A stretch of DNA of 64,000 nucleotides from assembly GCA_040905465.1 (NCBI GenBank), contig JBBDRK010000017.1:79274-143273 (forward strand), in the 5' to 3' direction. The notes beneath the pieces are model-generated. The model searched no databases. It saw nothing but the letters and a program-made list of their open reading frames with translations, and was not told the origin of the DNA. Position 1 is the first letter of the stretch. Each line of letters opens with the position of its first letter. The position numbers and the translations under genes were made by a program. The DNA is from Trueperaceae bacterium (GTDB taxonomy: Bacteria > Deinococcota > Deinococci > Deinococcales > Trueperaceae). Of this stretch, positions 1 through 64,000 are shown piece after piece.

Positions 1-162
1 GTCGCAGCTGAGCTCGGATGAGAAGCAGGGAATGATCGGGGCGCCCGCGACGCTGCCGCCGGCCGGGACATGCAATACACCGGAGATTCCCCCTGCGGCA
101 AGGGAGATGCCGAGCAGGGTGAGGCCGGCCAGCAGTGGCAGTTCCTTGCGAAGGCTAAGCAT
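1..162 (-). CDS. N-terminal part of a secreted or membrane protein, running off the window edge
   Basis: ATG at 162-160 with GAAGGAG RBS upstream; reads MLSLRKELPLLAGLTLLGISLAAGG..., signal-peptide-like, open to position 1. Confidence 0.55.
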   Translation of the reverse strand, partial: MLSLRKELPLLAGLTLLGISLAAGGISGVLHVPAGGSVAGAPIIPCFSSELSCD

Positions 163-401
163 CGCTATTCTCCTTCTTGCCGTCGACGTTCCGACCGCCC
201 TGCGATGATTATTCTCCATGGGCATAGGCAGGGTAGTGGAAGAACATTTTGTGGCCTTGCCGTGGAGGCGTGCGAGATAGGGACTAATGAAAGTCGGCGG
301 AGATGAAGGGCGCATCACCTCTGAGATCTGCCTGCGTGAGGAGGTCGATCACGAATCCCCGGTGTGAGGTAGCCTGATCTGATCGTGGAGACGATGGGAG
401 T

Positions 402-1421
402 CTATTGAGAAGAATCGGTAATCGGCTCGGCGGTCGAAGCGCGTTGAACCAGACTGAACGGGACGTGGGCTTTCACAGTGGGGATCGACGGGTTTGAAAT
501 CCTGTTGATAAGTAGTTCGACCGCCTTCGCGCCTATGTCTCCTACGTCTCGTTTCATTACGCTCAGAGGCGGGATAAAACAGTCGGCAAGCGGACTATCA
601 TCGAACGCTATGACCGATAGGTCGCGAGGCACGCTTATCGCATGGCTCCGCCTGATCGCCCCCAGCGCGCCAGGGAGCATGTCGATAGCAGAAACGATTA
701 ATGCGGTGGGGCGCGGGACCATCGCGAGCAGATTGTTTGTCTCAACCATTGCACGCTCGCGGTCGTGCCCACAATATCTTATGTAGGCGGGATCTGCCTT
801 ATGTCCCGCCTTCGCCATAGCGGATTCAAAGCCCGCCAAGCGTACTTCGCCCGTGGGGATTCGATGTCCCCATACGAGAATGGCGATTCTTGAATGGCCC
901 AACTCGATGAGGTGTTGGGTCGCTTCGAAGGCGGCACTCGCGTCGCAGGAGTCGATGCAATCTGCTTTGACCCCCGCAAAGGAGCTGCCTACCAAGACTA
1001 CCGGAGTATCGTCCTCACGCGCCAGGTCGAGGTTGTCGATTCGTTGATCCACCGGAAAGATGATTAGTCCGCTGACACGCCTTTTGAGTAGCGAATCGAT
1101 ATAACGGCGCTCCTTGTCAGGGCCTCTATTGGAGTTGCATACGTAGAGGTCGTATTCTTTCGCCTCGGCAACCGCTTCAGCGGACGAGCATATTTCCGCG
1201 AAGTTGGCCGATAGCATGTCCCTGACCACCAGTCCGATCGAGTTGGAGCGGCCCAGTCTCATGCTCTTGGCCACAGCATTGGTTCGATAGCCGAGGATCG
1301 TCGCTGCATGTAGGACCCGTTCGCGCACATCTGCCCGTATATACGGGTAGTGGTTGATGACTCGGGAAACGGTGGACGTGGACACACCTGCGTATCTGGC
1401 GACGTCTTTCATTGTCACCAT
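402..1421 (-). CDS. LacI family transcriptional regulator
   Basis: N-terminal HTH TMKDVARYAGVSTSTVSRVIN and sugar-binding domain (VPRDLSVIAFDD). Start at 1421 or 1412 with a purine-rich RBS. Confidence 0.95.
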   Translation of the reverse strand: MVTMKDVARYAGVSTSTVSRVINHYPYIRADVRERVLHAATILGYRTNAVAKSMRLGRSNSIGLVVRDMLSANFAEICSSAEAVAEAKEYDLYVCNSNRGPDKERRYIDSLLKRRVSGLIIFPVDQRIDNLDLAREDDTPVVLVGSSFAGVKADCIDSCDASAAFEATQHLIELGHSRIAILVWGHRIPTGEVRLAGFESAMAKAGHKADPAYIRYCGHDRERAMVETNNLLAMVPRPTALIVSAIDMLPGALGAIRRSHAISVPRDLSVIAFDDSPLADCFIPPLSVMKRDVGDIGAKAVELLINRISNPSIPTVKAHVPFSLVQRASTAEPITDSSQ

Positions 1422-1543
1422 CGGACTACCCCTTCTCCCCAAGAGGACGGGGAGTTCCGGGCAGCACCTGTAGATGGACCAGATGGACGTGGCAGCGTCT
1501 GAAGCTCCTTATGGACGACAACGATAACTCCTTGCGGAACTCA

Positions 1544-2404
1544 TCAGTCGATGTCGCGAAGTCGAGGATCGAGCATGTCACGAAGGCCATCGCCGACAGT
1601 CTGGAAGGCAACGACCGTCACGACAATCGCCGCACCGGGAATTAGCATCAGCCAGTCGGCCTGGACGAAGAACGGCTTTCCTTCATTGATCATGTTTCCC
1701 CAAGTGGGCATCTCTGGAGGCACGCCGACGCCAAGGAACGATAGGGATGACTCGGCCAGGATCGTGTATGCAAAGATGAATGTCGCCTGAATAATTATCG
1801 GTGTCAGCAGGCTCGGAAGTATGTGTCGCAGGAGGATTCTAGGTGACGACGCACCGATGGAACGGGCAGCTTCCGTGAACTGCATCCGCGCAACGACCAG
1901 GGCTGACGCCCGCACGACCCGCGCCATGCGCGGCGTATATACGACTGAGAGAGCGATCACGACGTTGAAGAGGGACGGGCCCAGTGCGGCCATCAGTGCG
2001 ATCGCCAGCAGTATCTCCGGGAAGGCCATCGTGGCGTCCATGATCCGCATGATCGGGCCGTCGAGCTTCTCGAAATACCCTGCTACTATGCCAGCAAGCG
2101 TTCCGAGTGACGTGGCGAGCAGGACCACCAATAGGCTCACGAACAGTGACAACCTCGCGCCAAAGAGCATGCGACTCAGAATGTCCCTCCCAAAGCCATC
2201 AGTTCCGAGCAAGTACTCCCAACCGGGCGGCGTGAGCCGATTCATAACGTCGATCCTCGAGGGATCGTGAGGGGCGATCGCCGGACCGAGGATCGCCAGG
2301 GCGACGAGCACGAGGATGACTATGATCGACACCAGTACGAGCTTCCGGCGAAACAGGCGTCTCCGCATCTTCAGCAGGTGAGTGTGAGCGGCCGATGTCA
2401 TCAA
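1544..2404 (-). CDS. Opp/Dpp-type ABC transporter permease (DppC-like)
   Basis: LLGTDGFGRDILSR, EAA loop (FTEAARSIGAS), ESSLSFLGVG..PTWG, GDGLRD. Confidence 0.95.
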   Translation of the reverse strand: MMTSAAHTHLLKMRRRLFRRKLVLVSIIVILVLVALAILGPAIAPHDPSRIDVMNRLTPPGWEYLLGTDGFGRDILSRMLFGARLSLFVSLLVVLLATSLGTLAGIVAGYFEKLDGPIMRIMDATMAFPEILLAIALMAALGPSLFNVVIALSVVYTPRMARVVRASALVVARMQFTEAARSIGASSPRILLRHILPSLLTPIIIQATFIFAYTILAESSLSFLGVGVPPEMPTWGNMINEGKPFFVQADWLMLIPGAAIVVTVVAFQTVGDGLRDMLDPRLRDID

Positions 2405-3342
2405 CGGGCAATCCGTGGATCCACGACTGCGTAGAGCAGATCGACCGCCAGGTTTATCAGGACATATACGCCGGCCACGACTATCAGTGCTCCCTGTATG
2501 GTTGGATAATCGCGCCGAAGGACCGCAGACATTACGAGTTGGCCAATTCCAGGGAGTGCGAATACCGTCTCGATGACCACCACACCGCTAAGGAGTGAGC
2601 CTGCAATGACGCCGACGATCGTGAGGATATTGATCGAGGCGTTTCGCAAAGCGTGCTTCATGAAAACGCTCCATGCCGGGGCCCCCTTTGCCCTCGCGGT
2701 GCGGACGTAGTCCTCACCGAGCACGTCAAGCATGCTGCCCCGCGTCATCCGTGCTATCAAGGCAGAGTTGGGTATGGCCAGTGAGATTGCAGGCAGGATC
2801 AGGTAAGCGGCGCGAGCCAGGATAGACGCGTCCGGCGGCCCATAACCTGCAACGGGTAGCCAGTTTCGCTCGACAGCAAAATACTGCATCAGAACCAGGC
2901 CTAGAAGAAAGCTTGGAATGGCGGCGTTCACCATCGCTCCACCGAGAATCCCCTGATCGACGACACTACCCCTCGAGACGGCAGAAACGATTCCTGCGGG
3001 AATTCCGATGAGGATAGCAAGTACAAGCGCGAATATGGTCAAGAAGATAGTCGGTTGCGCTCGATCGATAAGGAGCCGTAGCACGGGCTGTTCAAAGTAG
3101 AGGGACTTCCCTAGATTTCCCGTTACCACTTCGCGGACCCAGATTCCGAACTGCACGGGCAAGGGCTGGTCCAGACCATGAATTCGCCGTAGCCTCTCGA
3201 TCGCCTCGGGTGAGGCGTCTTCGCCGGCCAGGATCGTAGCCGGATCCCCTGGGATGGTCCGCGTGATCACGAAGATGCCGACTCCAACGAATGCCATGAC
3301 CAAGACCATACTCATGAGCCGTTGTAAGGTATACGTTAGCAT
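2401..3342 (-). CDS. Opp/Dpp-type ABC transporter permease (DppB-like)
   Basis: PGDPA, GLDQPL, EDYVRTARAKG, ETVFALPGIG, RDYPTIQG; overlaps the next gene by 4 nt. Confidence 0.95.
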   Translation of the reverse strand: MLTYTLQRLMSMVLVMAFVGVGIFVITRTIPGDPATILAGEDASPEAIERLRRIHGLDQPLPVQFGIWVREVVTGNLGKSLYFEQPVLRLLIDRAQPTIFLTIFALVLAILIGIPAGIVSAVSRGSVVDQGILGGAMVNAAIPSFLLGLVLMQYFAVERNWLPVAGYGPPDASILARAAYLILPAISLAIPNSALIARMTRGSMLDVLGEDYVRTARAKGAPAWSVFMKHALRNASINILTIVGVIAGSLLSGVVVIETVFALPGIGQLVMSAVLRRDYPTIQGALIVVAGVYVLINLAVDLLYAVVDPRIAR

Positions 3343-3420
3343 CTTGTACGTCCCTTAAACAGCAAACCGGAGGATTTGTAGCTGCTGCCTAAACGCGAGG
3401 CAACAAGGTGACCGACGCAG

Positions 3421-3454
3421 CTTACGGTGCCGGCCAGCAAGCCGGCACCGTAAG
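3421..3454. terminator. Stem-loop downstream of the binding-protein gene (mRNA stabiliser or partial terminator)
   Basis: Perfect 14-bp inverted repeat CTTACGGTGCCGGC-cagcaa-GCCGGCACCGTAAG. Confidence 0.7.
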
Positions 3455-3464
3455 AAGGCGATTC

Positions 3465-5001
3465 CTACTCGATTCCGATATTCCAGAAGTAAGGGATCGG
3501 TAGCTGGATGTGGCTGTCTCCGAGCTCGACGTCGGAAGAAACGCCAGCCAACCCGAACATGTCGCCAATCTTGATTACCGGCACCTGTTCGTACAGCAAC
3601 GCCTGGAGTCGGCTCCACAACTCGGCCCTCTCCTGGGTCGTACGTGCTGCATTCAAGTCGCGGAGGATCTGTTCCTTCTCCTCCGGACTCCACTGACCAT
3701 GGCCGGGCCCCACGAGGAATGAGTACGAAGTGGGCTCGGGATTGAAATTGCCGAATGTCCAGTATGCCTCCCAGGCGCCGGGGTCCGCACGACGTTCGGT
3801 CAGCGTCGCCCACTCGACGACCTGGAGGTCGACATTGAATCCGGCTGCACGAAGGTTCTCCGCCGCGACGATACTCATTCTATAGAGGAACTCGTATTGC
3901 TGGCTGGACAGGATCCGTATGGGCTCACCATCGTATGGCGAACCAGCCAAGATCTCTCTTGCCGCCTCGACATCGAAGGTGTTGTATTGCTCGGTACCGG
4001 CCGTGGAATAGTAGGGGGAGCCCTCCGGGTAGTAGCTGCCATTCAGCTCGTAGAACTCTGGCCCACCGAGGCCCGCCAGGAGCATGCTCTCGTGATCGAA
4101 GGAAGCCTGAACGGCGCGCCGGACCTCCGGGTCGGTAAGCGCACCGGAAGCGACGTTGATGATCATGACCGGGAACGCAAATGGCCGCACGATCATCGGA
4201 GTGACAACGCCGCTGTTTTCGAGCCGTGACAAGGACTCGGTATTCAGAGCATCGGCAAAGTCGTACTCGCCCCCCCAGCAGGCCCGAGATCCGAGTGTTG
4301 GCATCTGCCACGGGTATGAAGCGCAACTCTCCGACCTCCGCGGTGCGTCGGCCACCGTAGCCGCTCGGCTCCTCGGTACGTGGCTGGTAGTCGTCGAAGC
4401 GCTCCATTCGGATGTATCGGTCGGGGCGCCACTCGATAAACTTGAACGGTCCGCTTCCCACGTAGTCGGCGAGGGGCCCCTCGCCCTCTGCTAGCTCGCT
4501 GGGGATTATGATCGCCGCAGCGGTGTTCATCGCCAAGTATGAAGTGAGCGGGGAGTAGGGTTCGCTGAGGACGATCTCAACCGTTTGAGGGTCGGTTGCC
4601 TCGATCGATCCGATGAACGGTGCCGCGCCCTTGCCACGAGTTGCTACCTCAGTCCAGCGCTGGAGGGATGCAACAACATCCGTACTGTCGAGAGTGCTGC
4701 CATCGTGAAAAACGATTCCTTCTCGAATCGGAATGATCAGCTGCAACCCATCCTCGGTGATCTGGGGAAGAGTCTCAGCTATCAGCGGCACAACTTCCCA
4801 GTTCGCATCGAACGTGTACAGGGTTTCGAACATGTGTTGGGTGATCTCGGCCGTGAGCGCAGCTGTGGTCGCACTCGGATCGAGCATGGGCGGTTCGCCG
4901 ATCGTGGCGACGCGCAGAACCGACTGGTCGGTCGAATCCGACTGTCCAACAGATACCGCGGTGGAAAGTACCAAGATGAGCACGAACATCAATCTAAGCA
5001 T
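3465..5001 (-). pseudogene. Family 5 ABC substrate-binding protein split by a +1 frameshift at a G7 run (4270-4276); pseudogene or assembly error
   Basis: ORF 3925-5001 gives the signal peptide and N-half (FETLYTFD, GSGPFKF). ORF 3465-4355 gives the C-half. Removing one G restores ISGLLGGEYDFAD. Confidence 0.85.
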
Positions 5002-5257
5002 CGACTATCCTCCTCGAATTCCTGATTCCTGGCTCCGTTTACGAATCGCTCTCAGTTCCTTCCTCGGGTCTCCTCTTGGGACGTGCACTCGTGGGCTTGG
5101 CGAACGTATGGGACTCTTCGATGTCAGCGGCAAGGCGTCATAGTGGTCCTGGGGGCTGACGATCGGCCTGCGGAGGCAGGCATCGGAGTAGGTCAAGTAC
5201 CGGTCATGACCCCTCCTCTCCTCAATCGCATGAGTCTAGAGAGTCGTCGAAATTGGG

Positions 5258-6430
5258 TCATTCGCTAATTCCGACCTTCGCCAAAGAGAGTGACCGAATC
5301 GCGTTCTCGTCCAGTTGCACACCGAGACCCACGCCGTCTGGAACCTTGAGCTTCCCATCGACGATGGCGGGCGTCTCGGTAATGATGGAGCAGGCCTGCT
5401 GATGTAGCATCGCGTCGATCGCGTGATTCAGTGTCGGCAGAACGGCGGCGAGATGAAGATTAACTGCCGTTCCCACTCCGGCCTCGATGAATGAGTGAAT
5501 ACCCATGTCGATCCCAAACGTCCTGCACACGGCAGCGAGCTCGATGAAACCGAGAACGCCTCCCCAGTGATATACGTCTCCCAAGACTGCGTCTACCGCA
5601 TGCGTGCGAATCCCCAGAGACAATTGCTCGAAGTCGATGATGCACATGTTGGTCGCCAGCGGTATCGGCAGCTCCCTCCGGAGCCTCGCCATGCCGTCCA
5701 TACCGCGAGTAGGATCCTCCAGGTATTCCAGATCGAGCTCTTGTACCTGTAGTCCGAGGCGGATCGATTCGCTGACGGTGAATGCGCCGTTGGGGTCGAG
5801 TCGGAGTTCGACGTCGGGCCCGAACGATGTCCGCAACGCACGCATTACGGAGGCGTCCCAGGCCCAGTCGATTCCGGCACTCTTGATCTTCAATGCCGAG
5901 AATCCGAAGTCGTCCACGATCCCCCGTGCGAAATCGACGATGCGCGGCACGTTTTCCTTGTTTCTCATCACCGACGCCAATTCAGTTTCCGGGACCTTCA
6001 GTGGGTACGCGCTCATCAATCCCGCAACCGGGATTTCATCTCGGTGCTTGCCACCGAGTAGCCGCCACAAAGGTTCCTCACGCGCTTTGCCCGCAAGGTC
6101 CCAACACGCCATATCGATGCCTGCCAGGGCAAGCCACCCGTTCCGCCCGTGATAGTTCCCGTATACATTCGGAATGAAGCGGCGCCAGATCTCCCGGACA
6201 TCGAACGGGTCGTGGCCGACCAGGTTCCGACAGTACTTCTCGACCAATCGGAAGATTTCATCGGTGCCGGTCGTCTCGCCGACTCCTACCAGGCCAACAT
6301 TGGTCTGCAGGCGAATAATCGTGCGCCTGCTACTCGTCTTACCGCCCCGGGATTGCGAGGACACGTAGGGGTTCTTTAGAGGGATGTCGACCAGATCAAG
6401 TTCGGCGCCCGTGATCCGCAGCTGCTTCAC
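5258..6430 (-). CDS. Enolase superfamily enzyme, glucarate-dehydratase-like subgroup
   Basis: GIDMACWDLAGK capping motif, KxK (LKIKS), DPN, YLEDP, TNMC. GTG start at 6430 preferred over the longer ORF. Confidence 0.85.
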   Translation of the reverse strand: MKQLRITGAELDLVDIPLKNPYVSSQSRGGKTSSRRTIIRLQTNVGLVGVGETTGTDEIFRLVEKYCRNLVGHDPFDVREIWRRFIPNVYGNYHGRNGWLALAGIDMACWDLAGKAREEPLWRLLGGKHRDEIPVAGLMSAYPLKVPETELASVMRNKENVPRIVDFARGIVDDFGFSALKIKSAGIDWAWDASVMRALRTSFGPDVELRLDPNGAFTVSESIRLGLQVQELDLEYLEDPTRGMDGMARLRRELPIPLATNMCIIDFEQLSLGIRTHAVDAVLGDVYHWGGVLGFIELAAVCRTFGIDMGIHSFIEAGVGTAVNLHLAAVLPTLNHAIDAMLHQQACSIITETPAIVDGKLKVPDGVGLGVQLDENAIRSLSLAKVGISE

Positions 6431-7031
6431 CGGGCCCCCCAAAGGTTGGGCAGAGCTCCATCCAAGTGCGGTGTAGTTCGATCGAAGGCGTACGAGGACG
6501 ATCCTGCTTTCTGCTGACATTGCTGCCGACTGTCGTAATAGTCCCACTGTGAGTGGATCTCGCTGTCTGCAATCGAAATCATAATGTTCGCCACTCTTCC
6601 GCATGATCATGCATAGGCTTCGGCTAGCTCACTTTCGAAGTTGAAGGACTCGAGGTTCTGGGAGGTGCACTTGCGCGGTGCAATGCGACGATCGCATCGG
6701 CTACCGATCCGACGATTGCCTCCAGCACTCTCGTGCCGAGAGCCGCGGTGGCAAGGAACCCTACCAGGCGTGACCGCCTGACGATTGCGGTAGTGATGGT
6801 GAGTGAGGGACGTTGGCCGCTGCGTTTCGCATTGGTGAGAGAACCGGCTCGAATCGTTCGCTTGGCGCCGACGGAGTGAGCCGTACGGTTCGCGAGATGC
6901 TCTTACCCGTCGACAGTTCAACTGGATCGGTACTAGTCGTAACGGCGAACCCGGTGGTCATTGCGCCTCCCGCCTGAGAATTCTTGCATCCGAATTGCCG
7001 AATGGTAGCCTCTTTTTGAAATCGTTGTCAA

Positions 7032-7252
7032 CCCGATCCCGGGGGCCGGACCGAAGGCGCGGGCGAACTGACCGTGCTTCCGGGGTCGGTGCCGAGCGGC
7101 CGGGATTCGACGCAGGGCTGCTCCTTCGCATCGCGCTGCTCGGAGGCCATGCCCGCCTGCCTGCTAGCCCCCCATGGGCGCCGCTGAGCGCCACTCACGG
7201 CGCCGAATGCCTGCTCTACCCAGCGCGGGCAACGAGCGGTGGCGAGGAATGA
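7032..7252 (+). pseudogene. C-terminal remnant of a DppD-like ABC ATPase (Cys-rich oligo_HPY tail)
   Basis: Reads LPGSVPSGRDSTQGCSFASRCSEAMPAC, then after a shift at the C6 run (7168-7173) PWAPLSATHGAECLLY. Stop overlaps the next ATG (ATGA). No ATPase core upstream. Confidence 0.7.
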
Positions 7253-8216
7253 CCGAGGTTCCGCTGTTGGACATTTCCGGTCTGGCAGTTTCCTATGCAG
7301 GCCGGGGAGGGGCGTTCGGTGGTCGCCGCAAGGTTCCGGTAATCGAGGGACTCGACCTGCAGATCTGGCCGGGCGAAACGCTGGGTGTGGTGGGCGAGCC
7401 GGCAGCGGCAGGTCGACTCTGGCGAACGCCCTGCTGCGGCTCATTCCGCTGACCGCCGGCAGCATACGGTTCGCCGGAGTCGACCTGAACAGTGCAGGGC
7501 GAGAGGGCGTGCCGGGGGCGGCGCGACATGCAGATAGTCTTTCAGAACCCGTTAGCGTCGCTCAACCCAGAATGCGAGTCCTCGACCTGGTCGCCGAACC
7601 GCTGCGCACGCACGATCGGCCGACCAGGCAGGAGCTCAGGCGCCGGGTGCTCGAGCTGTTGGGTGAAGTCGGCCTCGAACAGGTATACCTCGAGAGCTTC
7701 CCTCACCAACTGTCGGGAGGCCAGGCGCAACGTGTCGCGATCGCCAGGGCGTTGGCGCTCAACCCGCGGCTGCTCATCCTCGACGAGCCCACCTCGGCGC
7801 TCGACGTCTCGGTTCAGGCGCAGATAATCAACCTCTTGCGGCGATTGCAGGAACGACACGGGCTCACCTACCTGTTCATCTCTCACGACCTCGCCGTCGT
7901 CAGGCAGGTGAGCGACAGGGTGGCCGTGATGTACCTGGGCGAGATCGTGGAGCTCGGAACCGCGGAAGGCGTCTTCGCGAGCCCGAACCGCCCCTATATC
8001 AAGGCGCTCCTGGCGGCTACGCCACAACCCGATCCGGATGCGGCGCGCGACAGCACCAGACTCGAAGGAGCCATTCCGAGTATCGCAGAGCCGCCGACCG
8101 GTTGCCGTTTCCACCCTCGCTGCCCGCTGGCGATGGAAGTCTGTCGCACCATAGCTCCGCGCCGCAGCGCCCCGGAAGAGGGCGGTTCGGTCTCCTGCCA
8201 CCTCGTCGAACTGTGA
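7249..8216 (+). pseudogene. DppF-like oligopeptide ABC ATPase with several frameshifts
   Basis: MTEVPLLDISGL..GETLGVVGE / GSGRSTL / RDMQIVFQNPLASLNP / LSGGQAQR, LLILDEPTSALD, GCRFHPRC. Frame changes near 7399, 7510 and 7569. Walker A Lys replaced by Arg. Confidence 0.85.
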
Positions 8217-8236
8217 GGCGGAGCCGGAACTGTCCC

Positions 8237-8265
8237 TTGACACCCCCGGTGGAGCCTTATAGAAT
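8237..8265 (+). promoter_or_regulatory. Sigma70-type promoter of the tct-sulfatase operon
   Basis: TTGACA (8237-8242), 17 bp spacer, TAGAAT (8260-8265). Confidence 0.8.
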
Positions 8266-8268
8266 CGC

Positions 8269-8282
8269 TGGTAGCGCTAACA
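8269..8282. promoter_or_regulatory. LacI-type operator
   Basis: TGGTAGCGCTAACA, a near-perfect CG-centred 14-bp palindrome covering the predicted transcription start. Confidence 0.7.
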
Positions 8283-8473
8283 ATATATTTTCCGTATCCG
8301 CCACACGAAGCCGGTCACCACCTTTTCCATATCGTTCCCGAAGGGAGGGCGCCCGCGAATACGAAGGTAAACCATCGTTACGGGCCCACCACAGTGGGAG
8401 ACGCTTCCGACCTTCGACAGCACACCCAGCCAAAGGGCGATGCTTGGATTCGCCCGCAGGAGGTAACCGAACA

Positions 8474-9427
8474 GTGACAATGAAAGCGCAACTGACGAAG
8501 TTCATCTGCCTGATAGTCGCCGGACTCCTCCTCGCCAGCCCGCTTGCGGCTGCACAGCAGTTTCCCAACAAGCCGATCGAGATAATCGTCCCCTGGGCAG
8601 CGGGCGGCAACGCCGATCAGCAGGCCCGAATTCTGGCGAATGTCAGCGAAGGCATTCTGGGAGTGCCGATCTTCGTACGCAATCAGCCGGGCGGCGGCAC
8701 GGTGCCGGGCGTGATGGAAGCCATTAGTGCTCCCGCCGACGGTTACACGCTGATCTGGACCGCTATCCCTTCGGTGGCAACGGTGCCGGCGCTACGCGAG
8801 ACCCCGTTCTCCCGCGAGGACCTGTACCCGCTGGCGAACGTATCCGAGAACACCCTGGTCCTGTACGTGCGTGACGACTCGGAGTGGTACACGCTCGAGC
8901 ACTTTACCGACGCTGCCCAGGGCCGCTCGCTCAACATGGCCGTCAACGCCATCGGAGCGCTTCCCCATCTCGCCGCCGTCGGTCTCGCTCAGGAGGTGGG
9001 CACCAACTTCAATTTCGTCACCGAGGGCTCGTCAGCAGGTGCCGTGGTATCGCTCCTGGGCGGGCATGTCGACGCGGCACTGGCCCACGAGCCACAGGCG
9101 TATTCGCACGGCGAAGGCTTGCGGGCGCTAGCCGTGTTCGAACCCGAGCGGAGCCGCTACCTGCCTCTGGTGCCTACCGCCGAGGAGTACGGCTACGCCG
9201 TGTACGGCTACGTGCGCGACTCGATATCGGTCAACGCCGATGCACCGGACGATGTGAAGCAGACGTTGGCCGAGGCGTTCGCCCAGGCGATGCAAAGCGA
9301 TGAACTTACGAACCAGTTCCTCAGTCGCCGCATCAAAAAGCTCTACCTCTCACCCGAGGACACCTTGTCCCTCTGGGACGAGGCCGGAGAGAGTTACCAG
9401 CAGATAATCGATCAGCTGCAGCAGTAG
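8474..9427 (+). CDS. tctC: Tripartite tricarboxylate transporter substrate-binding protein (Bug/TctC)
   Basis: Signal peptide, then FPNKPIEIIVPWAAGG, NQPGGG, APADGYTL, LLGGHVDA. GGAGG RBS; start 8474 or 8480. Confidence 0.93.
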   Translation: MTMKAQLTKFICLIVAGLLLASPLAAAQQFPNKPIEIIVPWAAGGNADQQARILANVSEGILGVPIFVRNQPGGGTVPGVMEAISAPADGYTLIWTAIPSVATVPALRETPFSREDLYPLANVSENTLVLYVRDDSEWYTLEHFTDAAQGRSLNMAVNAIGALPHLAAVGLAQEVGTNFNFVTEGSSAGAVVSLLGGHVDAALAHEPQAYSHGEGLRALAVFEPERSRYLPLVPTAEEYGYAVYGYVRDSISVNADAPDDVKQTLAEAFAQAMQSDELTNQFLSRRIKKLYLSPEDTLSLWDEAGESYQQIIDQLQQ

Positions 9428-9440
9428 GAGAACCGGCTGG

Positions 9441-9472
9441 GTGGTGTAGGGAGACGGCTTTCCCTGCACCAC
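9441..9472 (+). terminator. Stem-loop after tctC
   Basis: GTGGTGTAGGGA-8 nt-TCCCTGCACCAC, 12-bp stem with one G-U pair. Confidence 0.55.
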
Positions 9473-9501
9473 TCCCCTTGAAACGCAGGTGAGGACCGTT
9501 C

Positions 9502-9966
9502 GTGGACACTGACAAACGAAAAATACTTGGTGTTCGGCTTATCTGTCTCGTATTCATCGCTGTTTGTGCGGTTCTCTATTACCGCACGTTTTCGTTCCCT
9601 CAGCCCATCGGGATCTTCGGTTCGGACTACGGCTCGGCGTTCTTCCCGCGAATCATGCTGGGCATCATCGGTGTCGGCTCTGTCGGCATTCTGTTGCAGA
9701 CGCTCATCACCGGGCGACCGGCCGGCCCGTCGGCCGGTCTCGATCTCGGATTGCCTCAGGTCATCAAGGTACTCGCGGTCTGGCTCACCGGCCTCGCGTT
9801 CTTCTGGGCCTGGAAAAACTTCGAGTTCCTCTATGTGTCCGCTGCCTTCATGATCGTAGTTTCGTTGCTGCTCGGCGTGCGGCGGATCGTCAGCCTGATC
9901 CTGCTTGGCGCGGTAGGTCCCCTCATCTACTTCGTGTTCCAACAGGTCCTGAGGGTGAGCCTCTAA
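9502..9966 (+). CDS. tctB: TTT small permease TctB
   Basis: Small hydrophobic protein with GSAFFPR and a C-terminal F..L.V.L, between tctC and tctA. Confidence 0.85.
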   Translation: MDTDKRKILGVRLICLVFIAVCAVLYYRTFSFPQPIGIFGSDYGSAFFPRIMLGIIGVGSVGILLQTLITGRPAGPSAGLDLGLPQVIKVLAVWLTGLAFFWAWKNFEFLYVSAAFMIVVSLLLGVRRIVSLILLGAVGPLIYFVFQQVLRVSL

Positions 9967-10002
9967 ACGTGATTACACGACTCGTATCGAAGAGGCTATC
10001 CG

Positions 10003-11490
10003 GTGATTGACGTTGCCGCCTTGCTCGACGCGGTCGGCCAGCTCTGGTCGATATCCAACTTCCTGCTGATAGTCACGGGTGTTGCGGTCGGGATCGTCGT
10101 CGGTGTGATGCCGGGTCTCGGGGCTCCGCTGGGCATCGCCATCGCCCTTCCCTTCACGTTCTACCTGGACGCTTCCGGTTCTTTTTCGCTGCTGCTGGGG
10201 ATCTACTCGGGAGCCACCTATGGCGGCTCGATTTCGGCAATCGTCCTGGGTATTCCGGGGACTGCGTCGGCCGCGGCTACAGTCGTCGACGGTCATCCCC
10301 TGTTCAGGAAGGGCAGCGGCAATCAGGCCCTGGTTCTCTCGCTGGTCGGCTCGGTAATCGGGGGCCTCGTCAGCACGGTCTTCCTCACCCTGCTCGCGCC
10401 GGTGCTGGCCTCCTTCGCACTGCGCTTCGGGCCCCCGGAGTATTTCGCCCTGGGGGTTTTCGGGGTCTCGGTCGTGGGCCTGATATCCGGCGAAAGCCTG
10501 CTCAAGGGGCTGATCATGGGAGCGGTAGGCATCTTCCTCACCACGATCGGCATAGACCCCGTAAACGGAAACGTTCGCTTCACCTTCGGCTCGGTCGACC
10601 TCTATGCCGGACTGCCGCTCATCCCATTGTTGGTGGGGCTCTTCGCCCTTCCGGAGATGCTCGAAAAATCGGAGACGATAGTGAGGCGCGAGGTCCCGAA
10701 GCTCGCCAGCAGGCTGAAGCTGCCCAGCTTCGCATCGCTCTGGACTCACAAATTCAACTTCCTACGGTCCTCGCTGATCGGCACCGTGATCGGCATCATT
10801 CCCGCCGAGGGTGGAGCGATCGGAGCGTTCGTGAGCTACGGCGAGGCGAAGCGCTCGTCCAGGAAGCCCGAAGAGTTCGGTCACGGATCGCCGGAAGGGG
10901 TAGTCGCCGCGGAGACGGCCAACAACGCCACGGTAGGCGGAGCGCTGGTACCTACGCTCACGCTGGGGGTGCCGGGAAGCGCCGCCGCGGCAGTACTCCT
11001 GGGCGCGCTCCTGATACAGGGGCTCGACCCGGGGCCCAGGCTCTTCGTGGATGCCCCCGAACTCGTCTACTACATATTCGTATCGCTCTTCGTCATCAAC
11101 CTGGTGATGCTCTTCTTGGGCTGGGTAGCAATCGGTTCGGCCATAAAGCTGATCAAGGTACCCGATCAGATCCTCATTCCGATAGTCCTGATCCTGGCTT
11201 TCGTCGGTTCCTACGCAACCGTTGGGAGTCTCTACGGCGTCTGGATCCTTCTGCTCGTTGGTCTCGCCGGCTACGTCCTGAAGAAGTTCGGGTTTCCGTT
11301 GGTTCCCGTGGTCCTTGGCTTCGTTCTGGGCGGAATGATCGAGCGTAGCTTCAGGCATTCACTCACGATCGCCGACGGAAACCTGGCGATCTTCATTACC
11401 CGCCCGATATCGCTGACGATATTCCTACTCATGATCCTGGCGCTCCTGGCACCGGCGGTCTCCTCCTGGCTCGCGCGCCGGCGGAGCTGA
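10003..11490 (+). CDS. tctA: TTT large permease TctA
   Basis: GVMPGLG, YGGSISAIVLGIPGT, FGPPEYFAL, AAETANNA, LTLGVPGS. Confidence 0.95.
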   Translation: MIDVAALLDAVGQLWSISNFLLIVTGVAVGIVVGVMPGLGAPLGIAIALPFTFYLDASGSFSLLLGIYSGATYGGSISAIVLGIPGTASAAATVVDGHPLFRKGSGNQALVLSLVGSVIGGLVSTVFLTLLAPVLASFALRFGPPEYFALGVFGVSVVGLISGESLLKGLIMGAVGIFLTTIGIDPVNGNVRFTFGSVDLYAGLPLIPLLVGLFALPEMLEKSETIVRREVPKLASRLKLPSFASLWTHKFNFLRSSLIGTVIGIIPAEGGAIGAFVSYGEAKRSSRKPEEFGHGSPEGVVAAETANNATVGGALVPTLTLGVPGSAAAAVLLGALLIQGLDPGPRLFVDAPELVYYIFVSLFVINLVMLFLGWVAIGSAIKLIKVPDQILIPIVLILAFVGSYATVGSLYGVWILLLVGLAGYVLKKFGFPLVPVVLGFVLGGMIERSFRHSLTIADGNLAIFITRPISLTIFLLMILALLAPAVSSWLARRRS

Positions 11491-11540
11491 AGAGCGGGTG
11501 CGCGACCAGAGCTACGCTCGCACGCGGAAGGAGTGGTGTC

Positions 11541-13025
11541 ATGGCACACACCAAAGCAGACCGGCCCAACATCTTAATCGTCTATCCGGACCAGATGCGC
11601 TACGACGCAATGGGATGCGCCGGGAACCCGGTCGTCAAGACTCCTCACATAGACAGGCTGGCACACGAAGGTGTGATGTTCGAGGAGGCGTACGTAGCGA
11701 CGCCCATGTGCACGCCTTTCCGCTCGAGCTTGCACACGGGCAAGTACAGCCACGACACCGGCGCCTACAGCAACCATCACCCGATCGACGACGGTCACAC
11801 CAGCATGGCGGACCAACTCACAGAGATCGGTTACCGGACCGGTTACATCGGCAAGTGGCACCTCAACGGCGGTGAGGCTCCCGGTTTCGTACCGCCCGGG
11901 CGAAGACGTCTGGGTTTCGAGCACTTCGTCGGGTTCAATCGCGGCCACTACTACCTCGACGGAATCTACTTTCGTGACACCGAGCAGCCTTATCACTGCC
12001 CCCGGTTCGAGCCCGACTATCAGACGGATCAACTGCTGGATTTCATGGAGTCGAGCATCGACGACGACTCGGCAAGGCCGTTCTTCGGGCTGATTTCATA
12101 CGGCCCGCCTCACTTCCCGATGGACATGCCGAAGCACTACAAGGAACTGTACAGGCCCGAGGAGATCGTGCTCGGACCCACCTCCGGCGACATCGAGCTG
12201 CAGAAGAAGGTGACGCGTGAGCTGCTCGACAACGGTTTCCCCGCCGCCAGCGGCGTCTGGGGCGTCGGCGGCGCCGAAGCGGAGTTCGATGACGAGCAGG
12301 CCGTCCGGCGATTCATGGCCCACTACTACGGTCTGATGGCGAATATCGACCACAACGTCGGCAGGATCATGGCGTGGTTGGAGAAGAAGGGGATTGCGGA
12401 CGACACGGTAGTGATATTCCTGAGCGACCACGGAGACATGGCAGGCGAACACGGCTATCGTTGCGGCACCAAGAAGACCGCATTCCGCCAGTCGATGCAG
12501 GTTCCGCTGGTCGTCCGCTACCCGAAGCGTTTCCGGGCCGGAACGCGGGTGAGTTCCCTCGTCGACGTTGCCGTGGATACCATGCCGACCATCATGGAGC
12601 TGACCGACGCCGAGCTGCCCCGGGACGTGCACGGCGCCAGTTACCTGCCGTTGCTCGAGGGATCGCCGGAGCCCACCCGCGAGGCGGTGTTCTATCAGGT
12701 TCATCGAGAATTGGAAGGTCCCGAGCGCTTTCCCATTCCAGAGCGCGGCGTTCGTACCGAGGAGTGGCTCTACGTGCGGACTCCGACGGCGCCCAAGCTC
12801 CTTATCGACCTGAAGAACGACCCGGAGGAGCTTCACAACCTCGTTGGCGACGAGCAATACCGGTCGCAGGTCGACAGTTTGCAAGCCATGCTCGATGAGC
12901 ACATGCGGCGGACCGGAGATGACTTCTCCGCCGAAGCGATATTCCCGCCGGCAGGCTTCCTTAGCCACGAGGAGAAGTCCGAGAAGCAGCGACAGTTGGC
13001 CGAACGGGCGGTGGTCGAATGCTGA
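11541..13025 (+). CDS. Cys-type formylglycine-dependent sulfatase
   Basis: RPNILIVYPDQ, CTPFRSSLHTG, GKWHL, SDHGD. Confidence 0.93.
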   Translation: MAHTKADRPNILIVYPDQMRYDAMGCAGNPVVKTPHIDRLAHEGVMFEEAYVATPMCTPFRSSLHTGKYSHDTGAYSNHHPIDDGHTSMADQLTEIGYRTGYIGKWHLNGGEAPGFVPPGRRRLGFEHFVGFNRGHYYLDGIYFRDTEQPYHCPRFEPDYQTDQLLDFMESSIDDDSARPFFGLISYGPPHFPMDMPKHYKELYRPEEIVLGPTSGDIELQKKVTRELLDNGFPAASGVWGVGGAEAEFDDEQAVRRFMAHYYGLMANIDHNVGRIMAWLEKKGIADDTVVIFLSDHGDMAGEHGYRCGTKKTAFRQSMQVPLVVRYPKRFRAGTRVSSLVDVAVDTMPTIMELTDAELPRDVHGASYLPLLEGSPEPTREAVFYQVHRELEGPERFPIPERGVRTEEWLYVRTPTAPKLLIDLKNDPEELHNLVGDEQYRSQVDSLQAMLDEHMRRTGDDFSAEAIFPPAGFLSHEEKSEKQRQLAERAVVEC

Positions 13026-13041
13026 AGCGCAGGGAACCGAG

Positions 13042-14616
13042 ATGAGCGCAAGACCGAATGTCCTGCTGTTGCTCAGCGACGAGCACAGCTTTCGCTTCAT
13101 GGGCCATGTCTCGGAAGAGGAGGGTGGGGAGCCCGCTCACACCCCGAACTTCGACGACCTGGCAAGTAACGGGACCAGGTTCTCGGCGGCGTATTGCCAG
13201 GTCGCCGTCTGCACCCCTTCGCGTATCAGCATGCTCACCGGCCTCGAATCGCGCGAAAGTGGTGCCTGGTGGAACGACAGCGTCCTGCGACCGGAGTTGC
13301 CGACGCTTCCGGCCGTACTCGCGAAAGCCGGCTACGAAACCTGCCTGGTGGGCAAGATGCACCTCGGTGGGCGAAACCAGTTCGCCGGCTTCCACCACCG
13401 ACCGTACGGAGACCTGACTGGCGAAACCGGGCACCAGTGGGAGCCGCTGGACAGCCGCGAGACCGGCCCGTACGAGATGCGGGTGCGCACGGCGGGCGCC
13501 GGAGTGAGCGAGATCCCCGAGAGCCAGATGCAGGAGGCGATAGTCGTCGAGGAAGGGCTCTCGTTTGTGCGCGAGCAGGCCGCCGAGAAGCCTGAGCAGC
13601 CCTGGTTCCTGTGCCTGTCGTTCAGTAGGCCCCACTTTCCGCTCACCGCTCCCAAGCGGCACTTTTCCCGCTACTGGCCGGAGGGTGCGACTCCGCCTCG
13701 CGTGGGGCCGCATGGGGACGCGTTCGATCACCCGCTCAGCCGAGGTATGCGCGAGGGGTTCCGAGTCGAGGAGATATCCGAGGAGGAGTCGCTGCGGGCG
13801 CGCGCCGGCTACTTCGCCTGCGTGACCTACCTGGACGAGATCGCCGGCGACCTCCTGGCGCGGCTCGAGCGCGAGGGTCACCTCGAGAACACCGTCGTGA
13901 TCTACACTTCTGATCACGGCGAGATGGCCGGAGAGCACGGAGTCTGGTGGAAGCAAGGCTGGTACGAAGGGTGTACGAGGGTTCCGCTGCTGATGTCGTT
14001 GCCGGAACAGCGAAGCGGGGAGGGGAAACACGGCACCATCAGAACGCCGGTCGCCCTCACCGATCTCTTTCCCACCATCTGTTCCCTCACCGGTACCGAC
14101 TGCCCTGCAGATATTCACGGCCGCGACCTCTCCGCTGCGGTTCGAAGCGGAAACGAGCCGGAGGAGCGACCGGTGGTGTGCGACAATCTGGTGCCGCGGT
14201 GGGGCGAGGGAACGGAGTTCCGGATGGTGCGCTGGGGCAAGTACAAGTATGTGCGTTTCCGCGACGCCGCCAATCTCCTGTTCGATCTGGCAGAGGACCC
14301 TGACGAGCAGAGGAACCTGGTCGACTCCGACGATCCAGACGTAACCGATGCGCTCGAGCGACTGGAGGCCTTTGTTCGGGAGACGATGGACTTCGCGGCT
14401 GCCGAGCAGGAGCGAACCGAGCGCGACGGCGAGCTGGCCCAGCAGTATCGGCTGGAGGTCGAGGCGCCGGCGACCGGAAACCTCTACCTCATGCCGTCCG
14501 GCCGCCTGGTGAATGCCGAGGACGTGCTTTACAACCAGACCGTGGTGCTCGAGAGGCCGAACGAGGTGCTGATCGGCAAACCGGACGATTCGAGCGAGAG
14601 CGAAGGCAGAAGTTGA
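13042..14616 (+). CDS. Cys-type sulfatase (choline-sulfatase-like subgroup)
   Basis: RPNVLLLLSDEH, CTPSRISMLTG, GKMHL, PHFPL, SDHGEMAGEHG. Start at ATG 13042. Confidence 0.93.
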   Translation: MSARPNVLLLLSDEHSFRFMGHVSEEEGGEPAHTPNFDDLASNGTRFSAAYCQVAVCTPSRISMLTGLESRESGAWWNDSVLRPELPTLPAVLAKAGYETCLVGKMHLGGRNQFAGFHHRPYGDLTGETGHQWEPLDSRETGPYEMRVRTAGAGVSEIPESQMQEAIVVEEGLSFVREQAAEKPEQPWFLCLSFSRPHFPLTAPKRHFSRYWPEGATPPRVGPHGDAFDHPLSRGMREGFRVEEISEEESLRARAGYFACVTYLDEIAGDLLARLEREGHLENTVVIYTSDHGEMAGEHGVWWKQGWYEGCTRVPLLMSLPEQRSGEGKHGTIRTPVALTDLFPTICSLTGTDCPADIHGRDLSAAVRSGNEPEERPVVCDNLVPRWGEGTEFRMVRWGKYKYVRFRDAANLLFDLAEDPDEQRNLVDSDDPDVTDALERLEAFVRETMDFAAAEQERTERDGELAQQYRLEVEAPATGNLYLMPSGRLVNAEDVLYNQTVVLERPNEVLIGKPDDSSESEGRS

Positions 14617-14680
14617 CCGGCATACGTTTCGACAACGCCGGCCCAGAGAGGTCCGTGCTCGCCGAGCCGACGGCCGTCTG

Positions 14681-15280
14681 ATGGCTCCGGTGAAGGTCGA
14701 CCCGGACAATATCCGCGAGTTCGAGGATTCGGACAGCTTTTACGAGTGGCTCGGCCTTCACCACGACAAGGAGTCCGAGCTGTGGATCAAGATCCACAAG
14801 GTGGGATCGGGGCTCAGCACGATTACGCCCAAGGAAGCCATCGACGTCGTCCTCTGCTGGGGTTGGATCGACGGGATACGGAAGGCGTTCGACGACAAGA
14901 GTTACCTGCAGCGTTACACGCCCCGCGGCAAGAAGAGCATCTGGAGCCAGATCAACGTCGACAATGTCGCTCGCTTGGTCGACGAGGGCCGGATGACGGA
15001 GCACGGCCTGAGCCAGGTCGAAGCGGCCGAGGCCGACGGGCGCTGGGAACGCGCCTACCAGGGCGGCCGGGAGATGACGATTCCCGCCGATCTGCAGGCC
15101 GCCATCGACGCCGAGCCCAAGGCCAGGGAGATGCTGGAGAGATTGAGCGCCCAGAATCGCTACGCCCTGGCATTCCGGACTCACAACATGAAAACCGAAG
15201 CAGGCCGGCAAAGGAAGATCGCGAGCTTCGTCGAGATGCTCAAGCGCGGTGAGACTTTCTACCCACAGGGCAAGAAGTGA
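14681..15280 (+). CDS. YdeI/OmpD-associated family protein
   Basis: LCWGWIDG, YTPRGKKSIWSQIN, IPADLQAAI, KTEAGRQRKI. Confidence 0.9.
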   Translation: MAPVKVDPDNIREFEDSDSFYEWLGLHHDKESELWIKIHKVGSGLSTITPKEAIDVVLCWGWIDGIRKAFDDKSYLQRYTPRGKKSIWSQINVDNVARLVDEGRMTEHGLSQVEAAEADGRWERAYQGGREMTIPADLQAAIDAEPKAREMLERLSAQNRYALAFRTHNMKTEAGRQRKIASFVEMLKRGETFYPQGKK

Positions 15281-15352
15281 GCTCTCGGCGATCTCGACCG
15301 GCAGGTCCTTTCTGTTGTCACCAAGCGAAATCGGCTGAAGGACGACTGCTCC

Positions 15353-15408
15353 ATGAACGTGACTGAATGAACGTGGCTGAGTGAGAGCGGCTGAGTGAGA
15401 GTGGCTGA
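15353..15408 (+). repeat. Four degenerate 14-bp tandem repeats directly upstream of the SDR start
   Basis: ATGAACGTGACTGA / ATGAACGTGGCTGA / GTGAGAGCGGCTGA / GTGAGAGTGGCTGA. Confidence 0.85.
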
Positions 15409-16413
15409 ATGATGCGAACTCCGGGCCAAGGCGACCTCGACGCACTTTCCAGGGAAATCGAGCGCTACCTGGCGCGCCTGCCGCGGCAGGGTGGTCGTGT
15501 GGCGTTGGTAACGGGGGCGAACGGAGCGCTGGGCGCCGAAGTCGCCAGGTTCCTGGCTCTGAAGGGCGCGTCTGTGGTCATGGCCTGTCGAAACCTGGAA
15601 ACGGGGGAGCGGGCGCGGCAGGGCATCCAGGATGAACTATCGAAGGCGAAATCGGAGCCGCCGCAGCTCGAGCTGATGCATTTGGACCTCGGGTCGCTCG
15701 CTTCGGTGCGCCGGTTCGCACAGGCGTTCAGCGACGGGCATCAACGCCTCGATCTGCTCTTCGCCAATGCCGGCATCATGGCCGTAGAGCGGCGACTTAC
15801 CGAGGACGGCTTCGAGGCGCAGTTCGGCGTGAATCACCTCGGTCACTTTGCCCTGACGGGACGACTGCTACCGATGCTGCTGTCGACGCCCAGGGCAAGG
15901 GTGGTGACCACTACCAGCAGCGCCGCCTACGGCGGCCGCATCGAATTCGACGACCTCACGGGTGAGCGCGGATACAGGCGCTGGACCGCTTACAGCCAGT
16001 CCAAGCTCGCAAATATCCTGTTCGCCTTCGGCCTGCAGCGGCGGCTTTTAGCTGCAGGAGCCGGCGCCGCAGCCAGTTCCGCCCATCCGGGTCTGGTTCA
16101 TACCGACCTGCAGCGAAATGCTGCCGTGGCGACGCGCTCAAGTATCGAGGGGTGGCTGCTGGAACGGGCGGTGCCCCTGCTGGGACAGAGCGCCTCAATG
16201 GGCGCCCTGCCACTGCTCTACGCTGCACTCGCTCCCTCTTCGAACGGTGGTGAACTCTGGGGGCCGCGCTGGAGCTTCTTCAGAGGCCGGCCGGTAGTGC
16301 AGAAACCACCGAGATCGGCCCTGGACACGAGTTTGCAGGACCGGCTGTGGCGGGTGTCGGAGGAACTCACGGGTGTTGACTTCGCAGGCATTGCGCGAAA
16401 CATTGCCGGCTGA
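15409..16413 (+). CDS. Short-chain dehydrogenase/reductase (retinol-DH/WWOX-like)
   Basis: TGANGALG, NAGIM, FGVNHLGHF, YSQSK, HPGLV. Confidence 0.92.
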   Translation: MMRTPGQGDLDALSREIERYLARLPRQGGRVALVTGANGALGAEVARFLALKGASVVMACRNLETGERARQGIQDELSKAKSEPPQLELMHLDLGSLASVRRFAQAFSDGHQRLDLLFANAGIMAVERRLTEDGFEAQFGVNHLGHFALTGRLLPMLLSTPRARVVTTTSSAAYGGRIEFDDLTGERGYRRWTAYSQSKLANILFAFGLQRRLLAAGAGAAASSAHPGLVHTDLQRNAAVATRSSIEGWLLERAVPLLGQSASMGALPLLYAALAPSSNGGELWGPRWSFFRGRPVVQKPPRSALDTSLQDRLWRVSEELTGVDFAGIARNIAG

Positions 16414-16490
16414 CGAACTGGCCCAGCGACACTTGGTGTAATGGACGACAACAAGCAAACTTAGAGGAGCTCCCTGCTCAAGTCCTAGCC

Positions 16491-18074
16491 CTAATCCAGG
16501 TACTCGTAGGCCGGCAGCGTGAGAAAGTCTATGAATTCAGGCTCGAGTACCAACTTGTCGAGGATGGCAGCGGCTTCCCGGTAGCGGCTGTTTTCTTCCC
16601 CGCCTAAGGACTGGAGCTCTTCGGCGCGTACGTCCCAATAGAATTCCGCCGTCATCGTTCGTCCATCATCTAATCGAGTCGCGTTCCGGATCCACTGCCA
16701 GAGTTGGGCTCGGCTGATCTCGGCCGTGGCAGCGTCTTCCATCAGGTTATTGATAGCGGCCGCACCATTGCCGTTCAGCCAGGAGTTGATGTACTGAAGC
16801 GCGACGCTCACATTGTTGCGGACTCCGGTCGCCGTAACAGCACCGTCGGCCACCTCGAAATCCACCAGACGCTCGCCGGCCACCGTCACTTGCTCTCGAA
16901 GCTCATGCTTCTGATTCTGACGGTCTCCCAGTGTCTGGTCGAAAACTTCGCGGGCGACCGCGACCAGGCCAGGGTGCGCTACCCAGGTGCCGTCAAAGCC
17001 CTTGTCGGCTTCGAGCTGCTTGTCTTCGTGGACCTTCTCAAACGCCATTGCATTGACATCTTGATCTGAGCGGCTCGGAATAAAGGCAGCCATACCCCCG
17101 ATCGCGTGTGCGCCCCGCTTATGGCACGCGCGTACAAGCGCATCGGTGTATGAGCTCATGAACGGGATCGACATGGTCACCTGGGCTCGGTCTGGAAGCA
17201 CCAGGTCCTCACGGTTCCGGAACTTCTTGATGATGCTGAAGATATAGTCCCAGCGCCCCGCGTTCAGCCCCGCCGCGTGGTCACGAATCTCGTAGAGTAT
17301 CTCCTCCATCTCGAAGGCGGCAAGAATCGTTTCGATCAACACGGTTGCACGAACAGTGCCTTGGGGAATGCCCAGGTACTCCTGCGCCTTGACGAACACA
17401 TCGTTCCAGAGGCGCGCTTCCAACCGGTTTTCGAGCTTGGGCAGATAGTAGTAAGGGCCGCTTCCCCGTCTGGTCAATACTTCAGCGTTATGGAAGAGAT
17501 AGAGCGCGAAGTCGAATATGCTGGCAGAGACAGGTTCGCCGTCTACGGTGAGATGGCGCTCCGTCAGATGCCACCCTCGCGGTCTAACGACCAATGTGGC
17601 GATGCGATCGTTTAGGGTATATCGTTTTCCACGGGAGGCGTCGTCCAGTGAGATCGTACGGCGTACGGCATCACGCAGGTTTATCTGTCCCTGCAAGATG
17701 TTCTGCCACGTTGGTGCCAGCGAATCTTCGAAGTCCGCCATGAATACGCTGGCGCCAGAATTGAGGGCGTTGATTACCATCTTTCGATCAACCGGACCGG
17801 TTATTTCCACACGCCGGTCCTGCAGGTCACCTGGGGTCGCGGCGACCGACCAAGCTGCGTTGCGAATGTTTTCCGTCTCGTCGGGGTAACTGGGTAGCTC
17901 TCCTCGGTCGAACGCCGCTTGCCGGTCGTTTCGAGCAGCAAGAAGTTCACGTCGCCTCGGCTCGAACTCCTCATGCAGAGCCGCAACGAAGCGGAGGGCG
18001 GGTTCCGAGAGAATCCCGGCGTGGTCGCCGGTGGGAACTGCGATGTGACCGTTGCTCGTGCTGTTTGTTGGCAT
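16491..18074 (-). CDS. aceB: Malate synthase A
   Basis: [58 protein letters not shown]. Start at MPTNS (18074). Confidence 0.97.
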
Positions 18075-18136
18075 CGTGTTACCGCCTTGCGAGTGGAGTT
18101 CCGGCGAGGTCCTGATGGCCGAGTCATCGAGGGTTT

Positions 18137-18158
18137 GTATTCTAGCATGCTGGCATAC
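18137..18158. promoter_or_regulatory. Operator box 1, overlapping an extended -10 of aceB
   Basis: GTATTC-ta-GCATGC-tg-GCATAC; the minus strand contains TGcTAGAAT. Confidence 0.6.
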
Positions 18159-18256
18159 CATAGTGGATGATTGGCCGCCTTCGTCAGCAGTAAATTCCTG
18201 TCCGTTTCCGCATCCCTCACGGGCAATAGTCGTAATCGGCGTTTTCGATCTTCAGA

Positions 18257-18967
18257 TCAGCGGTTGGCGGTCTCGCGAACTAGCGAAGTCAACCGTTCTT
18301 GCTGAACCTCGCGACCCCGGTCCATATGCTCAGCCATTACTTTCGCCGCCACATCGACATTTCCGCCGACTACCGCATTGCGAAGTTGCTGGTGCTCGTC
18401 GAGTGCGGCGGCGTGTCTAGCGGACGGCGAACGTGCCCGATAGCGTTCCATCGCGTCGATGACTTGACTGAGCATGTCCGCGCCCCACCGGTTACCGCTC
18501 AGCTTGTGAATCGCTGAGTGGAATGCCCTACCAAGATCGAGCAGGCGATCGAGGTTGGAGTTCTGCAACGCGTCGCGCATATCCGCCAGAATCTCGTCCA
18601 TGCGTTGGAGGGCTGCAGCTCCGGCTTCCCCGTGCCTTCCGTCGCGAACACTTTGCGCCGCCTTCTTTGTCAACAGGACCTCGAGCGCACTGCGTACGTC
18701 CATCAGTTGTTCGAGTTCGCCGGCCGATAGCGTGGACACTCGCACACCACCCTGAGGCAGTCGTTCTAGAAATCGCTCTCGTTCTAGCCGCTTGAACGCT
18801 TCTCGCAGCGGCGTTCTGCTTACCTGGAGTTCGCGCGCCAGATCTGCCTCGACAAGGCGTTGCCCAGGCCGCAAATCGCCTCGGATTATGGCGGCTGCGA
18901 GTTTCGAGTAGACACCATCGGCAATAGTGGTCGTATGAATCTGACTGTTGTCGGTTAGTTTATACAC
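18257..18967 (-). CDS. GntR family regulator with FCD domain
   Basis: LRPGQRLVEADLARELQVSRTPLREA HTH; FH..I...SGN and EH..L FCD motifs. Confidence 0.93.
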   Translation of the reverse strand: MYKLTDNSQIHTTTIADGVYSKLAAAIIRGDLRPGQRLVEADLARELQVSRTPLREAFKRLERERFLERLPQGGVRVSTLSAGELEQLMDVRSALEVLLTKKAAQSVRDGRHGEAGAAALQRMDEILADMRDALQNSNLDRLLDLGRAFHSAIHKLSGNRWGADMLSQVIDAMERYRARSPSARHAAALDEHQQLRNAVVGGNVDVAAKVMAEHMDRGREVQQERLTSLVRETANR

Positions 18968-19042
18968 GTTGTAATCCCCACTTTACGTCAAGACCAATCG
19001 TCGCATGTTCAGGCGCTGCCGCTGTCGACTAAATCAGGGTTA

Positions 19043-19056
19043 GTATACTCGCATAC
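19043..19056. promoter_or_regulatory. Operator box 2 in the divergent gntR/MFS intergenic region
   Basis: GTATAC-tc-GCATAC, containing a -10-like TATACT. Confidence 0.6.
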
Positions 19057-19128
19057 CGGCGGACAAGCTGCCTGGGTCGACGAGCGGCTGGAGAATGCCG
19101 CCGAGCCTGACTGACGTAACGAGGTTCG

Positions 19129-20433
19129 ATGCGGAAAATGTCAACCAGCTTCCGACTATCTGAGACGGTAGTTCGTTGGCGTGTACCTCTTTCTGCTTGC
19201 GCACTTCAGTTCCTTCAGTCGGTCTTGATCCTTCAGTCGTTCGGAGCCTACGCCGCGGTCTGGAGTGTCGAGTTCGGTTGGAGCAAGACTGCTCTGGCGC
19301 TTGCTTATTCGATGCACCGGGCCGAGGCCGGCCTCTTGGGTCCGGTCCAAGGTTGGTTGATCGCACGCGTCGGCATCCGGACGGTACTGCGTAGCGGGGT
19401 ACTTTTGCTCGGGATCGGTTTCCTACTCCTAAGTCGTGTCGATTCGATACTCGCACTCTTCCTCACGCTGTTCCTGACCGCGATTGGTGGCGGCTTCCTC
19501 GGCCTGCTTTCCCTTTCGAGCGTAATCGTGAGCGAGTTCGAGCGCTCTCGCTCCAAAGCGTTGGCGGTACTACAGTTCGGTATCAGCCTGGGCGGACTTG
19601 CGGTACCGATAATGGCTTGGGCCCTCGTCGCCATCGGTTGGCGACCCGTTGCCGTGATATCGGGACTCCTTGTCCTCACGCTCGGTTTCGCGCTCACCCA
19701 GCTAGTGAGCAGTTTCGCCATCCGGGCTGACAAAGTCCGGGTCAGAGAGGGCGGGGGTGCGGCTGAGCGCGACACCTACACGACTGCCGCTACAGCGAGC
19801 GTCGGTGAGTGGAGCGCGGCAAGTGCCGTTAGGACCAGTGCTTTCTGGCTCGTTGCGCTCGGACATGCTGGATCTGTTGCCGTTGTGGCAGCCGTTAACG
19901 TGCACCTCGTCGTCTTTCTAACTGAGGACATGGGCTACTCGGTACCGTCCGCGGCCATGGTCTTTGCATTGATAACTGCTGCGTCGGTGATGGGACACGT
20001 TTTGGGGGGAATCGCGGGCGACAAGTTCAGCAGGCATCGGGTAGCGGCAGTCGCTACACTGGGCCACTTTGTCGCAATGGTAGTACTGGCGGTAAGCTCC
20101 GGAGCGCTCTTGGTAGTATTGTTCGCCGTGACGCACGGGCTCGCCTGGGGAATTCGGGCACCCCTTATGGGAGCTCTCCGGGCCGACTATTTCGGAGTGA
20201 AGGCATATCCGCTCACCATGGGAGTATCCTCGCTCGTCGTTATGCTGGGCTCACTTGCCGGTCCGCTTGCGGTAGGTACGGCCGCGGACGTTTGGGCTAG
20301 ATTCGATCTCGGCTTCCTGGTGCTTGCCGGGATCGGCTTGTTGAGCGCGCTTGCATTCGCATTGGCAAGGCCGCCGGTGGTTCAAACGATCAAGCCGTCG
20401 AGGGCTTCGGCCGATGGGCTTGCGAGCGGGTAA
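19129..20433 (+). CDS. MFS transporter
   Basis: About 12 hydrophobic segments; GWLIARVGIR motif A-like, GIAGDKFSR, LRADYFG. Confidence 0.9.
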   Translation: MRKMSTSFRLSETVVRWRVPLSACALQFLQSVLILQSFGAYAAVWSVEFGWSKTALALAYSMHRAEAGLLGPVQGWLIARVGIRTVLRSGVLLLGIGFLLLSRVDSILALFLTLFLTAIGGGFLGLLSLSSVIVSEFERSRSKALAVLQFGISLGGLAVPIMAWALVAIGWRPVAVISGLLVLTLGFALTQLVSSFAIRADKVRVREGGGAAERDTYTTAATASVGEWSAASAVRTSAFWLVALGHAGSVAVVAAVNVHLVVFLTEDMGYSVPSAAMVFALITAASVMGHVLGGIAGDKFSRHRVAAVATLGHFVAMVVLAVSSGALLVVLFAVTHGLAWGIRAPLMGALRADYFGVKAYPLTMGVSSLVVMLGSLAGPLAVGTAADVWARFDLGFLVLAGIGLLSALAFALARPPVVQTIKPSRASADGLASG

Positions 20434-20485
20434 TCGTGTTGCGAATCGGGCCCTCGCCCGACTCTAGCTTTGAAGGGACGTCAAC

Positions 20486-21478
20486 ATGAGTAAAGAGTGG
20501 CATGTTGCTTGGTTGGACGTGTGGGACCAACGCGCGCAGGAGGCTGTCCTAGCCGTAGCGCCCCCCAGCCTGAACGTAACCTTTGCCGAAACGTACGAAC
20601 TCGAGGAACAGTTCGAGATCACCGCAAATTGCGATGTGATCGCAGCCGGCTGGCCGGCCGTCACCCGGGAGCTGATAACCAACGCGGCTAGTCTGAAGCT
20701 CATCCACAAGCTCGGCGTCGGATACGACAAGATCGACCTGAACGCGGCCAAGGAGAGCCGATTAGCGGTTGCGATCACGTCCGGAGCCAATGCAAGTGCG
20801 GTCGCCGAGCACACCGTAGGATTGGTACTGGCAGCGCTGCGGCGTACCCCTTACGTGGACAGCTCGTTGCGCTCAGGACGCTGGCTCAAGACAGAGATGC
20901 GAGTCGTCAACCAGCAACTGCGTGGGAAGCGAGTTGGCTTGCTGGGCTTCGGCAACATAGGTCGACAAGTCGCCAGGAAGCTCGCCGGATTCGAGGTGGA
21001 AATCGTCTACTTTGATGTCCGTCGTGCGGATTTAACGGCCGAGACGTCCCTTGGGGCGGGTTACGTCTCGTTCGATGAGCTGCTCGAAACGAGCGATATC
21101 CTCAGTCTGCACGTGCCGCTGGATGAAAGCACAAGAGGTATCCTCGCGGACGAGTCATTTGCCCGCATGAAAGACGGGGCCGTGATCATCAATACGTCGA
21201 GAGGCGGGATCATCGATGAACAGGCCTTGGTGAGATGCCTGAAGTCGGGCAAGATCGAAGCCGCTGGACTCGACACCTTCGCCCAAGAACCGCCCGCCGT
21301 TGCCGATCCGCTTTTCACGTTTCCACAGGTCGTTTTATCGCCGCACATCGCCGGGGCTGTCTTCGACAACGTCCAGAATCTCGGGGCTCACCTTTTCAGG
21401 AATGTGATCTCCTACCTCGAGAATGGCATCCTCCCGGCCGAGGACACGATTCTGCTTGGCGTTCCAGACGAAGGTTAA
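20486..21478 (+). CDS. D-isomer-specific 2-hydroxyacid dehydrogenase
   Basis: GVGYDKID, AVAEH, GLLGFGNIG, INTSRGGIIDE, LDTFAQEP, SPHIAG. Confidence 0.93.
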   Translation: MSKEWHVAWLDVWDQRAQEAVLAVAPPSLNVTFAETYELEEQFEITANCDVIAAGWPAVTRELITNAASLKLIHKLGVGYDKIDLNAAKESRLAVAITSGANASAVAEHTVGLVLAALRRTPYVDSSLRSGRWLKTEMRVVNQQLRGKRVGLLGFGNIGRQVARKLAGFEVEIVYFDVRRADLTAETSLGAGYVSFDELLETSDILSLHVPLDESTRGILADESFARMKDGAVIINTSRGGIIDEQALVRCLKSGKIEAAGLDTFAQEPPAVADPLFTFPQVVLSPHIAGAVFDNVQNLGAHLFRNVISYLENGILPAEDTILLGVPDEG

Positions 21479-21510
21479 TCAGGGTTCACTGCAGTTGACG
21501 AATCGGTGGC

Positions 21511-21554
21511 TTGCACGGGATGGCCCCTTGAGGTATTCTAGTATACAGGCATAC
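21511..21554 (+). promoter_or_regulatory. Sigma70 promoter overlapped by operator box 3
   Basis: TTGCAC (21511-16), 17 bp spacer, TATTCT (21534-39); box GTATTC-ta-GTATAC-ag-GCATAC at 21533-21554. Confidence 0.7.
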
Positions 21555-21820
21555 TTTGAAGATGGTTGGAATCGTTACGACGCCTCCAACCTCGGGTGAA
21601 CCGTTGCGGCCACAACAAGTGGACCCGTAGGCAAGCCGTAATCGCATGCCTGTTGATGCCGGTCTAGAACCGGTAAAGACGCGGGGTTGCGCCATGTGGT
21701 GCGACAGAGTCATACGACGAGGAGGAAAGTGCTGCGGCCAGATCAAACGAAACATGCGAGTTCTCCCCCACCCGAAAGTACCCGTGGTGGGCCCGACCTG
21801 ATTGCATCCAGGAGGCATAC

Positions 21821-23323
21821 ATGACAAGGTTGAGACAAGGCATGACCCGCTGGCTGATGGCGCTGGCACTACTTCTGCTCACGGCCGGCGCCGGCATGGC
21901 GCAGGACCGATTCGACCTCACGGTGGTATTCGGTGAGGAAGCAGATACCCTCGATCCGCACATGACAACCCTGATCGTCCCAGAAACGATTCAGGAAAAT
22001 ATGTTCGATCGCCTCGTCCGTATTTCGAGTACCGGCGAAGTGGTTCCTCACGTGGCGTCTTCCTGGGAGTGGGTGGAGCCCACGAGGCTGCGTCTCGTTT
22101 TGCGTGAGGATGTCTACTTCCACGACGGTACTCAGCTCACCGCCGATGACGTCGCGTACAACTTCGAGCGGGTCGCCAACCCCGACGTAGCATCGCCCAT
22201 AGCGTCCCGGATCCCACAGGTAAGCGAAGTCGAGGTCGTCGATCCTTTTACCGTCGACTTGCTGTTTGCTGAAACCAACGCCGAAGCCCTTACCGCTCTC
22301 GCACGCTTGATGATCGTGCCGCAGCACATCGTAGAAGAGGTGGGGGACGAGGCGTTCGCCCAGATTCCAGTCGGTAGCGGCCCTTTCCGCTTCGTGGAGT
22401 GGCAACGGGGAGTGCATATCCTGCTCGAGGCGAACGACGATTACTGGGGGGGCAGGCCAGAGGTCGACCGTGCCATTTTCAAGAACGTTCCCGAGGCAGC
22501 GACGAGGGTCGCTGAACTCCGTACCGGCCGTGCCGACATCGTGGCAAACATTCCACCCGAATCTGCGACTGACGGTCCCGGATACACGATAAAAACTGCT
22601 CCTAGCACTCGCCGGCTCTTCATCACCATGGACAGTTCCCGCCCTCCATTCGACGATGTACGCGTACGCCAGGCCCTGAACTATGCGATCGATAAAGAGG
22701 CGATCGTGGAGTTTATCCTCGGCGGTCACGCGACGCAAACCAACGGTTATCTCGGCCCGAACTGGGATGTGGAGTACGACAATGACCGGCAGCCGTATCC
22801 ATACGATCCGGAGCGGTCTCGAGAGTTGCTTGCCGAGGCGGGATACGAGAACGGAGCACCATTCGTTTTCACTTACCCGGTCGGCCGTTACCCGAAGGAC
22901 AGTGAGATTGGGGAGACGGTAGGGGCGATGCTCGAAGAGGCCGGGTTCCAGGTGGAGTTGGATCCGAAGGACCCGTCGACGTACGCCACAATGGCCTTCC
23001 GAGAACTCAGCCTCCAGGTCGGACTGTCACAGGGGACCGGATTCCCAACTGCCGAGGTGACGAGGAACGGCTACTGGAATCGTGGAGTGTCGGTGAGGTG
23101 GTTTGACGATGCGCAGCTCCTCGACATGGTCGAAGAAGCGCGCACGATCGTAGACGATGAGGAGCGCCTCGCGTTACTGCGGGAAATCGACGAGTACGTA
23201 TTCGAACAGGCTGTTTTCGGTTTCTTGTTTTCCTACGACGACATATGGGGCGTATCCAACCGGATCGAATGGGCTCCGGACCCTGCAACGCGAACCTACC
23301 TGATGGACGTGTCGATCAGGTAG
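21821..23323 (+). CDS. Family 5 (Opp/Dpp) ABC substrate-binding protein
   Basis: Signal peptide, TLDPH, FHDGTQLTADDV, GSGPFRF, VRQALNYAIDK. AGGAGG RBS. Confidence 0.95.
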   Translation: MTRLRQGMTRWLMALALLLLTAGAGMAQDRFDLTVVFGEEADTLDPHMTTLIVPETIQENMFDRLVRISSTGEVVPHVASSWEWVEPTRLRLVLREDVYFHDGTQLTADDVAYNFERVANPDVASPIASRIPQVSEVEVVDPFTVDLLFAETNAEALTALARLMIVPQHIVEEVGDEAFAQIPVGSGPFRFVEWQRGVHILLEANDDYWGGRPEVDRAIFKNVPEAATRVAELRTGRADIVANIPPESATDGPGYTIKTAPSTRRLFITMDSSRPPFDDVRVRQALNYAIDKEAIVEFILGGHATQTNGYLGPNWDVEYDNDRQPYPYDPERSRELLAEAGYENGAPFVFTYPVGRYPKDSEIGETVGAMLEEAGFQVELDPKDPSTYATMAFRELSLQVGLSQGTGFPTAEVTRNGYWNRGVSVRWFDDAQLLDMVEEARTIVDDEERLALLREIDEYVFEQAVFGFLFSYDDIWGVSNRIEWAPDPATRTYLMDVSIR

Positions 23324-23437
23324 GCAGTTAGCGGCTGCCCCACCGACGACTAACCGGGGGGCCGAACGAATCGAGATGGAGTGGCGCGCCAGCGCTCTCC
23401 ATCTCCTATCCTCTTGTTCAGCGTGGAGGCGCTTTCG

Positions 23438-24361
23438 TTGCGGACATATGTGCTGAAAAGAGTTTTGCAGAGCGCTGGCGTTATAGTTGCGGCGTCGGTT
23501 CTCGCCTTCTCCCTCGTATTCCTTTCGGGCGATCCTGTGGCAGCGGTCGTCCCAGCAGATGCCACTCAGGAGGAGGTCCAGCGGGCGATCATGCTTTACG
23601 GATTCGATCAGCCACTGTACGTACAATACTTCCGATTCCTAGGTGGCGCCGTTCGAGGCGATCTGGGAGATTCGCTCCGCTATCGCGTCTCCACAATGGA
23701 ACTGGTAAGTGAACGTCTCCCAGCCACCGCTCTTCTCGTTGCTGCCGGAATGACGATAACTATCTTGTTGGGACTCAGCCTCGGGATTCTGGCTGCCGTG
23801 AGGAGAGACAGCATCTTCGATCAGATCGCGCTATTCCTAAGCACCTTCGGACAGGCGATGCCCAACTTCTGGTTCGGGATTCTACTGATACTCCTGTTCA
23901 GTGTCACCCTCAATTGGCTCCCGCCGTCCGGCTACGGAGGCCTTCAATATCTGGTCCTGCCCGCGCTGACGATCAGCCTCTACCAGCTGCCAAAGTTCCT
24001 CAGGGTAGTGAGGTCATCGGTTCATGAGGTGCTCAGCGAGGATTACGTTCGTACGGCACGCTCGAAGGGCATTTCGGAGTATGCCGTCTTGGTGCGCCAT
24101 GCACTCAGGAACGCACTCATCCCAATCATCACACTATTCGGATTGGAGCTGGGGGCAATGTTCGGTGGCGCCGTCGTTACCGAAACGGTATTCGCGTGGC
24201 CAGGCCTGGGCAGGTTGCTCATCGAAGCCGTGCGCAGCGCCGACTTCCCACTGGTACAGACCGCCATCCTAGTTATCGCTTTGCTGATTACGACGGTCAA
24301 TCTGATCGTTGACCTCACCTACGTGGCACTCGATCCGAGGGTGCGTCTCGATAATGCTTAG
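23438..24361 (+). CDS. Opp/Dpp ABC permease (DppB-like)
   Basis: SGDPV, EDYVRTARSKG, ETVFAWPGLG. TTG start after GGAGG. Confidence 0.93.
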   Translation: MRTYVLKRVLQSAGVIVAASVLAFSLVFLSGDPVAAVVPADATQEEVQRAIMLYGFDQPLYVQYFRFLGGAVRGDLGDSLRYRVSTMELVSERLPATALLVAAGMTITILLGLSLGILAAVRRDSIFDQIALFLSTFGQAMPNFWFGILLILLFSVTLNWLPPSGYGGLQYLVLPALTISLYQLPKFLRVVRSSVHEVLSEDYVRTARSKGISEYAVLVRHALRNALIPIITLFGLELGAMFGGAVVTETVFAWPGLGRLLIEAVRSADFPLVQTAILVIALLITTVNLIVDLTYVALDPRVRLDNA

Positions 24362-24469
24362 CGACGGAAACCGAATTACTCGCCAAAACCTGGTAAGGAC
24401 CATTGCAAAACGGTTGGACATCGAGCCAAGTACCGCCGTTTCTTGGTTCCGAACACCGGCGGTGGCCGG

Positions 24470-25375
24470 ATGAGGCCATCTGCAGCCGTAGAGCACGATT
24501 TACGAGCCACGAGACAATTGCGTCTGCCGTTGTTACCTATGTCGCTGCGCAGGCGTCCGATGGCGCTGCTGGGGGTCCTCGGCCTCTTCGCGTTTGTGTT
24601 CGTGGCAGCGTTTGCGCCACTACTGGCGCCACATTCGGTAAGTAAGCAAAGCCTTGCAAACCGGCTCACGCCCCCTGCCTGGGTCGAGGGAGGCAACCCG
24701 AGCCATTTATTGGGAACAGACCAGCTCGGCCGAGACGTTCTGAGTCGCTTGATATACGGGAGCCGGGTGTCGCTGAGCGTGGGCGTTGCTGCTGCCGCTC
24801 TCGGCGGACTACTTGGTGTGGCCATCGGCCTGATCTCGGGCTACTGGGGCGGCAGTATCGCCGACACCTTATTCATGCGTCTGGCAGACCTGCAACTCTC
24901 CTTCCCGTTCCTCCTCCTTGCCCTCGTTGCGCTCATGGTCATCGGTCCGGGGTTGGTGAACCTCATCCTTATCCTGGGCGTCACCGGATGGGTAATTTTC
25001 GCCCGTCTGGTGCGGGGCCAGGTGCTGTCGATTCGCGCTCGAAGCTACGTCGAGGCGGCCAGGGCGCTGGGTGCCACGGACCGCTACATCGTGCTCAAGC
25101 ATGTCGCTCGCAATGCTCTGGGGTCGAGTCTCGCACTGGCGGCACTCGAAGTCGGACGAAAGATTTCCCAAGAGGCGGCATTGAGCTTTCTGGGAATGGG
25201 CGTTCCGCCTCCGTTCCCCAGTTGGGGCGGAATGCTGGCCGACGGCAGAGCGTACATAAGCTCGGCCTGGTGGGTAAGTACCTTTCCGGGTGTCGCAATC
25301 ATGCTACTCATCCTGAGCGTTTCCCAAGTAGGCGACTGGGTCGCCGTGATAATCGATCCGAAGCAGAAAAAGTGA
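24470..25375 (+). CDS. Opp/Dpp ABC permease (DppC-like)
   Basis: LGTDQLGRDVLSRL, YVEAARALGA, EAALSFLG..PSWG. Confidence 0.93.
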   Translation: MRPSAAVEHDLRATRQLRLPLLPMSLRRRPMALLGVLGLFAFVFVAAFAPLLAPHSVSKQSLANRLTPPAWVEGGNPSHLLGTDQLGRDVLSRLIYGSRVSLSVGVAAAALGGLLGVAIGLISGYWGGSIADTLFMRLADLQLSFPFLLLALVALMVIGPGLVNLILILGVTGWVIFARLVRGQVLSIRARSYVEAARALGATDRYIVLKHVARNALGSSLALAALEVGRKISQEAALSFLGMGVPPPFPSWGGMLADGRAYISSAWWVSTFPGVAIMLLILSVSQVGDWVAVIIDPKQKK

Positions 25376-25429
25376 TCCGATCAGACACCAAACTTGCACG
25401 ACCGCCGGAGAAGGCAGGGAGAGTAAGCA

Positions 25430-26599
25430 GTGAATAGTCCAGCAGAGCTTCCCCTCGAAGGGATTCGAGTCCTCGACCTCTCCCGATTCGTGTCTGGCCC
25501 GTTCTGCGCCGTCCAGCTTGCCGACCTCGGCGCTCAGGTGATCAAGGTCGAGTCTCCCGGAACGGGCGACGGCACCAGGCGCTGGGGTGAGAAGACGACC
25601 GGGCCCGATAACCCATACTTCATCTCAGTGAATCGCGGGAAGAAGAGCATCGCATTGGATTTCAAGGATCCTGACGACCGCGCCGTCCTCGACAAGCTTT
25701 TGGCGGATGCTCACGTAGTGGTCCACAACCTGAAGCCGTCCAGTGCCGAGAGCCTCGCGCTCGATTTCGAAGCTGTCCGCAAGCTCAATTCCAACGTCGT
25801 CTACTGCGACATCAACGGCTTTGGTCGAGATTCGAGTCGGCCGGCCTTCGACTTCATCGTGCAGGCCGCCTCTGGGATGATGAGTGTTAACGGAGTGCCT
25901 GAGGGAGAGCCACTGAAGCTCCCGTTCCCCTTGATAGATGTCGCTACCAGCCTGTATGCGACGATCGGGATTCTCAGCGGACTACTCCAGCGCTCGTCCA
26001 ATCCACTGAGGGGCGCCGTTCAGGTAAGCGCAAGCATGTTTGACGTCGGTCTGGCCATCATGCCCAACCTAGTGTCTCAGGCGCTCATGACGGGGCAGGA
26101 ACCGAAGCGTCTGGGCAACGTACATCCCACCATCGCCCCGTACGAACCGTACGAGGCTTCCGACGGCTGGATAGCCATCGGGGTGGCAACCGAGCCGAGG
26201 TGGCAGAGCTGGTGTGGCGCGATTGAGCGCCCCGAGTTGGCCAACGACCCGCGGTTTGCTTCCAATCCAGATCGCCTCGCAAACCGGCGGGAACTGTGGA
26301 TGTTGCTGAATCCGATCATGAGTCGAAGGAGCGTGCAGGAGTGGCTCGACATCTGCAACCGCCTCGAGATTCCCGCCTCGAGAGTAGCCTCGATACCAGA
26401 AGCGTTGTCGGTGAGCTCCCTGGTTTCCACCGTCGAGCACCCGTCCTTTCCCAGCGGCGTGCCGCTCTACGGTAGCCCAATTCAGCTTCAGGGTCGGCCG
26501 CTCGGGGTAGGGCAGCGTCCTCCGCGCTTCGCCGAACATTCCGGCGAGGTCAAGGAGGGGCTGTGGAATTCGTTCACCGCAAACGAGCCAGCCGAGTAG
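25430..26599 (+). CDS. Class III CoA-transferase (CaiB/BaiF family)
   Basis: PLEGIRVLDLSR..GP, LADLGAQVIKVE, NRGKKSIALD, catalytic-region AFDFIVQA. Confidence 0.93.
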   Translation: MNSPAELPLEGIRVLDLSRFVSGPFCAVQLADLGAQVIKVESPGTGDGTRRWGEKTTGPDNPYFISVNRGKKSIALDFKDPDDRAVLDKLLADAHVVVHNLKPSSAESLALDFEAVRKLNSNVVYCDINGFGRDSSRPAFDFIVQAASGMMSVNGVPEGEPLKLPFPLIDVATSLYATIGILSGLLQRSSNPLRGAVQVSASMFDVGLAIMPNLVSQALMTGQEPKRLGNVHPTIAPYEPYEASDGWIAIGVATEPRWQSWCGAIERPELANDPRFASNPDRLANRRELWMLLNPIMSRRSVQEWLDICNRLEIPASRVASIPEALSVSSLVSTVEHPSFPSGVPLYGSPIQLQGRPLGVGQRPPRFAEHSGEVKEGLWNSFTANEPAE

Positions 26600-26627
26600 A
26601 GAACCGAGAGGCGTTCAGCCAAATTCG

Positions 26628-26641
26628 GTATACTGGCATAC
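26628..26641. promoter_or_regulatory. Operator box 4 / internal promoter upstream of the MaoC-ACAD module
   Basis: GTATAC-tg-GCATAC ending 20 bp before ATG 26661, containing TATACT. Confidence 0.55.
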
Positions 26642-26660
26642 AGAAAGGAAGTCGCGTCGG

Positions 26661-27116
26661 ATGGAACGCAGTGATAATCGCGAGACCGAATTGTTGGGCC
26701 ACGAGGTGCGGACCGGGCAAACTACAGTCTGCAATGAGAGGCTTCAACTCTTCCTGGAGGCTCTCGGGCTTTCTGGCTGGGACCCTTCCGGCCCGGTTCC
26801 AGTGACCTTCGTGCCTCGTTGTTTTCGCGACTGGGTCGATGTCACTCGAGATGTTCGCCCTGGTCCAGTCCTCGATGGTTTCGGACTCGAGAAGGGCGTT
26901 AACGCAGGAATAACGATTTCGGCCAAATTGCCCGTGTTTGTTGGGGACCGACTTCACCTCACGGAGAAGGTGGCCGAGGTTCGAGAGAAAGAAGGCGCCT
27001 CGGGCGCCCTGATCTTCGTGACGGTTCGCCAAACGATCCGCCGCGAGAAAGAGGACATCGGGATCGTCCAGGAGAACGACATGCTTACCGTTTATCGCCG
27101 CGGAGCGGAGAAGTGA
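26661..27116 (+). CDS. MaoC/FAS1-like hotdog-fold dehydratase subunit (non-catalytic type)
   Basis: PVTF, PVFVGDRL, KEGASGALIFVTV motifs; coupled to the next MaoC gene by a GTGA overlap. Confidence 0.75.
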   Translation: MERSDNRETELLGHEVRTGQTTVCNERLQLFLEALGLSGWDPSGPVPVTFVPRCFRDWVDVTRDVRPGPVLDGFGLEKGVNAGITISAKLPVFVGDRLHLTEKVAEVREKEGASGALIFVTVRQTIRREKEDIGIVQENDMLTVYRRGAEK

Positions 27117-27535
27117 AATTGGAATTCACGCTTCCGTGGGGCCCGATAAGTGCCACGCAACTCGCTTTTTACTGCTCGGCAGTGGGAGTTGCCGACCCGA
27201 TTCATTACGACCGCGCGACCGTTGCGGAAGTCGGTATGAAAGACGTTGTGGCAAACGGTTCACTGCGAGTCGCGATGATTGAGGTTGCCATTAGGCGAGC
27301 GTTCGCCAACCACCCGGACCTCTTAATCGAGAAGCTCGAGTGCCGGCATAGGGCCCCGCTATACCGCGGCCAAACCGCAAGAATTCGAGTGGTTTCCGCT
27401 GCCGCCGCCGGCCGAATCGACTGTCAAGTCGAGACGACCGTCGAGGACTCACTCGTGGACTCGGCAACGGCTGAACTGTCCTTGCCCGAAAGCACGCTCA
27501 TCGAGTTATCCGAGAAGGGATTGGTTCGTTCGTGA
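27113..27535 (+). CDS. MaoC family (R)-enoyl-CoA hydratase subunit
   Basis: DPIHYD motif, VVANG, PLYRGQT. Confidence 0.75.
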   Translation: MKLEFTLPWGPISATQLAFYCSAVGVADPIHYDRATVAEVGMKDVVANGSLRVAMIEVAIRRAFANHPDLLIEKLECRHRAPLYRGQTARIRVVSAAAAGRIDCQVETTVEDSLVDSATAELSLPESTLIELSEKGLVRS

Positions 27536-28734
27536 ACTTTCTGTTTGGTGAAGAACACCGGGAATTCAAGGGTCAGGTAGTCGACTTCTTCGAGTCGCAG
27601 CGAGACGAGAGCTGGGGAACGATCGATCGAGAGTCGGATAGCTTCAGGGCTCTGGGCATGGAGATGGACAAGCGGCTCGTCGAGCGGGGCTGGTGGGTGC
27701 TCCATTGGCCCGAGATGTACGGCGGCGGCGGCGGAGACTTCGTCTCGTACGCGATCTTGCGTGAGGCAGAGGGCTACTTCCGGGTTCCAACCGGCGGTGG
27801 CCACGGGCGTTATATCGTCGGCTCGGCCCTGATGAAGTTTGCCAGCGAAGAACTAAAGGACGAGGTACTCCCGCAGATTGCCAAAGCCGAGACCGTGCTT
27901 TCACTGGGCTACACCGAGCCAGAAGCGGGCTCGGACTTGGGCAGCTTGCGGGCAACGGCACTACGGGACGGCGACAACTACATCATCAACGGCACCAAGG
28001 CCTTTATCACATACGGACACTTTGCCGATCAGATCTTCCTTGCTGCTCGCACCGATCCCTCGGCGCCAAAAAAGCATCAGGGAGTGAGCCTCTTCCTGGT
28101 TCCCCTTGACAGCGACGGCGTCGTTATCGAATCGCAGGTCTGCCTTACCGGACACCGAGTTAATCTGATCCACTTCAATGATGTCGCCGTTAACAGCGGC
28201 CGTTTGGTCGGGACCGAGCACCAAGGCTTCTATCATATGGCTGACGCACTGAATTACGAACGCAGTGGAGTGCAGAAGCCTGCGATCTATCGCCGACAGC
28301 TCGAGGCTATCGTCGAGCTGTCCAAGCAGAATGGCACGTTCGGTCAGTCAGCTGAGTCGATTACCGGCCTGCTTACGATGATCGAAGCGTGGAGGATGCT
28401 CTGCTGGCGCGTCGTGCTGCTTCAGGGTAGAGGCGACTCCCCCAGTTGGGAGGCTTCCCAGGCAGAACTCTACCGCAAGCTGGTGAATCCGGAGTTCGGG
28501 CGGCTCATATCGATCGTCTGCGGAAGCGAGTACCTTAGCGATCAGCTTTCGCCGCTGCTGAAGTGGTGGATACGCGAAGGCACCAACAATCACGGTCAAG
28601 GCGGGCGAAACGTAACTATGAATGCGATCGGTCGGCGCGGCCTCAAGTTGCCGCGCGCGGGGAGTTCGGAAGCGGCAGCCAGTAGAAAGAGAGCCGACCA
28701 ATCGACCGAGTATCAGGTACCAACCAACGCTTAA
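27532..28734 (+). CDS. Acyl-CoA dehydrogenase (catalytic subunit, heteromeric type)
   Basis: WPEMYGG, LGYTEPEAGSDL, INGTKAFIT, KHQGVSLFLV, LNYER, C-terminal GLKLPR. Confidence 0.9.
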   Translation: MNFLFGEEHREFKGQVVDFFESQRDESWGTIDRESDSFRALGMEMDKRLVERGWWVLHWPEMYGGGGGDFVSYAILREAEGYFRVPTGGGHGRYIVGSALMKFASEELKDEVLPQIAKAETVLSLGYTEPEAGSDLGSLRATALRDGDNYIINGTKAFITYGHFADQIFLAARTDPSAPKKHQGVSLFLVPLDSDGVVIESQVCLTGHRVNLIHFNDVAVNSGRLVGTEHQGFYHMADALNYERSGVQKPAIYRRQLEAIVELSKQNGTFGQSAESITGLLTMIEAWRMLCWRVVLLQGRGDSPSWEASQAELYRKLVNPEFGRLISIVCGSEYLSDQLSPLLKWWIREGTNNHGQGGRNVTMNAIGRRGLKLPRAGSSEAAASRKRADQSTEYQVPTNA

Positions 28735-28791
28735 CAGTCGACCTATCGCTCATACAGGGCAAGAGGGCACGGATCGAGAGGAGTCATTGAG

Positions 28792-29721
28792 ATGGATCTG
28801 GAACTACCAACGGCGGTAAAGGGATTCGTTAACGATGTCCGAGCGGCGGTGGCTGACCTGGACAGCGCTTCTCCGGCGGAGTTGTGGGCGGCTGCCAACG
28901 AGCAGGGTTGGCTTTCACGCCCCTCTCTCTGGACCGGCACGCTGTTCGAGGCCCTAATTCTCGCCCGTATATTGGGAGAATATGGAATCGAAGCACGTCC
29001 GCTAATCGATCAGGTCGCTTGGAGATGGGCGACTGAGAGCGCGGTTCCGCAAGGAACGGAAGTGAATTATGTGGGCACGTTCCGGATGCCGCTTCCCGAC
29101 GATCAGGTCTACGCTGGCGCAGGATTCGTACACGTCCCGTATCCATCGGAGGGTGTGCTTTCGACGTCTTCGGTTTCGTCCGACGGTGCGTCTCCAAGTC
29201 TCGGCGAATGGGAGCGGCGGAGTGATGCAAGGGTCGCGAGCAGACTGTACTGGCTTCACCGCCTTCTGATATGTTCCCACGCAAATGCGGCTGCTCGGGT
29301 TGCCATCGAGATAGCCACCGAGTACTCCAAGGAGCGAAGGCAGTTCGGGCAGGCGATTGGCACCTTCCAGGGCGTCCAGCACACCTTGGTTCAAGCGTTC
29401 AGCGCCGTTACGTCGTTGGACCTGCTCATCGAACGCGCTACCCAACTGCTGGCCGAAAATGGGCCGGACAGCATAGGAGCGAGAGGACTGCTGGAAATAG
29501 TCGTCATTCGCTCGCAGCGCGTGGCCTGGGACGCAGCCATCGCTTCTCACGATGTTCTGGGTGGCGCCGGTTTCATGCGCAGCCACCCGCTCACTAGCTA
29601 TTCCGAGCTGCTACTTCGCGCTCACGCGATTCTCGGCGAGAGGCACTCCAACTGGGAGGCTTCCGTCGACACTATTGTCGCAATGGATTGGCTCTCGACA
29701 GAGGGGTTGGCACAAGCGTGA
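28792..29721 (+). CDS. Short, divergent acyl-CoA dehydrogenase-like partner subunit
   Basis: Only the C-terminal ACAD motifs are recognisable: YSKERRQFGQAIGTFQGVQH, HDVLGGAGF. 309 aa. Confidence 0.8.
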   Translation: MDLELPTAVKGFVNDVRAAVADLDSASPAELWAAANEQGWLSRPSLWTGTLFEALILARILGEYGIEARPLIDQVAWRWATESAVPQGTEVNYVGTFRMPLPDDQVYAGAGFVHVPYPSEGVLSTSSVSSDGASPSLGEWERRSDARVASRLYWLHRLLICSHANAAARVAIEIATEYSKERRQFGQAIGTFQGVQHTLVQAFSAVTSLDLLIERATQLLAENGPDSIGARGLLEIVVIRSQRVAWDAAIASHDVLGGAGFMRSHPLTSYSELLLRAHAILGERHSNWEASVDTIVAMDWLSTEGLAQA

Positions 29722-30149
29722 CTTCGCGGGTACCAGCGCCTCAACCCACCCAGCTCGCCCAGCCATTCTGGGATGCGCTGCTCGAGCAGCGCATCCTCAT
29801 TCAGCGCTGTAACAGCTGTGGCAATCTCATTCACAATCCCAAGATTCGCTGTCCCAATTGCCATGGTGCCGATCTCGGCTGGGCCAACTGTCCGACCAGC
29901 GGCAGAATCTACTCGTACACCGTGGTTCATCGGCCTCTTAACGACGCCTTCGCGGATAACGTGCCGTACGTGATCGGCTTGGTTGAACTAGACGAGGTAA
30001 AGGTGAGACTGATGACGAACATCGTGAATTGCGACGAGGAGGCACTCGAAATCGGGGAGCGCGTGAACGCGGTATTCCCCAAAGTGGCCGACGACTTCAC
30101 GGTTTTCGCATTCGAGCCAGCAATGAGCGGGGCTTATGACGGGCGGTGA
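29718..30149 (+). CDS. DUF35 Zn-ribbon/OB-fold protein
   Basis: PFW, QRCNSCG..CPNC, GRIYSYTVVH, PYVIGLVEL. GTG overlaps the upstream stop. Confidence 0.92.
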   Translation: MTSRVPAPQPTQLAQPFWDALLEQRILIQRCNSCGNLIHNPKIRCPNCHGADLGWANCPTSGRIYSYTVVHRPLNDAFADNVPYVIGLVELDEVKVRLMTNIVNCDEEALEIGERVNAVFPKVADDFTVFAFEPAMSGAYDGR

Positions 30150-31330
30150 CTGCCTTGAACGGTAAGGGACAGTGGCATGAGGTCAAGCGGCTGCTCGACA
30201 AGACGTTCATCTCGGGTGTCTATACGACCAAACAGGGACGGCGGCTCGAAGAGTCGGCTGATGAACTCCTGGCGGAGTCGCTCTTCGGCGCGATAGCCGA
30301 TGCCGGACTCGAGCCTAGTGAAGTTGATGGACTGGGTGGTTTACGGTCACCGGTCGAAAGCGCTTCACAAGCGTTTGCCGGGAAGTGGGCGGAAATACTG
30401 GGGCATCCGCTACGCTACTACACCACCGTGGATGCGGCCTCTGCGTCACACTGCGCCGTGCTCTTGCACGCCGCCCTGGCGGTAGGAACCGGACTCGCCA
30501 AGCACGTCGTCGTGCTCGGCGGCGGCTCGCGCTCTCGAGGCGACAGGGTCAACGAGATGGCCAGCTGGCACGGGGAGTTCGACACTTCCTGGGGCACTCT
30601 GATACCCAGTTGGTTCGCTTTGATCGCGCAGAGGCACATGTTCCAGTACGGTACGACGGCTGAGCAGTTGGCCGAGGTGGCGGTCAGCACCAGGCGGTGG
30701 GCAAGCATGAATCCCGACGCCATCATGCGCAAGCCGATTACGGTCGATGACGTTATCAGCTCTCGAATGATTTCGAGCCCCTTGCATCTTCTTGACTGCT
30801 GCCTAGTCAACGACGGTGCAGGCGCGGTGGTCATCTCTTCGGCTGCCTCGGGCAGCGCGAACGGCAAGCGTCCAATTAAGATCCTGGGAGGCTCTGAGGA
30901 GTACACCTTTCGCGGCTACACAGATGTCCAACACGACATGCTCGACTCCGGAGCCACGAGAACCGCCAGAACGGCGATGGAGATGGCGGGGGTGTCACAC
31001 GACGACATCGATGTCGCCGAACTGTACGATTGTTTCACCATTACAGTTCTCCGCCTGCTTGAGGACTTCGGTTTCTGCAAGCCGGGCGAATCCGGCGACT
31101 TCGTGAGTGGCGGCCGACTGGGTCCGACGGGTTCACTGCCCACGAACACGCACGGTGGCGGCCTCTCTTTCAGTCACAGTTTCTCGGGCTTGTCACACAC
31201 GATCGAAGCAGTAAGGCAACTTCGCGGTGAGTGCGGACAACGCCAGGTTCCGAATGCCAACATCGCTGTCGCCCACAGCAATGGTGGTCCTCTCGCCCTC
31301 CACAGCACGTTGGTGCTTGGAGCAGGCTGA
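30146..31330 (+). CDS. Thiolase-fold (SCP-x/Ltp2-like) protein lacking the nucleophilic Cys; probable aldolase
   Basis: PLHLLDCC..NDGAGAVV, ELYDCFT, NTHGGGLS, EAVRQLRGE; the usual ACAS position reads AASAS. Confidence 0.85.
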   Translation: MTALNGKGQWHEVKRLLDKTFISGVYTTKQGRRLEESADELLAESLFGAIADAGLEPSEVDGLGGLRSPVESASQAFAGKWAEILGHPLRYYTTVDAASASHCAVLLHAALAVGTGLAKHVVVLGGGSRSRGDRVNEMASWHGEFDTSWGTLIPSWFALIAQRHMFQYGTTAEQLAEVAVSTRRWASMNPDAIMRKPITVDDVISSRMISSPLHLLDCCLVNDGAGAVVISSAASGSANGKRPIKILGGSEEYTFRGYTDVQHDMLDSGATRTARTAMEMAGVSHDDIDVAELYDCFTITVLRLLEDFGFCKPGESGDFVSGGRLGPTGSLPTNTHGGGLSFSHSFSGLSHTIEAVRQLRGECGQRQVPNANIAVAHSNGGPLALHSTLVLGAG

Positions 31331-31399
31331 GGTGAGCTTGGGTGTGACAAGGCGACACGTCTTTAGCGTATATGCGAGACAAGGAAAGGTGGTAAGCAG

Positions 31400-32062
31400 A
31401 TGGAACTGACATTCTGGGGACAGTCCTGCTGGCAGATAAAGATCGACGGAGTAGAGCTTCTCATCGACCCGTGGTTGACCGGAAACCCCCAACTGGGTTA
31501 TATACCCGACGGTTTGAACCCGGACCTGATCTTGGTAACCCACAATCATACCGATCACGTTGGCGACGCCATTCCACTCGCCAAGCGGTTCGATGCAACG
31601 ATAATCGCCACACCATCGCATGCACGGCATTACGAGGCGGAGGGTGCCAAGGCCGAGCGCCTGCACCTCGGCGGGAGAAGGCGGTCCGACTGGGGATCGA
31701 TCAAGGCCGTGCAGGCGTTCCATGATTCACCGCTTTCAATCGGAAACTCGTGGCGAGTAGAGCTGGGTGCCGAGTGTGGCTTCGTCATTGAGGCCGAGGG
31801 CAAGAAGATCTACCACGCCGGTGACACCTGCCTTTTCAGCGACATGAGCCTGTGGGCTCCCGTGGACCTTGCTCTCCTGCCAATGGACGGCCAGATGGTG
31901 ATGGAGGCGGAGGACGCCGTGCGGGCGGCGCAGTTCGTCGAGGCGTCGCTCACGATTCCCATTCACTGGAGGAGCAGCGATCCACATGAGTTCGTGCGGA
32001 TGCTGGAAGCAGCCGGCCTCCGGGGCCAGGTGCCCGAGATCGGCAAGTCGATAAGCCTATGA
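31400..32062 (+). CDS. Metal-dependent hydrolase, MBL fold (UPF0173-like)
   Basis: LIDPWL, THNHTDH, YHAGDT, IPIHW. Confidence 0.9.
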   Translation: MELTFWGQSCWQIKIDGVELLIDPWLTGNPQLGYIPDGLNPDLILVTHNHTDHVGDAIPLAKRFDATIIATPSHARHYEAEGAKAERLHLGGRRRSDWGSIKAVQAFHDSPLSIGNSWRVELGAECGFVIEAEGKKIYHAGDTCLFSDMSLWAPVDLALLPMDGQMVMEAEDAVRAAQFVEASLTIPIHWRSSDPHEFVRMLEAAGLRGQVPEIGKSISL

Positions 32063-32150
32063 AGCCAGTTGTCGAATCACGAGTCGAGCCGGGACGCGCA
32101 TTGCCGCGTGTGGCGCGAACGGACGCGACCGAATGCGCCGGAGGGTAGCC

Positions 32151-32867
32151 TTGAACGTCGGATTTCGTGTCTATACTGAAGTCAGTCGAGCGCGACGCGA
32201 GTTGGTCGAGGCCCTTCAAGATGCTGCTGTTGCCAACATCGCGGACGCGATGCACGGCACGGGAGTCATGGATTCTCGCATCGCACCGCTCTATCCAGGA
32301 ATGAAACGAATCGCTGGTACCGCGATCACTGTCGACGTTACCCCCGGGGACGGAATGATGCTGAGGAAGGCCCTTGACATCGCACAAGATGGGGATGTTC
32401 TCGTGATTAACGCTCACGGTTGCCGTGAACGAGCTGTTCTGGGGGGAAACGTTTGTATTGCCGTAAAGCGAAAAAAGCTGGGCGGGATCATCGTAGACGG
32501 GGTAGTGCGCGACGTGGAGGAAGCCCGCAACCTGGATGTGGCGGTGATGGCCTGCGGAGTAAACGCGCGCTCTGGCACCACGAATAGTGGCTGGGGGGAA
32601 GTAAACGTCCCAATCGCGTGCGGCGGCTCGGTCGTGAATCCGGGAGATATCGTCATCGGCGACTTAGAGGGAGTCGTTGTCGTGAACAAGTTGTTTGCAG
32701 GCGATGTTCTCGAGTCGCTGCGGCGAGTCGAGGAGAAAAGAGGCCGCCCGGACGAGCTCTCTCAACGCTTTGAAAAGAGCGTGTCACAACAAAGCTACGG
32801 TCTCACCGCCGTTAACGAAGAGCTGGTTTCGCGTGGTGCCAGCATAATCGATGGTGCTGTCGCGTAG
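32151..32867 (+). CDS. RraA / HMG-CHA aldolase family protein
   Basis: NIADAM, IAGTAITV, GDVLVI, DGVVRD, VNPGDIVIGDLEGVVV. TTG start after GGAGGG. Confidence 0.9.
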   Translation: MNVGFRVYTEVSRARRELVEALQDAAVANIADAMHGTGVMDSRIAPLYPGMKRIAGTAITVDVTPGDGMMLRKALDIAQDGDVLVINAHGCRERAVLGGNVCIAVKRKKLGGIIVDGVVRDVEEARNLDVAVMACGVNARSGTTNSGWGEVNVPIACGGSVVNPGDIVIGDLEGVVVVNKLFAGDVLESLRRVEEKRGRPDELSQRFEKSVSQQSYGLTAVNEELVSRGASIIDGAVA

Positions 32868-32951
32868 TTAGCCCTTGTCGCTGATTGCCGCCCATTGCGG
32901 GGTCGTGTGCCGAGTCAACTGAATGCAAGTGTCTTATGGAGACTCGACCGG

Positions 32952-33812
32952 GTGGGCGAGCCTGCGCGGAGGAGAGTTACGGAAGAAGCGAGAACAATTC
33001 GGGTTGAATTGGGTTATCTCAACCGGTTTGGGCAGTCCCGATCCGTAAATGCGTACTTCGTGCGCTACGGGACTGAGGCGGTGATCATTGACACCGGAAA
33101 TGGTACCTACGAGCATCACTCCCGAATACTGGAGGAGTGGACGAATTTGGGTCAACCTCGTGTGCGCTTCATCCTGCTTACACACGGACATTCAGACCAT
33201 AGCGGAGGCGCTCGTAAGCTGGCCGAAGTGTTCGAGGCACCTGTCGCAATTCACCGCCTGGACAAGCCTCTTCTCACCAACGCGGTTCCTCTGGTACCCG
33301 ACGATCTTCGGACGATCGATTCGCAGTTGAATCTCGGTGCGGCTCCGATCACTCCACTTCATACTCCGGGCCACACGAACGGGCACGTGTGCTTCCTCCT
33401 CACTGGTGAAGCTACCCTCTTTTCAGGCGACACCGTTCCCGCAGTCGCGTCTACTTTGATTGGACGGACTCACGGAAACATGGCAGCTTATCTGGAATCC
33501 CTCCGGTCACTGCTAAAGATACAGTTCGGGACCGTCGCTCCGGGGCACGGAAAAATGGTCGACGACGGCTGGCGGCGAACGCTTGATGTCCTCGAGGTAC
33601 GGCTGAGGCGCGAAGGTGAAATAGTTGCTCTGCTGCGAGTCTCTCCCCGTACGGCGGAGGACATTATTGGAGTGTTTTACGGCGCATCTGCCAGTTCTGC
33701 TACTCGGACGATGGGGCTGACCATGGTCGAAAGCCACCTACGGCACCTTGAGTCGAATGGCAGAGTTTCAATGACTGATGGGCGTTGGCATCTTGGCCGC
33801 AAGTCTTTGTAG
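32952..33812 (+). CDS. MBL-fold metallo-hydrolase with C-terminal winged helix
   Basis: IIDTG, THGHSDHSGG, HTPGHT, FSGDT, PGHG. Start uncertain (32895-32952). Confidence 0.85.
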   Translation: MGEPARRRVTEEARTIRVELGYLNRFGQSRSVNAYFVRYGTEAVIIDTGNGTYEHHSRILEEWTNLGQPRVRFILLTHGHSDHSGGARKLAEVFEAPVAIHRLDKPLLTNAVPLVPDDLRTIDSQLNLGAAPITPLHTPGHTNGHVCFLLTGEATLFSGDTVPAVASTLIGRTHGNMAAYLESLRSLLKIQFGTVAPGHGKMVDDGWRRTLDVLEVRLRREGEIVALLRVSPRTAEDIIGVFYGASASSATRTMGLTMVESHLRHLESNGRVSMTDGRWHLGRKSL

Positions 33813-33944
33813 ACGAGGTCCGGTTCGACGAGTACGGTTGTCGAGACCGCCGATAGAGGGATTCACCGACGCAATCGTCCGCCGGCATAGCAGGTAGTGG
33901 ATATCACCGCGGGATAATTTCGAGACCTTCCTGACGAGGACTCC

Positions 33945-34427
33945 GTGACCAACCGCCCTGAGCGACGACCCGACTACTTTCAGGCACTCTGGCTCGCTGA
34001 TCGTTCAAGCCAGAACGAAGCGAACGGCCGGGCGATGTCCGAGTCCGAGACCCCGGTCGAGTGGGCGTACGAGTTCTGGGACGAACTGATCGAAAACCTC
34101 CGACACCGGGACGGCCACAACCGTGCCATCGCCGCTCAACTTCTCTGCAACCTGGCCAAGTGCGATCCCGAGGAGCGGATTCTGAGCAACCTTTCGCGGG
34201 TGGTCGAAGTCACCAGGGACGAGAGGTTCGTAACGGCACGGCACTGCCTGCAGTCACTCTGGAAGATCGGCGTCGTCGGGCCGGCGCACCGAGACCGGCT
34301 CGTCGACATGCTGGCCGAGCGGTTCGAAGGCTGCGGGGCAGCGAGGGCCCCGGTGCACATTGGTCGGGTCCGAGCAAAAGCGCCAGATCACGGACCGGCG
34401 TTTAGGTGTCGAAATCTCCCATGCTGA
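33945..34427 (+). CDS. Helical-repeat hypothetical protein, probably truncated near 34345
   Basis: Core WAYEFWDEL..HNRAIAAQLLCNLAK..DERFVTARHCLQSLWKIG resembles a conserved hypothetical family (from recall). The sequence degenerates after ERFEGC and overlaps the convergent gene. Confidence 0.55.
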   Translation: MTNRPERRPDYFQALWLADRSSQNEANGRAMSESETPVEWAYEFWDELIENLRHRDGHNRAIAAQLLCNLAKCDPEERILSNLSRVVEVTRDERFVTARHCLQSLWKIGVVGPAHRDRLVDMLAERFEGCGAARAPVHIGRVRAKAPDHGPAFRCRNLPC

Positions 34428-35391
34428 TGACGACCTTGCCACGGGCGTGACCCGCTTCCAGGTAGCTCATCGCTTGCGGGACCTCGCACAACCCGTATTG
34501 CCTGTCGACGATCGGCGTGACTTCTTCGGATTCGATGAGGTCCTTCAGGACGATCAGGTCCTCCTGGACGGTCGAGGTCAGAATCGGGACGAGTTTCTGA
34601 CTGACGAACAGCGAAAGCACCATGGCCCGGAGCAGCCGGGGCAGCGGCGCCAGCCAGCGACCGCTTGGTGCGCCGACTAGTACGAGGTACCCTTGAGCGG
34701 TCAAGGCTCGCAGGCATTCCGGTAGGGAACGGTTTCCAACGGCATCGAGAATCAGGTCGTACCGTATTGCGTTCCGGGTGAAGTCCTCCAGGGTGTAATC
34801 GACGACGCGGTCAGCGCCGAGCGACCGAACCGTTTCCAGGTTCCGCGTGCTGCATACACCGGTCACGTCTGCTCCGAACCATCTGGCGATCTGGACGGCG
34901 AACGTGCCCACGCCGCCCGAAGCGCCGTTTATCAGAACCTTTTGCCCAGGTCGGAGCTTTCCCTTGTCGCGAAGCCCCTGCAGGGCTGTGAGCCCCGCAA
35001 CCGGGACGGCTGCTGCCTGCTCGAACGTCAGGTTTGCGGGTTTCAGGGCGAGTGCGCCTTGCTGGGCGTTCACATACTCGGCGAAGGCGCCGCGTTGCGT
35101 CCCGAAGACCTCATCGCCCGACTTGAACTGCGTCACACCGCAGCCGACCGCCTCGACCTGTCCAGCCAGATCGACTCCCAGGCGAGTGACTCTTGGTTTG
35201 CCGATCCCGGCTCCGGCGCGCATGATGTACGGCTCGCCTCGCATGAAGTGCCAGTCCACCGGATTGAGGGCAGCCGCGCGAACGCGCACGAGCACCTCCT
35301 CGTCGCCGACGACCGGTTTGTCCAGTTCCTGGAGTTCCAGGACATCGGGCGAGCCGTACTGCCGCTGCACGATCGCCTTCATCAGTCCCAT
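34402..35391 (-). CDS. MDR superfamily NAD(P)-dependent oxidoreductase (quinone-reductase-like)
   Basis: YGSPDVL, LNPVDW, GDEVFG, INGASGGVGTFAVQ, GKVVI. Confidence 0.93.
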   Translation of the reverse strand: MGLMKAIVQRQYGSPDVLELQELDKPVVGDEEVLVRVRAAALNPVDWHFMRGEPYIMRAGAGIGKPRVTRLGVDLAGQVEAVGCGVTQFKSGDEVFGTQRGAFAEYVNAQQGALALKPANLTFEQAAAVPVAGLTALQGLRDKGKLRPGQKVLINGASGGVGTFAVQIARWFGADVTGVCSTRNLETVRSLGADRVVDYTLEDFTRNAIRYDLILDAVGNRSLPECLRALTAQGYLVLVGAPSGRWLAPLPRLLRAMVLSLFVSQKLVPILTSTVQEDLIVLKDLIESEEVTPIVDRQYGLCEVPQAMSYLEAGHARGKVVISMGDFDT

Positions 35392-35416
35392 TCGTACGCC
35401 TGTTCGGACTCCCCGA

Positions 35417-35842
35417 TCAGCAATACGTGCTTCGCAGATGTTCGACTGACCGCTCTACCAGCGTGCGCAGTACGCCGCGGTCGACATCGTCGAGCTTGTT
35501 CAGGTAAAGGCAACCCTTTCCCGACTTGAATTTGCCGAGCCTGGCCGTCAAGTCCGGCTCCGACTCGAAGACGGACATGTCGCAATTCATGTACAAGGTC
35601 AGGTTGCGCTTGCGCGGGGAGAAGCCGGTGAGAAAGGTGTCGCCTTCGTGGCCACTGGCGTAACGGTAGTGGTAGCTGCCGAAGCCGACCATGCTCGAGC
35701 CCCACATCTTCGGCTCCTCTTTCGTGACGTCTCGCAATAGATCGAGAAGCTCGAGGCAATCCTGACTGCGCTGATCGTCCTCGACCCTCGCCAGGAAGGC
35801 GTTGACACTGTCAGCCGTGGGCTTGGTCTTCAGCTCGGTCAA
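35417..35842 (-). CDS. DUF1801 (YdhG-like) protein
   Basis: MWGSSMVGFGSYHY, GFSPRK, LGKFKSGKGCLY. Confidence 0.88.
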   Translation of the reverse strand: MTELKTKPTADSVNAFLARVEDDQRSQDCLELLDLLRDVTKEEPKMWGSSMVGFGSYHYRYASGHEGDTFLTGFSPRKRNLTLYMNCDMSVFESEPDLTARLGKFKSGKGCLYLNKLDDVDRGVLRTLVERSVEHLRSTYC

Positions 35843-36501
35843 GGTGGAGCTCCCGAGATCAGCGCGCGAACCTTGAGGTGCGTAACCTCTGGTGTCGCGA
35901 CCGTGCGTACCAGTTCGAGGCCGTGCAGATCGTCACCAACGCCGTCGAACAGCCTCGCACCACCGCCGAGAAGAATCGGTACCAGGTGCAACTCCATTTC
36001 GTCCACCAGTCCCGCCGAAAGGTACTGCCCCGCGATGTTGGCCGCGCCGGCCAAAGCAACGTCCTTGCCGCCCGCGGACTGCCGGGCCAGCTCGAGCGCC
36101 GCCTCGATACCCTCGGTCACGAAGTAGAAGGTGGTGCCGCCCTCCATCTCGAGCGGCTCGCGTGGATGATGGGTTACGACGACGACCGGGTGATGGAAAG
36201 GCGGATTTCTGCCCCACCACCCGGTCCAGGGTTTCGCCTCGTCCCATGGGCCCGGATGGCCGCCGAACATATTGCGGCTCATCAGCGTCGCGCCGATGTC
36301 CGAGTTCAACTGCTCTACTACCGCGTTGCTCTCGTTTGCCTCTCCACCCTCGCGGCCGTGCGGTTCGCGCCAGGCCTTTAGCGGGAACACCCACTCGTGC
36401 AGGCGCTCTCCACCCACGCCCAGCGGGTTTTCGAGGCTCTGGTTCGGGCCGGCCACGAAACCATCGAGCGACATGGAGATCCGGAACCGCAGCTGTGACA
36501 T
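35839..36501 (-). CDS. Dihydrofolate reductase / RibD C-terminal family protein
   Basis: SMSLDGFVAGP, LHEW, GLVDEMELHLVPILLGGG. Start at MSQLRF. Confidence 0.9.
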   Translation of the reverse strand: MSQLRFRISMSLDGFVAGPNQSLENPLGVGGERLHEWVFPLKAWREPHGREGGEANESNAVVEQLNSDIGATLMSRNMFGGHPGPWDEAKPWTGWWGRNPPFHHPVVVVTHHPREPLEMEGGTTFYFVTEGIEAALELARQSAGGKDVALAGAANIAGQYLSAGLVDEMELHLVPILLGGGARLFDGVGDDLHGLELVRTVATPEVTHLKVRALISGAPP

Positions 36502-36561
36502 GAGCCGAGTGTACACGGCGAACCCGCGGACGAGCCAATCCACCGAGGCAACACCAGCTCC

Positions 36562-39050
36562 TCAAACATCCGCGAGCGACTCCAGAGCAAACCCGACCGC
36601 ACCGCGCAGATCCATGCCCCGCCCCCGCGACCAGCCGGCTTCGAAAGCCTCATGGCCGCTCCGGCCTTGTCGCCCAGCTTCTCCGACATGGCCAGGCTCT
36701 CCTCCAGCATCGCGCCGGCTTCGTCGAACCGGCCCTGCAGGCTGTAGAGAATCCCCAACTCGGCGAGCCCCAACGAAACGCCCGCCTCGTCACCGGTCTC
36801 GCGGGCAACGGCCAGGCCCTGCGAGAAAAGTTCCTCCGCCAGGCCGTACTCGCCCACGTACAAGGCGTTGTCGGCCTGTTCGTTCAACGCCAGGAACTCC
36901 GTCTTCCGGTCCCCCACTTCTCGCGCCACCGCAAGCGCTTCTTCGGAGAATGCGCGGCCAAGCTCGATCTCGCCCTGCAGTGTCGCCTTCAAGCCGGCAC
37001 CTCGTAACGCCTTCGCCCGGGCGGCGGTTCGTTGTGGGGTAGGAATCGCCAGAACCCGGCCCAGCCACTCGCGCGGCTCGGACACCATTCCCCGCCAACC
37101 CCAATACCAGTTCAGGGAACCGGCGAGCCTCAGACCCAACTCGGCCTGAACGCTCGACTCCGCCCAATCTAGAGCGGCCCGGAAGTTGTCGTACTCGGCC
37201 CCCACCCGCGCCAACCACGACTCTTGCTGAGGGGTGAAGTCGTGCTCCCCGGCTTCCTCCGACATCGAGGCGAAGTATCCGGCATGCCTGTCCTTCACCT
37301 CGCGCTCCTCGTCCGGGTGCTCGGCCAGCTTCTCGCTGCTGAACTGATAGAGCAGCGGGTGCTGGTCGTAGCGCCCTGTTGCCGAGACGCGCAGGAGCGA
37401 CTTGTCGATGAGCGCCGCCAGGACGGGTATGGTCGAGCCGGCGACGAAGGCAGCCGCTTCCCGGCGGAATCCTCCACGGAAGGCCGCCAACTTCCGCAAA
37501 ACAACCTTTTCCCGTTCCGTCAGGAGTGTCCACGAATGCTCGAAGGCGGCACGAATGCTGTGGTGACGGTCCGGTGCGTTCCGGTTGCCGCCGCCGAGGA
37601 AGTCCAGATTACGGGCTACCTCCAGCGCAATGTCGGCCACCGGCAGGACCCGGACCCAGACTGCAGCGAGCTCCAGCCCCAGCGGCAAACCGTCAATGAG
37701 CCGGCAGATCTCGAGAAGGTGCGGCAGCTCCTCCTGGCCCAGGCCGAAGCCGGGCCTCACCTGCCGCGCACGGGCCAGGAAGAAGCGGACCGCGTCGAAC
37801 GCCTGTGCCTCTTCCGCGGAGGCTGTTGGCACCGGGTAGGCTAGCCCGCTCAGCGGCATCAACCACTCCTCGGCCAGGCCGAGGCGTTCGCGCGAAGTGA
37901 CGAGCAGATCGATGCCGGGACAGGCCCTCAGCAGCGCTGCCGGTATGGCCGCTTCGTCGAGGAGCTGTTCGTAATTGTCGAGCACCAAAAGCATCCGCGC
38001 ATTGGCGAGTGCGCCGGTAACCTGCGCCAGAGGGTCGGCCTTGCCCTCGAGCGCGATCTCCAGCTCGGAGGCGATCGCGAGGGGAACGCTGGCCGAAGAT
38101 ACGGCGGAGTCCAGCGGCACGAAGTGAGCGCCATCGCGGTAGCTTCCCCGCAACTCCGTGGCCGCCTGCAGCGCCAGCCGCGTTTTTCCCACGCCCCCGG
38201 GGCCGGTCAACGTAACCAGCCGGTGTGAAGACTGGCTCAGCATACTGATCAGTTCGCCCAGCTCCAGGTCGCGGCCCAGAAAGGTGCTGTGGGGGGAGCC
38301 CCTGATGCTTCTGGCGGCCCCGGCTATGCCTGGCGATCTCGGTGCCGGTACAGGACGGCCGGTGCCAACCGAGGCGACTTCGGGAGACGCCTCCCTGGGG
38401 GCTGCTAGGTTCGGCCGCAGCTCCCTCCTGCTGTTGGCCCACCTGCGCCTGCTGGTCGGCCAACTGTTCCTGGATCGCCTGCTCGAGCCTCTCGGTAGCG
38501 GAGGCGGGCGTCAGATCCAGCTTCTCCGCAAGCGTCTTGCTGAAGTTGTGATAGTGCCTCGAGGCAAGTTTCGGCTGTCCGCTCTGCGCGAGAAGGCGCA
38601 TGATCGACTGCAGCGCATCCTCGTCCAGCGGGTCCTGGGCCAGCAGGCCCTCCGGCACTTTTACCGCTTCAGAGATTCTGTCGGCGTCCTCGATTTCCGC
38701 CGACCGGCGGAAGGCGGCGGTTCGGTACGATTCCTTGAGGACTTCCCGTTCCATCTCCAGCCAGGTGGCGAACTCTCCGGTACCATCGAAGCTCGCGCCG
38801 CCGAACAAGTCGCCCCGATAGAGGCGAGACCTTCGTCCCAGGCCTCGTTCTCCACCGCCGATCTGAACGCCTCGACGTCGCACTCCACTCGCCAGCGCAG
38901 CCGGGTGTTCTCGGCGTCCAAATCGCGTGCGAACGGCAGGTTCCTGCAACGCGCCAGGAGGCCGCGCAGGTTGGTGCGCGCCTGCTCGTTGCCGGCGTCG
39001 GGCCAGAACAGGAACGCCAGCTTCTCGCGCTCCACCCAGCCGCCTTCCGC
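36562..39050 (-). pseudogene. Decayed AfsR/SARP-like regulator (BTAD + P-loop ATPase + TPR)
   Basis: Fragments in changing frames: WVEREKLAFLFWPD, LYRGDLF..WLEMERE..DPLDE, TLTGPGGVGKTRLA, LLVLDNYEQ, DGLPLGLELAA, TPRs, and the terminal AFEAGWSRGRGMDL..AL*. 5' end missing; frame breaks near 38820, 38400 and 36655. Confidence 0.85.
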
Positions 39051-39212
39051 TCGCCCGCACCGGCGGAGTTTCTGGGCGGAACTCATGAGATGCCGGTGGG
39101 CAACACCGCTTACGTTACCGTCGACCTCGAGCCGGGTAGCTACGCGTTCGTCTCCGAACTTTCGCCATCGTTCGGCATGTGGAAGGTCTTCACCGTTCTA
39201 GGCGCCGAGTAG
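39045..39212 (+). pseudogene. C-terminal remnant of a cupredoxin-like protein
   Basis: FRSPAPAEFLGGTHEMPVGNTAYVTVDLEPGSYAFVSE...GMWKVFTV..*; no start or N-terminal part. Too short for the ORF track. Confidence 0.55.
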
Positions 39213-39555
39213 TACCTGGGTGAGCTTTCATTCGCCGTTCCCGGCTGACGACGAGCATCTCGTCGTCAGCCGGTATTGCGCCGGGGGTAGTCCAGTTTGG
39301 CACGCTTGACAGAGGTCGTTTACGGCCCGCCGCCGCGCAAGGAGCCCCGTTACAGATTCGGTGCTCCGGACGCACTATTTTGCTGAGTAAGCAGGGGAGA
39401 ACGGCGAGATTTCGGGTCTCCTCTGCTGCAGAAGGGTATCCCGCCATTATTCGGCTGGATACCCATTTTGTTTGCACGTGCTACTCGCTGATCCGCCAGC
39501 TGTTCAGGCGAGGTTCATCGCCTTCCTACTACCATTGCAGTCGAGGGGGCAACGG

Positions 39556-39810
39556 ATGATGAGCAGCATCGAACTACAGAAGGACCTTCAGGACTGTGTG
39601 AACCGCATCGAGGACCTCGCCAGGCGCAAAGGCTGCGAGAAGACTCTGGAATTCGAGCTCTATGTGATGCGTTGGGGAGCGGAACTGGCGGCCAGTTCAC
39701 AGAGCCACGACCTGGCGCGATCGGTGATGCGCGAAACCCTGGAGCTCGGAGCGATGCTGGAAGGCGACTCACCCCATAACGGCCTCAGGCGGGCCGGTGA
39801 GGGCTTGTAG
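39556..39810 (+). CDS. Small hypothetical helical protein (84 aa)
   Basis: GAGGGG RBS, ATG 39556, natural-looking composition; no family recognised. Confidence 0.55.
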   Translation: MMSSIELQKDLQDCVNRIEDLARRKGCEKTLEFELYVMRWGAELAASSQSHDLARSVMRETLELGAMLEGDSPHNGLRRAGEGL

Positions 39811-39832
39811 CTGGTAATATCTCTCCCAAGAG

Positions 39833-40324
39833 ATGGCGGACAGAAGGCTCGAAGAATCCCTGCGACATATTCATCCGCCCAAGGGCGCGCGCTCTTGGCA
39901 CGGCGGTCCGACGGTCCTGGGTGCATTGCGGGGGGTGACGCCAGAGGCTGCGTCCTGGAAGCCTTACCCCGATCGCCACAGCATCTGGGAGCTTGCCCTT
40001 CACGTGGCCTACTGGAACTACCGGGTCCTCGCGCGAATCTCGGAGGAGCTCGATTTTCCACGTTCTCCATCGGACTGGCCGGCTGTCCCCGAGCCGGCCG
40101 ACGCATCCGCCTGGCAGGAGGACCGACGGTTCGTGAAAGAGTGGCACGATCGGCTGGTGGCCGGGCTCGAGTCTCTCGACGACCACCGGCTGGACGAGAA
40201 GGCCGGTAATACCGAAACCTATGTCGCCGACATTGTTACCGGGGTACTCCTGCACGACACCTATCATGCTGGACAGATCCAACTGATGAAGCGGCTGGCG
40301 CGAAGCGCCGGGATCGGCGAGTAG
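39833..40324 (+). CDS. DinB family protein
   Basis: WHGGP, HSIWELALH, HDTYHAGQI. Confidence 0.9.
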   Translation: MADRRLEESLRHIHPPKGARSWHGGPTVLGALRGVTPEAASWKPYPDRHSIWELALHVAYWNYRVLARISEELDFPRSPSDWPAVPEPADASAWQEDRRFVKEWHDRLVAGLESLDDHRLDEKAGNTETYVADIVTGVLLHDTYHAGQIQLMKRLARSAGIGE

Positions 40325-40387
40325 GTCGACCGGATGCCGAAACGCCGAGGGCGCGAGAAGCCCGAGTAGCTGAGCGACGAGGCCGAC

Positions 40388-41686
40388 CTACCCAACGGGC
40401 CGCCGCGGCGGTGTGGCGAACACGAAGAACAGCGAAGCGCTCGCCACGAAGGCCGCCAGCAGCACGAACCCCAGGCGGTAGTCACCGGTGGCGTCGGCCA
40501 GGATCCCGGCGAGCAGCGGGCCCGCCATCTGACCGAGCATCACGAACGAGAAAGATATCCCCATGATCGTGGCGAACGAGTTACGCCCGAAGTAGTCGGC
40601 CCTGAGTGACTGCATCACCGGACCGCGCATGCCCCAAGCCAGGCCGTGGACGATGGCAAAGAACAGCACCCAGAGAACTCCGTCTGCATATGTCAACGCC
40701 AGGAGCGCGACGGCGTGGGCGAGCATGGCCACCACCGCGATCATTCGCTTGTTGAAGCGGTCTCCGAGCACACCGCCGGCGAGCTGGCCGGCCATGGTTG
40801 CCGCCGTCATAATCGCCACCATGGTGGCGGCAAGTTGCAGTGTAAGGCCGACACTCTCCTGCAGGTGGACCACCAGGTGCACGAGCACGGCGGCGACGAT
40901 GGTGACGGCGGAAGCGTGACCGAAGGTGATGAACCAGAAGGCGCGGGTGCGTAGCGCCTGGCGAGCCGAAAAGCCCCGCTCCAGCACGACGTCTGGTGCC
41001 GGCACGGCGGCGAGACCGGCGGTGTCGTTTTCCGCTCTCTCGCTTGCTGCACGTTTGGGCTTCGCCCCGTACGGACGGAGGCCGTACGCTTCCGGGCTGC
41101 TGCGCATGAGCGCCGTTACGGGCAGCCCGACCACCAGGATCAGCACGCCCGAGGCCACCGCCGTGGGACGCCAGCCGAAGGTCGTGAGTGCCCAAGCTAT
41201 CGCCGGCACCGTCAGTCCGCCGATGCTGATGCCCATCTGCATCAGCGCGAGCGCCGACGAACGGCGCCTCTCGAACCAGTTCACCACGGTCGTGGTGACG
41301 GACAGGAACCCGGCCAGCCCGACGCCGAGGGCCAACACCAGGAAGGTGCCGTAGAAGGCGGGTACAGAGTTCACCTGCGACAGCAGGACGAATCCGACCG
41401 CCAGGAGCACCAGGCCGACCTGGATCACACCACGGGATCCGAACCGTTTGAGCAGCCAACCCTGGACTGGGCTCAGCACCGCCATCTGCGCCCGCTGCAC
41501 CGCGAAGGCAGTGGCGAAGGTGGTCTTGCTCCAGCCGAACTCGGCCCGCCACACCGCCACATAGGTCCCGTACGCCTGCATCAGCAGTCCGGCGATCAGG
41601 ATCTGCAGGAGGATGGAGCCACCTACCACCCACCAACCGAAGAAGGTGTTTCGGAGTCCATTGCCGAGCTGGCCGAGGGCTTTCAA
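40388..41686 (-). CDS. MFS transporter (paralog of 19129-20433)
   Basis: FFGWWVV, EFGWSKT, GWLLKRFGSR, WFERRRS, LRADYFGR. Confidence 0.92.
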   Translation of the reverse strand: MKALGQLGNGLRNTFFGWWVVGGSILLQILIAGLLMQAYGTYVAVWRAEFGWSKTTFATAFAVQRAQMAVLSPVQGWLLKRFGSRGVIQVGLVLLAVGFVLLSQVNSVPAFYGTFLVLALGVGLAGFLSVTTTVVNWFERRRSSALALMQMGISIGGLTVPAIAWALTTFGWRPTAVASGVLILVVGLPVTALMRSSPEAYGLRPYGAKPKRAASERAENDTAGLAAVPAPDVVLERGFSARQALRTRAFWFITFGHASAVTIVAAVLVHLVVHLQESVGLTLQLAATMVAIMTAATMAGQLAGGVLGDRFNKRMIAVVAMLAHAVALLALTYADGVLWVLFFAIVHGLAWGMRGPVMQSLRADYFGRNSFATIMGISFSFVMLGQMAGPLLAGILADATGDYRLGFVLLAAFVASASLFFVFATPPRRPVG

Positions 41687-41790
41687 CGAAAGTCGCTCAC
41701 TACTCGAAATAACGTAACAGAGGAAAGCCTGGAATCCCGATGCCCGGAGACGAAGGACAACCCGCGGATACTCTCAGCAAAACCTGCTGC

Positions 41791-42579
41791 TCATCCGGGA
41801 GTGCTGCTCGCGATGAGCACCTCCACTCCCCTCTCCCTGAGACAACGGAGCTTGTCGGTGGGTGCAGCTTCGGTGGTGATTACGGTATTCATGCTGTCCG
41901 CCGGGATACTTGCGAAGTTGGCCTGATTCGTGAACTTGGAGGAGTCGGCAAGTACGTACGAAAACTGAGAGTTCCTGTTCAGGATTCGCTTTATCTCGGT
42001 CTCGACGAGCGCCGTTTCCAATGTTCCCTTGCCGCATTCGACCGAGCCGGCGCCGAGGAAGGCGCGATCGGCGAAGAAGGACTCCAGGTGGCGCTCCGCG
42101 AAGGGGCCGGTGAAGCTGTTTAGCATCTCATCGAGCTCGCCGCCGGGACAGATTACTCGGGCACCCCGCTTGGACTTGACGGTCATGGCGATATCCATGG
42201 CGTGGGTAACTACTGTCAGGTTCTTTCGCTCAGGCAGTGCGCGGGCAAGGTAGTAACAGCTGGAACCGTTGTCGATGAAGATCGTCTCGCCGTCCTCGAC
42301 GAGGCTGACCGCGTGGCGAGCGATCCGCTCCTTCTCGGCTCGGTTGCTCTCCAAGCCCTGGCGGACGCTTTGGCCGACGTTGGCGCCCGACGCCATGCTG
42401 CTGTCCATGGCGCCACCCGGAACCCGAATGGCCAGCCCGGCCGACTCGAGCCTGCCGACGTAGCGGCGAGCAGTCACCTGCGAGACACCGTAGTGATCGG
42501 CAAGCTCGTCGATGGTGATTACCCCGCGAAGGCGCAGGTATTCAGTTAGTTCGGCGTCCTTTACCCGCACGGTGTTCAT
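41791..42579 (-). CDS. DeoR/GlpR family transcriptional regulator
   Basis: ELADHYGVSQVTARR HTH, EKERIA, GETIFIDNGSS, LADSSKF. Confidence 0.93.
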   Translation of the reverse strand: MNTVRVKDAELTEYLRLRGVITIDELADHYGVSQVTARRYVGRLESAGLAIRVPGGAMDSSMASGANVGQSVRQGLESNRAEKERIARHAVSLVEDGETIFIDNGSSCYYLARALPERKNLTVVTHAMDIAMTVKSKRGARVICPGGELDEMLNSFTGPFAERHLESFFADRAFLGAGSVECGKGTLETALVETEIKRILNRNSQFSYVLADSSKFTNQANFASIPADSMNTVITTEAAPTDKLRCLRERGVEVLIASSTPG

Positions 42580-42817
42580 TCAGATGAGCTACTTCCTTCC
42601 CTGCCGGCCGTGAGCTGCAGCCAAACTGCGTCTCTCGTGCGCTGGACGGGATGCGGCCGAATCGACAAGCGCCTGTCATCCTTCGGGCTCGTGCGTCCCA
42701 GAGAACGGACGAGATTACCATGCCGCCGTCATGAGCCGATCGCGGCCATTGGACCATGGCCATAATGTATCTTTTTATCACAAAGGAGACAATATAGGAG
42801 CGTCTAGAGTTTGGCTT

Positions 42818-42847
42818 TTGACAGATACGGGATCTATCTGATAAATT
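42818..42847 (+). promoter_or_regulatory. Promoter of the sugar ABC operon with an inverted repeat in the spacer (candidate DeoR operator)
   Basis: TTGACA 42818-23, TGaTAAATT 42839-47; CAGATA-N7-TATCTG at 42822-42840. Confidence 0.55.
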
Positions 42848-43025
42848 CAGCAAATCAGGATGACTTTGAGGGACTTCGAGGAAAGTTGACGCGAGGGCCT
42901 GAAATCCGAGAATTGCGTCCCCCGTAGTGGAAAGCGTGGCCCGCTTCTCGAGAGGAGGTGAGGAGGATTGCTTCGGGAGGTCCGCCTCCACTTGTCGACC
43001 CGCTAGCCATTCGAAAGGACAGATC

Positions 43026-44285
43026 ATGCGCGTATTTGTGAAGAGAAGCCTTATCGCTGCACTGCTCGTCTCGGCCGGGGCCTTGCTGTTTCCAGCGTTT
43101 GCCCAGGGAGACGGGGAACAGGTCGAGTTGACCATCTGGTTCGGACGGGAGAACTTCATACCGGCCGATGCCTTCGACGCCTTCCATGCGGAACATCCGA
43201 ACATCCGAGTCACCACAGATGTAATCCCGCTGGAGCAAGCGGTCGCGGACACGCTACGCGCTGCCCAGGCAGGCCGTGCTCCCGATATCGTCCAGATTCC
43301 GGCCGACAGTTTGGGGCCGTTAGCGATACAGAACGCCCTTTTCGACATCTCGGACCTGTTGGAGCAGTGGCAATCCGAGGATCCGGCAGGTCACGGGAAC
43401 CTGGCTGAAGCCGCTTTTTCGATGGGGAGCTGGGACGGGACCCCTCACGGCCTGGCGTTGCACATAGGTCCGTTCTGGTACACCTACCGGACCGACTGGT
43501 TCGAGGAGGCCGGCATTGCGGTACCGACCAACTGGGATGAAGTGCTCGAGGCCGGCAGGCAACTCAGCGACGGGGGCCGCATCGGCTTTGCCATACACGG
43601 AAGTCGAGCTCACGACCCGGTATGGATGCTCTCCCTGTTCATGGCCATGGGCGGTCAGTGGGAGGGTAACGTCCCGCAGCTCGACTCCGAGGCCGGGGTC
43701 TACCTGCTCGAGTTCTACCAGGCCCTTGTGAGGGACGACATCGGTTCGCCGGAAATCCTGGCCTGGGACTCCGGAGACTTCCGTGCCGCGTTCATAAACG
43801 GGAATGCTGCGCAGGCCCTCATCGGCGACAACGTCTACCCGACCGTCCAGGAGTCGCTGGAGTACGGCGACGAGTGGGCGGGCAAGCCGCTTCCTCCTCG
43901 GCCCGGTGCCGAGGACCAGAACCGAACCATGGCCCTCGGATGGCCGTACGTAGTCACCGCCCAGACCGAGCATCCCGAGGAGGCTATGCTTGCCCTCAGG
44001 TATCTGGCACGCCCCGAGATCATTGAGGAAGTAGCGCTCCGGTATCAGCCCACGACGGTGCTGCCCGTGCTCAACTCTCCTTCGTACGTAGACGCCAAGC
44101 CTTGGGCGCCGGACTTTGCGGAGGCGTTCGCCCAGCTCGAGCCGCTGCCCGGCCACCCGCGTCAGCCTCAGATCTATCAGGTGCTGCTGGACGCGATGCA
44201 GGAAGCCCTGCAGAACCCGAATGCCGATGCCGGGGAGATCGCCGCAACCTACCAGGCCCAAATCGACGAGCTGGCTGACCGCTAG
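43026..44285 (+). CDS. Carbohydrate (CUT1) ABC substrate-binding protein
   Basis: Signal peptide ending AFAQ, EHPNIRV, APDIV, YRTDWFEEAGI..PTNWDE. Confidence 0.92.
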   Translation: MRVFVKRSLIAALLVSAGALLFPAFAQGDGEQVELTIWFGRENFIPADAFDAFHAEHPNIRVTTDVIPLEQAVADTLRAAQAGRAPDIVQIPADSLGPLAIQNALFDISDLLEQWQSEDPAGHGNLAEAAFSMGSWDGTPHGLALHIGPFWYTYRTDWFEEAGIAVPTNWDEVLEAGRQLSDGGRIGFAIHGSRAHDPVWMLSLFMAMGGQWEGNVPQLDSEAGVYLLEFYQALVRDDIGSPEILAWDSGDFRAAFINGNAAQALIGDNVYPTVQESLEYGDEWAGKPLPPRPGAEDQNRTMALGWPYVVTAQTEHPEEAMLALRYLARPEIIEEVALRYQPTTVLPVLNSPSYVDAKPWAPDFAEAFAQLEPLPGHPRQPQIYQVLLDAMQEALQNPNADAGEIAATYQAQIDELADR

Positions 44286-44298
44286 ACTCACTTAAACT

Positions 44299-44328
44299 GG
44301 CGCTGCGCCTCGTGTCTGGCGCAGCGCC
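44299..44328 (+). terminator. Stem-loop after the binding-protein gene
   Basis: GGCGCTGCGCC-8 nt-GGCGCAGCGCC, 11-bp perfect stem. Confidence 0.6.
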
Positions 44329-44353
44329 TCTACGGTCACAGAGGGCGTATCCG

Positions 44354-45265
44354 ATGGCAGTCGACAATATCGCGACCCGAGAGTTGCCAGCTGCCCGGCG
44401 ACGCAGGAAGTGGGGCGAGATCCTGGTGCCCTACCTGCTCGTCTCGCCGGCCATCCTGTTCGTGGCAGGAGTACTGGGATACGCAGTAGTGAACGGTTTC
44501 GTGACGTCGTTGTTCAGGGTCGATATCTGGACGATAGGCCGCCCCTTCGTGGGCCTCGGAAACTATCTTGCTCTGTTCCGTGACCCGAACTTTCTGAACT
44601 CGCTTACCCGCTCACTGATCTTCGTGGCCGGAACCATCGTGTTCGGTCTGGCGCTGTCGATGACATATGCGCTCCTGCTTCAAGCGGTTCGTTCGGCCCG
44701 AGGATTCCTGCGATCGGTCGCGCTCATCCCTTACCTGGTGTCGGGCATTGCCGCCGCGATCATGTGGCGCTTTCTGTTTACCGGCGAGGCGAGCCTGGTA
44801 CAGGCGACCCTGGAATCGCTGGGTTTCGGCCAGATGACCTGGTTAGGGCACCCGGACCGGGCCCTGGCCGTCGTGACACTGGCGAACGTCTGGTTCATCT
44901 CACCGTTCGCTACCCTGATACTCCTGGGCGGCCTGCAAAGCGTGGACCAGCAGCTTTATGACGCGGCTGCCATCGATGGCGCCAACTGGTTCCACAGCTT
45001 CTTGAACGTGACGTTACCAGGCATCCTGCCGATGTTGTCGCTGAGCCTGATGTGGCTCAGCTTTGCGAGCTTCAACATGTTCGACATAATTCTGCCGTTG
45101 ACGGGCGGAGGCCCCGGCCGCTCCACCGAAGTTCTGGCCGTCTACATGTACCAATTGGCGTTCCGCAATCTCGACTATTCCAGCGCTTCCGCGGTGATGA
45201 TGGTTCTGCTCGTGATCAACCTGACCCTCAGCCTGCTGTACCTGCGCGTTTCGCGGGTACGGTGA
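44354..45265 (+). CDS. Carbohydrate ABC permease (MalF-like)
   Basis: FVGLGNY, LYDAAAIDGA, TGGGPG. Confidence 0.93.
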   Translation: MAVDNIATRELPAARRRRKWGEILVPYLLVSPAILFVAGVLGYAVVNGFVTSLFRVDIWTIGRPFVGLGNYLALFRDPNFLNSLTRSLIFVAGTIVFGLALSMTYALLLQAVRSARGFLRSVALIPYLVSGIAAAIMWRFLFTGEASLVQATLESLGFGQMTWLGHPDRALAVVTLANVWFISPFATLILLGGLQSVDQQLYDAAAIDGANWFHSFLNVTLPGILPMLSLSLMWLSFASFNMFDIILPLTGGGPGRSTEVLAVYMYQLAFRNLDYSSASAVMMVLLVINLTLSLLYLRVSRVR

Positions 45266-46131
45266 TGGCCGGCTCTTCACCCTCCCTGCCGCCGCGCCGC
45301 GCGCCTGTGCTGGCAATGCTCATCCGCAAGAACCTGGTCTGGATCCCCCTGGCCGTTCTGGTGGCATGGTCGCTCGTTCCGATCCTCTGGTCGGTGGCCG
45401 CGTCGTTCAAGACTCCGTTGGAGGTATATGACGCCAGATGGCTTCCCGAGAGCCCGACGCTGGACAACTATGCTCGAGTGCTCCAGTCAGACGGATTCTG
45501 GAGGTACTTCCTCAACAGCGTCTTTCTCGCACTGGCCTCCACTGGGCTGGCCGTCTTCGTCAGCAGCCTCGCCGCCTACGCGTTCGCCCGCTACGCCTTC
45601 CGCTGGCGCCACATCCTGCTCATCGTCATCCTCGTGCCGCGCATCCTGCCGCGGGCCAGTCTCATCGTTCCGCTCTATCAGATGGTCGAGAGCGTCGGAA
45701 TGCTGGATACCTATGCCGCGCTGATCGTGACCTATACCGCCACCGCGATCCCCTTGGCGACCTGGATCCTGACCGGCTTCTTCCATGCGGTTCCGATCGA
45801 ACTCGAAGAGGCTGCAGCCATAGACGGCGCCAGCATCTGGCAGCGGATTTGGCGCATCGTCGTACCGATCGCGGTTCCCGGAATGATCACTGTCGGCGTG
45901 CTGTCGCTGCGCGAGGCCTGGAACGAGTTCCCGTTCGTTCTGGCATTGACCACCAGCATGGAGAAGCGCACCCTCCCATACCAGTTGTTCCTCTTGCGCG
46001 ACCGGCTGGGCATCCAGGACTGGCCCCTGGTCAACGCGTTCACCATACTGACCATCATCCCGATCCTCATCCTCTACATCGCCTTCGAGAGGCGCATCGT
46101 GAGTGGCCTGACCAGCGGCGCACTCAAGTGA
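45265..46131 (+). CDS. Carbohydrate ABC permease (MalG-like)
   Basis: PTLDNY, AAYAFAR, ELEEAAAIDGA, AWNEF, GLTSGALK. Confidence 0.93.
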   Translation: MAGSSPSLPPRRAPVLAMLIRKNLVWIPLAVLVAWSLVPILWSVAASFKTPLEVYDARWLPESPTLDNYARVLQSDGFWRYFLNSVFLALASTGLAVFVSSLAAYAFARYAFRWRHILLIVILVPRILPRASLIVPLYQMVESVGMLDTYAALIVTYTATAIPLATWILTGFFHAVPIELEEAAAIDGASIWQRIWRIVVPIAVPGMITVGVLSLREAWNEFPFVLALTTSMEKRTLPYQLFLLRDRLGIQDWPLVNAFTILTIIPILILYIAFERRIVSGLTSGALK

Positions 46132-46227
46132 GAGGGACGTGCTACTACGGAACTCCACTGCCGGGCCATGTCGTCAGGGCCACGTCGGGTTACTGAAGCC
46201 ATTAGAAACCGAAAGGAAACCTAGTCT

Positions 46228-47052
46228 ATGCGAGATACCATCACAGACAGTTCTTCGAGCGATTCCAACACAGCCGCCGGCTCGACCGCGATCCCCTCGG
46301 TGGAGCAAATACTTCCATTGGACCGTCGCGTATTGATAGTTCCCATCGATCACGGGATAGTGAACGGCAACATCTCCGGGTTGGAAGACCCGAAGGCGAT
46401 GATCGAGAGGTTGGCGGAAGCCGGCGTGGACGGCACGCTCATGTCGGCCGGCTGGGCCCGGCGCATCGGTCATATCGCCCGAGACAACGGCATGAGTCTT
46501 TCCCTCGCCGCCGATTTTCAGGTGTGGGGCAGCAAGCCCGGGAGGCTCGAGGACGTTCGTGGGCACGTGCAGATTCTCTCGGTGCTGCGGGCTCGAGCCC
46601 TTGGGGCCGACGCCGTCAAAGTGCTGTTCCCGTGGGGGCTTCCCGACCATGTTCTGCAGGAAAACGTCGCCCTGATCGCCGAGTTGGCCGAAGAGTGCCA
46701 GGACGTCGGCTTGCCGTTGATGGTCGAGCCTTTGTGGATGGGCGAGGACATATCGGACAACGAGCACGACCATTTGATAGTTAATGCTTCGCGGATAGCG
46801 GTTGAGTTGGGCGCGGATATTCTCAAGATTCCGGCGGTCAGCGTTGCGGCCCTGGAACAGATCCTCACCTGGGACGTGCCCACGGTATTCCTGGGCGGTG
46901 CGAAGCAGGAGGACCCCAAAGCGCTTTTCGAAGCGATTGCCAGCGGAATCCGGGCCGGTGCACGGGGCATCGTGATGGGCCGCAACGTGTGGCAGAGCGA
47001 ACGCATGGTGGACGTCATAGCCGACCTCAGGTCGCTCTTGCAGGACACATGA
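46228..47052 (+). CDS. Class I aldolase, DhnA/LsrF family
   Basis: PIDHG, LGADAVK, GLPLMVEP, ELGADILK (Schiff-base Lys), GRNVWQ. Confidence 0.88.
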   Translation: MRDTITDSSSSDSNTAAGSTAIPSVEQILPLDRRVLIVPIDHGIVNGNISGLEDPKAMIERLAEAGVDGTLMSAGWARRIGHIARDNGMSLSLAADFQVWGSKPGRLEDVRGHVQILSVLRARALGADAVKVLFPWGLPDHVLQENVALIAELAEECQDVGLPLMVEPLWMGEDISDNEHDHLIVNASRIAVELGADILKIPAVSVAALEQILTWDVPTVFLGGAKQEDPKALFEAIASGIRAGARGIVMGRNVWQSERMVDVIADLRSLLQDT

Positions 47053-47089
47053 ACGAGGCGGCCGCGACTCTGGCCGCCGAGGAGAGCGG

Positions 47090-48664
47090 GTGGTGGAGAT
47101 AGCCGAAGCAGGCAGGTCGCTGGACGCACGTACCGTGCTGCTGGGCATCGATGTCGGCACTACCAATGTCAAAGCCATCGCCTACACTGCTGCAGGTGAG
47201 GCGGTTGCCTCTGCTTCGGCACGTCATGAAACCCATCGACCTCGACCGGGTTGGGCCGAGTACGACTCGGAGGAACTGTTCGCGTCGACCGCAAGAGCAG
47301 TGAAGCAGGTCGTGTCGACGTTGGCCGCCGACACGGTCGTAGCGGGTGTGGCCGTTGCGAGCATGGCGGAAACCGCTATTCCCTTGGGAGCCGATGGCCA
47401 GCCTCTGCGACGAGCGATTGCCTGGCACGACGAGCGGGCGGTGCCACAGTCGGACTGGTGGCGGCGAGAGGTGGGTGAAGAGCGCGTGGCAGCCATCACC
47501 GGGCTGCCCGTCATGCCCATCTTCGGCATCAACAAGATTATGTGGCTTCGCGACAACGAACCCGACATATTCGCCAAGATCCGGGCGTGGCTCAATGTCG
47601 CCGATTACATCGCGTTCAGGCTTACCGGCGCCCAGGCGACCGACTACTCGCTGGCCTCTCGCTTGATGGTGCTCGACCTGCAGGGGAAGCGCTGGTCGCA
47701 GGAGCTGCTGAGTGCATGCGAGATACGGGAGGAGATCTTCGCCGAACTCGTGCCGAGCGGCCAGCAGATAGGCGTAGTCCACTCCGACGCGCACGCCGCG
47801 ACGGGATTGCCGCGCGGTACGCCGGTAGCGAGCGGGGGCATGGATCATCCCTGCGGGGCGCTGGCTTTGGGGCTGACCCGCTCGGGCGACATCCTGGATT
47901 CGATGGGTACCTCGGAATCGCTCTTCTCCGTAACCTCCGCGCCGCAACTGAACTCCGGCTTGGCCGAGGCCGGTTATCAACAGGGAGTCCACACGGTCTC
48001 CGGCACGTACTACTGCAACGGCGGGCTCTACACCTCAGGAGCGTGCGTCGAGTGGCTTCGTGGGCTGCTTTCGCCCGACGGCGAGACGTCTTACGACGCC
48101 CTGATAGAGAGCGCTTCCAGGGCCGAGCCGGGCAGCGCCGGCGTGTTCTTCCTGCCTCACCTGCTGATGGCCAATACGCCGGTGAATGACGTGTTGTCTC
48201 GCGGTGCCTTCGTCGGCCTGTCCGCCTCGACGGATCGCGGGTCGATCGCCCGAGCCGTCTTCGAAGGCCTGGCGTACGAAGCACAGCTCGCGCTCGACGG
48301 ACTGGTGGAACGGCTGGACCTGAAAGTCGAGCGCGTCCGCGCCATCGGGGGAGGAACGCGAAACGAACTGCTGATGCAGGTGAAGGCGTCTCTCCTGCCC
48401 GGCCCGATCGAGGTGCTGGAACTGGATGAAGCGGCCAGCCTAGGTGCCGCCCTCATCGCCGGGATCGGCGTGGGAATCTATCGGGACGCCGACTCCGCCG
48501 CAGCGGCAGTGAATCTCGCGAGCCGCGAGGTGAGTCGCCCGCACGAGGCCACGGTCGAATACCACAGGCGTGCCTACGAGTCGGTGTACAAGAAGCTCTA
48601 CCCTCGACTCGCCGGATTGAGCCACGAGATAGCGACGTTGCGGGGGAGTCCGGGCGCACGGTAG
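47090..48664 (+). CDS. FGGY family carbohydrate kinase
   Basis: LGIDVGTTNVK, AIAWHDER, TDYSLASR, GGMDH, EGLAY, IGGG. Confidence 0.93.
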   Translation: MVEIAEAGRSLDARTVLLGIDVGTTNVKAIAYTAAGEAVASASARHETHRPRPGWAEYDSEELFASTARAVKQVVSTLAADTVVAGVAVASMAETAIPLGADGQPLRRAIAWHDERAVPQSDWWRREVGEERVAAITGLPVMPIFGINKIMWLRDNEPDIFAKIRAWLNVADYIAFRLTGAQATDYSLASRLMVLDLQGKRWSQELLSACEIREEIFAELVPSGQQIGVVHSDAHAATGLPRGTPVASGGMDHPCGALALGLTRSGDILDSMGTSESLFSVTSAPQLNSGLAEAGYQQGVHTVSGTYYCNGGLYTSGACVEWLRGLLSPDGETSYDALIESASRAEPGSAGVFFLPHLLMANTPVNDVLSRGAFVGLSASTDRGSIARAVFEGLAYEAQLALDGLVERLDLKVERVRAIGGGTRNELLMQVKASLLPGPIEVLELDEAASLGAALIAGIGVGIYRDADSAAAAVNLASREVSRPHEATVEYHRRAYESVYKKLYPRLAGLSHEIATLRGSPGAR

Positions 48665-48665
48665 C

Positions 48666-49853
48666 TCATCGGCACGCTCTGCTGCCGCTGCCCGAATAAG
48701 TCAGCGAGTCGACCGGTGACCGAGTCGCGTCGGAGAGAAACGCGGTGTCCCCGCGATTGTTCCAGACGGCCCGACCATCGTTCCGAATCTCGAGCGAGTC
48801 GCCGGCCGCCAGCGTGACCGGGGGAAGGGAGAAGCTGTGGTTTGCCTCGTCCTCTAGCAGCCAACCGGACACGTCCGTCGTCTCCAACGCTCGCAGGGTA
48901 ACGACTTCGGTGCCGTCGTGATCGCTCCCTGCCGGATCGAAGAGGATGCACTCGATGACGACCGTTCCCGAGACGTCCGCCTGCTCGTCGAGGGAGGTCG
49001 TCGTGGTCAGGGCAAGCAGGTGGGTCAGCGGGACCGGATCGCCTCTGTCGGCCTCCACCCGATACGAGCCGCCGGCCTCCTCGACATGCACCAGCACCGA
49101 ACCCTGCAGGTCGGTCCGGAACACTCGCGCTGCTACAGACTGGTAGAGGAGTGAAGCCTCCTCGGCAGGATGTCCGTAGCCGTTGTCGGCGCCAACGGAG
49201 ATGATGACGGCCTCAGGCCGGAATGCGCCGACGCTCGAGCGCGTGTCACCGTTGCGGCTGCCATGATGGCTGGCCTTGTAGACCGCTACCGGCGCCATCA
49301 GTTGCGGGGAGTGCCGGGCCCACCACTCGAACTGCGCTGGCGTCGCGTCCCCCGTGAGCGCGGCCCGGAAAACGCCGTACTCGATGATGAGGCCGATGCT
49401 GTTGTCGTTTTGCCCGAGTGCCGGATCGCCCGGCGGCGGGAGCACCTGCAGCGTTACGTCGCCCATGGCGATCGTCCTGCCGCTTGCTTCCAGATAGAGA
49501 GTGCCGGCAGCTGCGACCGCTGCGAGCAGGCGCCGATAGGTAGCCGTCGTGTGGGGTATGCCGTTGTCCATGAAGTAGCGTGGCCGGTAAGCCTCGATCA
49601 CGTCGATGAGGCCGCCGATGTGGTCGGCGTCCGCGTGCGAGGCTATCACCAGATCGAGCGACTCCACGGCCGCGCTTCTGAGGTAGGCGAGCACCCTGCC
49701 AGCCGAGCGGCCTCCGTCGTAGAGGGTGTTCTGGCCGCTCGAGCTGCGGATGAGCACGGCGTCACCCTGGCCGACGTCGATGAAGTGCAGTTCCAGGGCG
49801 TAAGCGGCGGCAAGCGACAGTACCAGCAGCAAGGCAGTGAGAACTCGCTTCAA
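48666..49853 (-). CDS. Secreted ComEC/Rec2-like MBL hydrolase with C-terminal lamin-tail domain
   Basis: Signal peptide, FIDVGQGDA, SHADADHIGG, HHGS, NGYGHP, RTDLQG; LTD motifs DVSGWLLED and VWNNRGD. TTG start overlaps the upstream stop. Confidence 0.88.
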   Translation of the reverse strand: MKRVLTALLLVLSLAAAYALELHFIDVGQGDAVLIRSSSGQNTLYDGGRSAGRVLAYLRSAAVESLDLVIASHADADHIGGLIDVIEAYRPRYFMDNGIPHTTATYRRLLAAVAAAGTLYLEASGRTIAMGDVTLQVLPPPGDPALGQNDNSIGLIIEYGVFRAALTGDATPAQFEWWARHSPQLMAPVAVYKASHHGSRNGDTRSSVGAFRPEAVIISVGADNGYGHPAEEASLLYQSVAARVFRTDLQGSVLVHVEEAGGSYRVEADRGDPVPLTHLLALTTTTSLDEQADVSGTVVIECILFDPAGSDHDGTEVVTLRALETTDVSGWLLEDEANHSFSLPPVTLAAGDSLEIRNDGRAVWNNRGDTAFLSDATRSPVDSLTYSGSGSRACR

Positions 49854-50137
49854 AGCTCGATGTCTCCCTCGGGGCCGCGTGGCAGGTTCTCGCGAATCTC
49901 CTCGACCTGCTTGCGTCGGCGATCCGTTTCGGCCTCGTCGACCACCAGCCGAAGATGACTCGCCTTGGTATCCTCGGGCGGACCGTCCCGGGCACTTCTC
50001 TCGATTCGCAGCACACTCCCCTCGCGAGAGGCGGTCGGCAGCCAAGAGCGCGGCACCCGTGCGGATGCGCCGTCGTCGTTCTCGAGCACGGCCCAACCGC
50101 CGACTTCGAAGCGATCTACTACCCAGAAAGCGCCCAT
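49850..50137 (-). CDS. DUF3006 family protein
   Basis: VVDRFE..WAVLE, LP..REGSVL, D..ET..RR; usual neighbour of ComEC-like MBL genes. Confidence 0.8.
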   Translation of the reverse strand: MGAFWVVDRFEVGGWAVLENDDGASARVPRSWLPTASREGSVLRIERSARDGPPEDTKASHLRLVVDEAETDRRRKQVEEIRENLPRGPEGDIEL

Positions 50138-50480
50138 TCAGGTCGCTCTCTTCTTGAGATCGATAACTGCGTGTTCCACGATCGGTACTCTGCTTTCCGG
50201 GGTAACGCGGCCGCCGGAAGTGTGGAGTGTCGGCCCTTTCGGTTCGAGCGTAGGTAATTGCTGCTCCAACATTGGTTATCGCCAACATACCAGAGTTCTC
50301 TTGCGGGATTTAACTTTCGTTTGAGCCAGAACGTGACCCCGCTACCTGAGTGCCCGGCGCGGTTCCTGGCGTAGCGCTCCGAGTCGCGAGCATGACCGCG
50401 AGGTTCGTGTAATATGTGTGGCGATTCAACTCAATCAGTAGGGCCAGCCGAGGCGCTGGAGTCAGGACGCATAGGTCGAG

Positions 50481-51305
50481 ATGAGGAAGCTATCGAGTTT
50501 GCTCGCAGCCGCTTTGGTGCTGGTCGCGATATTGGCGGCCTGCTCGGGTGACGGCAGTCAGGGTGGCGAACAGTCCGCTGGTGAAGCGATCTTCGTCAGT
50601 CTCCCGGCCGCAGACGCTGTCGGCAAGTTCGACGCCGAAACGGGCGAGGTCCTGCGGCAGGCAACCGTGGGAATGCTGCCTCACAACCTCCTGCTGAGCA
50701 AGGATGGAAGCAAACTCTACGCGGCGCTCGTCGGGTCGCAGGCGATCGCTGAACTCGACGTCGCCAGCGGCGACCTGCTACGGACGTTCCTCACCGAGCC
50801 CGTGCCGGAGCGGGATGAAGATGACACCGTCATCCAGGCGCATATAGACCAGGACGCCTTTTCGAAGACGAGCTGTTTCGCCTGCCATGACGGTTCCGGG
50901 ACCGCACAGCCAGCCGTCGTGGGTACGCGTCCCATCGGGCTGGTCTTGTCGGCAGAGGGCGAAACCTTGTACGTCGCCAACATCCGCAGCGCCAACCTTT
51001 CGGTGATAGACCTCTCGACCGGCAAGCTGGACCGGCTGCTTCACCTCGAACCGAACGGAGTGGCACACGAGCCGACGGCGCTGGCGCTGTTGGGAGACCA
51101 GCTGTTCGTATCGCTCCTGCCTACGCTGCCCACGCTCGAACCCCATCCACCGGCGGTGGTCCGGCGGCTCGACCTCGACACTTTCACTCCTCTTTCCGAC
51201 ACCTCTACCGGTCGCAATGCAGCAATACTGCTGGCCGACGATTCGCGCGGTCGGGTCTATGTCAGCAACGTGGAGACCGACACTTTGAGTCTGTTCGATG
51301 CCGAC
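50481..51305 (+). CDS. YncE/YVTN beta-propeller lipoprotein with a CxxCH motif; C-terminally truncated and fused to the next gene
   Basis: Lipobox LAAC; blades VGMLPHNLLLSKDGSKLYAA, VGTRPIGLVLSAEGETLYVAN, GRVYVSN; CFACH at 50874-50888. Reads directly into a second signal peptide. Confidence 0.7.
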
Positions 51306-51307
51306 GC

Positions 51308-53224
51308 TTGCGTGTTCTCGGTTCTTCTCGTGGCGGCCGTGCTGGTCGCCTGCTCTTCCGGCGGGCCCCCAGCGGACGGCGGCTCCTCCGGGGGGACTGG
51401 TTCGATAAACGGCCTGGTGACCGACTCGAGCACCGGCTCGCGGCTAAGTGGCGTGGCTGTCACGGTGGCAGGCAAGTCGGCCACTACCAACTCCGCAGGC
51501 GAATTCACGGTGACCAATCTGGCCGCCGGCGAAGCGAAACTGAGCTTTGCGAAGGACGGCTATGCGCCCGGTTACGACAACGCGGTGATAAGCGACGGAC
51601 CGACGCCGGTTCTCGTCACTCTGAAGAAGCAAGGCGACTTGCAGGCCTACGACTGAGCGGCTCCGCTACCATCTATCAGTCGACCGAGGCAGGGCCTTAT
51701 GCGGTGATCTTCGAGGCAAACAGCTTCGACAGCTCCGACACCAACCTCACCGTTTCGGTAACGCCCCTGGACCCGACCAAGGAATCCTCCGCGCTGCCTG
51801 GGCAACTCGTAACCGACGACGCCTTGCTCACCCCTCTGACCTTTGCCGAGTTCAGCATCTTCGACAGCAACGGCGTGCGCGTCAACCTCAAGAGCGGCGC
51901 CTCGGCCGTGGTCGAACTGCCTATCCCGCCGGAGCTGCGCGCCCTGCCCCAGTACCAGGATGGAAGCGTCATCCACTGCTACTCGTTCAACCCCGAGACC
52001 GGCCAATGGGAAGACTTCGTCGTCGGCATCATTACCACCTCGAGTGTCGATGGCACCACGCCGGTGGTTCGCGCCAGCATCAAGCACTTCTCCTGGTATG
52101 GAGCCGCGCCCGAAAGCAACGATTGCGCGGATGTCTATGGGCAGGTCGTCAGTGCCGTCGACGCCAGCCCCCTTCCGTACGCCCGCGTCGAAGCTTTCCC
52201 GGGAGGGGAGACCATCGCGGATGCCAACGGCAATTTCGTATTGATAGCCCCACGGGCGGGCCCGAACGAGTTCGTAGCTACTCGAACGTATACCGACTCG
52301 GACGGTTCGGTCAGCGGCATGCCCGGGGCGAAGGCGATCGAGTTCGGCAAGATCAAGGACGCGCCGCTCACGGGTCTGGTCTCCAAACCGTGCAACGGTA
52401 GCTCCGGCCAGAGTATTGCTTCGATTGGAGAGCCATCCGACCGCCTGGTCATCGCCATCGGCAACATCGGAACGCTCACCTACCATGTGGACGCCTACAG
52501 TTTCGCCGAAGCAACGAGCTCGGAAGCTTTGCGGGCCGCCGGGCTCGCCGTGCCGCAAGGCCTCGACCGGTTCCGGCCACTGGCAGCCGGCACCGTATAC
52601 GCCTTCCTGTCGGAGTTTCTTCCGGACGGCGCCAGCGGCGACGGCCTGGAAGGTGCGGCCGTCACGCTGGCCGGTCCTGGCGGCAACGTTACCCTCGTCG
52701 ACTCCGGCGGTGGAACCTACTACGCCAACACTGACATAACCGCCGGCAGCAGTTACACCTTGTCGATCGACGCGGAGGGAAACGGTTCGGTGGATGGCAC
52801 GGGCTCGGTCTTCGCCGTGGGCGACGTGAGTTGGGTGAACCCGACTGAGGGTGAGACACTGCCTTCGGATGGCTTCGTCGCCGAATGGTCGGACACCGGC
52901 GCACAGTCCAACGACGCTTATTCGGCCCTTTACTTCGCATGGCTAAACAACGACGCAAGCGACCCGAATCTGTACGACGGCGATCTCTACATCGGTACCC
53001 GCAGGCAGTTCACCCCGCGTAGCTCGCATGGCGAGGGCACCGACCAGCCACTCAAGCCAGGGCACTACCTAGGTTTGCTCTGGGGCTTCAGCGGCCCGTA
53101 TTCGCCTGACTTCGGCGACGCCGATTACACGGCGACGAACAACATTACCGGCGTGACAGTGAACGGCAGCTTCTACAGCTACAGCTTCTCGTCGGATACG
53201 ACGATAGAGTTCGACCTTCAGTAG
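51308..53224 (+). pseudogene. Large beta-rich lipoprotein with carboxypeptidase-regulatory-like domains; start lost and frameshift near 51653
   Basis: Second lipobox VLLVAAVLVAC (Cys 51351), GSINGLVTD..TTNSAGEF..KDGY. Adding one C at GAC(C)TGAGC joins it to ORF ..53224. Confidence 0.7.
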
Positions 53225-53231
53225 GGGTCTC

Positions 53232-53262
53232 GGTGAACGCCCTGCTGACCAGGGCGTTCACC
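53232..53262. terminator. Hairpin between convergent genes
   Basis: GGTGAACGCCCTG-ctgac-CAGGGCGTTCACC, 13-bp stem 7 nt after the stop. Confidence 0.7.
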
Positions 53263-53390
53263 CTCCTATAAGGGTTGCAAGCCGCTTATGAGATCGCTTC
53301 GCTGTCGGCGCCGAGCCACGCCGGTCTGCGCTCACGAGCGCACCTGGCCGAAGGTACGGCGCAGACATAAGCGATCGGCCCCGTTCCGCT

Positions 53391-53843
53391 TCAGCCCTCT
53401 TGACTTCCGAACTGGACGTTACCGGTGTAGTTCACCATCCACTGCACGCCGAACTTGTCGGTACACGCGCCGTACTTCTCCGCCCAGTCGGTCTTTGAGA
53501 GCCCCATCTCGACCTTCGTCGGCGCAGAGGGCGTCGAAGAGCTGTTCGCTTCCTGGGCGGAATCGGTCTCCAGGTAGATGTACGAGTTGTTGCCGACGTT
53601 CAGCTTCTGACCCATCGATTCGAGGGCGTCGGTCGCCATCAGAATGCTGCCGTCACCGATTCGCAGCCCCACGTGCATGATCTTGTCCCGATCAGCTTCG
53701 GGCAGCTTGTCGGTGCTCAGCATGTCGCCGACGTCCCTGAACCTGATCAGGTTCAGAAAGTCACCGCCGAAGACGGACCTGTAGAAGTCGAAGGCTTCCT
53801 CGGTGTTTCCGTTGAAGTTGAGGTAGTGGTGAGCTGTCGCCAT
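53391..53843 (-). CDS. VOC family (PhnB-like) protein with a short internally frameshifted segment
   Basis: YLNFNGNTEEAFDFY, IMH, WAEKYG..TDKFGVQWMVN. Confidence 0.88.
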   Translation of the reverse strand: MATAHHYLNFNGNTEEAFDFYRSVFGGDFLNLIRFRDVGDMLSTDKLPEADRDKIMHVGLRIGDGSILMATDALESMGQKLNVGNNSYIYLETDSAQEANSSSTPSAPTKVEMGLSKTDWAEKYGACTDKFGVQWMVNYTGNVQFGSQEG

Positions 53844-53859
53844 GAACGTCTCCCTTCGG

Positions 53860-53887
53860 CCGCCTGAACCGGGGCCGGTTCAGGCGG
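53860..53887. other. Stem-loop between the tandem VOC genes
   Basis: CCGCCTGAACCG-gggc-CGGTTCAGGCGG, 12-bp stem. Confidence 0.6.
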
Positions 53888-53981
53888 AAAGTCTACGCAG
53901 GTGTTGCTGCCTAACCTGGGCCGCCGCGATCGACAGCCGACGACCTGGCCGCCGACTTGCGATGGCCGTGACCGGGACCGC

Positions 53982-54425
53982 TCACCGTCCGGGCGAGTAC
54001 TGCACGCTTCCGGTGTAGTTCACCATCCAGTGGATCCCGAACCTGTCGGTACACATTCCGTGCTTTTCCGCCCATTGGGTCGACTGAAGCGACATTTCGA
54101 CCTGGCCGCCTGCAGCCAGACTGTCGAAGAACCTCTCTGCCTCTTCTGTGCTATCGGGCTCGATTATCACGTAGACGTTGTTCCCGACTGTCAACGGTGT
54201 CGGTCCTATGGTGTCGGAAGCCATGAGGATCTTGTCGTTGTCGTCGCCCAGCGGCAGTGCGATGTTGGCGACCTTGTTGCGGTCACTTTCCGCGACCGGC
54301 ATCGAGTCGCCGAAGTCTCCGTAGCGTACGACGCCCATGATCTCGCCGCCGAACACGGATTTGTAGAAGTCGAAGGCTTCTTCGGTATTGCCGTCGAACA
54401 TCAGGTAAGGCATCGCCATCTTCAT
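53982..54425 (-). CDS. VOC family (PhnB-like) protein, tandem paralog
   Basis: PYLMFDGNTEEAFDFY, WAEKHGMCTDRFGIHWMVN. GAGGAG RBS. Confidence 0.92.
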   Translation of the reverse strand: MKMAMPYLMFDGNTEEAFDFYKSVFGGEIMGVVRYGDFGDSMPVAESDRNKVANIALPLGDDNDKILMASDTIGPTPLTVGNNVYVIIEPDSTEEAERFFDSLAAGGQVEMSLQSTQWAEKHGMCTDRFGIHWMVNYTGSVQYSPGR

Positions 54426-54611
54426 ATGATCTCCTCGTCTTCACTGAAATTCCGGCTCACGCTAAACGCGCGAGTTCAATAACTGTATATGCACCTACTG
54501 TCGTGGTCAAGACCGATCCGGCAAAGGGAGCGCAGCTGTTGCGGCCGAAGTCGGCGTGTCCCAGCGATAGTGTCTCACCGGCGCCTACCCGGTGGCAGGT
54601 GTGAGGGGCTC

Positions 54612-56066
54612 TTACTTGCTGCCGTGCCGAATCTCCGGCGCTTCTCCCGGCACCGGCGAGTTGTCGAACGTACCCCTTGCCAGGACGGCTTCTCTCCCCC
54701 CGAAAGCGTCGACTTTGGCGCGCTGGTCAGCCTTTGCTATAGCGTCGGTACTTTCCGGATCCAGCATGGCGCGGAGCTTGCCTTCGAAACGCTCGAGCAG
54801 CGCCTGATAGTTAGGTAAGGTCGACAGGTCCTCGATTTCATGTGGGTCTCGCTCGAGGTCGAAGAGTTGAGGCGGTTCATGCACATAGTGGACGTACTTG
54901 TAGCGGCTGTCGCACAGCATGAACACCGCGTTCCTCGAACCGACGGCGTGGTATTGGCTGAGAACGGTGCGTTCCCAGTCCTCCTCCCGGGAAATTCTCC
55001 ACAGCGAACGGCCCGGGAGATCGTCATCCTCATCTCCCGGTAATAATCCCACGGCCTCGAGGACTGTGGGAAAGCAGTCGACGAGGGAGACGGGCGTGTC
55101 GACGACTCTGCATGCTGGCACGTCTGGTCCGCTAAGAATCAGCGGTATGGCCGCTGATTCCTCGTACATCGTGAACTTCCCGAAAAGGCCGCGCGCGCCA
55201 AGGCACTCGCCGTGATCGGACGTGTAGACGATACGAGTGCTTGCTCTCAACCCGTTCCGATCGAGGGCGGCGAGGACCTCGCCGACCTGCTTGTCAAGGT
55301 AGGTGCACAGAGCGTAATAGGCGGCACTGAGTCTCCGGATTTCCGTCTCATCGAAAGGCTCATCGAAGCTGCGGAACTGCCGCGCGTACCTCTGTGCGGG
55401 ATGATCGGGCCAGTCTTCGGGTCGCCACTGTACGGGGAGACCGATCCGTTCCGGCGGATATAGGTCGTAGAGATCTTCGGGCGCGATGTAGGGAGGGTGC
55501 GGACAAGCGTACGAGAGGAACAGCACCCATGGGGCCTCGACGCTGGCTCGTTCGTCCAGCCAGCGGCACGCCTGCGCGGTGTTGCCGGCATCGTAACGAA
55601 GGTAGGACGAGTCGCCCGGTCCGGCGCCGATGATTCCTGACCGCTTGTTCCGCATCGGCGGTTCGCTGCGTATTGAGCCGGCCAGATCGCCGATTCCCTC
55701 GACCACATGAAGGGGATCGATCTCGCGAGTGAAGCCGTTGTCGTCGTCACTGCTCCGAAAATGCAGCTTACCGATGGAATCTACCGTGAACCCTTGCTCC
55801 TTTAGGCGATGTCCCCAGCTCGGTACGCTGCCGTCATACGGGAACGCGTTGTCCCAGTTGCCGAGCTGATGCAAATGCCGGCCGGTGGCCAACGATGCTC
55901 GAGCGGGAACGCAGATGGGGCAGTTGGTATAGGCGCGGGCAAAGCGAGTGCCGTCGTGCGCCAGGCCGTCGAGGTTGGGCGTCTGCACCAACGGATTCCC
56001 GTAGCAACCCAGTACATCGCGTCTGTGTTGATCGGAGAGGATGAACAGCAGATTCGCAGGCTTCAT
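54612..56066 (-). CDS. Cys-type sulfatase (choline-sulfatase-like)
   Basis: NLLFILSDQH, CVPARASLATG, GKLHF, SDHGE. Confidence 0.93.
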   Translation of the reverse strand: MKPANLLFILSDQHRRDVLGCYGNPLVQTPNLDGLAHDGTRFARAYTNCPICVPARASLATGRHLHQLGNWDNAFPYDGSVPSWGHRLKEQGFTVDSIGKLHFRSSDDDNGFTREIDPLHVVEGIGDLAGSIRSEPPMRNKRSGIIGAGPGDSSYLRYDAGNTAQACRWLDERASVEAPWVLFLSYACPHPPYIAPEDLYDLYPPERIGLPVQWRPEDWPDHPAQRYARQFRSFDEPFDETEIRRLSAAYYALCTYLDKQVGEVLAALDRNGLRASTRIVYTSDHGECLGARGLFGKFTMYEESAAIPLILSGPDVPACRVVDTPVSLVDCFPTVLEAVGLLPGDEDDDLPGRSLWRISREEDWERTVLSQYHAVGSRNAVFMLCDSRYKYVHYVHEPPQLFDLERDPHEIEDLSTLPNYQALLERFEGKLRAMLDPESTDAIAKADQRAKVDAFGGREAVLARGTFDNSPVPGEAPEIRHGSK

Positions 56067-57532
56067 CGTCGATCCTTGGAGTCCGGCTTCACCTGTGGCC
56101 GTGGCCAGTGCACACCCCTTTGGGAGCTCAGTCCCCGGTCGGAAAATTCCACGAATTCAGGGGCGGGAACCCCGGCCAAGCTACCGTCGTGCAGCCACTC
56201 CCCATCGCTGCCGTAGAGCTCCCCTATCAGCCGTTGCTTCAGCCGCGCGAGAACCTCGCCGTAGTCAGTCGAGACAGCGAGGTCCTGCAGCTCCTGCGGA
56301 TCCTCCCGCAGGTCGAATAGCTGGCATTGATTTCCCGCCGGATAGTAGATGAGCTTGTGCCGTCCGTCATGAACCATTCGCGTGGCGGCTGCACCTTCGC
56401 CGAACTCGCCATACAGGTAGTCGCGTCGTCTGTTGCCAACCATCGAAAGGCCCTCGACGCTGCTCGGCGTATCGAGTCCGGCGAGGTCCAGCAGCGTGGG
56501 CATCACGTCCTGCAGGCAGACCAGCCTATCGTCGGTCGAACCCGGCCGTACCCGGGCGCTACCTCCGGTATCGAGAAGAATCATGGGGACGCGCGCCGCG
56601 CTTTCGTAAAAGAGCCTCTTCACCCATAGTCCGTGGTTGCCGCGCATTTCGCCGTGGTCCGAGGTGAAGAGAATGATGGTCTGGTCCAGCAAGCCCTCCT
56701 CACGAAGCGTTCCGATTACCACCCGCAGTTGATGGTCTATGTGCGTGCACAAAGCGTAGAAGGCCCGGCGGGCCAGCCGGGCCTGGAGCGGCCCCATCTG
56801 AAGCCAGCGCGAACGATTGGCTCGAACCGGGTGCGGAAGAGCTGCCGAGTTCTCGGCCCAGGAACCTGCAAACGGCTCATCCGGCTCCAGTTCGCGATAG
56901 ATGTCCAGATAGCTCGCAAGCGGTGCGAGAGGCGGGTGTGGATGGGTATATGACAGGTACCAGAATGCCGGCCGGCTTGGGTCTCGTCGTCGAATGGTGC
57001 GAGCCATGCCTTGAGTGATCCAGTTCGTTACGTGAAGCTGCTCGTCGAGATGCCACGGCCTGGAGACGAAATCGTTGTTGCCCATGCCGTGGGAGAACTG
57101 TTGTCCCGGGTGCCCGCGGTCGCCGAGGTGCAACTCGTAGTCGTCCTCGCTGCCATGCTGGGTACGGCCCTCCTCGGCGAGCAGGACATCATCGAAGCCG
57201 ATACGATCGCGCGCCGGGTAGACGTGCAGCTTGCCCACGCCGTACGCCTGATAGCCGGCGTCGCGGAACGTCTGGGCCAAGCTGGGTACGTCCGGCATGG
57301 GTCGCGTTTCATCGAAGACACGATCGCCGTGGGTCCGCGGCGAAGTTCCTGTCATGAGGCTGCGCCGCGCCGGGATGCACACCGGACACTCGCTGTAGGC
57401 CCTGGTGAAGCTGACTCCGTCGCGCGCAAGGGCGTCCAGTGTCGGAGTCTGGATTACCGGATGGCCGGCACTGCCCAGCAGCTCGCCGCTCCAATGGTCG
57501 GTGGTTATGAGTAGGACGTTAGGGTCAGGCAT
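56063..57532 (-). CDS. Cys-type sulfatase
   Basis: PNVLLITTDH, CIPARRSLMTG, GKLH, PHPP, SDHGE. Confidence 0.93.
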   Translation of the reverse strand: MPDPNVLLITTDHWSGELLGSAGHPVIQTPTLDALARDGVSFTRAYSECPVCIPARRSLMTGTSPRTHGDRVFDETRPMPDVPSLAQTFRDAGYQAYGVGKLHVYPARDRIGFDDVLLAEEGRTQHGSEDDYELHLGDRGHPGQQFSHGMGNNDFVSRPWHLDEQLHVTNWITQGMARTIRRRDPSRPAFWYLSYTHPHPPLAPLASYLDIYRELEPDEPFAGSWAENSAALPHPVRANRSRWLQMGPLQARLARRAFYALCTHIDHQLRVVIGTLREEGLLDQTIILFTSDHGEMRGNHGLWVKRLFYESAARVPMILLDTGGSARVRPGSTDDRLVCLQDVMPTLLDLAGLDTPSSVEGLSMVGNRRRDYLYGEFGEGAAATRMVHDGRHKLIYYPAGNQCQLFDLREDPQELQDLAVSTDYGEVLARLKQRLIGELYGSDGEWLHDGSLAGVPAPEFVEFSDRGLSSQRGVHWPRPQVKPDSKDRR

Positions 57533-57541
57533 GGATCTCTC

Positions 57542-58972
57542 CTATCGCCACTCACTGCTCCAGTCGGCCGTACGGTAGTTGCTTCGGATCAACCACTCTC
57601 GCAGCACATCGAGCAGCTTCTGCTTCTGAGCGGCAGCGTCGGGATCGTCCCAGAGGTTTTGAACCTCCTCGGGGTCGACGTCGAGCCGGAACAACTGCCC
57701 TTCCGGTTCGTCGAGGAAGTGAACCAACTTCCAGTCCTTCGATCGCACCATGGTCATGAACTCGGTGGCTTGCAGAATGTTGTCTTGACTGTGCTCTGCG
57801 AATACGTACTCACGCTTGCCTGGTTCGCGTCCTTCGAGCATGGGAAGCAGCGAAACCGCTTCCATGCTCGTCGGCACCTCGACTCCGGCCAGTTCCAGCA
57901 ATGTCGGGCCGAGATCCATCTGTTGCACGAGATCGTCCAGCTGTATGCCGCCTGTGAACCGGCGCGGATCCCAGACGATCGTGGGTGCTCGCGTGATGAT
58001 GTCGTACATGGTCCACTTCTGAATATGCCCGTGATCTCCCAGGCAGTCGCCGTGATCGGAGGTGAAGACGACTACGCTGTTCTCCAGATAACCGAGAGAA
58101 TCGAGTTTCTGCAGGATCTCCCCGACCTTTTCGTCGATCATGGTCACGTTGGCCAGATAGTAGGCGCGGAGCCGGTGAAGCTGTTCAGGGCTGGGGTCGA
58201 GGTCATGGACCACTGAATCGTGGTCGACTTCGGTGTTGTGTTCGCGAAGTGCGTGAAAGGGTGGCGGTTGAGAAGCCAACTCCTCGTCGCTCACGCCCTG
58301 AATCGGCAGGTCCTTGGCGAGATACGGCTCGGCATAGCGTGCCGGCGGATCGTAAGGGGGATGTGGACCGGGGAAGCCGATCTGCAGGAAGAGCGGCTCG
58401 GTCTTGGGATGCCGGTCCAACCACCAGGTGGCCATGTCTCCCACGAACATGTCGGGGTGCATATCCTCCGGCAACTCCCACTCAACCGCTCCCATGCGCT
58501 CGCGATAGTCTGCCAGTTCCCGGTACCGAAGCCTGCCCGGTTTCGGCAGACCCCGCGCATGCAACGCCTTGTCCCATTCGTCGAAGTAGTACCTTCCCTC
58601 AAGGTGCCTGTCCTTGTTCTCGACGACGTATCTTTCATGAAAGCCCAGCGGGGTCTCGAAAGGAAACGTGTGCATCTTGCCGATATTGACGCAGTGGTAG
58701 CCGCTGTCGGCGAGAAGTTCGACCCATGAGCGCCGCCACTTATCGGCATTCTTGTAAATGCCCGTAGTGTGCGGGTACTGACCGGTAAACAGTGAGGCGC
58801 GAGACGGCGCGCACGACGGCGCCGCCACGTGGCAGTTGTTGAGGGTGACGCCTTCGTTCACCAGTCGATCGAGGTTGGGTGTGGTCATGAAGGGGAAACC
58901 CAGCGCATTTATGGTGTCGAACCGCTGCTGGTCGGTCATTATCAGGATGATGTTGGGCCGGGACTCGGACAT
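57542..58972 (-). CDS. Cys-type sulfatase
   Basis: RPNIILIMTDQ, CAPSRASLFTG, GKMH, SDHGD. Confidence 0.93.
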   Translation of the reverse strand: MSESRPNIILIMTDQQRFDTINALGFPFMTTPNLDRLVNEGVTLNNCHVAAPSCAPSRASLFTGQYPHTTGIYKNADKWRRSWVELLADSGYHCVNIGKMHTFPFETPLGFHERYVVENKDRHLEGRYYFDEWDKALHARGLPKPGRLRYRELADYRERMGAVEWELPEDMHPDMFVGDMATWWLDRHPKTEPLFLQIGFPGPHPPYDPPARYAEPYLAKDLPIQGVSDEELASQPPPFHALREHNTEVDHDSVVHDLDPSPEQLHRLRAYYLANVTMIDEKVGEILQKLDSLGYLENSVVVFTSDHGDCLGDHGHIQKWTMYDIITRAPTIVWDPRRFTGGIQLDDLVQQMDLGPTLLELAGVEVPTSMEAVSLLPMLEGREPGKREYVFAEHSQDNILQATEFMTMVRSKDWKLVHFLDEPEGQLFRLDVDPEEVQNLWDDPDAAAQKQKLLDVLREWLIRSNYRTADWSSEWR

Positions 58973-59034
58973 GAACTCAGATCCTTCCTAGAGGTGTGTA
59001 GGCTTGATGCCGCTGCCCTTCGGTCGGCATTCGG

Positions 59035-60489
59035 TTACCAGGGACCCTCGCGCAACGGGAGCGGATCTACCGTCCATGCCATTCGGTCGCAAAGACGCTC
59101 CAGCAACTCGGACTTGACCGCTGAGGCGGCCGGGTCGTCCCAGAGGTTGTCGAACTCTGTTGGATCAGCGGACAGGTCGTACAGTTCTCCCTGGCCGAAG
59201 CCGTGCATCGCTACCAACTTGTGAGTCTTGCTGCGGAGCATGGTGCCGTGGGCCTGCGGATGGCTGTGAGAGGAGCGCGCGTTGTAATACTCGCAATAGA
59301 CATCGTCACGGCTCGACTTTGGTGCCGATCCCGTCAGGGCCGGCCATTGCGAGTGTCCCTGCAACCCGACCGGCTGCTCTATGCCGGCGGCTTCGAAAAG
59401 TGTCGGCGCAATGTCTACGAGTTCGGTCAGATGGTCGTGCCGTTCGCCCTGCTGAACTCTTCTGGGCCAGGAAATTATTACCGGCACGCGCACTGCCGGC
59501 TCGTAGAAGTACGGCCCCTTGAGATAGATCCCGTGATCGCCGAGCATCTCGCCGTGATCTGACATGAAGAGCACCAGAGTGTCATCGAGCTGACCAGTGC
59601 GTTGGAGCGTGTCGAGCAATCGGCCGACCTGGTCATCTATGAGGTCGATCATCGCCCAGTAGGCGGCGCGGATGAGCCGATGATCGTGATCCGTCATCTC
59701 AGGGAACGGGAAGAAGCCTTCCTTGTTGTAGGCCTTGCGGTGATCGTTGTCCTGAAAGAACGGTTTGTTGTGCAGCTCGCCAGGACGATAGTCGGGTAGG
59801 GGGATGTCCGACAGGCTTCCGAGATAACGCTCGAGATGCGACTCAGGAGGGTCGAACGGATGGTGAGGGTCGAAGAAGTTGATCGAGAACAACCATGGCT
59901 CCGGTTGCTGCGCGTGGGCTTCGATGAAATCGATCGCCCGGTCGGCACACCACTTGCTCTGGTGGAACTCGGCCGGCACGCTTGTCTGTACGTGCCGCGA
60001 GTCTGGAAGGTTCCTGCGCTGATATTCCACCCCTTGGCCCGCCAACCAGTTCCTGTACTCATTGGCCGACCAGTACGCTTCAGAGTCGTGGGACCAGTCG
60101 AAGCTGGAGTAGCCGTCGTCGACCCTTCGTTCCATTACCGGCGCCACTGATGGATGGCAGGCGGACAAGTGGAACTTGCCGGCCAGACCGCAGGTGTACC
60201 CGGCGTCCGCGAGCACGCGGGTTGCGAGAAGTTCATCCTCGGGAATCGATTGACCGTTCTGACGGCAGCGGGTGGTTCGAGGATAACGACCGGTAAGGAA
60301 GCTGGCTCGGCTAGGCGTGCAAATGGGGCTCTGGCTGAAGCAGGCATCGAGGCTGACGCCGGCGTTGGCCAAGGCATCGATATTGGGGGTTCGGACGAAG
60401 CGATTCCCGTAACAGCCGAGCGAATCGAATCGTTGTTGGTCGGTGCATATCCACAGGATGTTCGGCCGGCGCTCTTCCGCTGCCGGCAT
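59035..60489 (-). CDS. Cys-type sulfatase
   Basis: RPNILWICTDQ, CTPSRASFLTG, GKFHL, PHHP, SDHGE. Confidence 0.93.
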   Translation of the reverse strand: MPAAEERRPNILWICTDQQRFDSLGCYGNRFVRTPNIDALANAGVSLDACFSQSPICTPSRASFLTGRYPRTTRCRQNGQSIPEDELLATRVLADAGYTCGLAGKFHLSACHPSVAPVMERRVDDGYSSFDWSHDSEAYWSANEYRNWLAGQGVEYQRRNLPDSRHVQTSVPAEFHQSKWCADRAIDFIEAHAQQPEPWLFSINFFDPHHPFDPPESHLERYLGSLSDIPLPDYRPGELHNKPFFQDNDHRKAYNKEGFFPFPEMTDHDHRLIRAAYWAMIDLIDDQVGRLLDTLQRTGQLDDTLVLFMSDHGEMLGDHGIYLKGPYFYEPAVRVPVIISWPRRVQQGERHDHLTELVDIAPTLFEAAGIEQPVGLQGHSQWPALTGSAPKSSRDDVYCEYYNARSSHSHPQAHGTMLRSKTHKLVAMHGFGQGELYDLSADPTEFDNLWDDPAASAVKSELLERLCDRMAWTVDPLPLREGPW

Positions 60490-60490
60490 G

Positions 60491-61387
60491 CTACTTGACC
60501 CCGCCCAACGTCAGTCCTTGCGCCAGCCACCGTTGCGCGAAGACACCCATGATCATCACCGGGACGGTGAGCAGTGCCGCGGCGGCGGCAATACCGCCGA
60601 GGTTCAACTGTTCGGTGTCCATGAACTGGAAAACGGCCATTGGAAGGGTCTGGGTCTCGTTTCCGCTCAGCACCAGAACGAAGATCAGATCGTTCCACGA
60701 CTGAATCAGCGCCAGTATTCCCGTGACGACCAGTCCAGGGGAGACGAGAGGAATCGCGATGCGGAGAAACGCCCCCCAGTGGGTGCAGCCGTCGATGTAA
60801 GCCTGCTCTTCGAGCTCTCGGGGAACGTCTTCGAAGAATCCGATCATGAGCCAGATCATCAGCGGCAACACGAGAATCAGGTGGCTGATGATCAGCCCTA
60901 TGTGGGTATTCCGGAGGCCCACCAGGCCGTAAACGATGAAGATCGGCAGGATGAAAACTATCGACGGCACCATGCGAACTATGAGCACGGTTATAGCGAC
61001 GCGCTTCATCTTCTGGCGGCCGATGACGTAGGCAGCTGGTAGACCGATCAAGAACGAGAAAAGGACTGAGCCGAATCCGACTATTGCACTGTTGCGAAGT
61101 TGATGGAGGAACGGCGTGTCCCTGATTATCGCCGTGTAGTTCGACAGCGTGGGCGTGAAGATGAAGGAATGGGGATCCGCGGCGATAGCCGCAGGGTTCT
61201 TCAACGACAGCACGACCATGTACACGAAGGGGAATACGAACACGATCAGTAATCCCCCGCACAGCAGGCTCCAGACGACCCTGTCCACGATCTTGGCGCG
61301 TTGCCTTCTCCTTCGGCTGGCGAGGTTCGCGGCATCGGCGGCGTGTGACAGCATGGGTACCTTTCGCTTGACGGTTTTCACAGCCAA
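60491..61387 (-). CDS. Carbohydrate ABC permease (MalG-like)
   Basis: PTLSNY, ELEEQAYIDGC, QSWND, GLTLGGVK. Confidence 0.92.
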   Translation of the reverse strand: MAVKTVKRKVPMLSHAADAANLASRRRRQRAKIVDRVVWSLLCGGLLIVFVFPFVYMVVLSLKNPAAIAADPHSFIFTPTLSNYTAIIRDTPFLHQLRNSAIVGFGSVLFSFLIGLPAAYVIGRQKMKRVAITVLIVRMVPSIVFILPIFIVYGLVGLRNTHIGLIISHLILVLPLMIWLMIGFFEDVPRELEEQAYIDGCTHWGAFLRIAIPLVSPGLVVTGILALIQSWNDLIFVLVLSGNETQTLPMAVFQFMDTEQLNLGGIAAAAALLTVPVMIMGVFAQRWLAQGLTLGGVK

Positions 61388-62307
61388 CTACGCTCGCGCA
61401 CCCGCAACCAGATGACGCTCACCGTCAGCACCAGCAGGAGCAATGCCACCAGGGCCGCGGAGCCGTAGCCGATATCGAAGAACCGGAAGGTGAGATTGTA
61501 GCCGTAGATGTATAGCGTTTCCGAGGCCCGAAGCGGCCCTCCTCCGGTAAGCACATAGATGAGGGGGAACTGCTTGAGCGTGTCGATGAGCATGAACAGC
61601 GCGGCAGTGGCAAGCGCCGAGCGGAGCATGGGCAAGGTCAGATAGCGGAACTTCTGCAGGGGCGATGCCCCGTCGATGTCCGCGGCCTCGAACGAGTCGA
61701 GCGGCATCGAGCGCAGGCCCGCGAGGGCGATCAGCATGGCAAAAGGCGTGCTGCGCCAGATCTGGATCATTATCAGGGTCGGCAAGACGGTCCTCGTGTC
61801 GGCAAGCCAGAGACTTGCGGGAAGACCGATAGCCTGGAGGAAGTAGTTCATTATGCCGTTCGCCGGGTTGAGCATGATGTTCCAGAGCAGGGCGATAGCC
61901 ACCATCATGGTGGTGTAGGGCAGTATGAACAACACTCGAAGTACGCCGATGCCGCGGTAGTTGCGGTTGAGCAGCATGGCGAGCCCCAGGCCGAGCACGA
62001 GTGCCCCGGAGACAGAGCCCAGGCTGTACTGGATGCTACGCAACAACCCTCGCACGAAGCGGTGGTCGGACGTCAGCATTGCGTACCACTTGAGTCCTAC
62101 CCAATCGAAGTCGATAGTGTTTCCGCCGGTGCCGTAGTCACGAAGGCTCATGACCAGCAGGCTTACCAGCGGATAGAGAACGAGAGCCGAGAGGATCAGC
62201 ACCGCGGGCGCAACCATCAACCAAGCGAAAATCCGGCGATCCCTGGTTAGGGAGTACTTCCTGCCGTTGTCTGAGGCTCGATCCTGTCTCGGGGATGCTT
62301 CAATCAT
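61378..62307 (-). CDS. Carbohydrate ABC permease (MalF-like)
   Basis: WVGLKWY, FEAADIDGAS, LTGGGP. Confidence 0.92.
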   Translation of the reverse strand: MIEASPRQDRASDNGRKYSLTRDRRIFAWLMVAPAVLILSALVLYPLVSLLVMSLRDYGTGGNTIDFDWVGLKWYAMLTSDHRFVRGLLRSIQYSLGSVSGALVLGLGLAMLLNRNYRGIGVLRVLFILPYTTMMVAIALLWNIMLNPANGIMNYFLQAIGLPASLWLADTRTVLPTLIMIQIWRSTPFAMLIALAGLRSMPLDSFEAADIDGASPLQKFRYLTLPMLRSALATAALFMLIDTLKQFPLIYVLTGGGPLRASETLYIYGYNLTFRFFDIGYGSAALVALLLLVLTVSVIWLRVRERSWL

Positions 62308-62495
62308 GAGCGCTCTCTGTGCTTCAGCACAAGAATTGGATTCACGGGGAACGTGCGACTGAATTCGCGTAGCGGGAGTCGGAGGCCCTCGCTGCTACCC
62401 GGACTCCGGCCATGGCCCTTCGCGTCAGGCGCCTCGGTTGCAAGGTGCCTGGGTCCGGCTCGGCAGGATCCGAACCCAGGCAGGTACAGCAAGTG

Positions 62496-63836
62496 CTATT
62501 GACGGGCCTTGAGCATCTCGAGTTCCTCTTGGGCGTTTCGAGCGGCCGCCTCGACATTCCCGCCAAGAATCGCCGTCACGACTACTTCGCCGATAATGTC
62601 GCGAGCACGCCCTTGGTCCACGATCGAGGGTGGCGCGAACTCAGGTGTCTTGTAGCAGGTGGTCTCGTTGGCTTCGAACAGAACGTCCCAATACGCGGAC
62701 AGATTCTCGCTTCGATAGTCTTCGAACTCTTCACTGAAGAACGCGGAATCCCTTGCCGCCGGCCGACCGCTCTTCAGGTATGCGATCTGAGCTTCGGTCG
62801 AGGTGGCCCATTGGATGAAGTACCAGGCCGCCTCTTTCTGGGTGGAAAAGGACGACATCGAGAGCGACCAGATGGCCGGAAGCTTGCACGGCTCGTTGCT
62901 TCTGGCCTCTGTGCCTCCCGGGCCCACCGGCAAGGGAGCAAAGCCGATGTGATCGCCGATTACCGACAGTTCGGGATCGAGTGCGCGACCAGCATTGACC
63001 GACCGCTCGATTGTGAAGGCCGCCCGGCCGCCCAGGAAGATCGCGTTGCTGTCCGGCCAAGGCATGTTGGCAGCGCCCGGCGGACCGTATTCACGCAAGA
63101 CATCGCCGTACCACTTGAAGGCGGCGATGGCCTCAGGAGTGTCTATTGTGGGATTCCCGTTCTCGTCTTCCCAGGCTCCGCCGAACTCGGCCAGATGAAC
63201 CGCGAAGTGTGATGTGGTCTGCGACCCCCGCCCGCGCAGCGTTATGCCGTAGACGTCGTCGGGCGTTCCTTCGTGAGCCTCTGCGATCGCCTTGTTGAGT
63301 TCATCGTAGGTCTTCGGCACTTCGATGCCGAGCTCGTCCAAGATATCTTTGCGATATGACAGGAAAGCAGCCACCTGGCGGTCGACAGGAATGCCAACGA
63401 TTTGACCGTCGATGATTACTCCGTCGACGGTCGCATGCATGAAGTCATCCGGCCAGCCGAGTTCGGGGCTGCTCAGGCTGGGATCGGCGATGTAACGGTC
63501 GAGTGGTTCGTACCAGTTGTTGTCGACGAACATACGCCCGAAGCGGCTCGGCTCCCCCCAGAAGACATCGAGGTCCGAACTACCGGCCTGCAGTTCGACA
63601 CGAACTCGGTCGCGACTTTGGTCTTCAGGCAGGACTTCGAGGTCGACGGAGATTCCGGTGAGTTCCTCGAACTCCGGAATGAGCGGTTCGATCGTTCTGG
63701 CAAATATGTTCTGGGTCAGTTGGACATCGATCGATTGGCCTTCGTGTGCCCGCCAATCGAATTCTGTCTGTGCGAGAGCCGCATTGCAGATAACGGCGAC
63801 GAGGATGAGAAGCAGCATGTGCATGTGCCTTTTCAT
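62496..63836 (-). CDS. Carbohydrate (CUT1) ABC substrate-binding protein
   Basis: Signal peptide ending ALAQ, EFEELTGI, YRKDIL..VPKTYDE, AAWYFIQWATS. GAAAGGA RBS. Confidence 0.93.
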   Translation of the reverse strand: MKRHMHMLLLILVAVICNAALAQTEFDWRAHEGQSIDVQLTQNIFARTIEPLIPEFEELTGISVDLEVLPEDQSRDRVRVELQAGSSDLDVFWGEPSRFGRMFVDNNWYEPLDRYIADPSLSSPELGWPDDFMHATVDGVIIDGQIVGIPVDRQVAAFLSYRKDILDELGIEVPKTYDELNKAIAEAHEGTPDDVYGITLRGRGSQTTSHFAVHLAEFGGAWEDENGNPTIDTPEAIAAFKWYGDVLREYGPPGAANMPWPDSNAIFLGGRAAFTIERSVNAGRALDPELSVIGDHIGFAPLPVGPGGTEARSNEPCKLPAIWSLSMSSFSTQKEAAWYFIQWATSTEAQIAYLKSGRPAARDSAFFSEEFEDYRSENLSAYWDVLFEANETTCYKTPEFAPPSIVDQGRARDIIGEVVVTAILGGNVEAAARNAQEELEMLKARQ

Positions 63837-63911
63837 TGATTATCCTTTCGGTCGGCATGACCTGAGCGTCGCAAGTGATGGGGAGCCTTGGTTGCTCCAG
63901 TGCTGCTCGGT

Positions 63912-63925
63912 TGGGAACGGTTGCC
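63912..63925. promoter_or_regulatory. Possible LacI-type operator upstream of the ABC-sulfatase operon
   Basis: TGGGAACGGTTGCC, an imperfect CG-centred palindrome about 75 bp upstream of the start. Confidence 0.3.
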
Positions 63926-64000
63926 TCAGCATCATTCGAGTGCTTCAACGCTGAAGATCACCTGTTCGGAGCTACGGGCCGGCAATGTTGGCCGGCATGA

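Follow-up and report, generated by a model that had tools for sequence, protein, structure and literature searches.

The locus analysed here lies in a 64,000-nt stretch of DNA (the window) from a Trueperaceae bacterium of sediment origin, and genome-wide searches covered the corresponding 3.53-Mb, 95%-complete genome. The original prediction described 17 genes, and Pfam and NCBIfam profile searches found the stated domains in all 17 ORFs, as follows:

16491-18161 (likely 16491..18074), - strand: aceB, malate synthase A (TIGR01344)
18257-18967, - strand: GntR-family regulator with FCD ligand domain (PF00392 + PF07729)
19129-20433, + strand: MFS transporter (PF07690)
20486-21478, + strand: D-isomer-specific 2-hydroxyacid dehydrogenase, 2HADH (PF02826 + PF00389)
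21821-23323, + strand: family-5 periplasmic solute-binding protein, SBP_bac_5, with signal peptide (PF00496)
23381-24361 and 24443-25375, + strand: two ABC permeases (PF00528 in both)
25430-26599, + strand: CoA-transferase III (CoAT3), dicarboxylate (succinyl-CoA-dependent) type (PF02515)
26661-27116 (MaoC_N) and 27113-27535 (MaoC_C), + strand: hot-dog/MaoC pair (PF13452 and PF01575)
27532-28734 (ACAD_L) and 28792-29721 (ACAD_S), + strand: acyl-CoA dehydrogenase (Pfam ACAD domains)
29688-30149, + strand: stand-alone DUF35, zinc ribbon + OB fold (PF12172 + PF01796)
30146-31330, + strand: predicted thiolase-fold retro-aldolase, Sal/SLP type (PF22691)
31400-32062, + strand: MBL1, UPF0173-type metallo-beta-lactamase-fold hydrolase, candidate lactonase (NF001911)
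32133-32867, + strand: RraA-like protein, class II pyruvate aldolase / oxaloacetate decarboxylase fold (PF03737)
32895-33812, + strand: MBL2, second MBL-fold hydrolase, glyoxalase II / LACTB2-like (PF00753)

The gene order at the 3' end is MBL-RraA-MBL. A Logan contig of 49,792 nt, assembled independently, covers positions 15001-35000 with two differing letters and an even depth of 43.6, which speaks against an assembly chimera. This contig probably derives from the same sample as the source and therefore provides no independent biological support.

Each of the four non-coding gaps contains one copy of a 16-nt box (TAGYATRC-NN-GCATAC), as predicted for the four promoter regions. The sequence TAGYATRCNNGCATAC was found exactly at 18143, 19041, and 21539, and with two mismatches at 26626, giving four candidate operators:

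18143..18158: box 1, TAGCATGCTGGCATAC, ~70 nt ahead of the probable aceB start
19041..19056: box 2, TAGTATACTCGCATAC, between the divergent gntR and MFS genes, with 73-74 nt to each start codon
21539..21554: box 3, TAGTATACAGGCATAC, 267 nt before the binding-protein gene
26626..26641: box 4, CGGTATACTGGCATAC, 20 nt ahead of MaoC_N, the first hot-dog gene

The placement of box 1 depends on the aceB start codon. The alignment of aceB to TIGR01344 (762 bits; cut-off 594) begins at residue 50 of the 556-aa ORF, and an in-frame ATG at 18074 is preceded by AAGGCGG. This ATG is probably the true start, with a predicted product of 527 aa; box 1 would then lie upstream of aceB and not within the gene. 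In the window, 7 box matches with up to two mismatches were counted, including opposite-strand re-hits due to the palindrome, compared with a mean of 0.44 in shuffled sequences (0 of 100 shuffles reached 7). The exact box occurs 3 times in the genome against 0.03 expected from base composition, and for the 14-nt core GYATRCNNGCATAC the count is 4, with 1.0 expected; all four copies lie in the non-coding gaps of the cluster and on the same strand. Sites elsewhere in the genome at one or two mismatches numbered 9, below the chance expectation of ~31. The box is pseudo-palindromic and contains -10-like TATACT/TAGAAT sequences; no Rfam match was found in the leader of the binding-protein gene that carries box 3. 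No named NCBIfam regulator model reached its cut-off with the GntR+FCD protein. In the proposed scheme one predicted FCD-type GntR repressor would control four transcription units with one predicted operator ahead of each: aceB; the divergent pair gntR / MFS-2HADH; binding protein-permease-permease-CoA-transferase; and MaoC_N through MBL2. We concluded from sequence that the cluster is a real FCD-GntR regulon, with a predicted role in CoA-dependent, non-thiolytic (retro-aldol) acid degradation.

The non-thiolytic assignment comes from the thiolase-fold protein. It had been described as Cys-less, which is correct for the nucleophilic position but not for the protein as a whole: Ala98 stands opposite the nucleophilic Cys of the thiolase BbsB in a pairwise alignment, while Cys296 of a Y294-D-C-F motif is kept. 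Ala98, Y294, and D295 do not vary among 28 aligned orthologues, and conservation of C296 and F297 is at least 90%. The motif corresponds to Y302-D-C-Y of CtSal, in which Y302F and C304A/S abolish activity and Tyr-Asp-Cys is catalytic for retro-aldol cleavage (PMC12329534). The nearest structures are 4u4e, 9myr (Sal), and 6ok1 (Ltp2), and the bit scores fall from 190 for Sal (9myr) and 166 for Ltp2 (6ok1) to 133 for BbsB. The adjacent DUF35 protein, encoded by the single DUF35 gene of the genome, has a canonical C-x2-C-x10-C-x2-C zinc ribbon. A thiolase with a DUF35 partner is also found in BbsAB, and this pairing, the thiolase fold itself, and the conserved Asn334, His344, and Cys296 (equivalents of thiolase catalytic residues) would suit ordinary thiolytic beta-oxidation by a true thiolase, or an acyltransferase, like BbsB or PhlC. 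We regard that explanation as highly improbable, since the acyl-accepting Cys is Ala in 28/28 orthologues, a Tyr stands where the SCP2-thiolase motif HDCF has His, and no 3-hydroxyacyl-CoA dehydrogenase was detected in the cluster by Pfam or NCBIfam. The residues, the scores, and the missing dehydrogenase fit a predicted aldolase, not a thiolase.

The originally proposed series of activation, dehydrogenation, hydration, and retro-aldol cleavage fits the encoded enzymes. For CoAT3, the best NCBIfam models were the succinate-glutarate and succinyl-CoA:mesaconate transferases, both below cut-off, and the nearest structures were 10uh (deposited as formyl-CoA transferase), SUGCT (9br6), 4ed9 (a CaiB/BaiF family protein), and YfdE. 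The nearest structures to ACAD_L are 6wy8_B and 4x28_A, subunits of two-chain acyl-CoA dehydrogenases that we take to be heteromeric steroid enzymes; this likeness might indicate a bulky substrate instead of a small polar one. ACAD_S consists of the C-terminal domain only, with weak matches to IpdE2 and 6wy8_A. In MaoC_C the motif G-V-x-D-P-I-H-Y-D is conserved in 5/5 orthologues; Asp28 and His31 are conserved, and Val26 occupies the position of the canonical Asp of the Asp-x4-His dyad, so that hydratase activity is not certain.

The seven-gene core (MaoC pair, ACAD pair, DUF35, aldolase, and CoA-transferase III) recurs in 5 of 27 metagenome loci, and the order of MaoC_C, ACAD_L, ACAD_S, DUF35, aldolase, and CoAT3 is kept in four of the 27 (L094, L095, L096, and L098); locus L099 ends inside ACAD_L. 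MaoC_N was detected by tblastn in L098 and as PF13452 in L094 and L096. MmgE/PrpD genes are neighbours of the core in L096 and L098, and related loci also carry TctC tricarboxylate-type receptors. One MmgE/PrpD protein is a methylsuccinate isomerase (PMC12290011). The nearest models and structures of CoAT3, together with the flanking MmgE/PrpD genes, hint at a dicarboxylate, and the substrate is probably a 2-substituted succinate/malate-type di- or tricarboxylate, or its gamma-lactone.

The C-C cleavage chemistry would resemble that of steroid side-chain degradation, and the cluster might instead remove steroid, bile-acid, or isoprenoid side chains without ring degradation, in the manner of the igr operon or of Shy-Sal. 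Among solved or characterised proteins, all four core components are nearest to those of steroid side-chain or ring catabolism (9myr, 6ok1; 6wy8, 4x28; the IpdE2 model), and all but one unrelated item of the 14 papers found on the subject deal with steroids, estrogens, or aromatic compounds. We consider this quite unlikely nevertheless: no KshA-type domain (KshA_C) was found in the genome, in keeping with the originally noted lack of steroid ring-degradation genes, the genome has a single DUF35, and the CoA-transferase is of the small-dicarboxylate type. The co-regulated partners (a hydrophilic-solute ABC/MFS pair, RraA, 2HADH, and malate synthase) and the TctC receptors, MmgE/PrpD genes, and lactonases of the related loci also argue against it.

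The two predicted uptake systems were recovered as an MFS carrier and an ABC binding protein with two permeases, but the latter has no ATPase gene in the cluster; the 8 oligo_HPY matches of the genome all lie outside it. The binding protein is nearest to 5u4o and the agrocinopine binder AccA, and the MFS protein bears a weak likeness to lactate, oxalate/formate, and monocarboxylate carriers, with all NCBIfam matches far below cut-off. MBL1 matched NF001911 (193 bits; cut-off 144) and is nearest to TM_1162 and Igni_1254, and MBL2 is nearest to 4ad9. Both MBL proteins may act as lactonases. In L096 and L098 an SMP-30 lactonase gene lies beside the core and looks like a non-orthologous replacement of the MBLs. 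L096 also has a 2HADH and an RraA-like gene, both no more than distant relatives of those in the cluster: the 2HADH is 37% identical, and RraA did not pass the tblastn filter (E 1e-8, at least 40% of the query).

The recurrence of lactonase, RraA, and 2HADH as one operon beside the core in L096 brings up a two-branch lactone pathway with RraA, and not the CoA module, as the glyoxylate source: an MBL would open a 2-hydroxy-gamma-lactone acid, 2HADH would oxidise C2, RraA would split the 4-hydroxy-2-oxo acid into pyruvate plus glyoxylate or another carbonyl acid, and the CoA module would only dispose of the second fragment. RraA is nearest to the CHA aldolase 3noj, the 2HADH resembles phosphoglycerate dehydrogenases (1wwk) and glyoxylate/hydroxypyruvate reductases (3wnv, glyoxylate reductase), and RraA matches pair with aldolase orthologues on 5 contigs, as judged by equal sizes (28604, 25240, 11388, 28075, and 18377 nt). 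However, RraA falls under every curated NCBIfam aldolase cut-off, MBL1 (UPF0173) and MBL2 (LACTB2/glyoxalase II-like) have no proven lactonase relatives, and the sequence does not give the order in which the steps would run. We judged this pathway unlikely, if the least so of the alternatives.

The aceB gene is the only one for malate synthase in the genome, and the reported lack of isocitrate lyase was upheld by the absence of a TIGR01346 match in the 95%-complete genome. As a sole argument this is weak because it is common in the lineage: 5 of 8 aceB-bearing genomes of the same family are without an over-cut-off isocitrate lyase match. The aceB gene might share the repressor and yet stand outside the pathway chemistry, recruited for some general purpose such as acetyl-CoA overflow or glyoxylate of other origin, with the CoA module yielding a ketone or aldehyde plus acetyl-/propionyl-CoA, for example from a beta-branched or hydroxylated acid. 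In line with this, aceB is of the lineage's own type (present in 21/40 relatives at 57-67% identity to the cluster gene), the GntR gene and the box are both absent at the aceB loci fetched from 7 relatives, and no aceB lies beside the core in L096 (17.5 kb) or L098 (10.9 kb), the two longer ones among the related metagenome loci. Against it, an exact box precedes aceB, the genome has no further copy of the pattern outside the cluster, and the glyoxylate-reductase-like 2HADH is under the same control. In addition, the aceB most similar to that of the cluster (73%) among 5.8 billion proteins comes from a contig of 28,604 nt, the size also recorded for the top matches of the aldolase (89%) and RraA (75%); the three thus appear to share one 28.6-kb contig, judged from equal size and source and not from the contig's sequence. 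This explanation seems improbable to us, slightly more so than the two-branch lactone pathway. The tie of aceB to the CoA module is backed by the shared box as to co-regulation; as to co-conservation, it is favored by the 28,604-nt match and not seen in L096 and L098.

With moderate confidence, we prefer a single regulon through which an organic acid would be taken up and degraded in a CoA-dependent, non-thiolytic way. The acid would enter via the family-5 ABC system or the MFS carrier, and one or both MBL hydrolases may open the ring of a lactone form. The family-III CoA-transferase would make the CoA ester, probably with succinyl-CoA as donor, the two-subunit acyl-CoA dehydrogenase would introduce a 2,3 double bond, and the two-subunit hot-dog hydratase would add water. 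The aldolase, docked on DUF35, would then cut C2-C3 by retro-aldol cleavage to an acyl-CoA and a carbonyl compound, and carbonyl/2-oxo products would pass to the RraA-type aldolase, the D-2-hydroxyacid dehydrogenase, and malate synthase A. Glyoxylate would be the product handed to malate synthase, and it may arise by cleavage of a 2-alkylmalyl-CoA-type intermediate or by RraA cleavage of a 4-hydroxy-2-oxo acid.

Pfam and NCBIfam searches assigned to all 17 ORFs between 16491 and 33812 exactly the domain content listed in the original prediction. The three genes at the 3' end are present as described, but their real order is MBL-RraA-MBL. The binding protein and two permeases of the family-5 ABC uptake system are there, but an ATPase gene is absent from the cluster, and ATPases of the oligo_HPY type are encoded elsewhere in the genome, outside the cluster. 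The regulator carries an N-terminal HTH domain (PF00392, 62.7 bits) and a C-terminal FCD domain (PF07729, 70.5 bits), which places it in the FCD subfamily of GntR regulators. A second family-5 ABC system, located upstream, looks decayed; in it, the one intact ATPase gene is preceded by no more than a 55-aa open frame with the end of an oligo_HPY domain. Its parts are:

3465-5001, minus strand, binding-protein gene split into overlapping ORFs, 3465-4355 with the C-terminal half of PF00496 and 3925-5001 with the N-terminal half
7047-7160, plus strand, part of the decayed system
7239-8216, plus strand, part of the decayed system

The genes of the cluster are connected by a shared box, TAGYATRC-NN-GCATAC, found in four non-coding gaps:

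18143, exact match, gap before aceB (malate synthase)
19041, exact match, gap of the divergent gntR/MFS pair
21539, exact match, gap before the binding-protein gene
26626, two mismatches, gap before the first hot-dog gene

Within the window there were seven matches with at most two mismatches, palindromic re-hits included; the mean of shuffled sequences was 0.44 and none of 100 shuffles reached seven. Genome-wide (3.53 Mb) there were three exact occurrences (0.03 expected) and four of the 14-nt core (1.0 expected), the latter all on the same strand and in the four gaps of the cluster, and the nine other genomic sites with one or two mismatches are below chance expectation. Its partial palindrome and its overlap with -10-like hexamers (TATACT, TATACA, TAGAAT) make the box a candidate repressor operator. 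It may resemble the published operator consensus sequences of FadR/FCD regulators. A promoter and terminator scan did not rise above its own shuffles. In the gap before the binding-protein gene (21479-21820, 342 nt) the start codon follows the box at a distance of 267 nt, which makes for an unusually long leader; an Rfam search of 16000-34500, this leader included, gave no match.

The central enzyme of the CoA module is the thiolase-like protein, which matched PF22691 at 172.6 bits in addition to PF00108 and therefore has the thiolase fold. Its PDB matches include 4u4e (262 bits, an uncharacterised 'thiolase'), 9myr/CtSal (190 bits), 6ok1/Ltp2 (166 bits) and BbsB, a true thiolase (133 bits). 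Ala98 aligns with the nucleophilic Cys in the S-A-C-S-A-G motif of BbsB (pairwise alignment), Y294-D295-C296-F297 aligns with the YDCY motif of Sal (9myr), and His344 lies opposite Tyr344 of Ltp2 and Gln352 of Sal. Across 28 aligned orthologues that share 51-89% identity with the window protein, conservation is complete at A98, Y294, D295, N334 and H344 and at least 90% at C296 and F297. One study shows Tyr302 and Cys304 of the Sal YDCY motif to be essential for retro-aldol cleavage, HDCF to be the mark of SCP2 thiolases and YDCF that of thiolase-like SLP proteins (PMC12329534). With Ala at the nucleophile position, this residue pattern means that the acyl-enzyme of a thiolase cannot form. All features tested fit a retro-aldolase of the Sal/SLP type, and the protein is predicted to be one. 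Neither Pfam nor NCBIfam detected a 3-hydroxyacyl-CoA dehydrogenase in the cluster. The adjoining DUF35 gene, single-copy in the genome, overlaps the start of the aldolase gene by 4 nt and encodes a stand-alone protein of 153 aa (PF12172 and PF01796) with a canonical C-x2-C-x10-C-x2-C (C4) zinc ribbon in its sequence; from adjacency and domains it is predicted to be the zinc-ribbon partner of the aldolase.

The proteobacterial Shy-Sal system for bile-acid side chains (hydratase/aldolase; Comamonas testosteroni, 9MYR) is like the cluster in having a thiolase-fold aldolase that lacks the nucleophilic Cys, carries a Tyr-Asp-Cys motif (YDCY in Sal, YDCF in the cluster), has a DUF35 zinc ribbon as its docking partner (in the cluster by prediction) and acts after a MaoC hydratase. 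It differs in that its ribbon is of the C3H1 type and fused to Shy, whereas the cluster has a separate C4 DUF35 protein. The cluster hydratase, moreover, is made of two subunits, position 344 of the aldolase is His rather than the Gln352 of Sal or the Tyr344 of Ltp2, the genomic context is non-steroid, and the similarity reaches only 190 bits. The actinobacterial igr-type module (6OK1, 4X28, 6WY8), presumably ChsE1-ChsE2, ChsH1-ChsH2 and Ltp2, with IpdE1-IpdE2, likewise has contiguous genes for the four functions: ACAD and MaoC hydratase, each of two subunits, DUF35 and a thiolase-fold aldolase. The Ltp2 motif is YDHF as compared with YDCF, and where that module uses an acyl-CoA synthetase, the cluster would activate its acid with a CoA-transferase III.

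The acyl-CoA dehydrogenase (ACAD) genes follow the same pattern. The large protein, ACAD_L, contains all three ACAD domains and is nearest to 6wy8_B and 4x28_A; the small one, ACAD_S, has the C-terminal ACAD domain only, with weak matches to the IpdE2 model and 6wy8_A. We take 6wy8 to be IpdE1-IpdE2 and 4x28 to be ChsE4-ChsE5, both heteromeric steroid ACADs. Adjacent genes for a large and a degenerate small ACAD are the gene-level signature of the steroid-type alpha2beta2 enzyme, and a heteromeric enzyme of this type is predicted. The hydratase consists of two small hot-dog proteins, MaoC_N and MaoC_C. MaoC_C, the putative catalytic subunit (27113-27535, plus strand; 26.3 bits to PF01575, cut-off 27), keeps His31, but at the position of the canonical Asp, five residues N-terminal to this His, it has Val26; Asp28 comes two residues later, and the Asp-x4-His dyad described for MaoC (R)-hydratases (PMC11321319) is not found in this protein. 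The resulting motif, G-V-x-D-P-I-H-Y-D, is kept in five of five orthologues, including those of metagenome loci L094, L095, L096 and L098. Given the deviation in the dyad, hydratase activity of the pair is likely but not certain.

The CoA-transferase III (CoAT3) gave its best NCBIfam matches, below cut-off in either case, to the models of succinate-glutarate transferase and succinyl-CoA:mesaconate transferase (230 bits for the latter, cut-off 700), and its nearest structures are 10uh, deposited as a formyl-CoA transferase, followed by the named enzymes SUGCT and YfdE. These matches point to a dicarboxylic acid as the probable substrate and succinyl-CoA as the probable donor. The original prediction had stated that steroid ring-degradation genes are lacking, and a KshA_C (KshA-type) domain was indeed not found in the genome; the genomic context argues against a steroid-CoA as the aldolase substrate. 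In its predicted chemistry the core resembles the steroid side-chain systems igr/Ltp2 and Shy-Sal; it is set apart from them by its stand-alone DUF35 protein, its CoA-transferase in place of a ligase, its non-canonical hydratase motif and its non-steroid, polar-acid context.

Searching metagenomes with the alignment of the aldolase yielded 27 loci. Five of them (L094, L095, L096, L098 and L099; 59-64% identity) have the run MaoC_C, ACAD_L, ACAD_S, DUF35, aldolase and CoA-transferase, L099 ending inside ACAD_L; tblastn detected MaoC_N in L098, and Pfam did so in L094 and L096. The neighbours of the core in L096 and L098 are as follows:

L096: convergent operon of TctC, SMP-30 lactonase, RraA-like protein, MmgE/PrpD and D-2-hydroxyacid dehydrogenase (2HADH); also a LysR gene
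L098: TctC, FCD-GntR, SMP-30 lactonase and MmgE/PrpD

Among the three long loci, the window included, a lactone hydrolase occurs in three, an RraA protein in two and a 2HADH in two, all at the family level: the accessory proteins of L096 and L098 are not orthologous to those of the window (the L096 2HADH is 37% identical, and the L096 RraA did not reach the tblastn threshold of E 1e-8 with a query coverage of at least 40%). Because these accessory functions recur as families, we read the CoA core as tied to a lactone/2-oxo-acid branch; the recurrence supports MBL1 and MBL2 as candidate lactonases. An MmgE/PrpD protein serves as methylsuccinate isomerase in the itaconate/methylsuccinate cluster (PMC12290011), and since MmgE/PrpD stands beside the core in both loci, substituted succinates are pointed to as the probable substrate class.

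Forty genomes of the same order contained no aldolase orthologue (best match 34% identical), and CoAT3 as single query of genome contigs returned 80 loci, all with at most 45% identity and none with the cluster. A 400-genome sample of the Gammaproteobacteria, the class of genome G041, gave aldolase paralogues only (up to 350 bits). In 19 fetched paralogue regions of 11-20 kb, what all have in common is limited to DUF35 and a thiolase-like gene (34-51% identity), and some regions also had a distant ACAD, CoA-transferase or MBL. Four of the 19 regions have a distant gene resembling MBL2 (29-34%) at 1.6-7 kb from the paralogous DUF35/thiolase-like pair, which may be due to chance:

L152, in genome G331
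L154, in genome G068
L157, in genome G416
L160, in genome G264

All 508 plasmid records with a match were below 60% identity. The nearest named aldolase homologues are from the Burkholderiales genera Pigmentiphaga and Verticiella (61-63%) and an alphaproteobacterial MAG (58%).

The G+C content is 0.58-0.60 across 16-34 kb, compared with 0.62-0.66 at 12-16 kb and 34-42 kb. No tRNA gene was found in the window, no direct or inverted repeats flank the cluster, and no integrase was present among the flanking ORFs scanned with Pfam. Two genomes of the same genus, G001 and G002, have almost nothing in common with either flank, so borders of an insertion cannot be set; the label justified by these data is accessory cluster, not mobile island. 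One Logan contig (49,792 nt, probably from the source sample) covers 15001-35000 without a break and with an even depth of 43.6, which disfavours an assembly chimera; sequencing run X2 gave only short pieces of low depth. The flanks themselves hold these features:

8102-14616, TctC/TctB/TctA tripartite tricarboxylate transporter (about 8600-11490) followed by sulfatase genes 11541-13025 and 12844-14616; without the box and not common to the two same-genus genomes
36378-39060, minus strand, BTAD ORF 37693-39060 and NB-ARC/AAA plus TPR ORF 36378-38243, overlapping by about 550 nt on the same strand; likely one SARP/AfsR-like regulator with a frameshift or a mis-called start

We then consider the place of aceB in this regulon. 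The protein is malate synthase A (TIGR01344, 762.5 bits; cut-off 594.5) and the sole malate synthase of the genome. The long ORF begins at 18161; because TIGR01344 aligns from residue 50 only and AAGGCGG stands just upstream of an internal ATG at 18074, translation probably starts at 18074. The absence of isocitrate lyase (ICL) held up, as the 95%-complete genome had no match to TIGR01346, the aceA part of a glyoxylate shunt (aceA+aceB). Taken alone, this absence proves little: aceB occurs in 21 of 40 relatives (57-67% identity) and an over-cut-off ICL in 12 of 40, and within the same family five of eight aceB-bearing genomes have no over-cut-off ICL match. In relatives G018, G023, G024 and G030 aceB is followed directly by the ICL gene, with 30-110 nt between the two, a classic pairing that is missing in the genome of the window.

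The proposal that aceB is co-regulated and co-conserved with the CoA module found support on some points and not on others. An exact box precedes aceB. Its best match among 5.8 billion proteins (73%) comes from a 28,604-nt JGI contig, and the best aldolase (89%) and RraA (75%) matches come from contigs likewise of 28,604 nt and of the same source; from equal size and source we infer that the three genes are co-located on one contig. Judged in this way, RraA matches probably also share contigs of 25,240, 11,388, 28,075 and 18,377 nt with aldolase orthologues. On the other side, aceB was not found beside the core in L096 and L098, and none of the seven aceB loci fetched from relatives had a GntR gene or the box. 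The exact operator and the 28,604-nt contig matches speak for a real link between aceB and the CoA module.

Putting the enzymes in order, we propose, as the reading with the best support, that the acid would be taken up, possibly opened if it is a lactone, and converted to its CoA ester by CoA transfer; the ester would be desaturated and hydrated, and a retro-aldol reaction would then split it, giving an acyl-CoA plus a carbonyl compound, with RraA, 2HADH and malate synthase handling 2-oxo or glyoxylate products. We consider this general mechanism somewhat probable.

Its logic is akin to that of the itaconate/methylsuccinate and benzylsuccinate pathways, but with another cleavage enzyme. In the itaconate cluster, Ict is presumably a family III CoA-transferase and the lyase presumably of the CitE/HpcH type. 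As described in PMC12290011, that cluster (Ict, Mcd, Ich, Ccl, MmgE; Pseudomonas and Cupriavidus) acts on a branched dicarboxylate and combines a CoA-transferase, an ACAD, a hot-dog hydratase and C-C cleavage at the 3-hydroxyacyl-CoA stage, with accessory MmgE/PrpD and lactonase as also seen in L096 and L098; it differs in that a citramalyl-CoA lyase cleaves and that ACAD and hydratase are single proteins. No lyase-type Pfam match was obtained in the 17 genes, which sets them apart from a citramalyl-CoA lyase route with a single-chain itaconyl-CoA hydratase. Benzylsuccinate beta-oxidation (BbsEF, BbsG, BbsH, BbsCD, BbsAB) resembles the cluster in its family-III CoA-transferase for a 2-substituted succinate, its ACAD and its pair of DUF35 and thiolase-fold proteins, and weak NCBIfam matches to BbsA and BbsB and structure matches to 7pxp and 9fn0 were recorded. 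In the Bbs pathway the alcohol is oxidised and cleavage is thiolytic with a Cys nucleophile, whereas the cluster has neither the dehydrogenase nor the Cys.

If glyoxylate is released from a 3-hydroxyacyl-CoA by retro-aldol cleavage, C3 must carry a carboxyl group, as in malyl-, beta-methylmalyl- or isocitryl-CoA types, so the parent acid would be a 2-substituted succinate. The DUF35-docked aldolase might then split a 2-substituted-succinyl-CoA derivative into glyoxylate and an acyl-CoA, in the manner of isocitrate lyase or beta-alkylmalyl-CoA lyase; we regard this specific reading as rather unlikely. Candidate acids would be methylsuccinate, tricarballylate, an alkylsuccinate or a ring-opened paraconate-type lactone; activation would draw on succinyl-CoA, the acyl-CoA product could be succinyl-CoA and close the CoA cycle, and malate synthase would assimilate the glyoxylate. 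Equivalent glyoxylate-forming chemistry with a different lyase is known from the ethylmalonyl-CoA pathway and the methylaspartate cycle, where, according to PMC12290011, mesaconyl-CoA hydratase and beta-methylmalyl-CoA lyase lead from the CoA ester of a C5 dicarboxylate to glyoxylate and propionyl-CoA, followed by malate synthase; the lyase family of the cluster differs, and its use of glyoxylate is predicted. Glyoxylate could instead be released by RraA from a 4-hydroxy-2-oxo acid. The protein has the Pfam RraA-like domain and 3noj as nearest structure (108 bits); against the HMG/CHA aldolase (LigK/GalC) models it scored below cut-off (NF006731, 139 against 179 bits; TIGR02798, 125 against 304 bits).

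No paper describing this gene set was found in the literature searched; the reports found on the ACAD/MaoC/DUF35/aldolase module concern steroids, bile acids and estrogens, and also anaerobic phenanthrene degradation. In this literature the module is known only from side-chain removal of steroids and bile acids, and here it occurs in a genome without a KshA-type domain, where one predicted operator ties it to a CoA-transferase of the dicarboxylate type, an RraA aldolase, a 2HADH, putative lactonases and the only malate synthase. The compact four-operator regulon, with one repressor and one binding protein, offers a handle on inducer and substrate. Should release of glyoxylate by the aldolase, improbable as we rate it, prove true, it would be an undescribed glyoxylate route in which steroid-type enzymes act on small polar acids and no CitE/HpcH-type lyase takes part. 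If the proposed function is true, the substrate range of Sal/Ltp2-type aldolases would extend to small polar acids, a conserved seven-gene module of uncultured bacteria would gain a function, and organisms without isocitrate lyase would have a new route to make and use glyoxylate.
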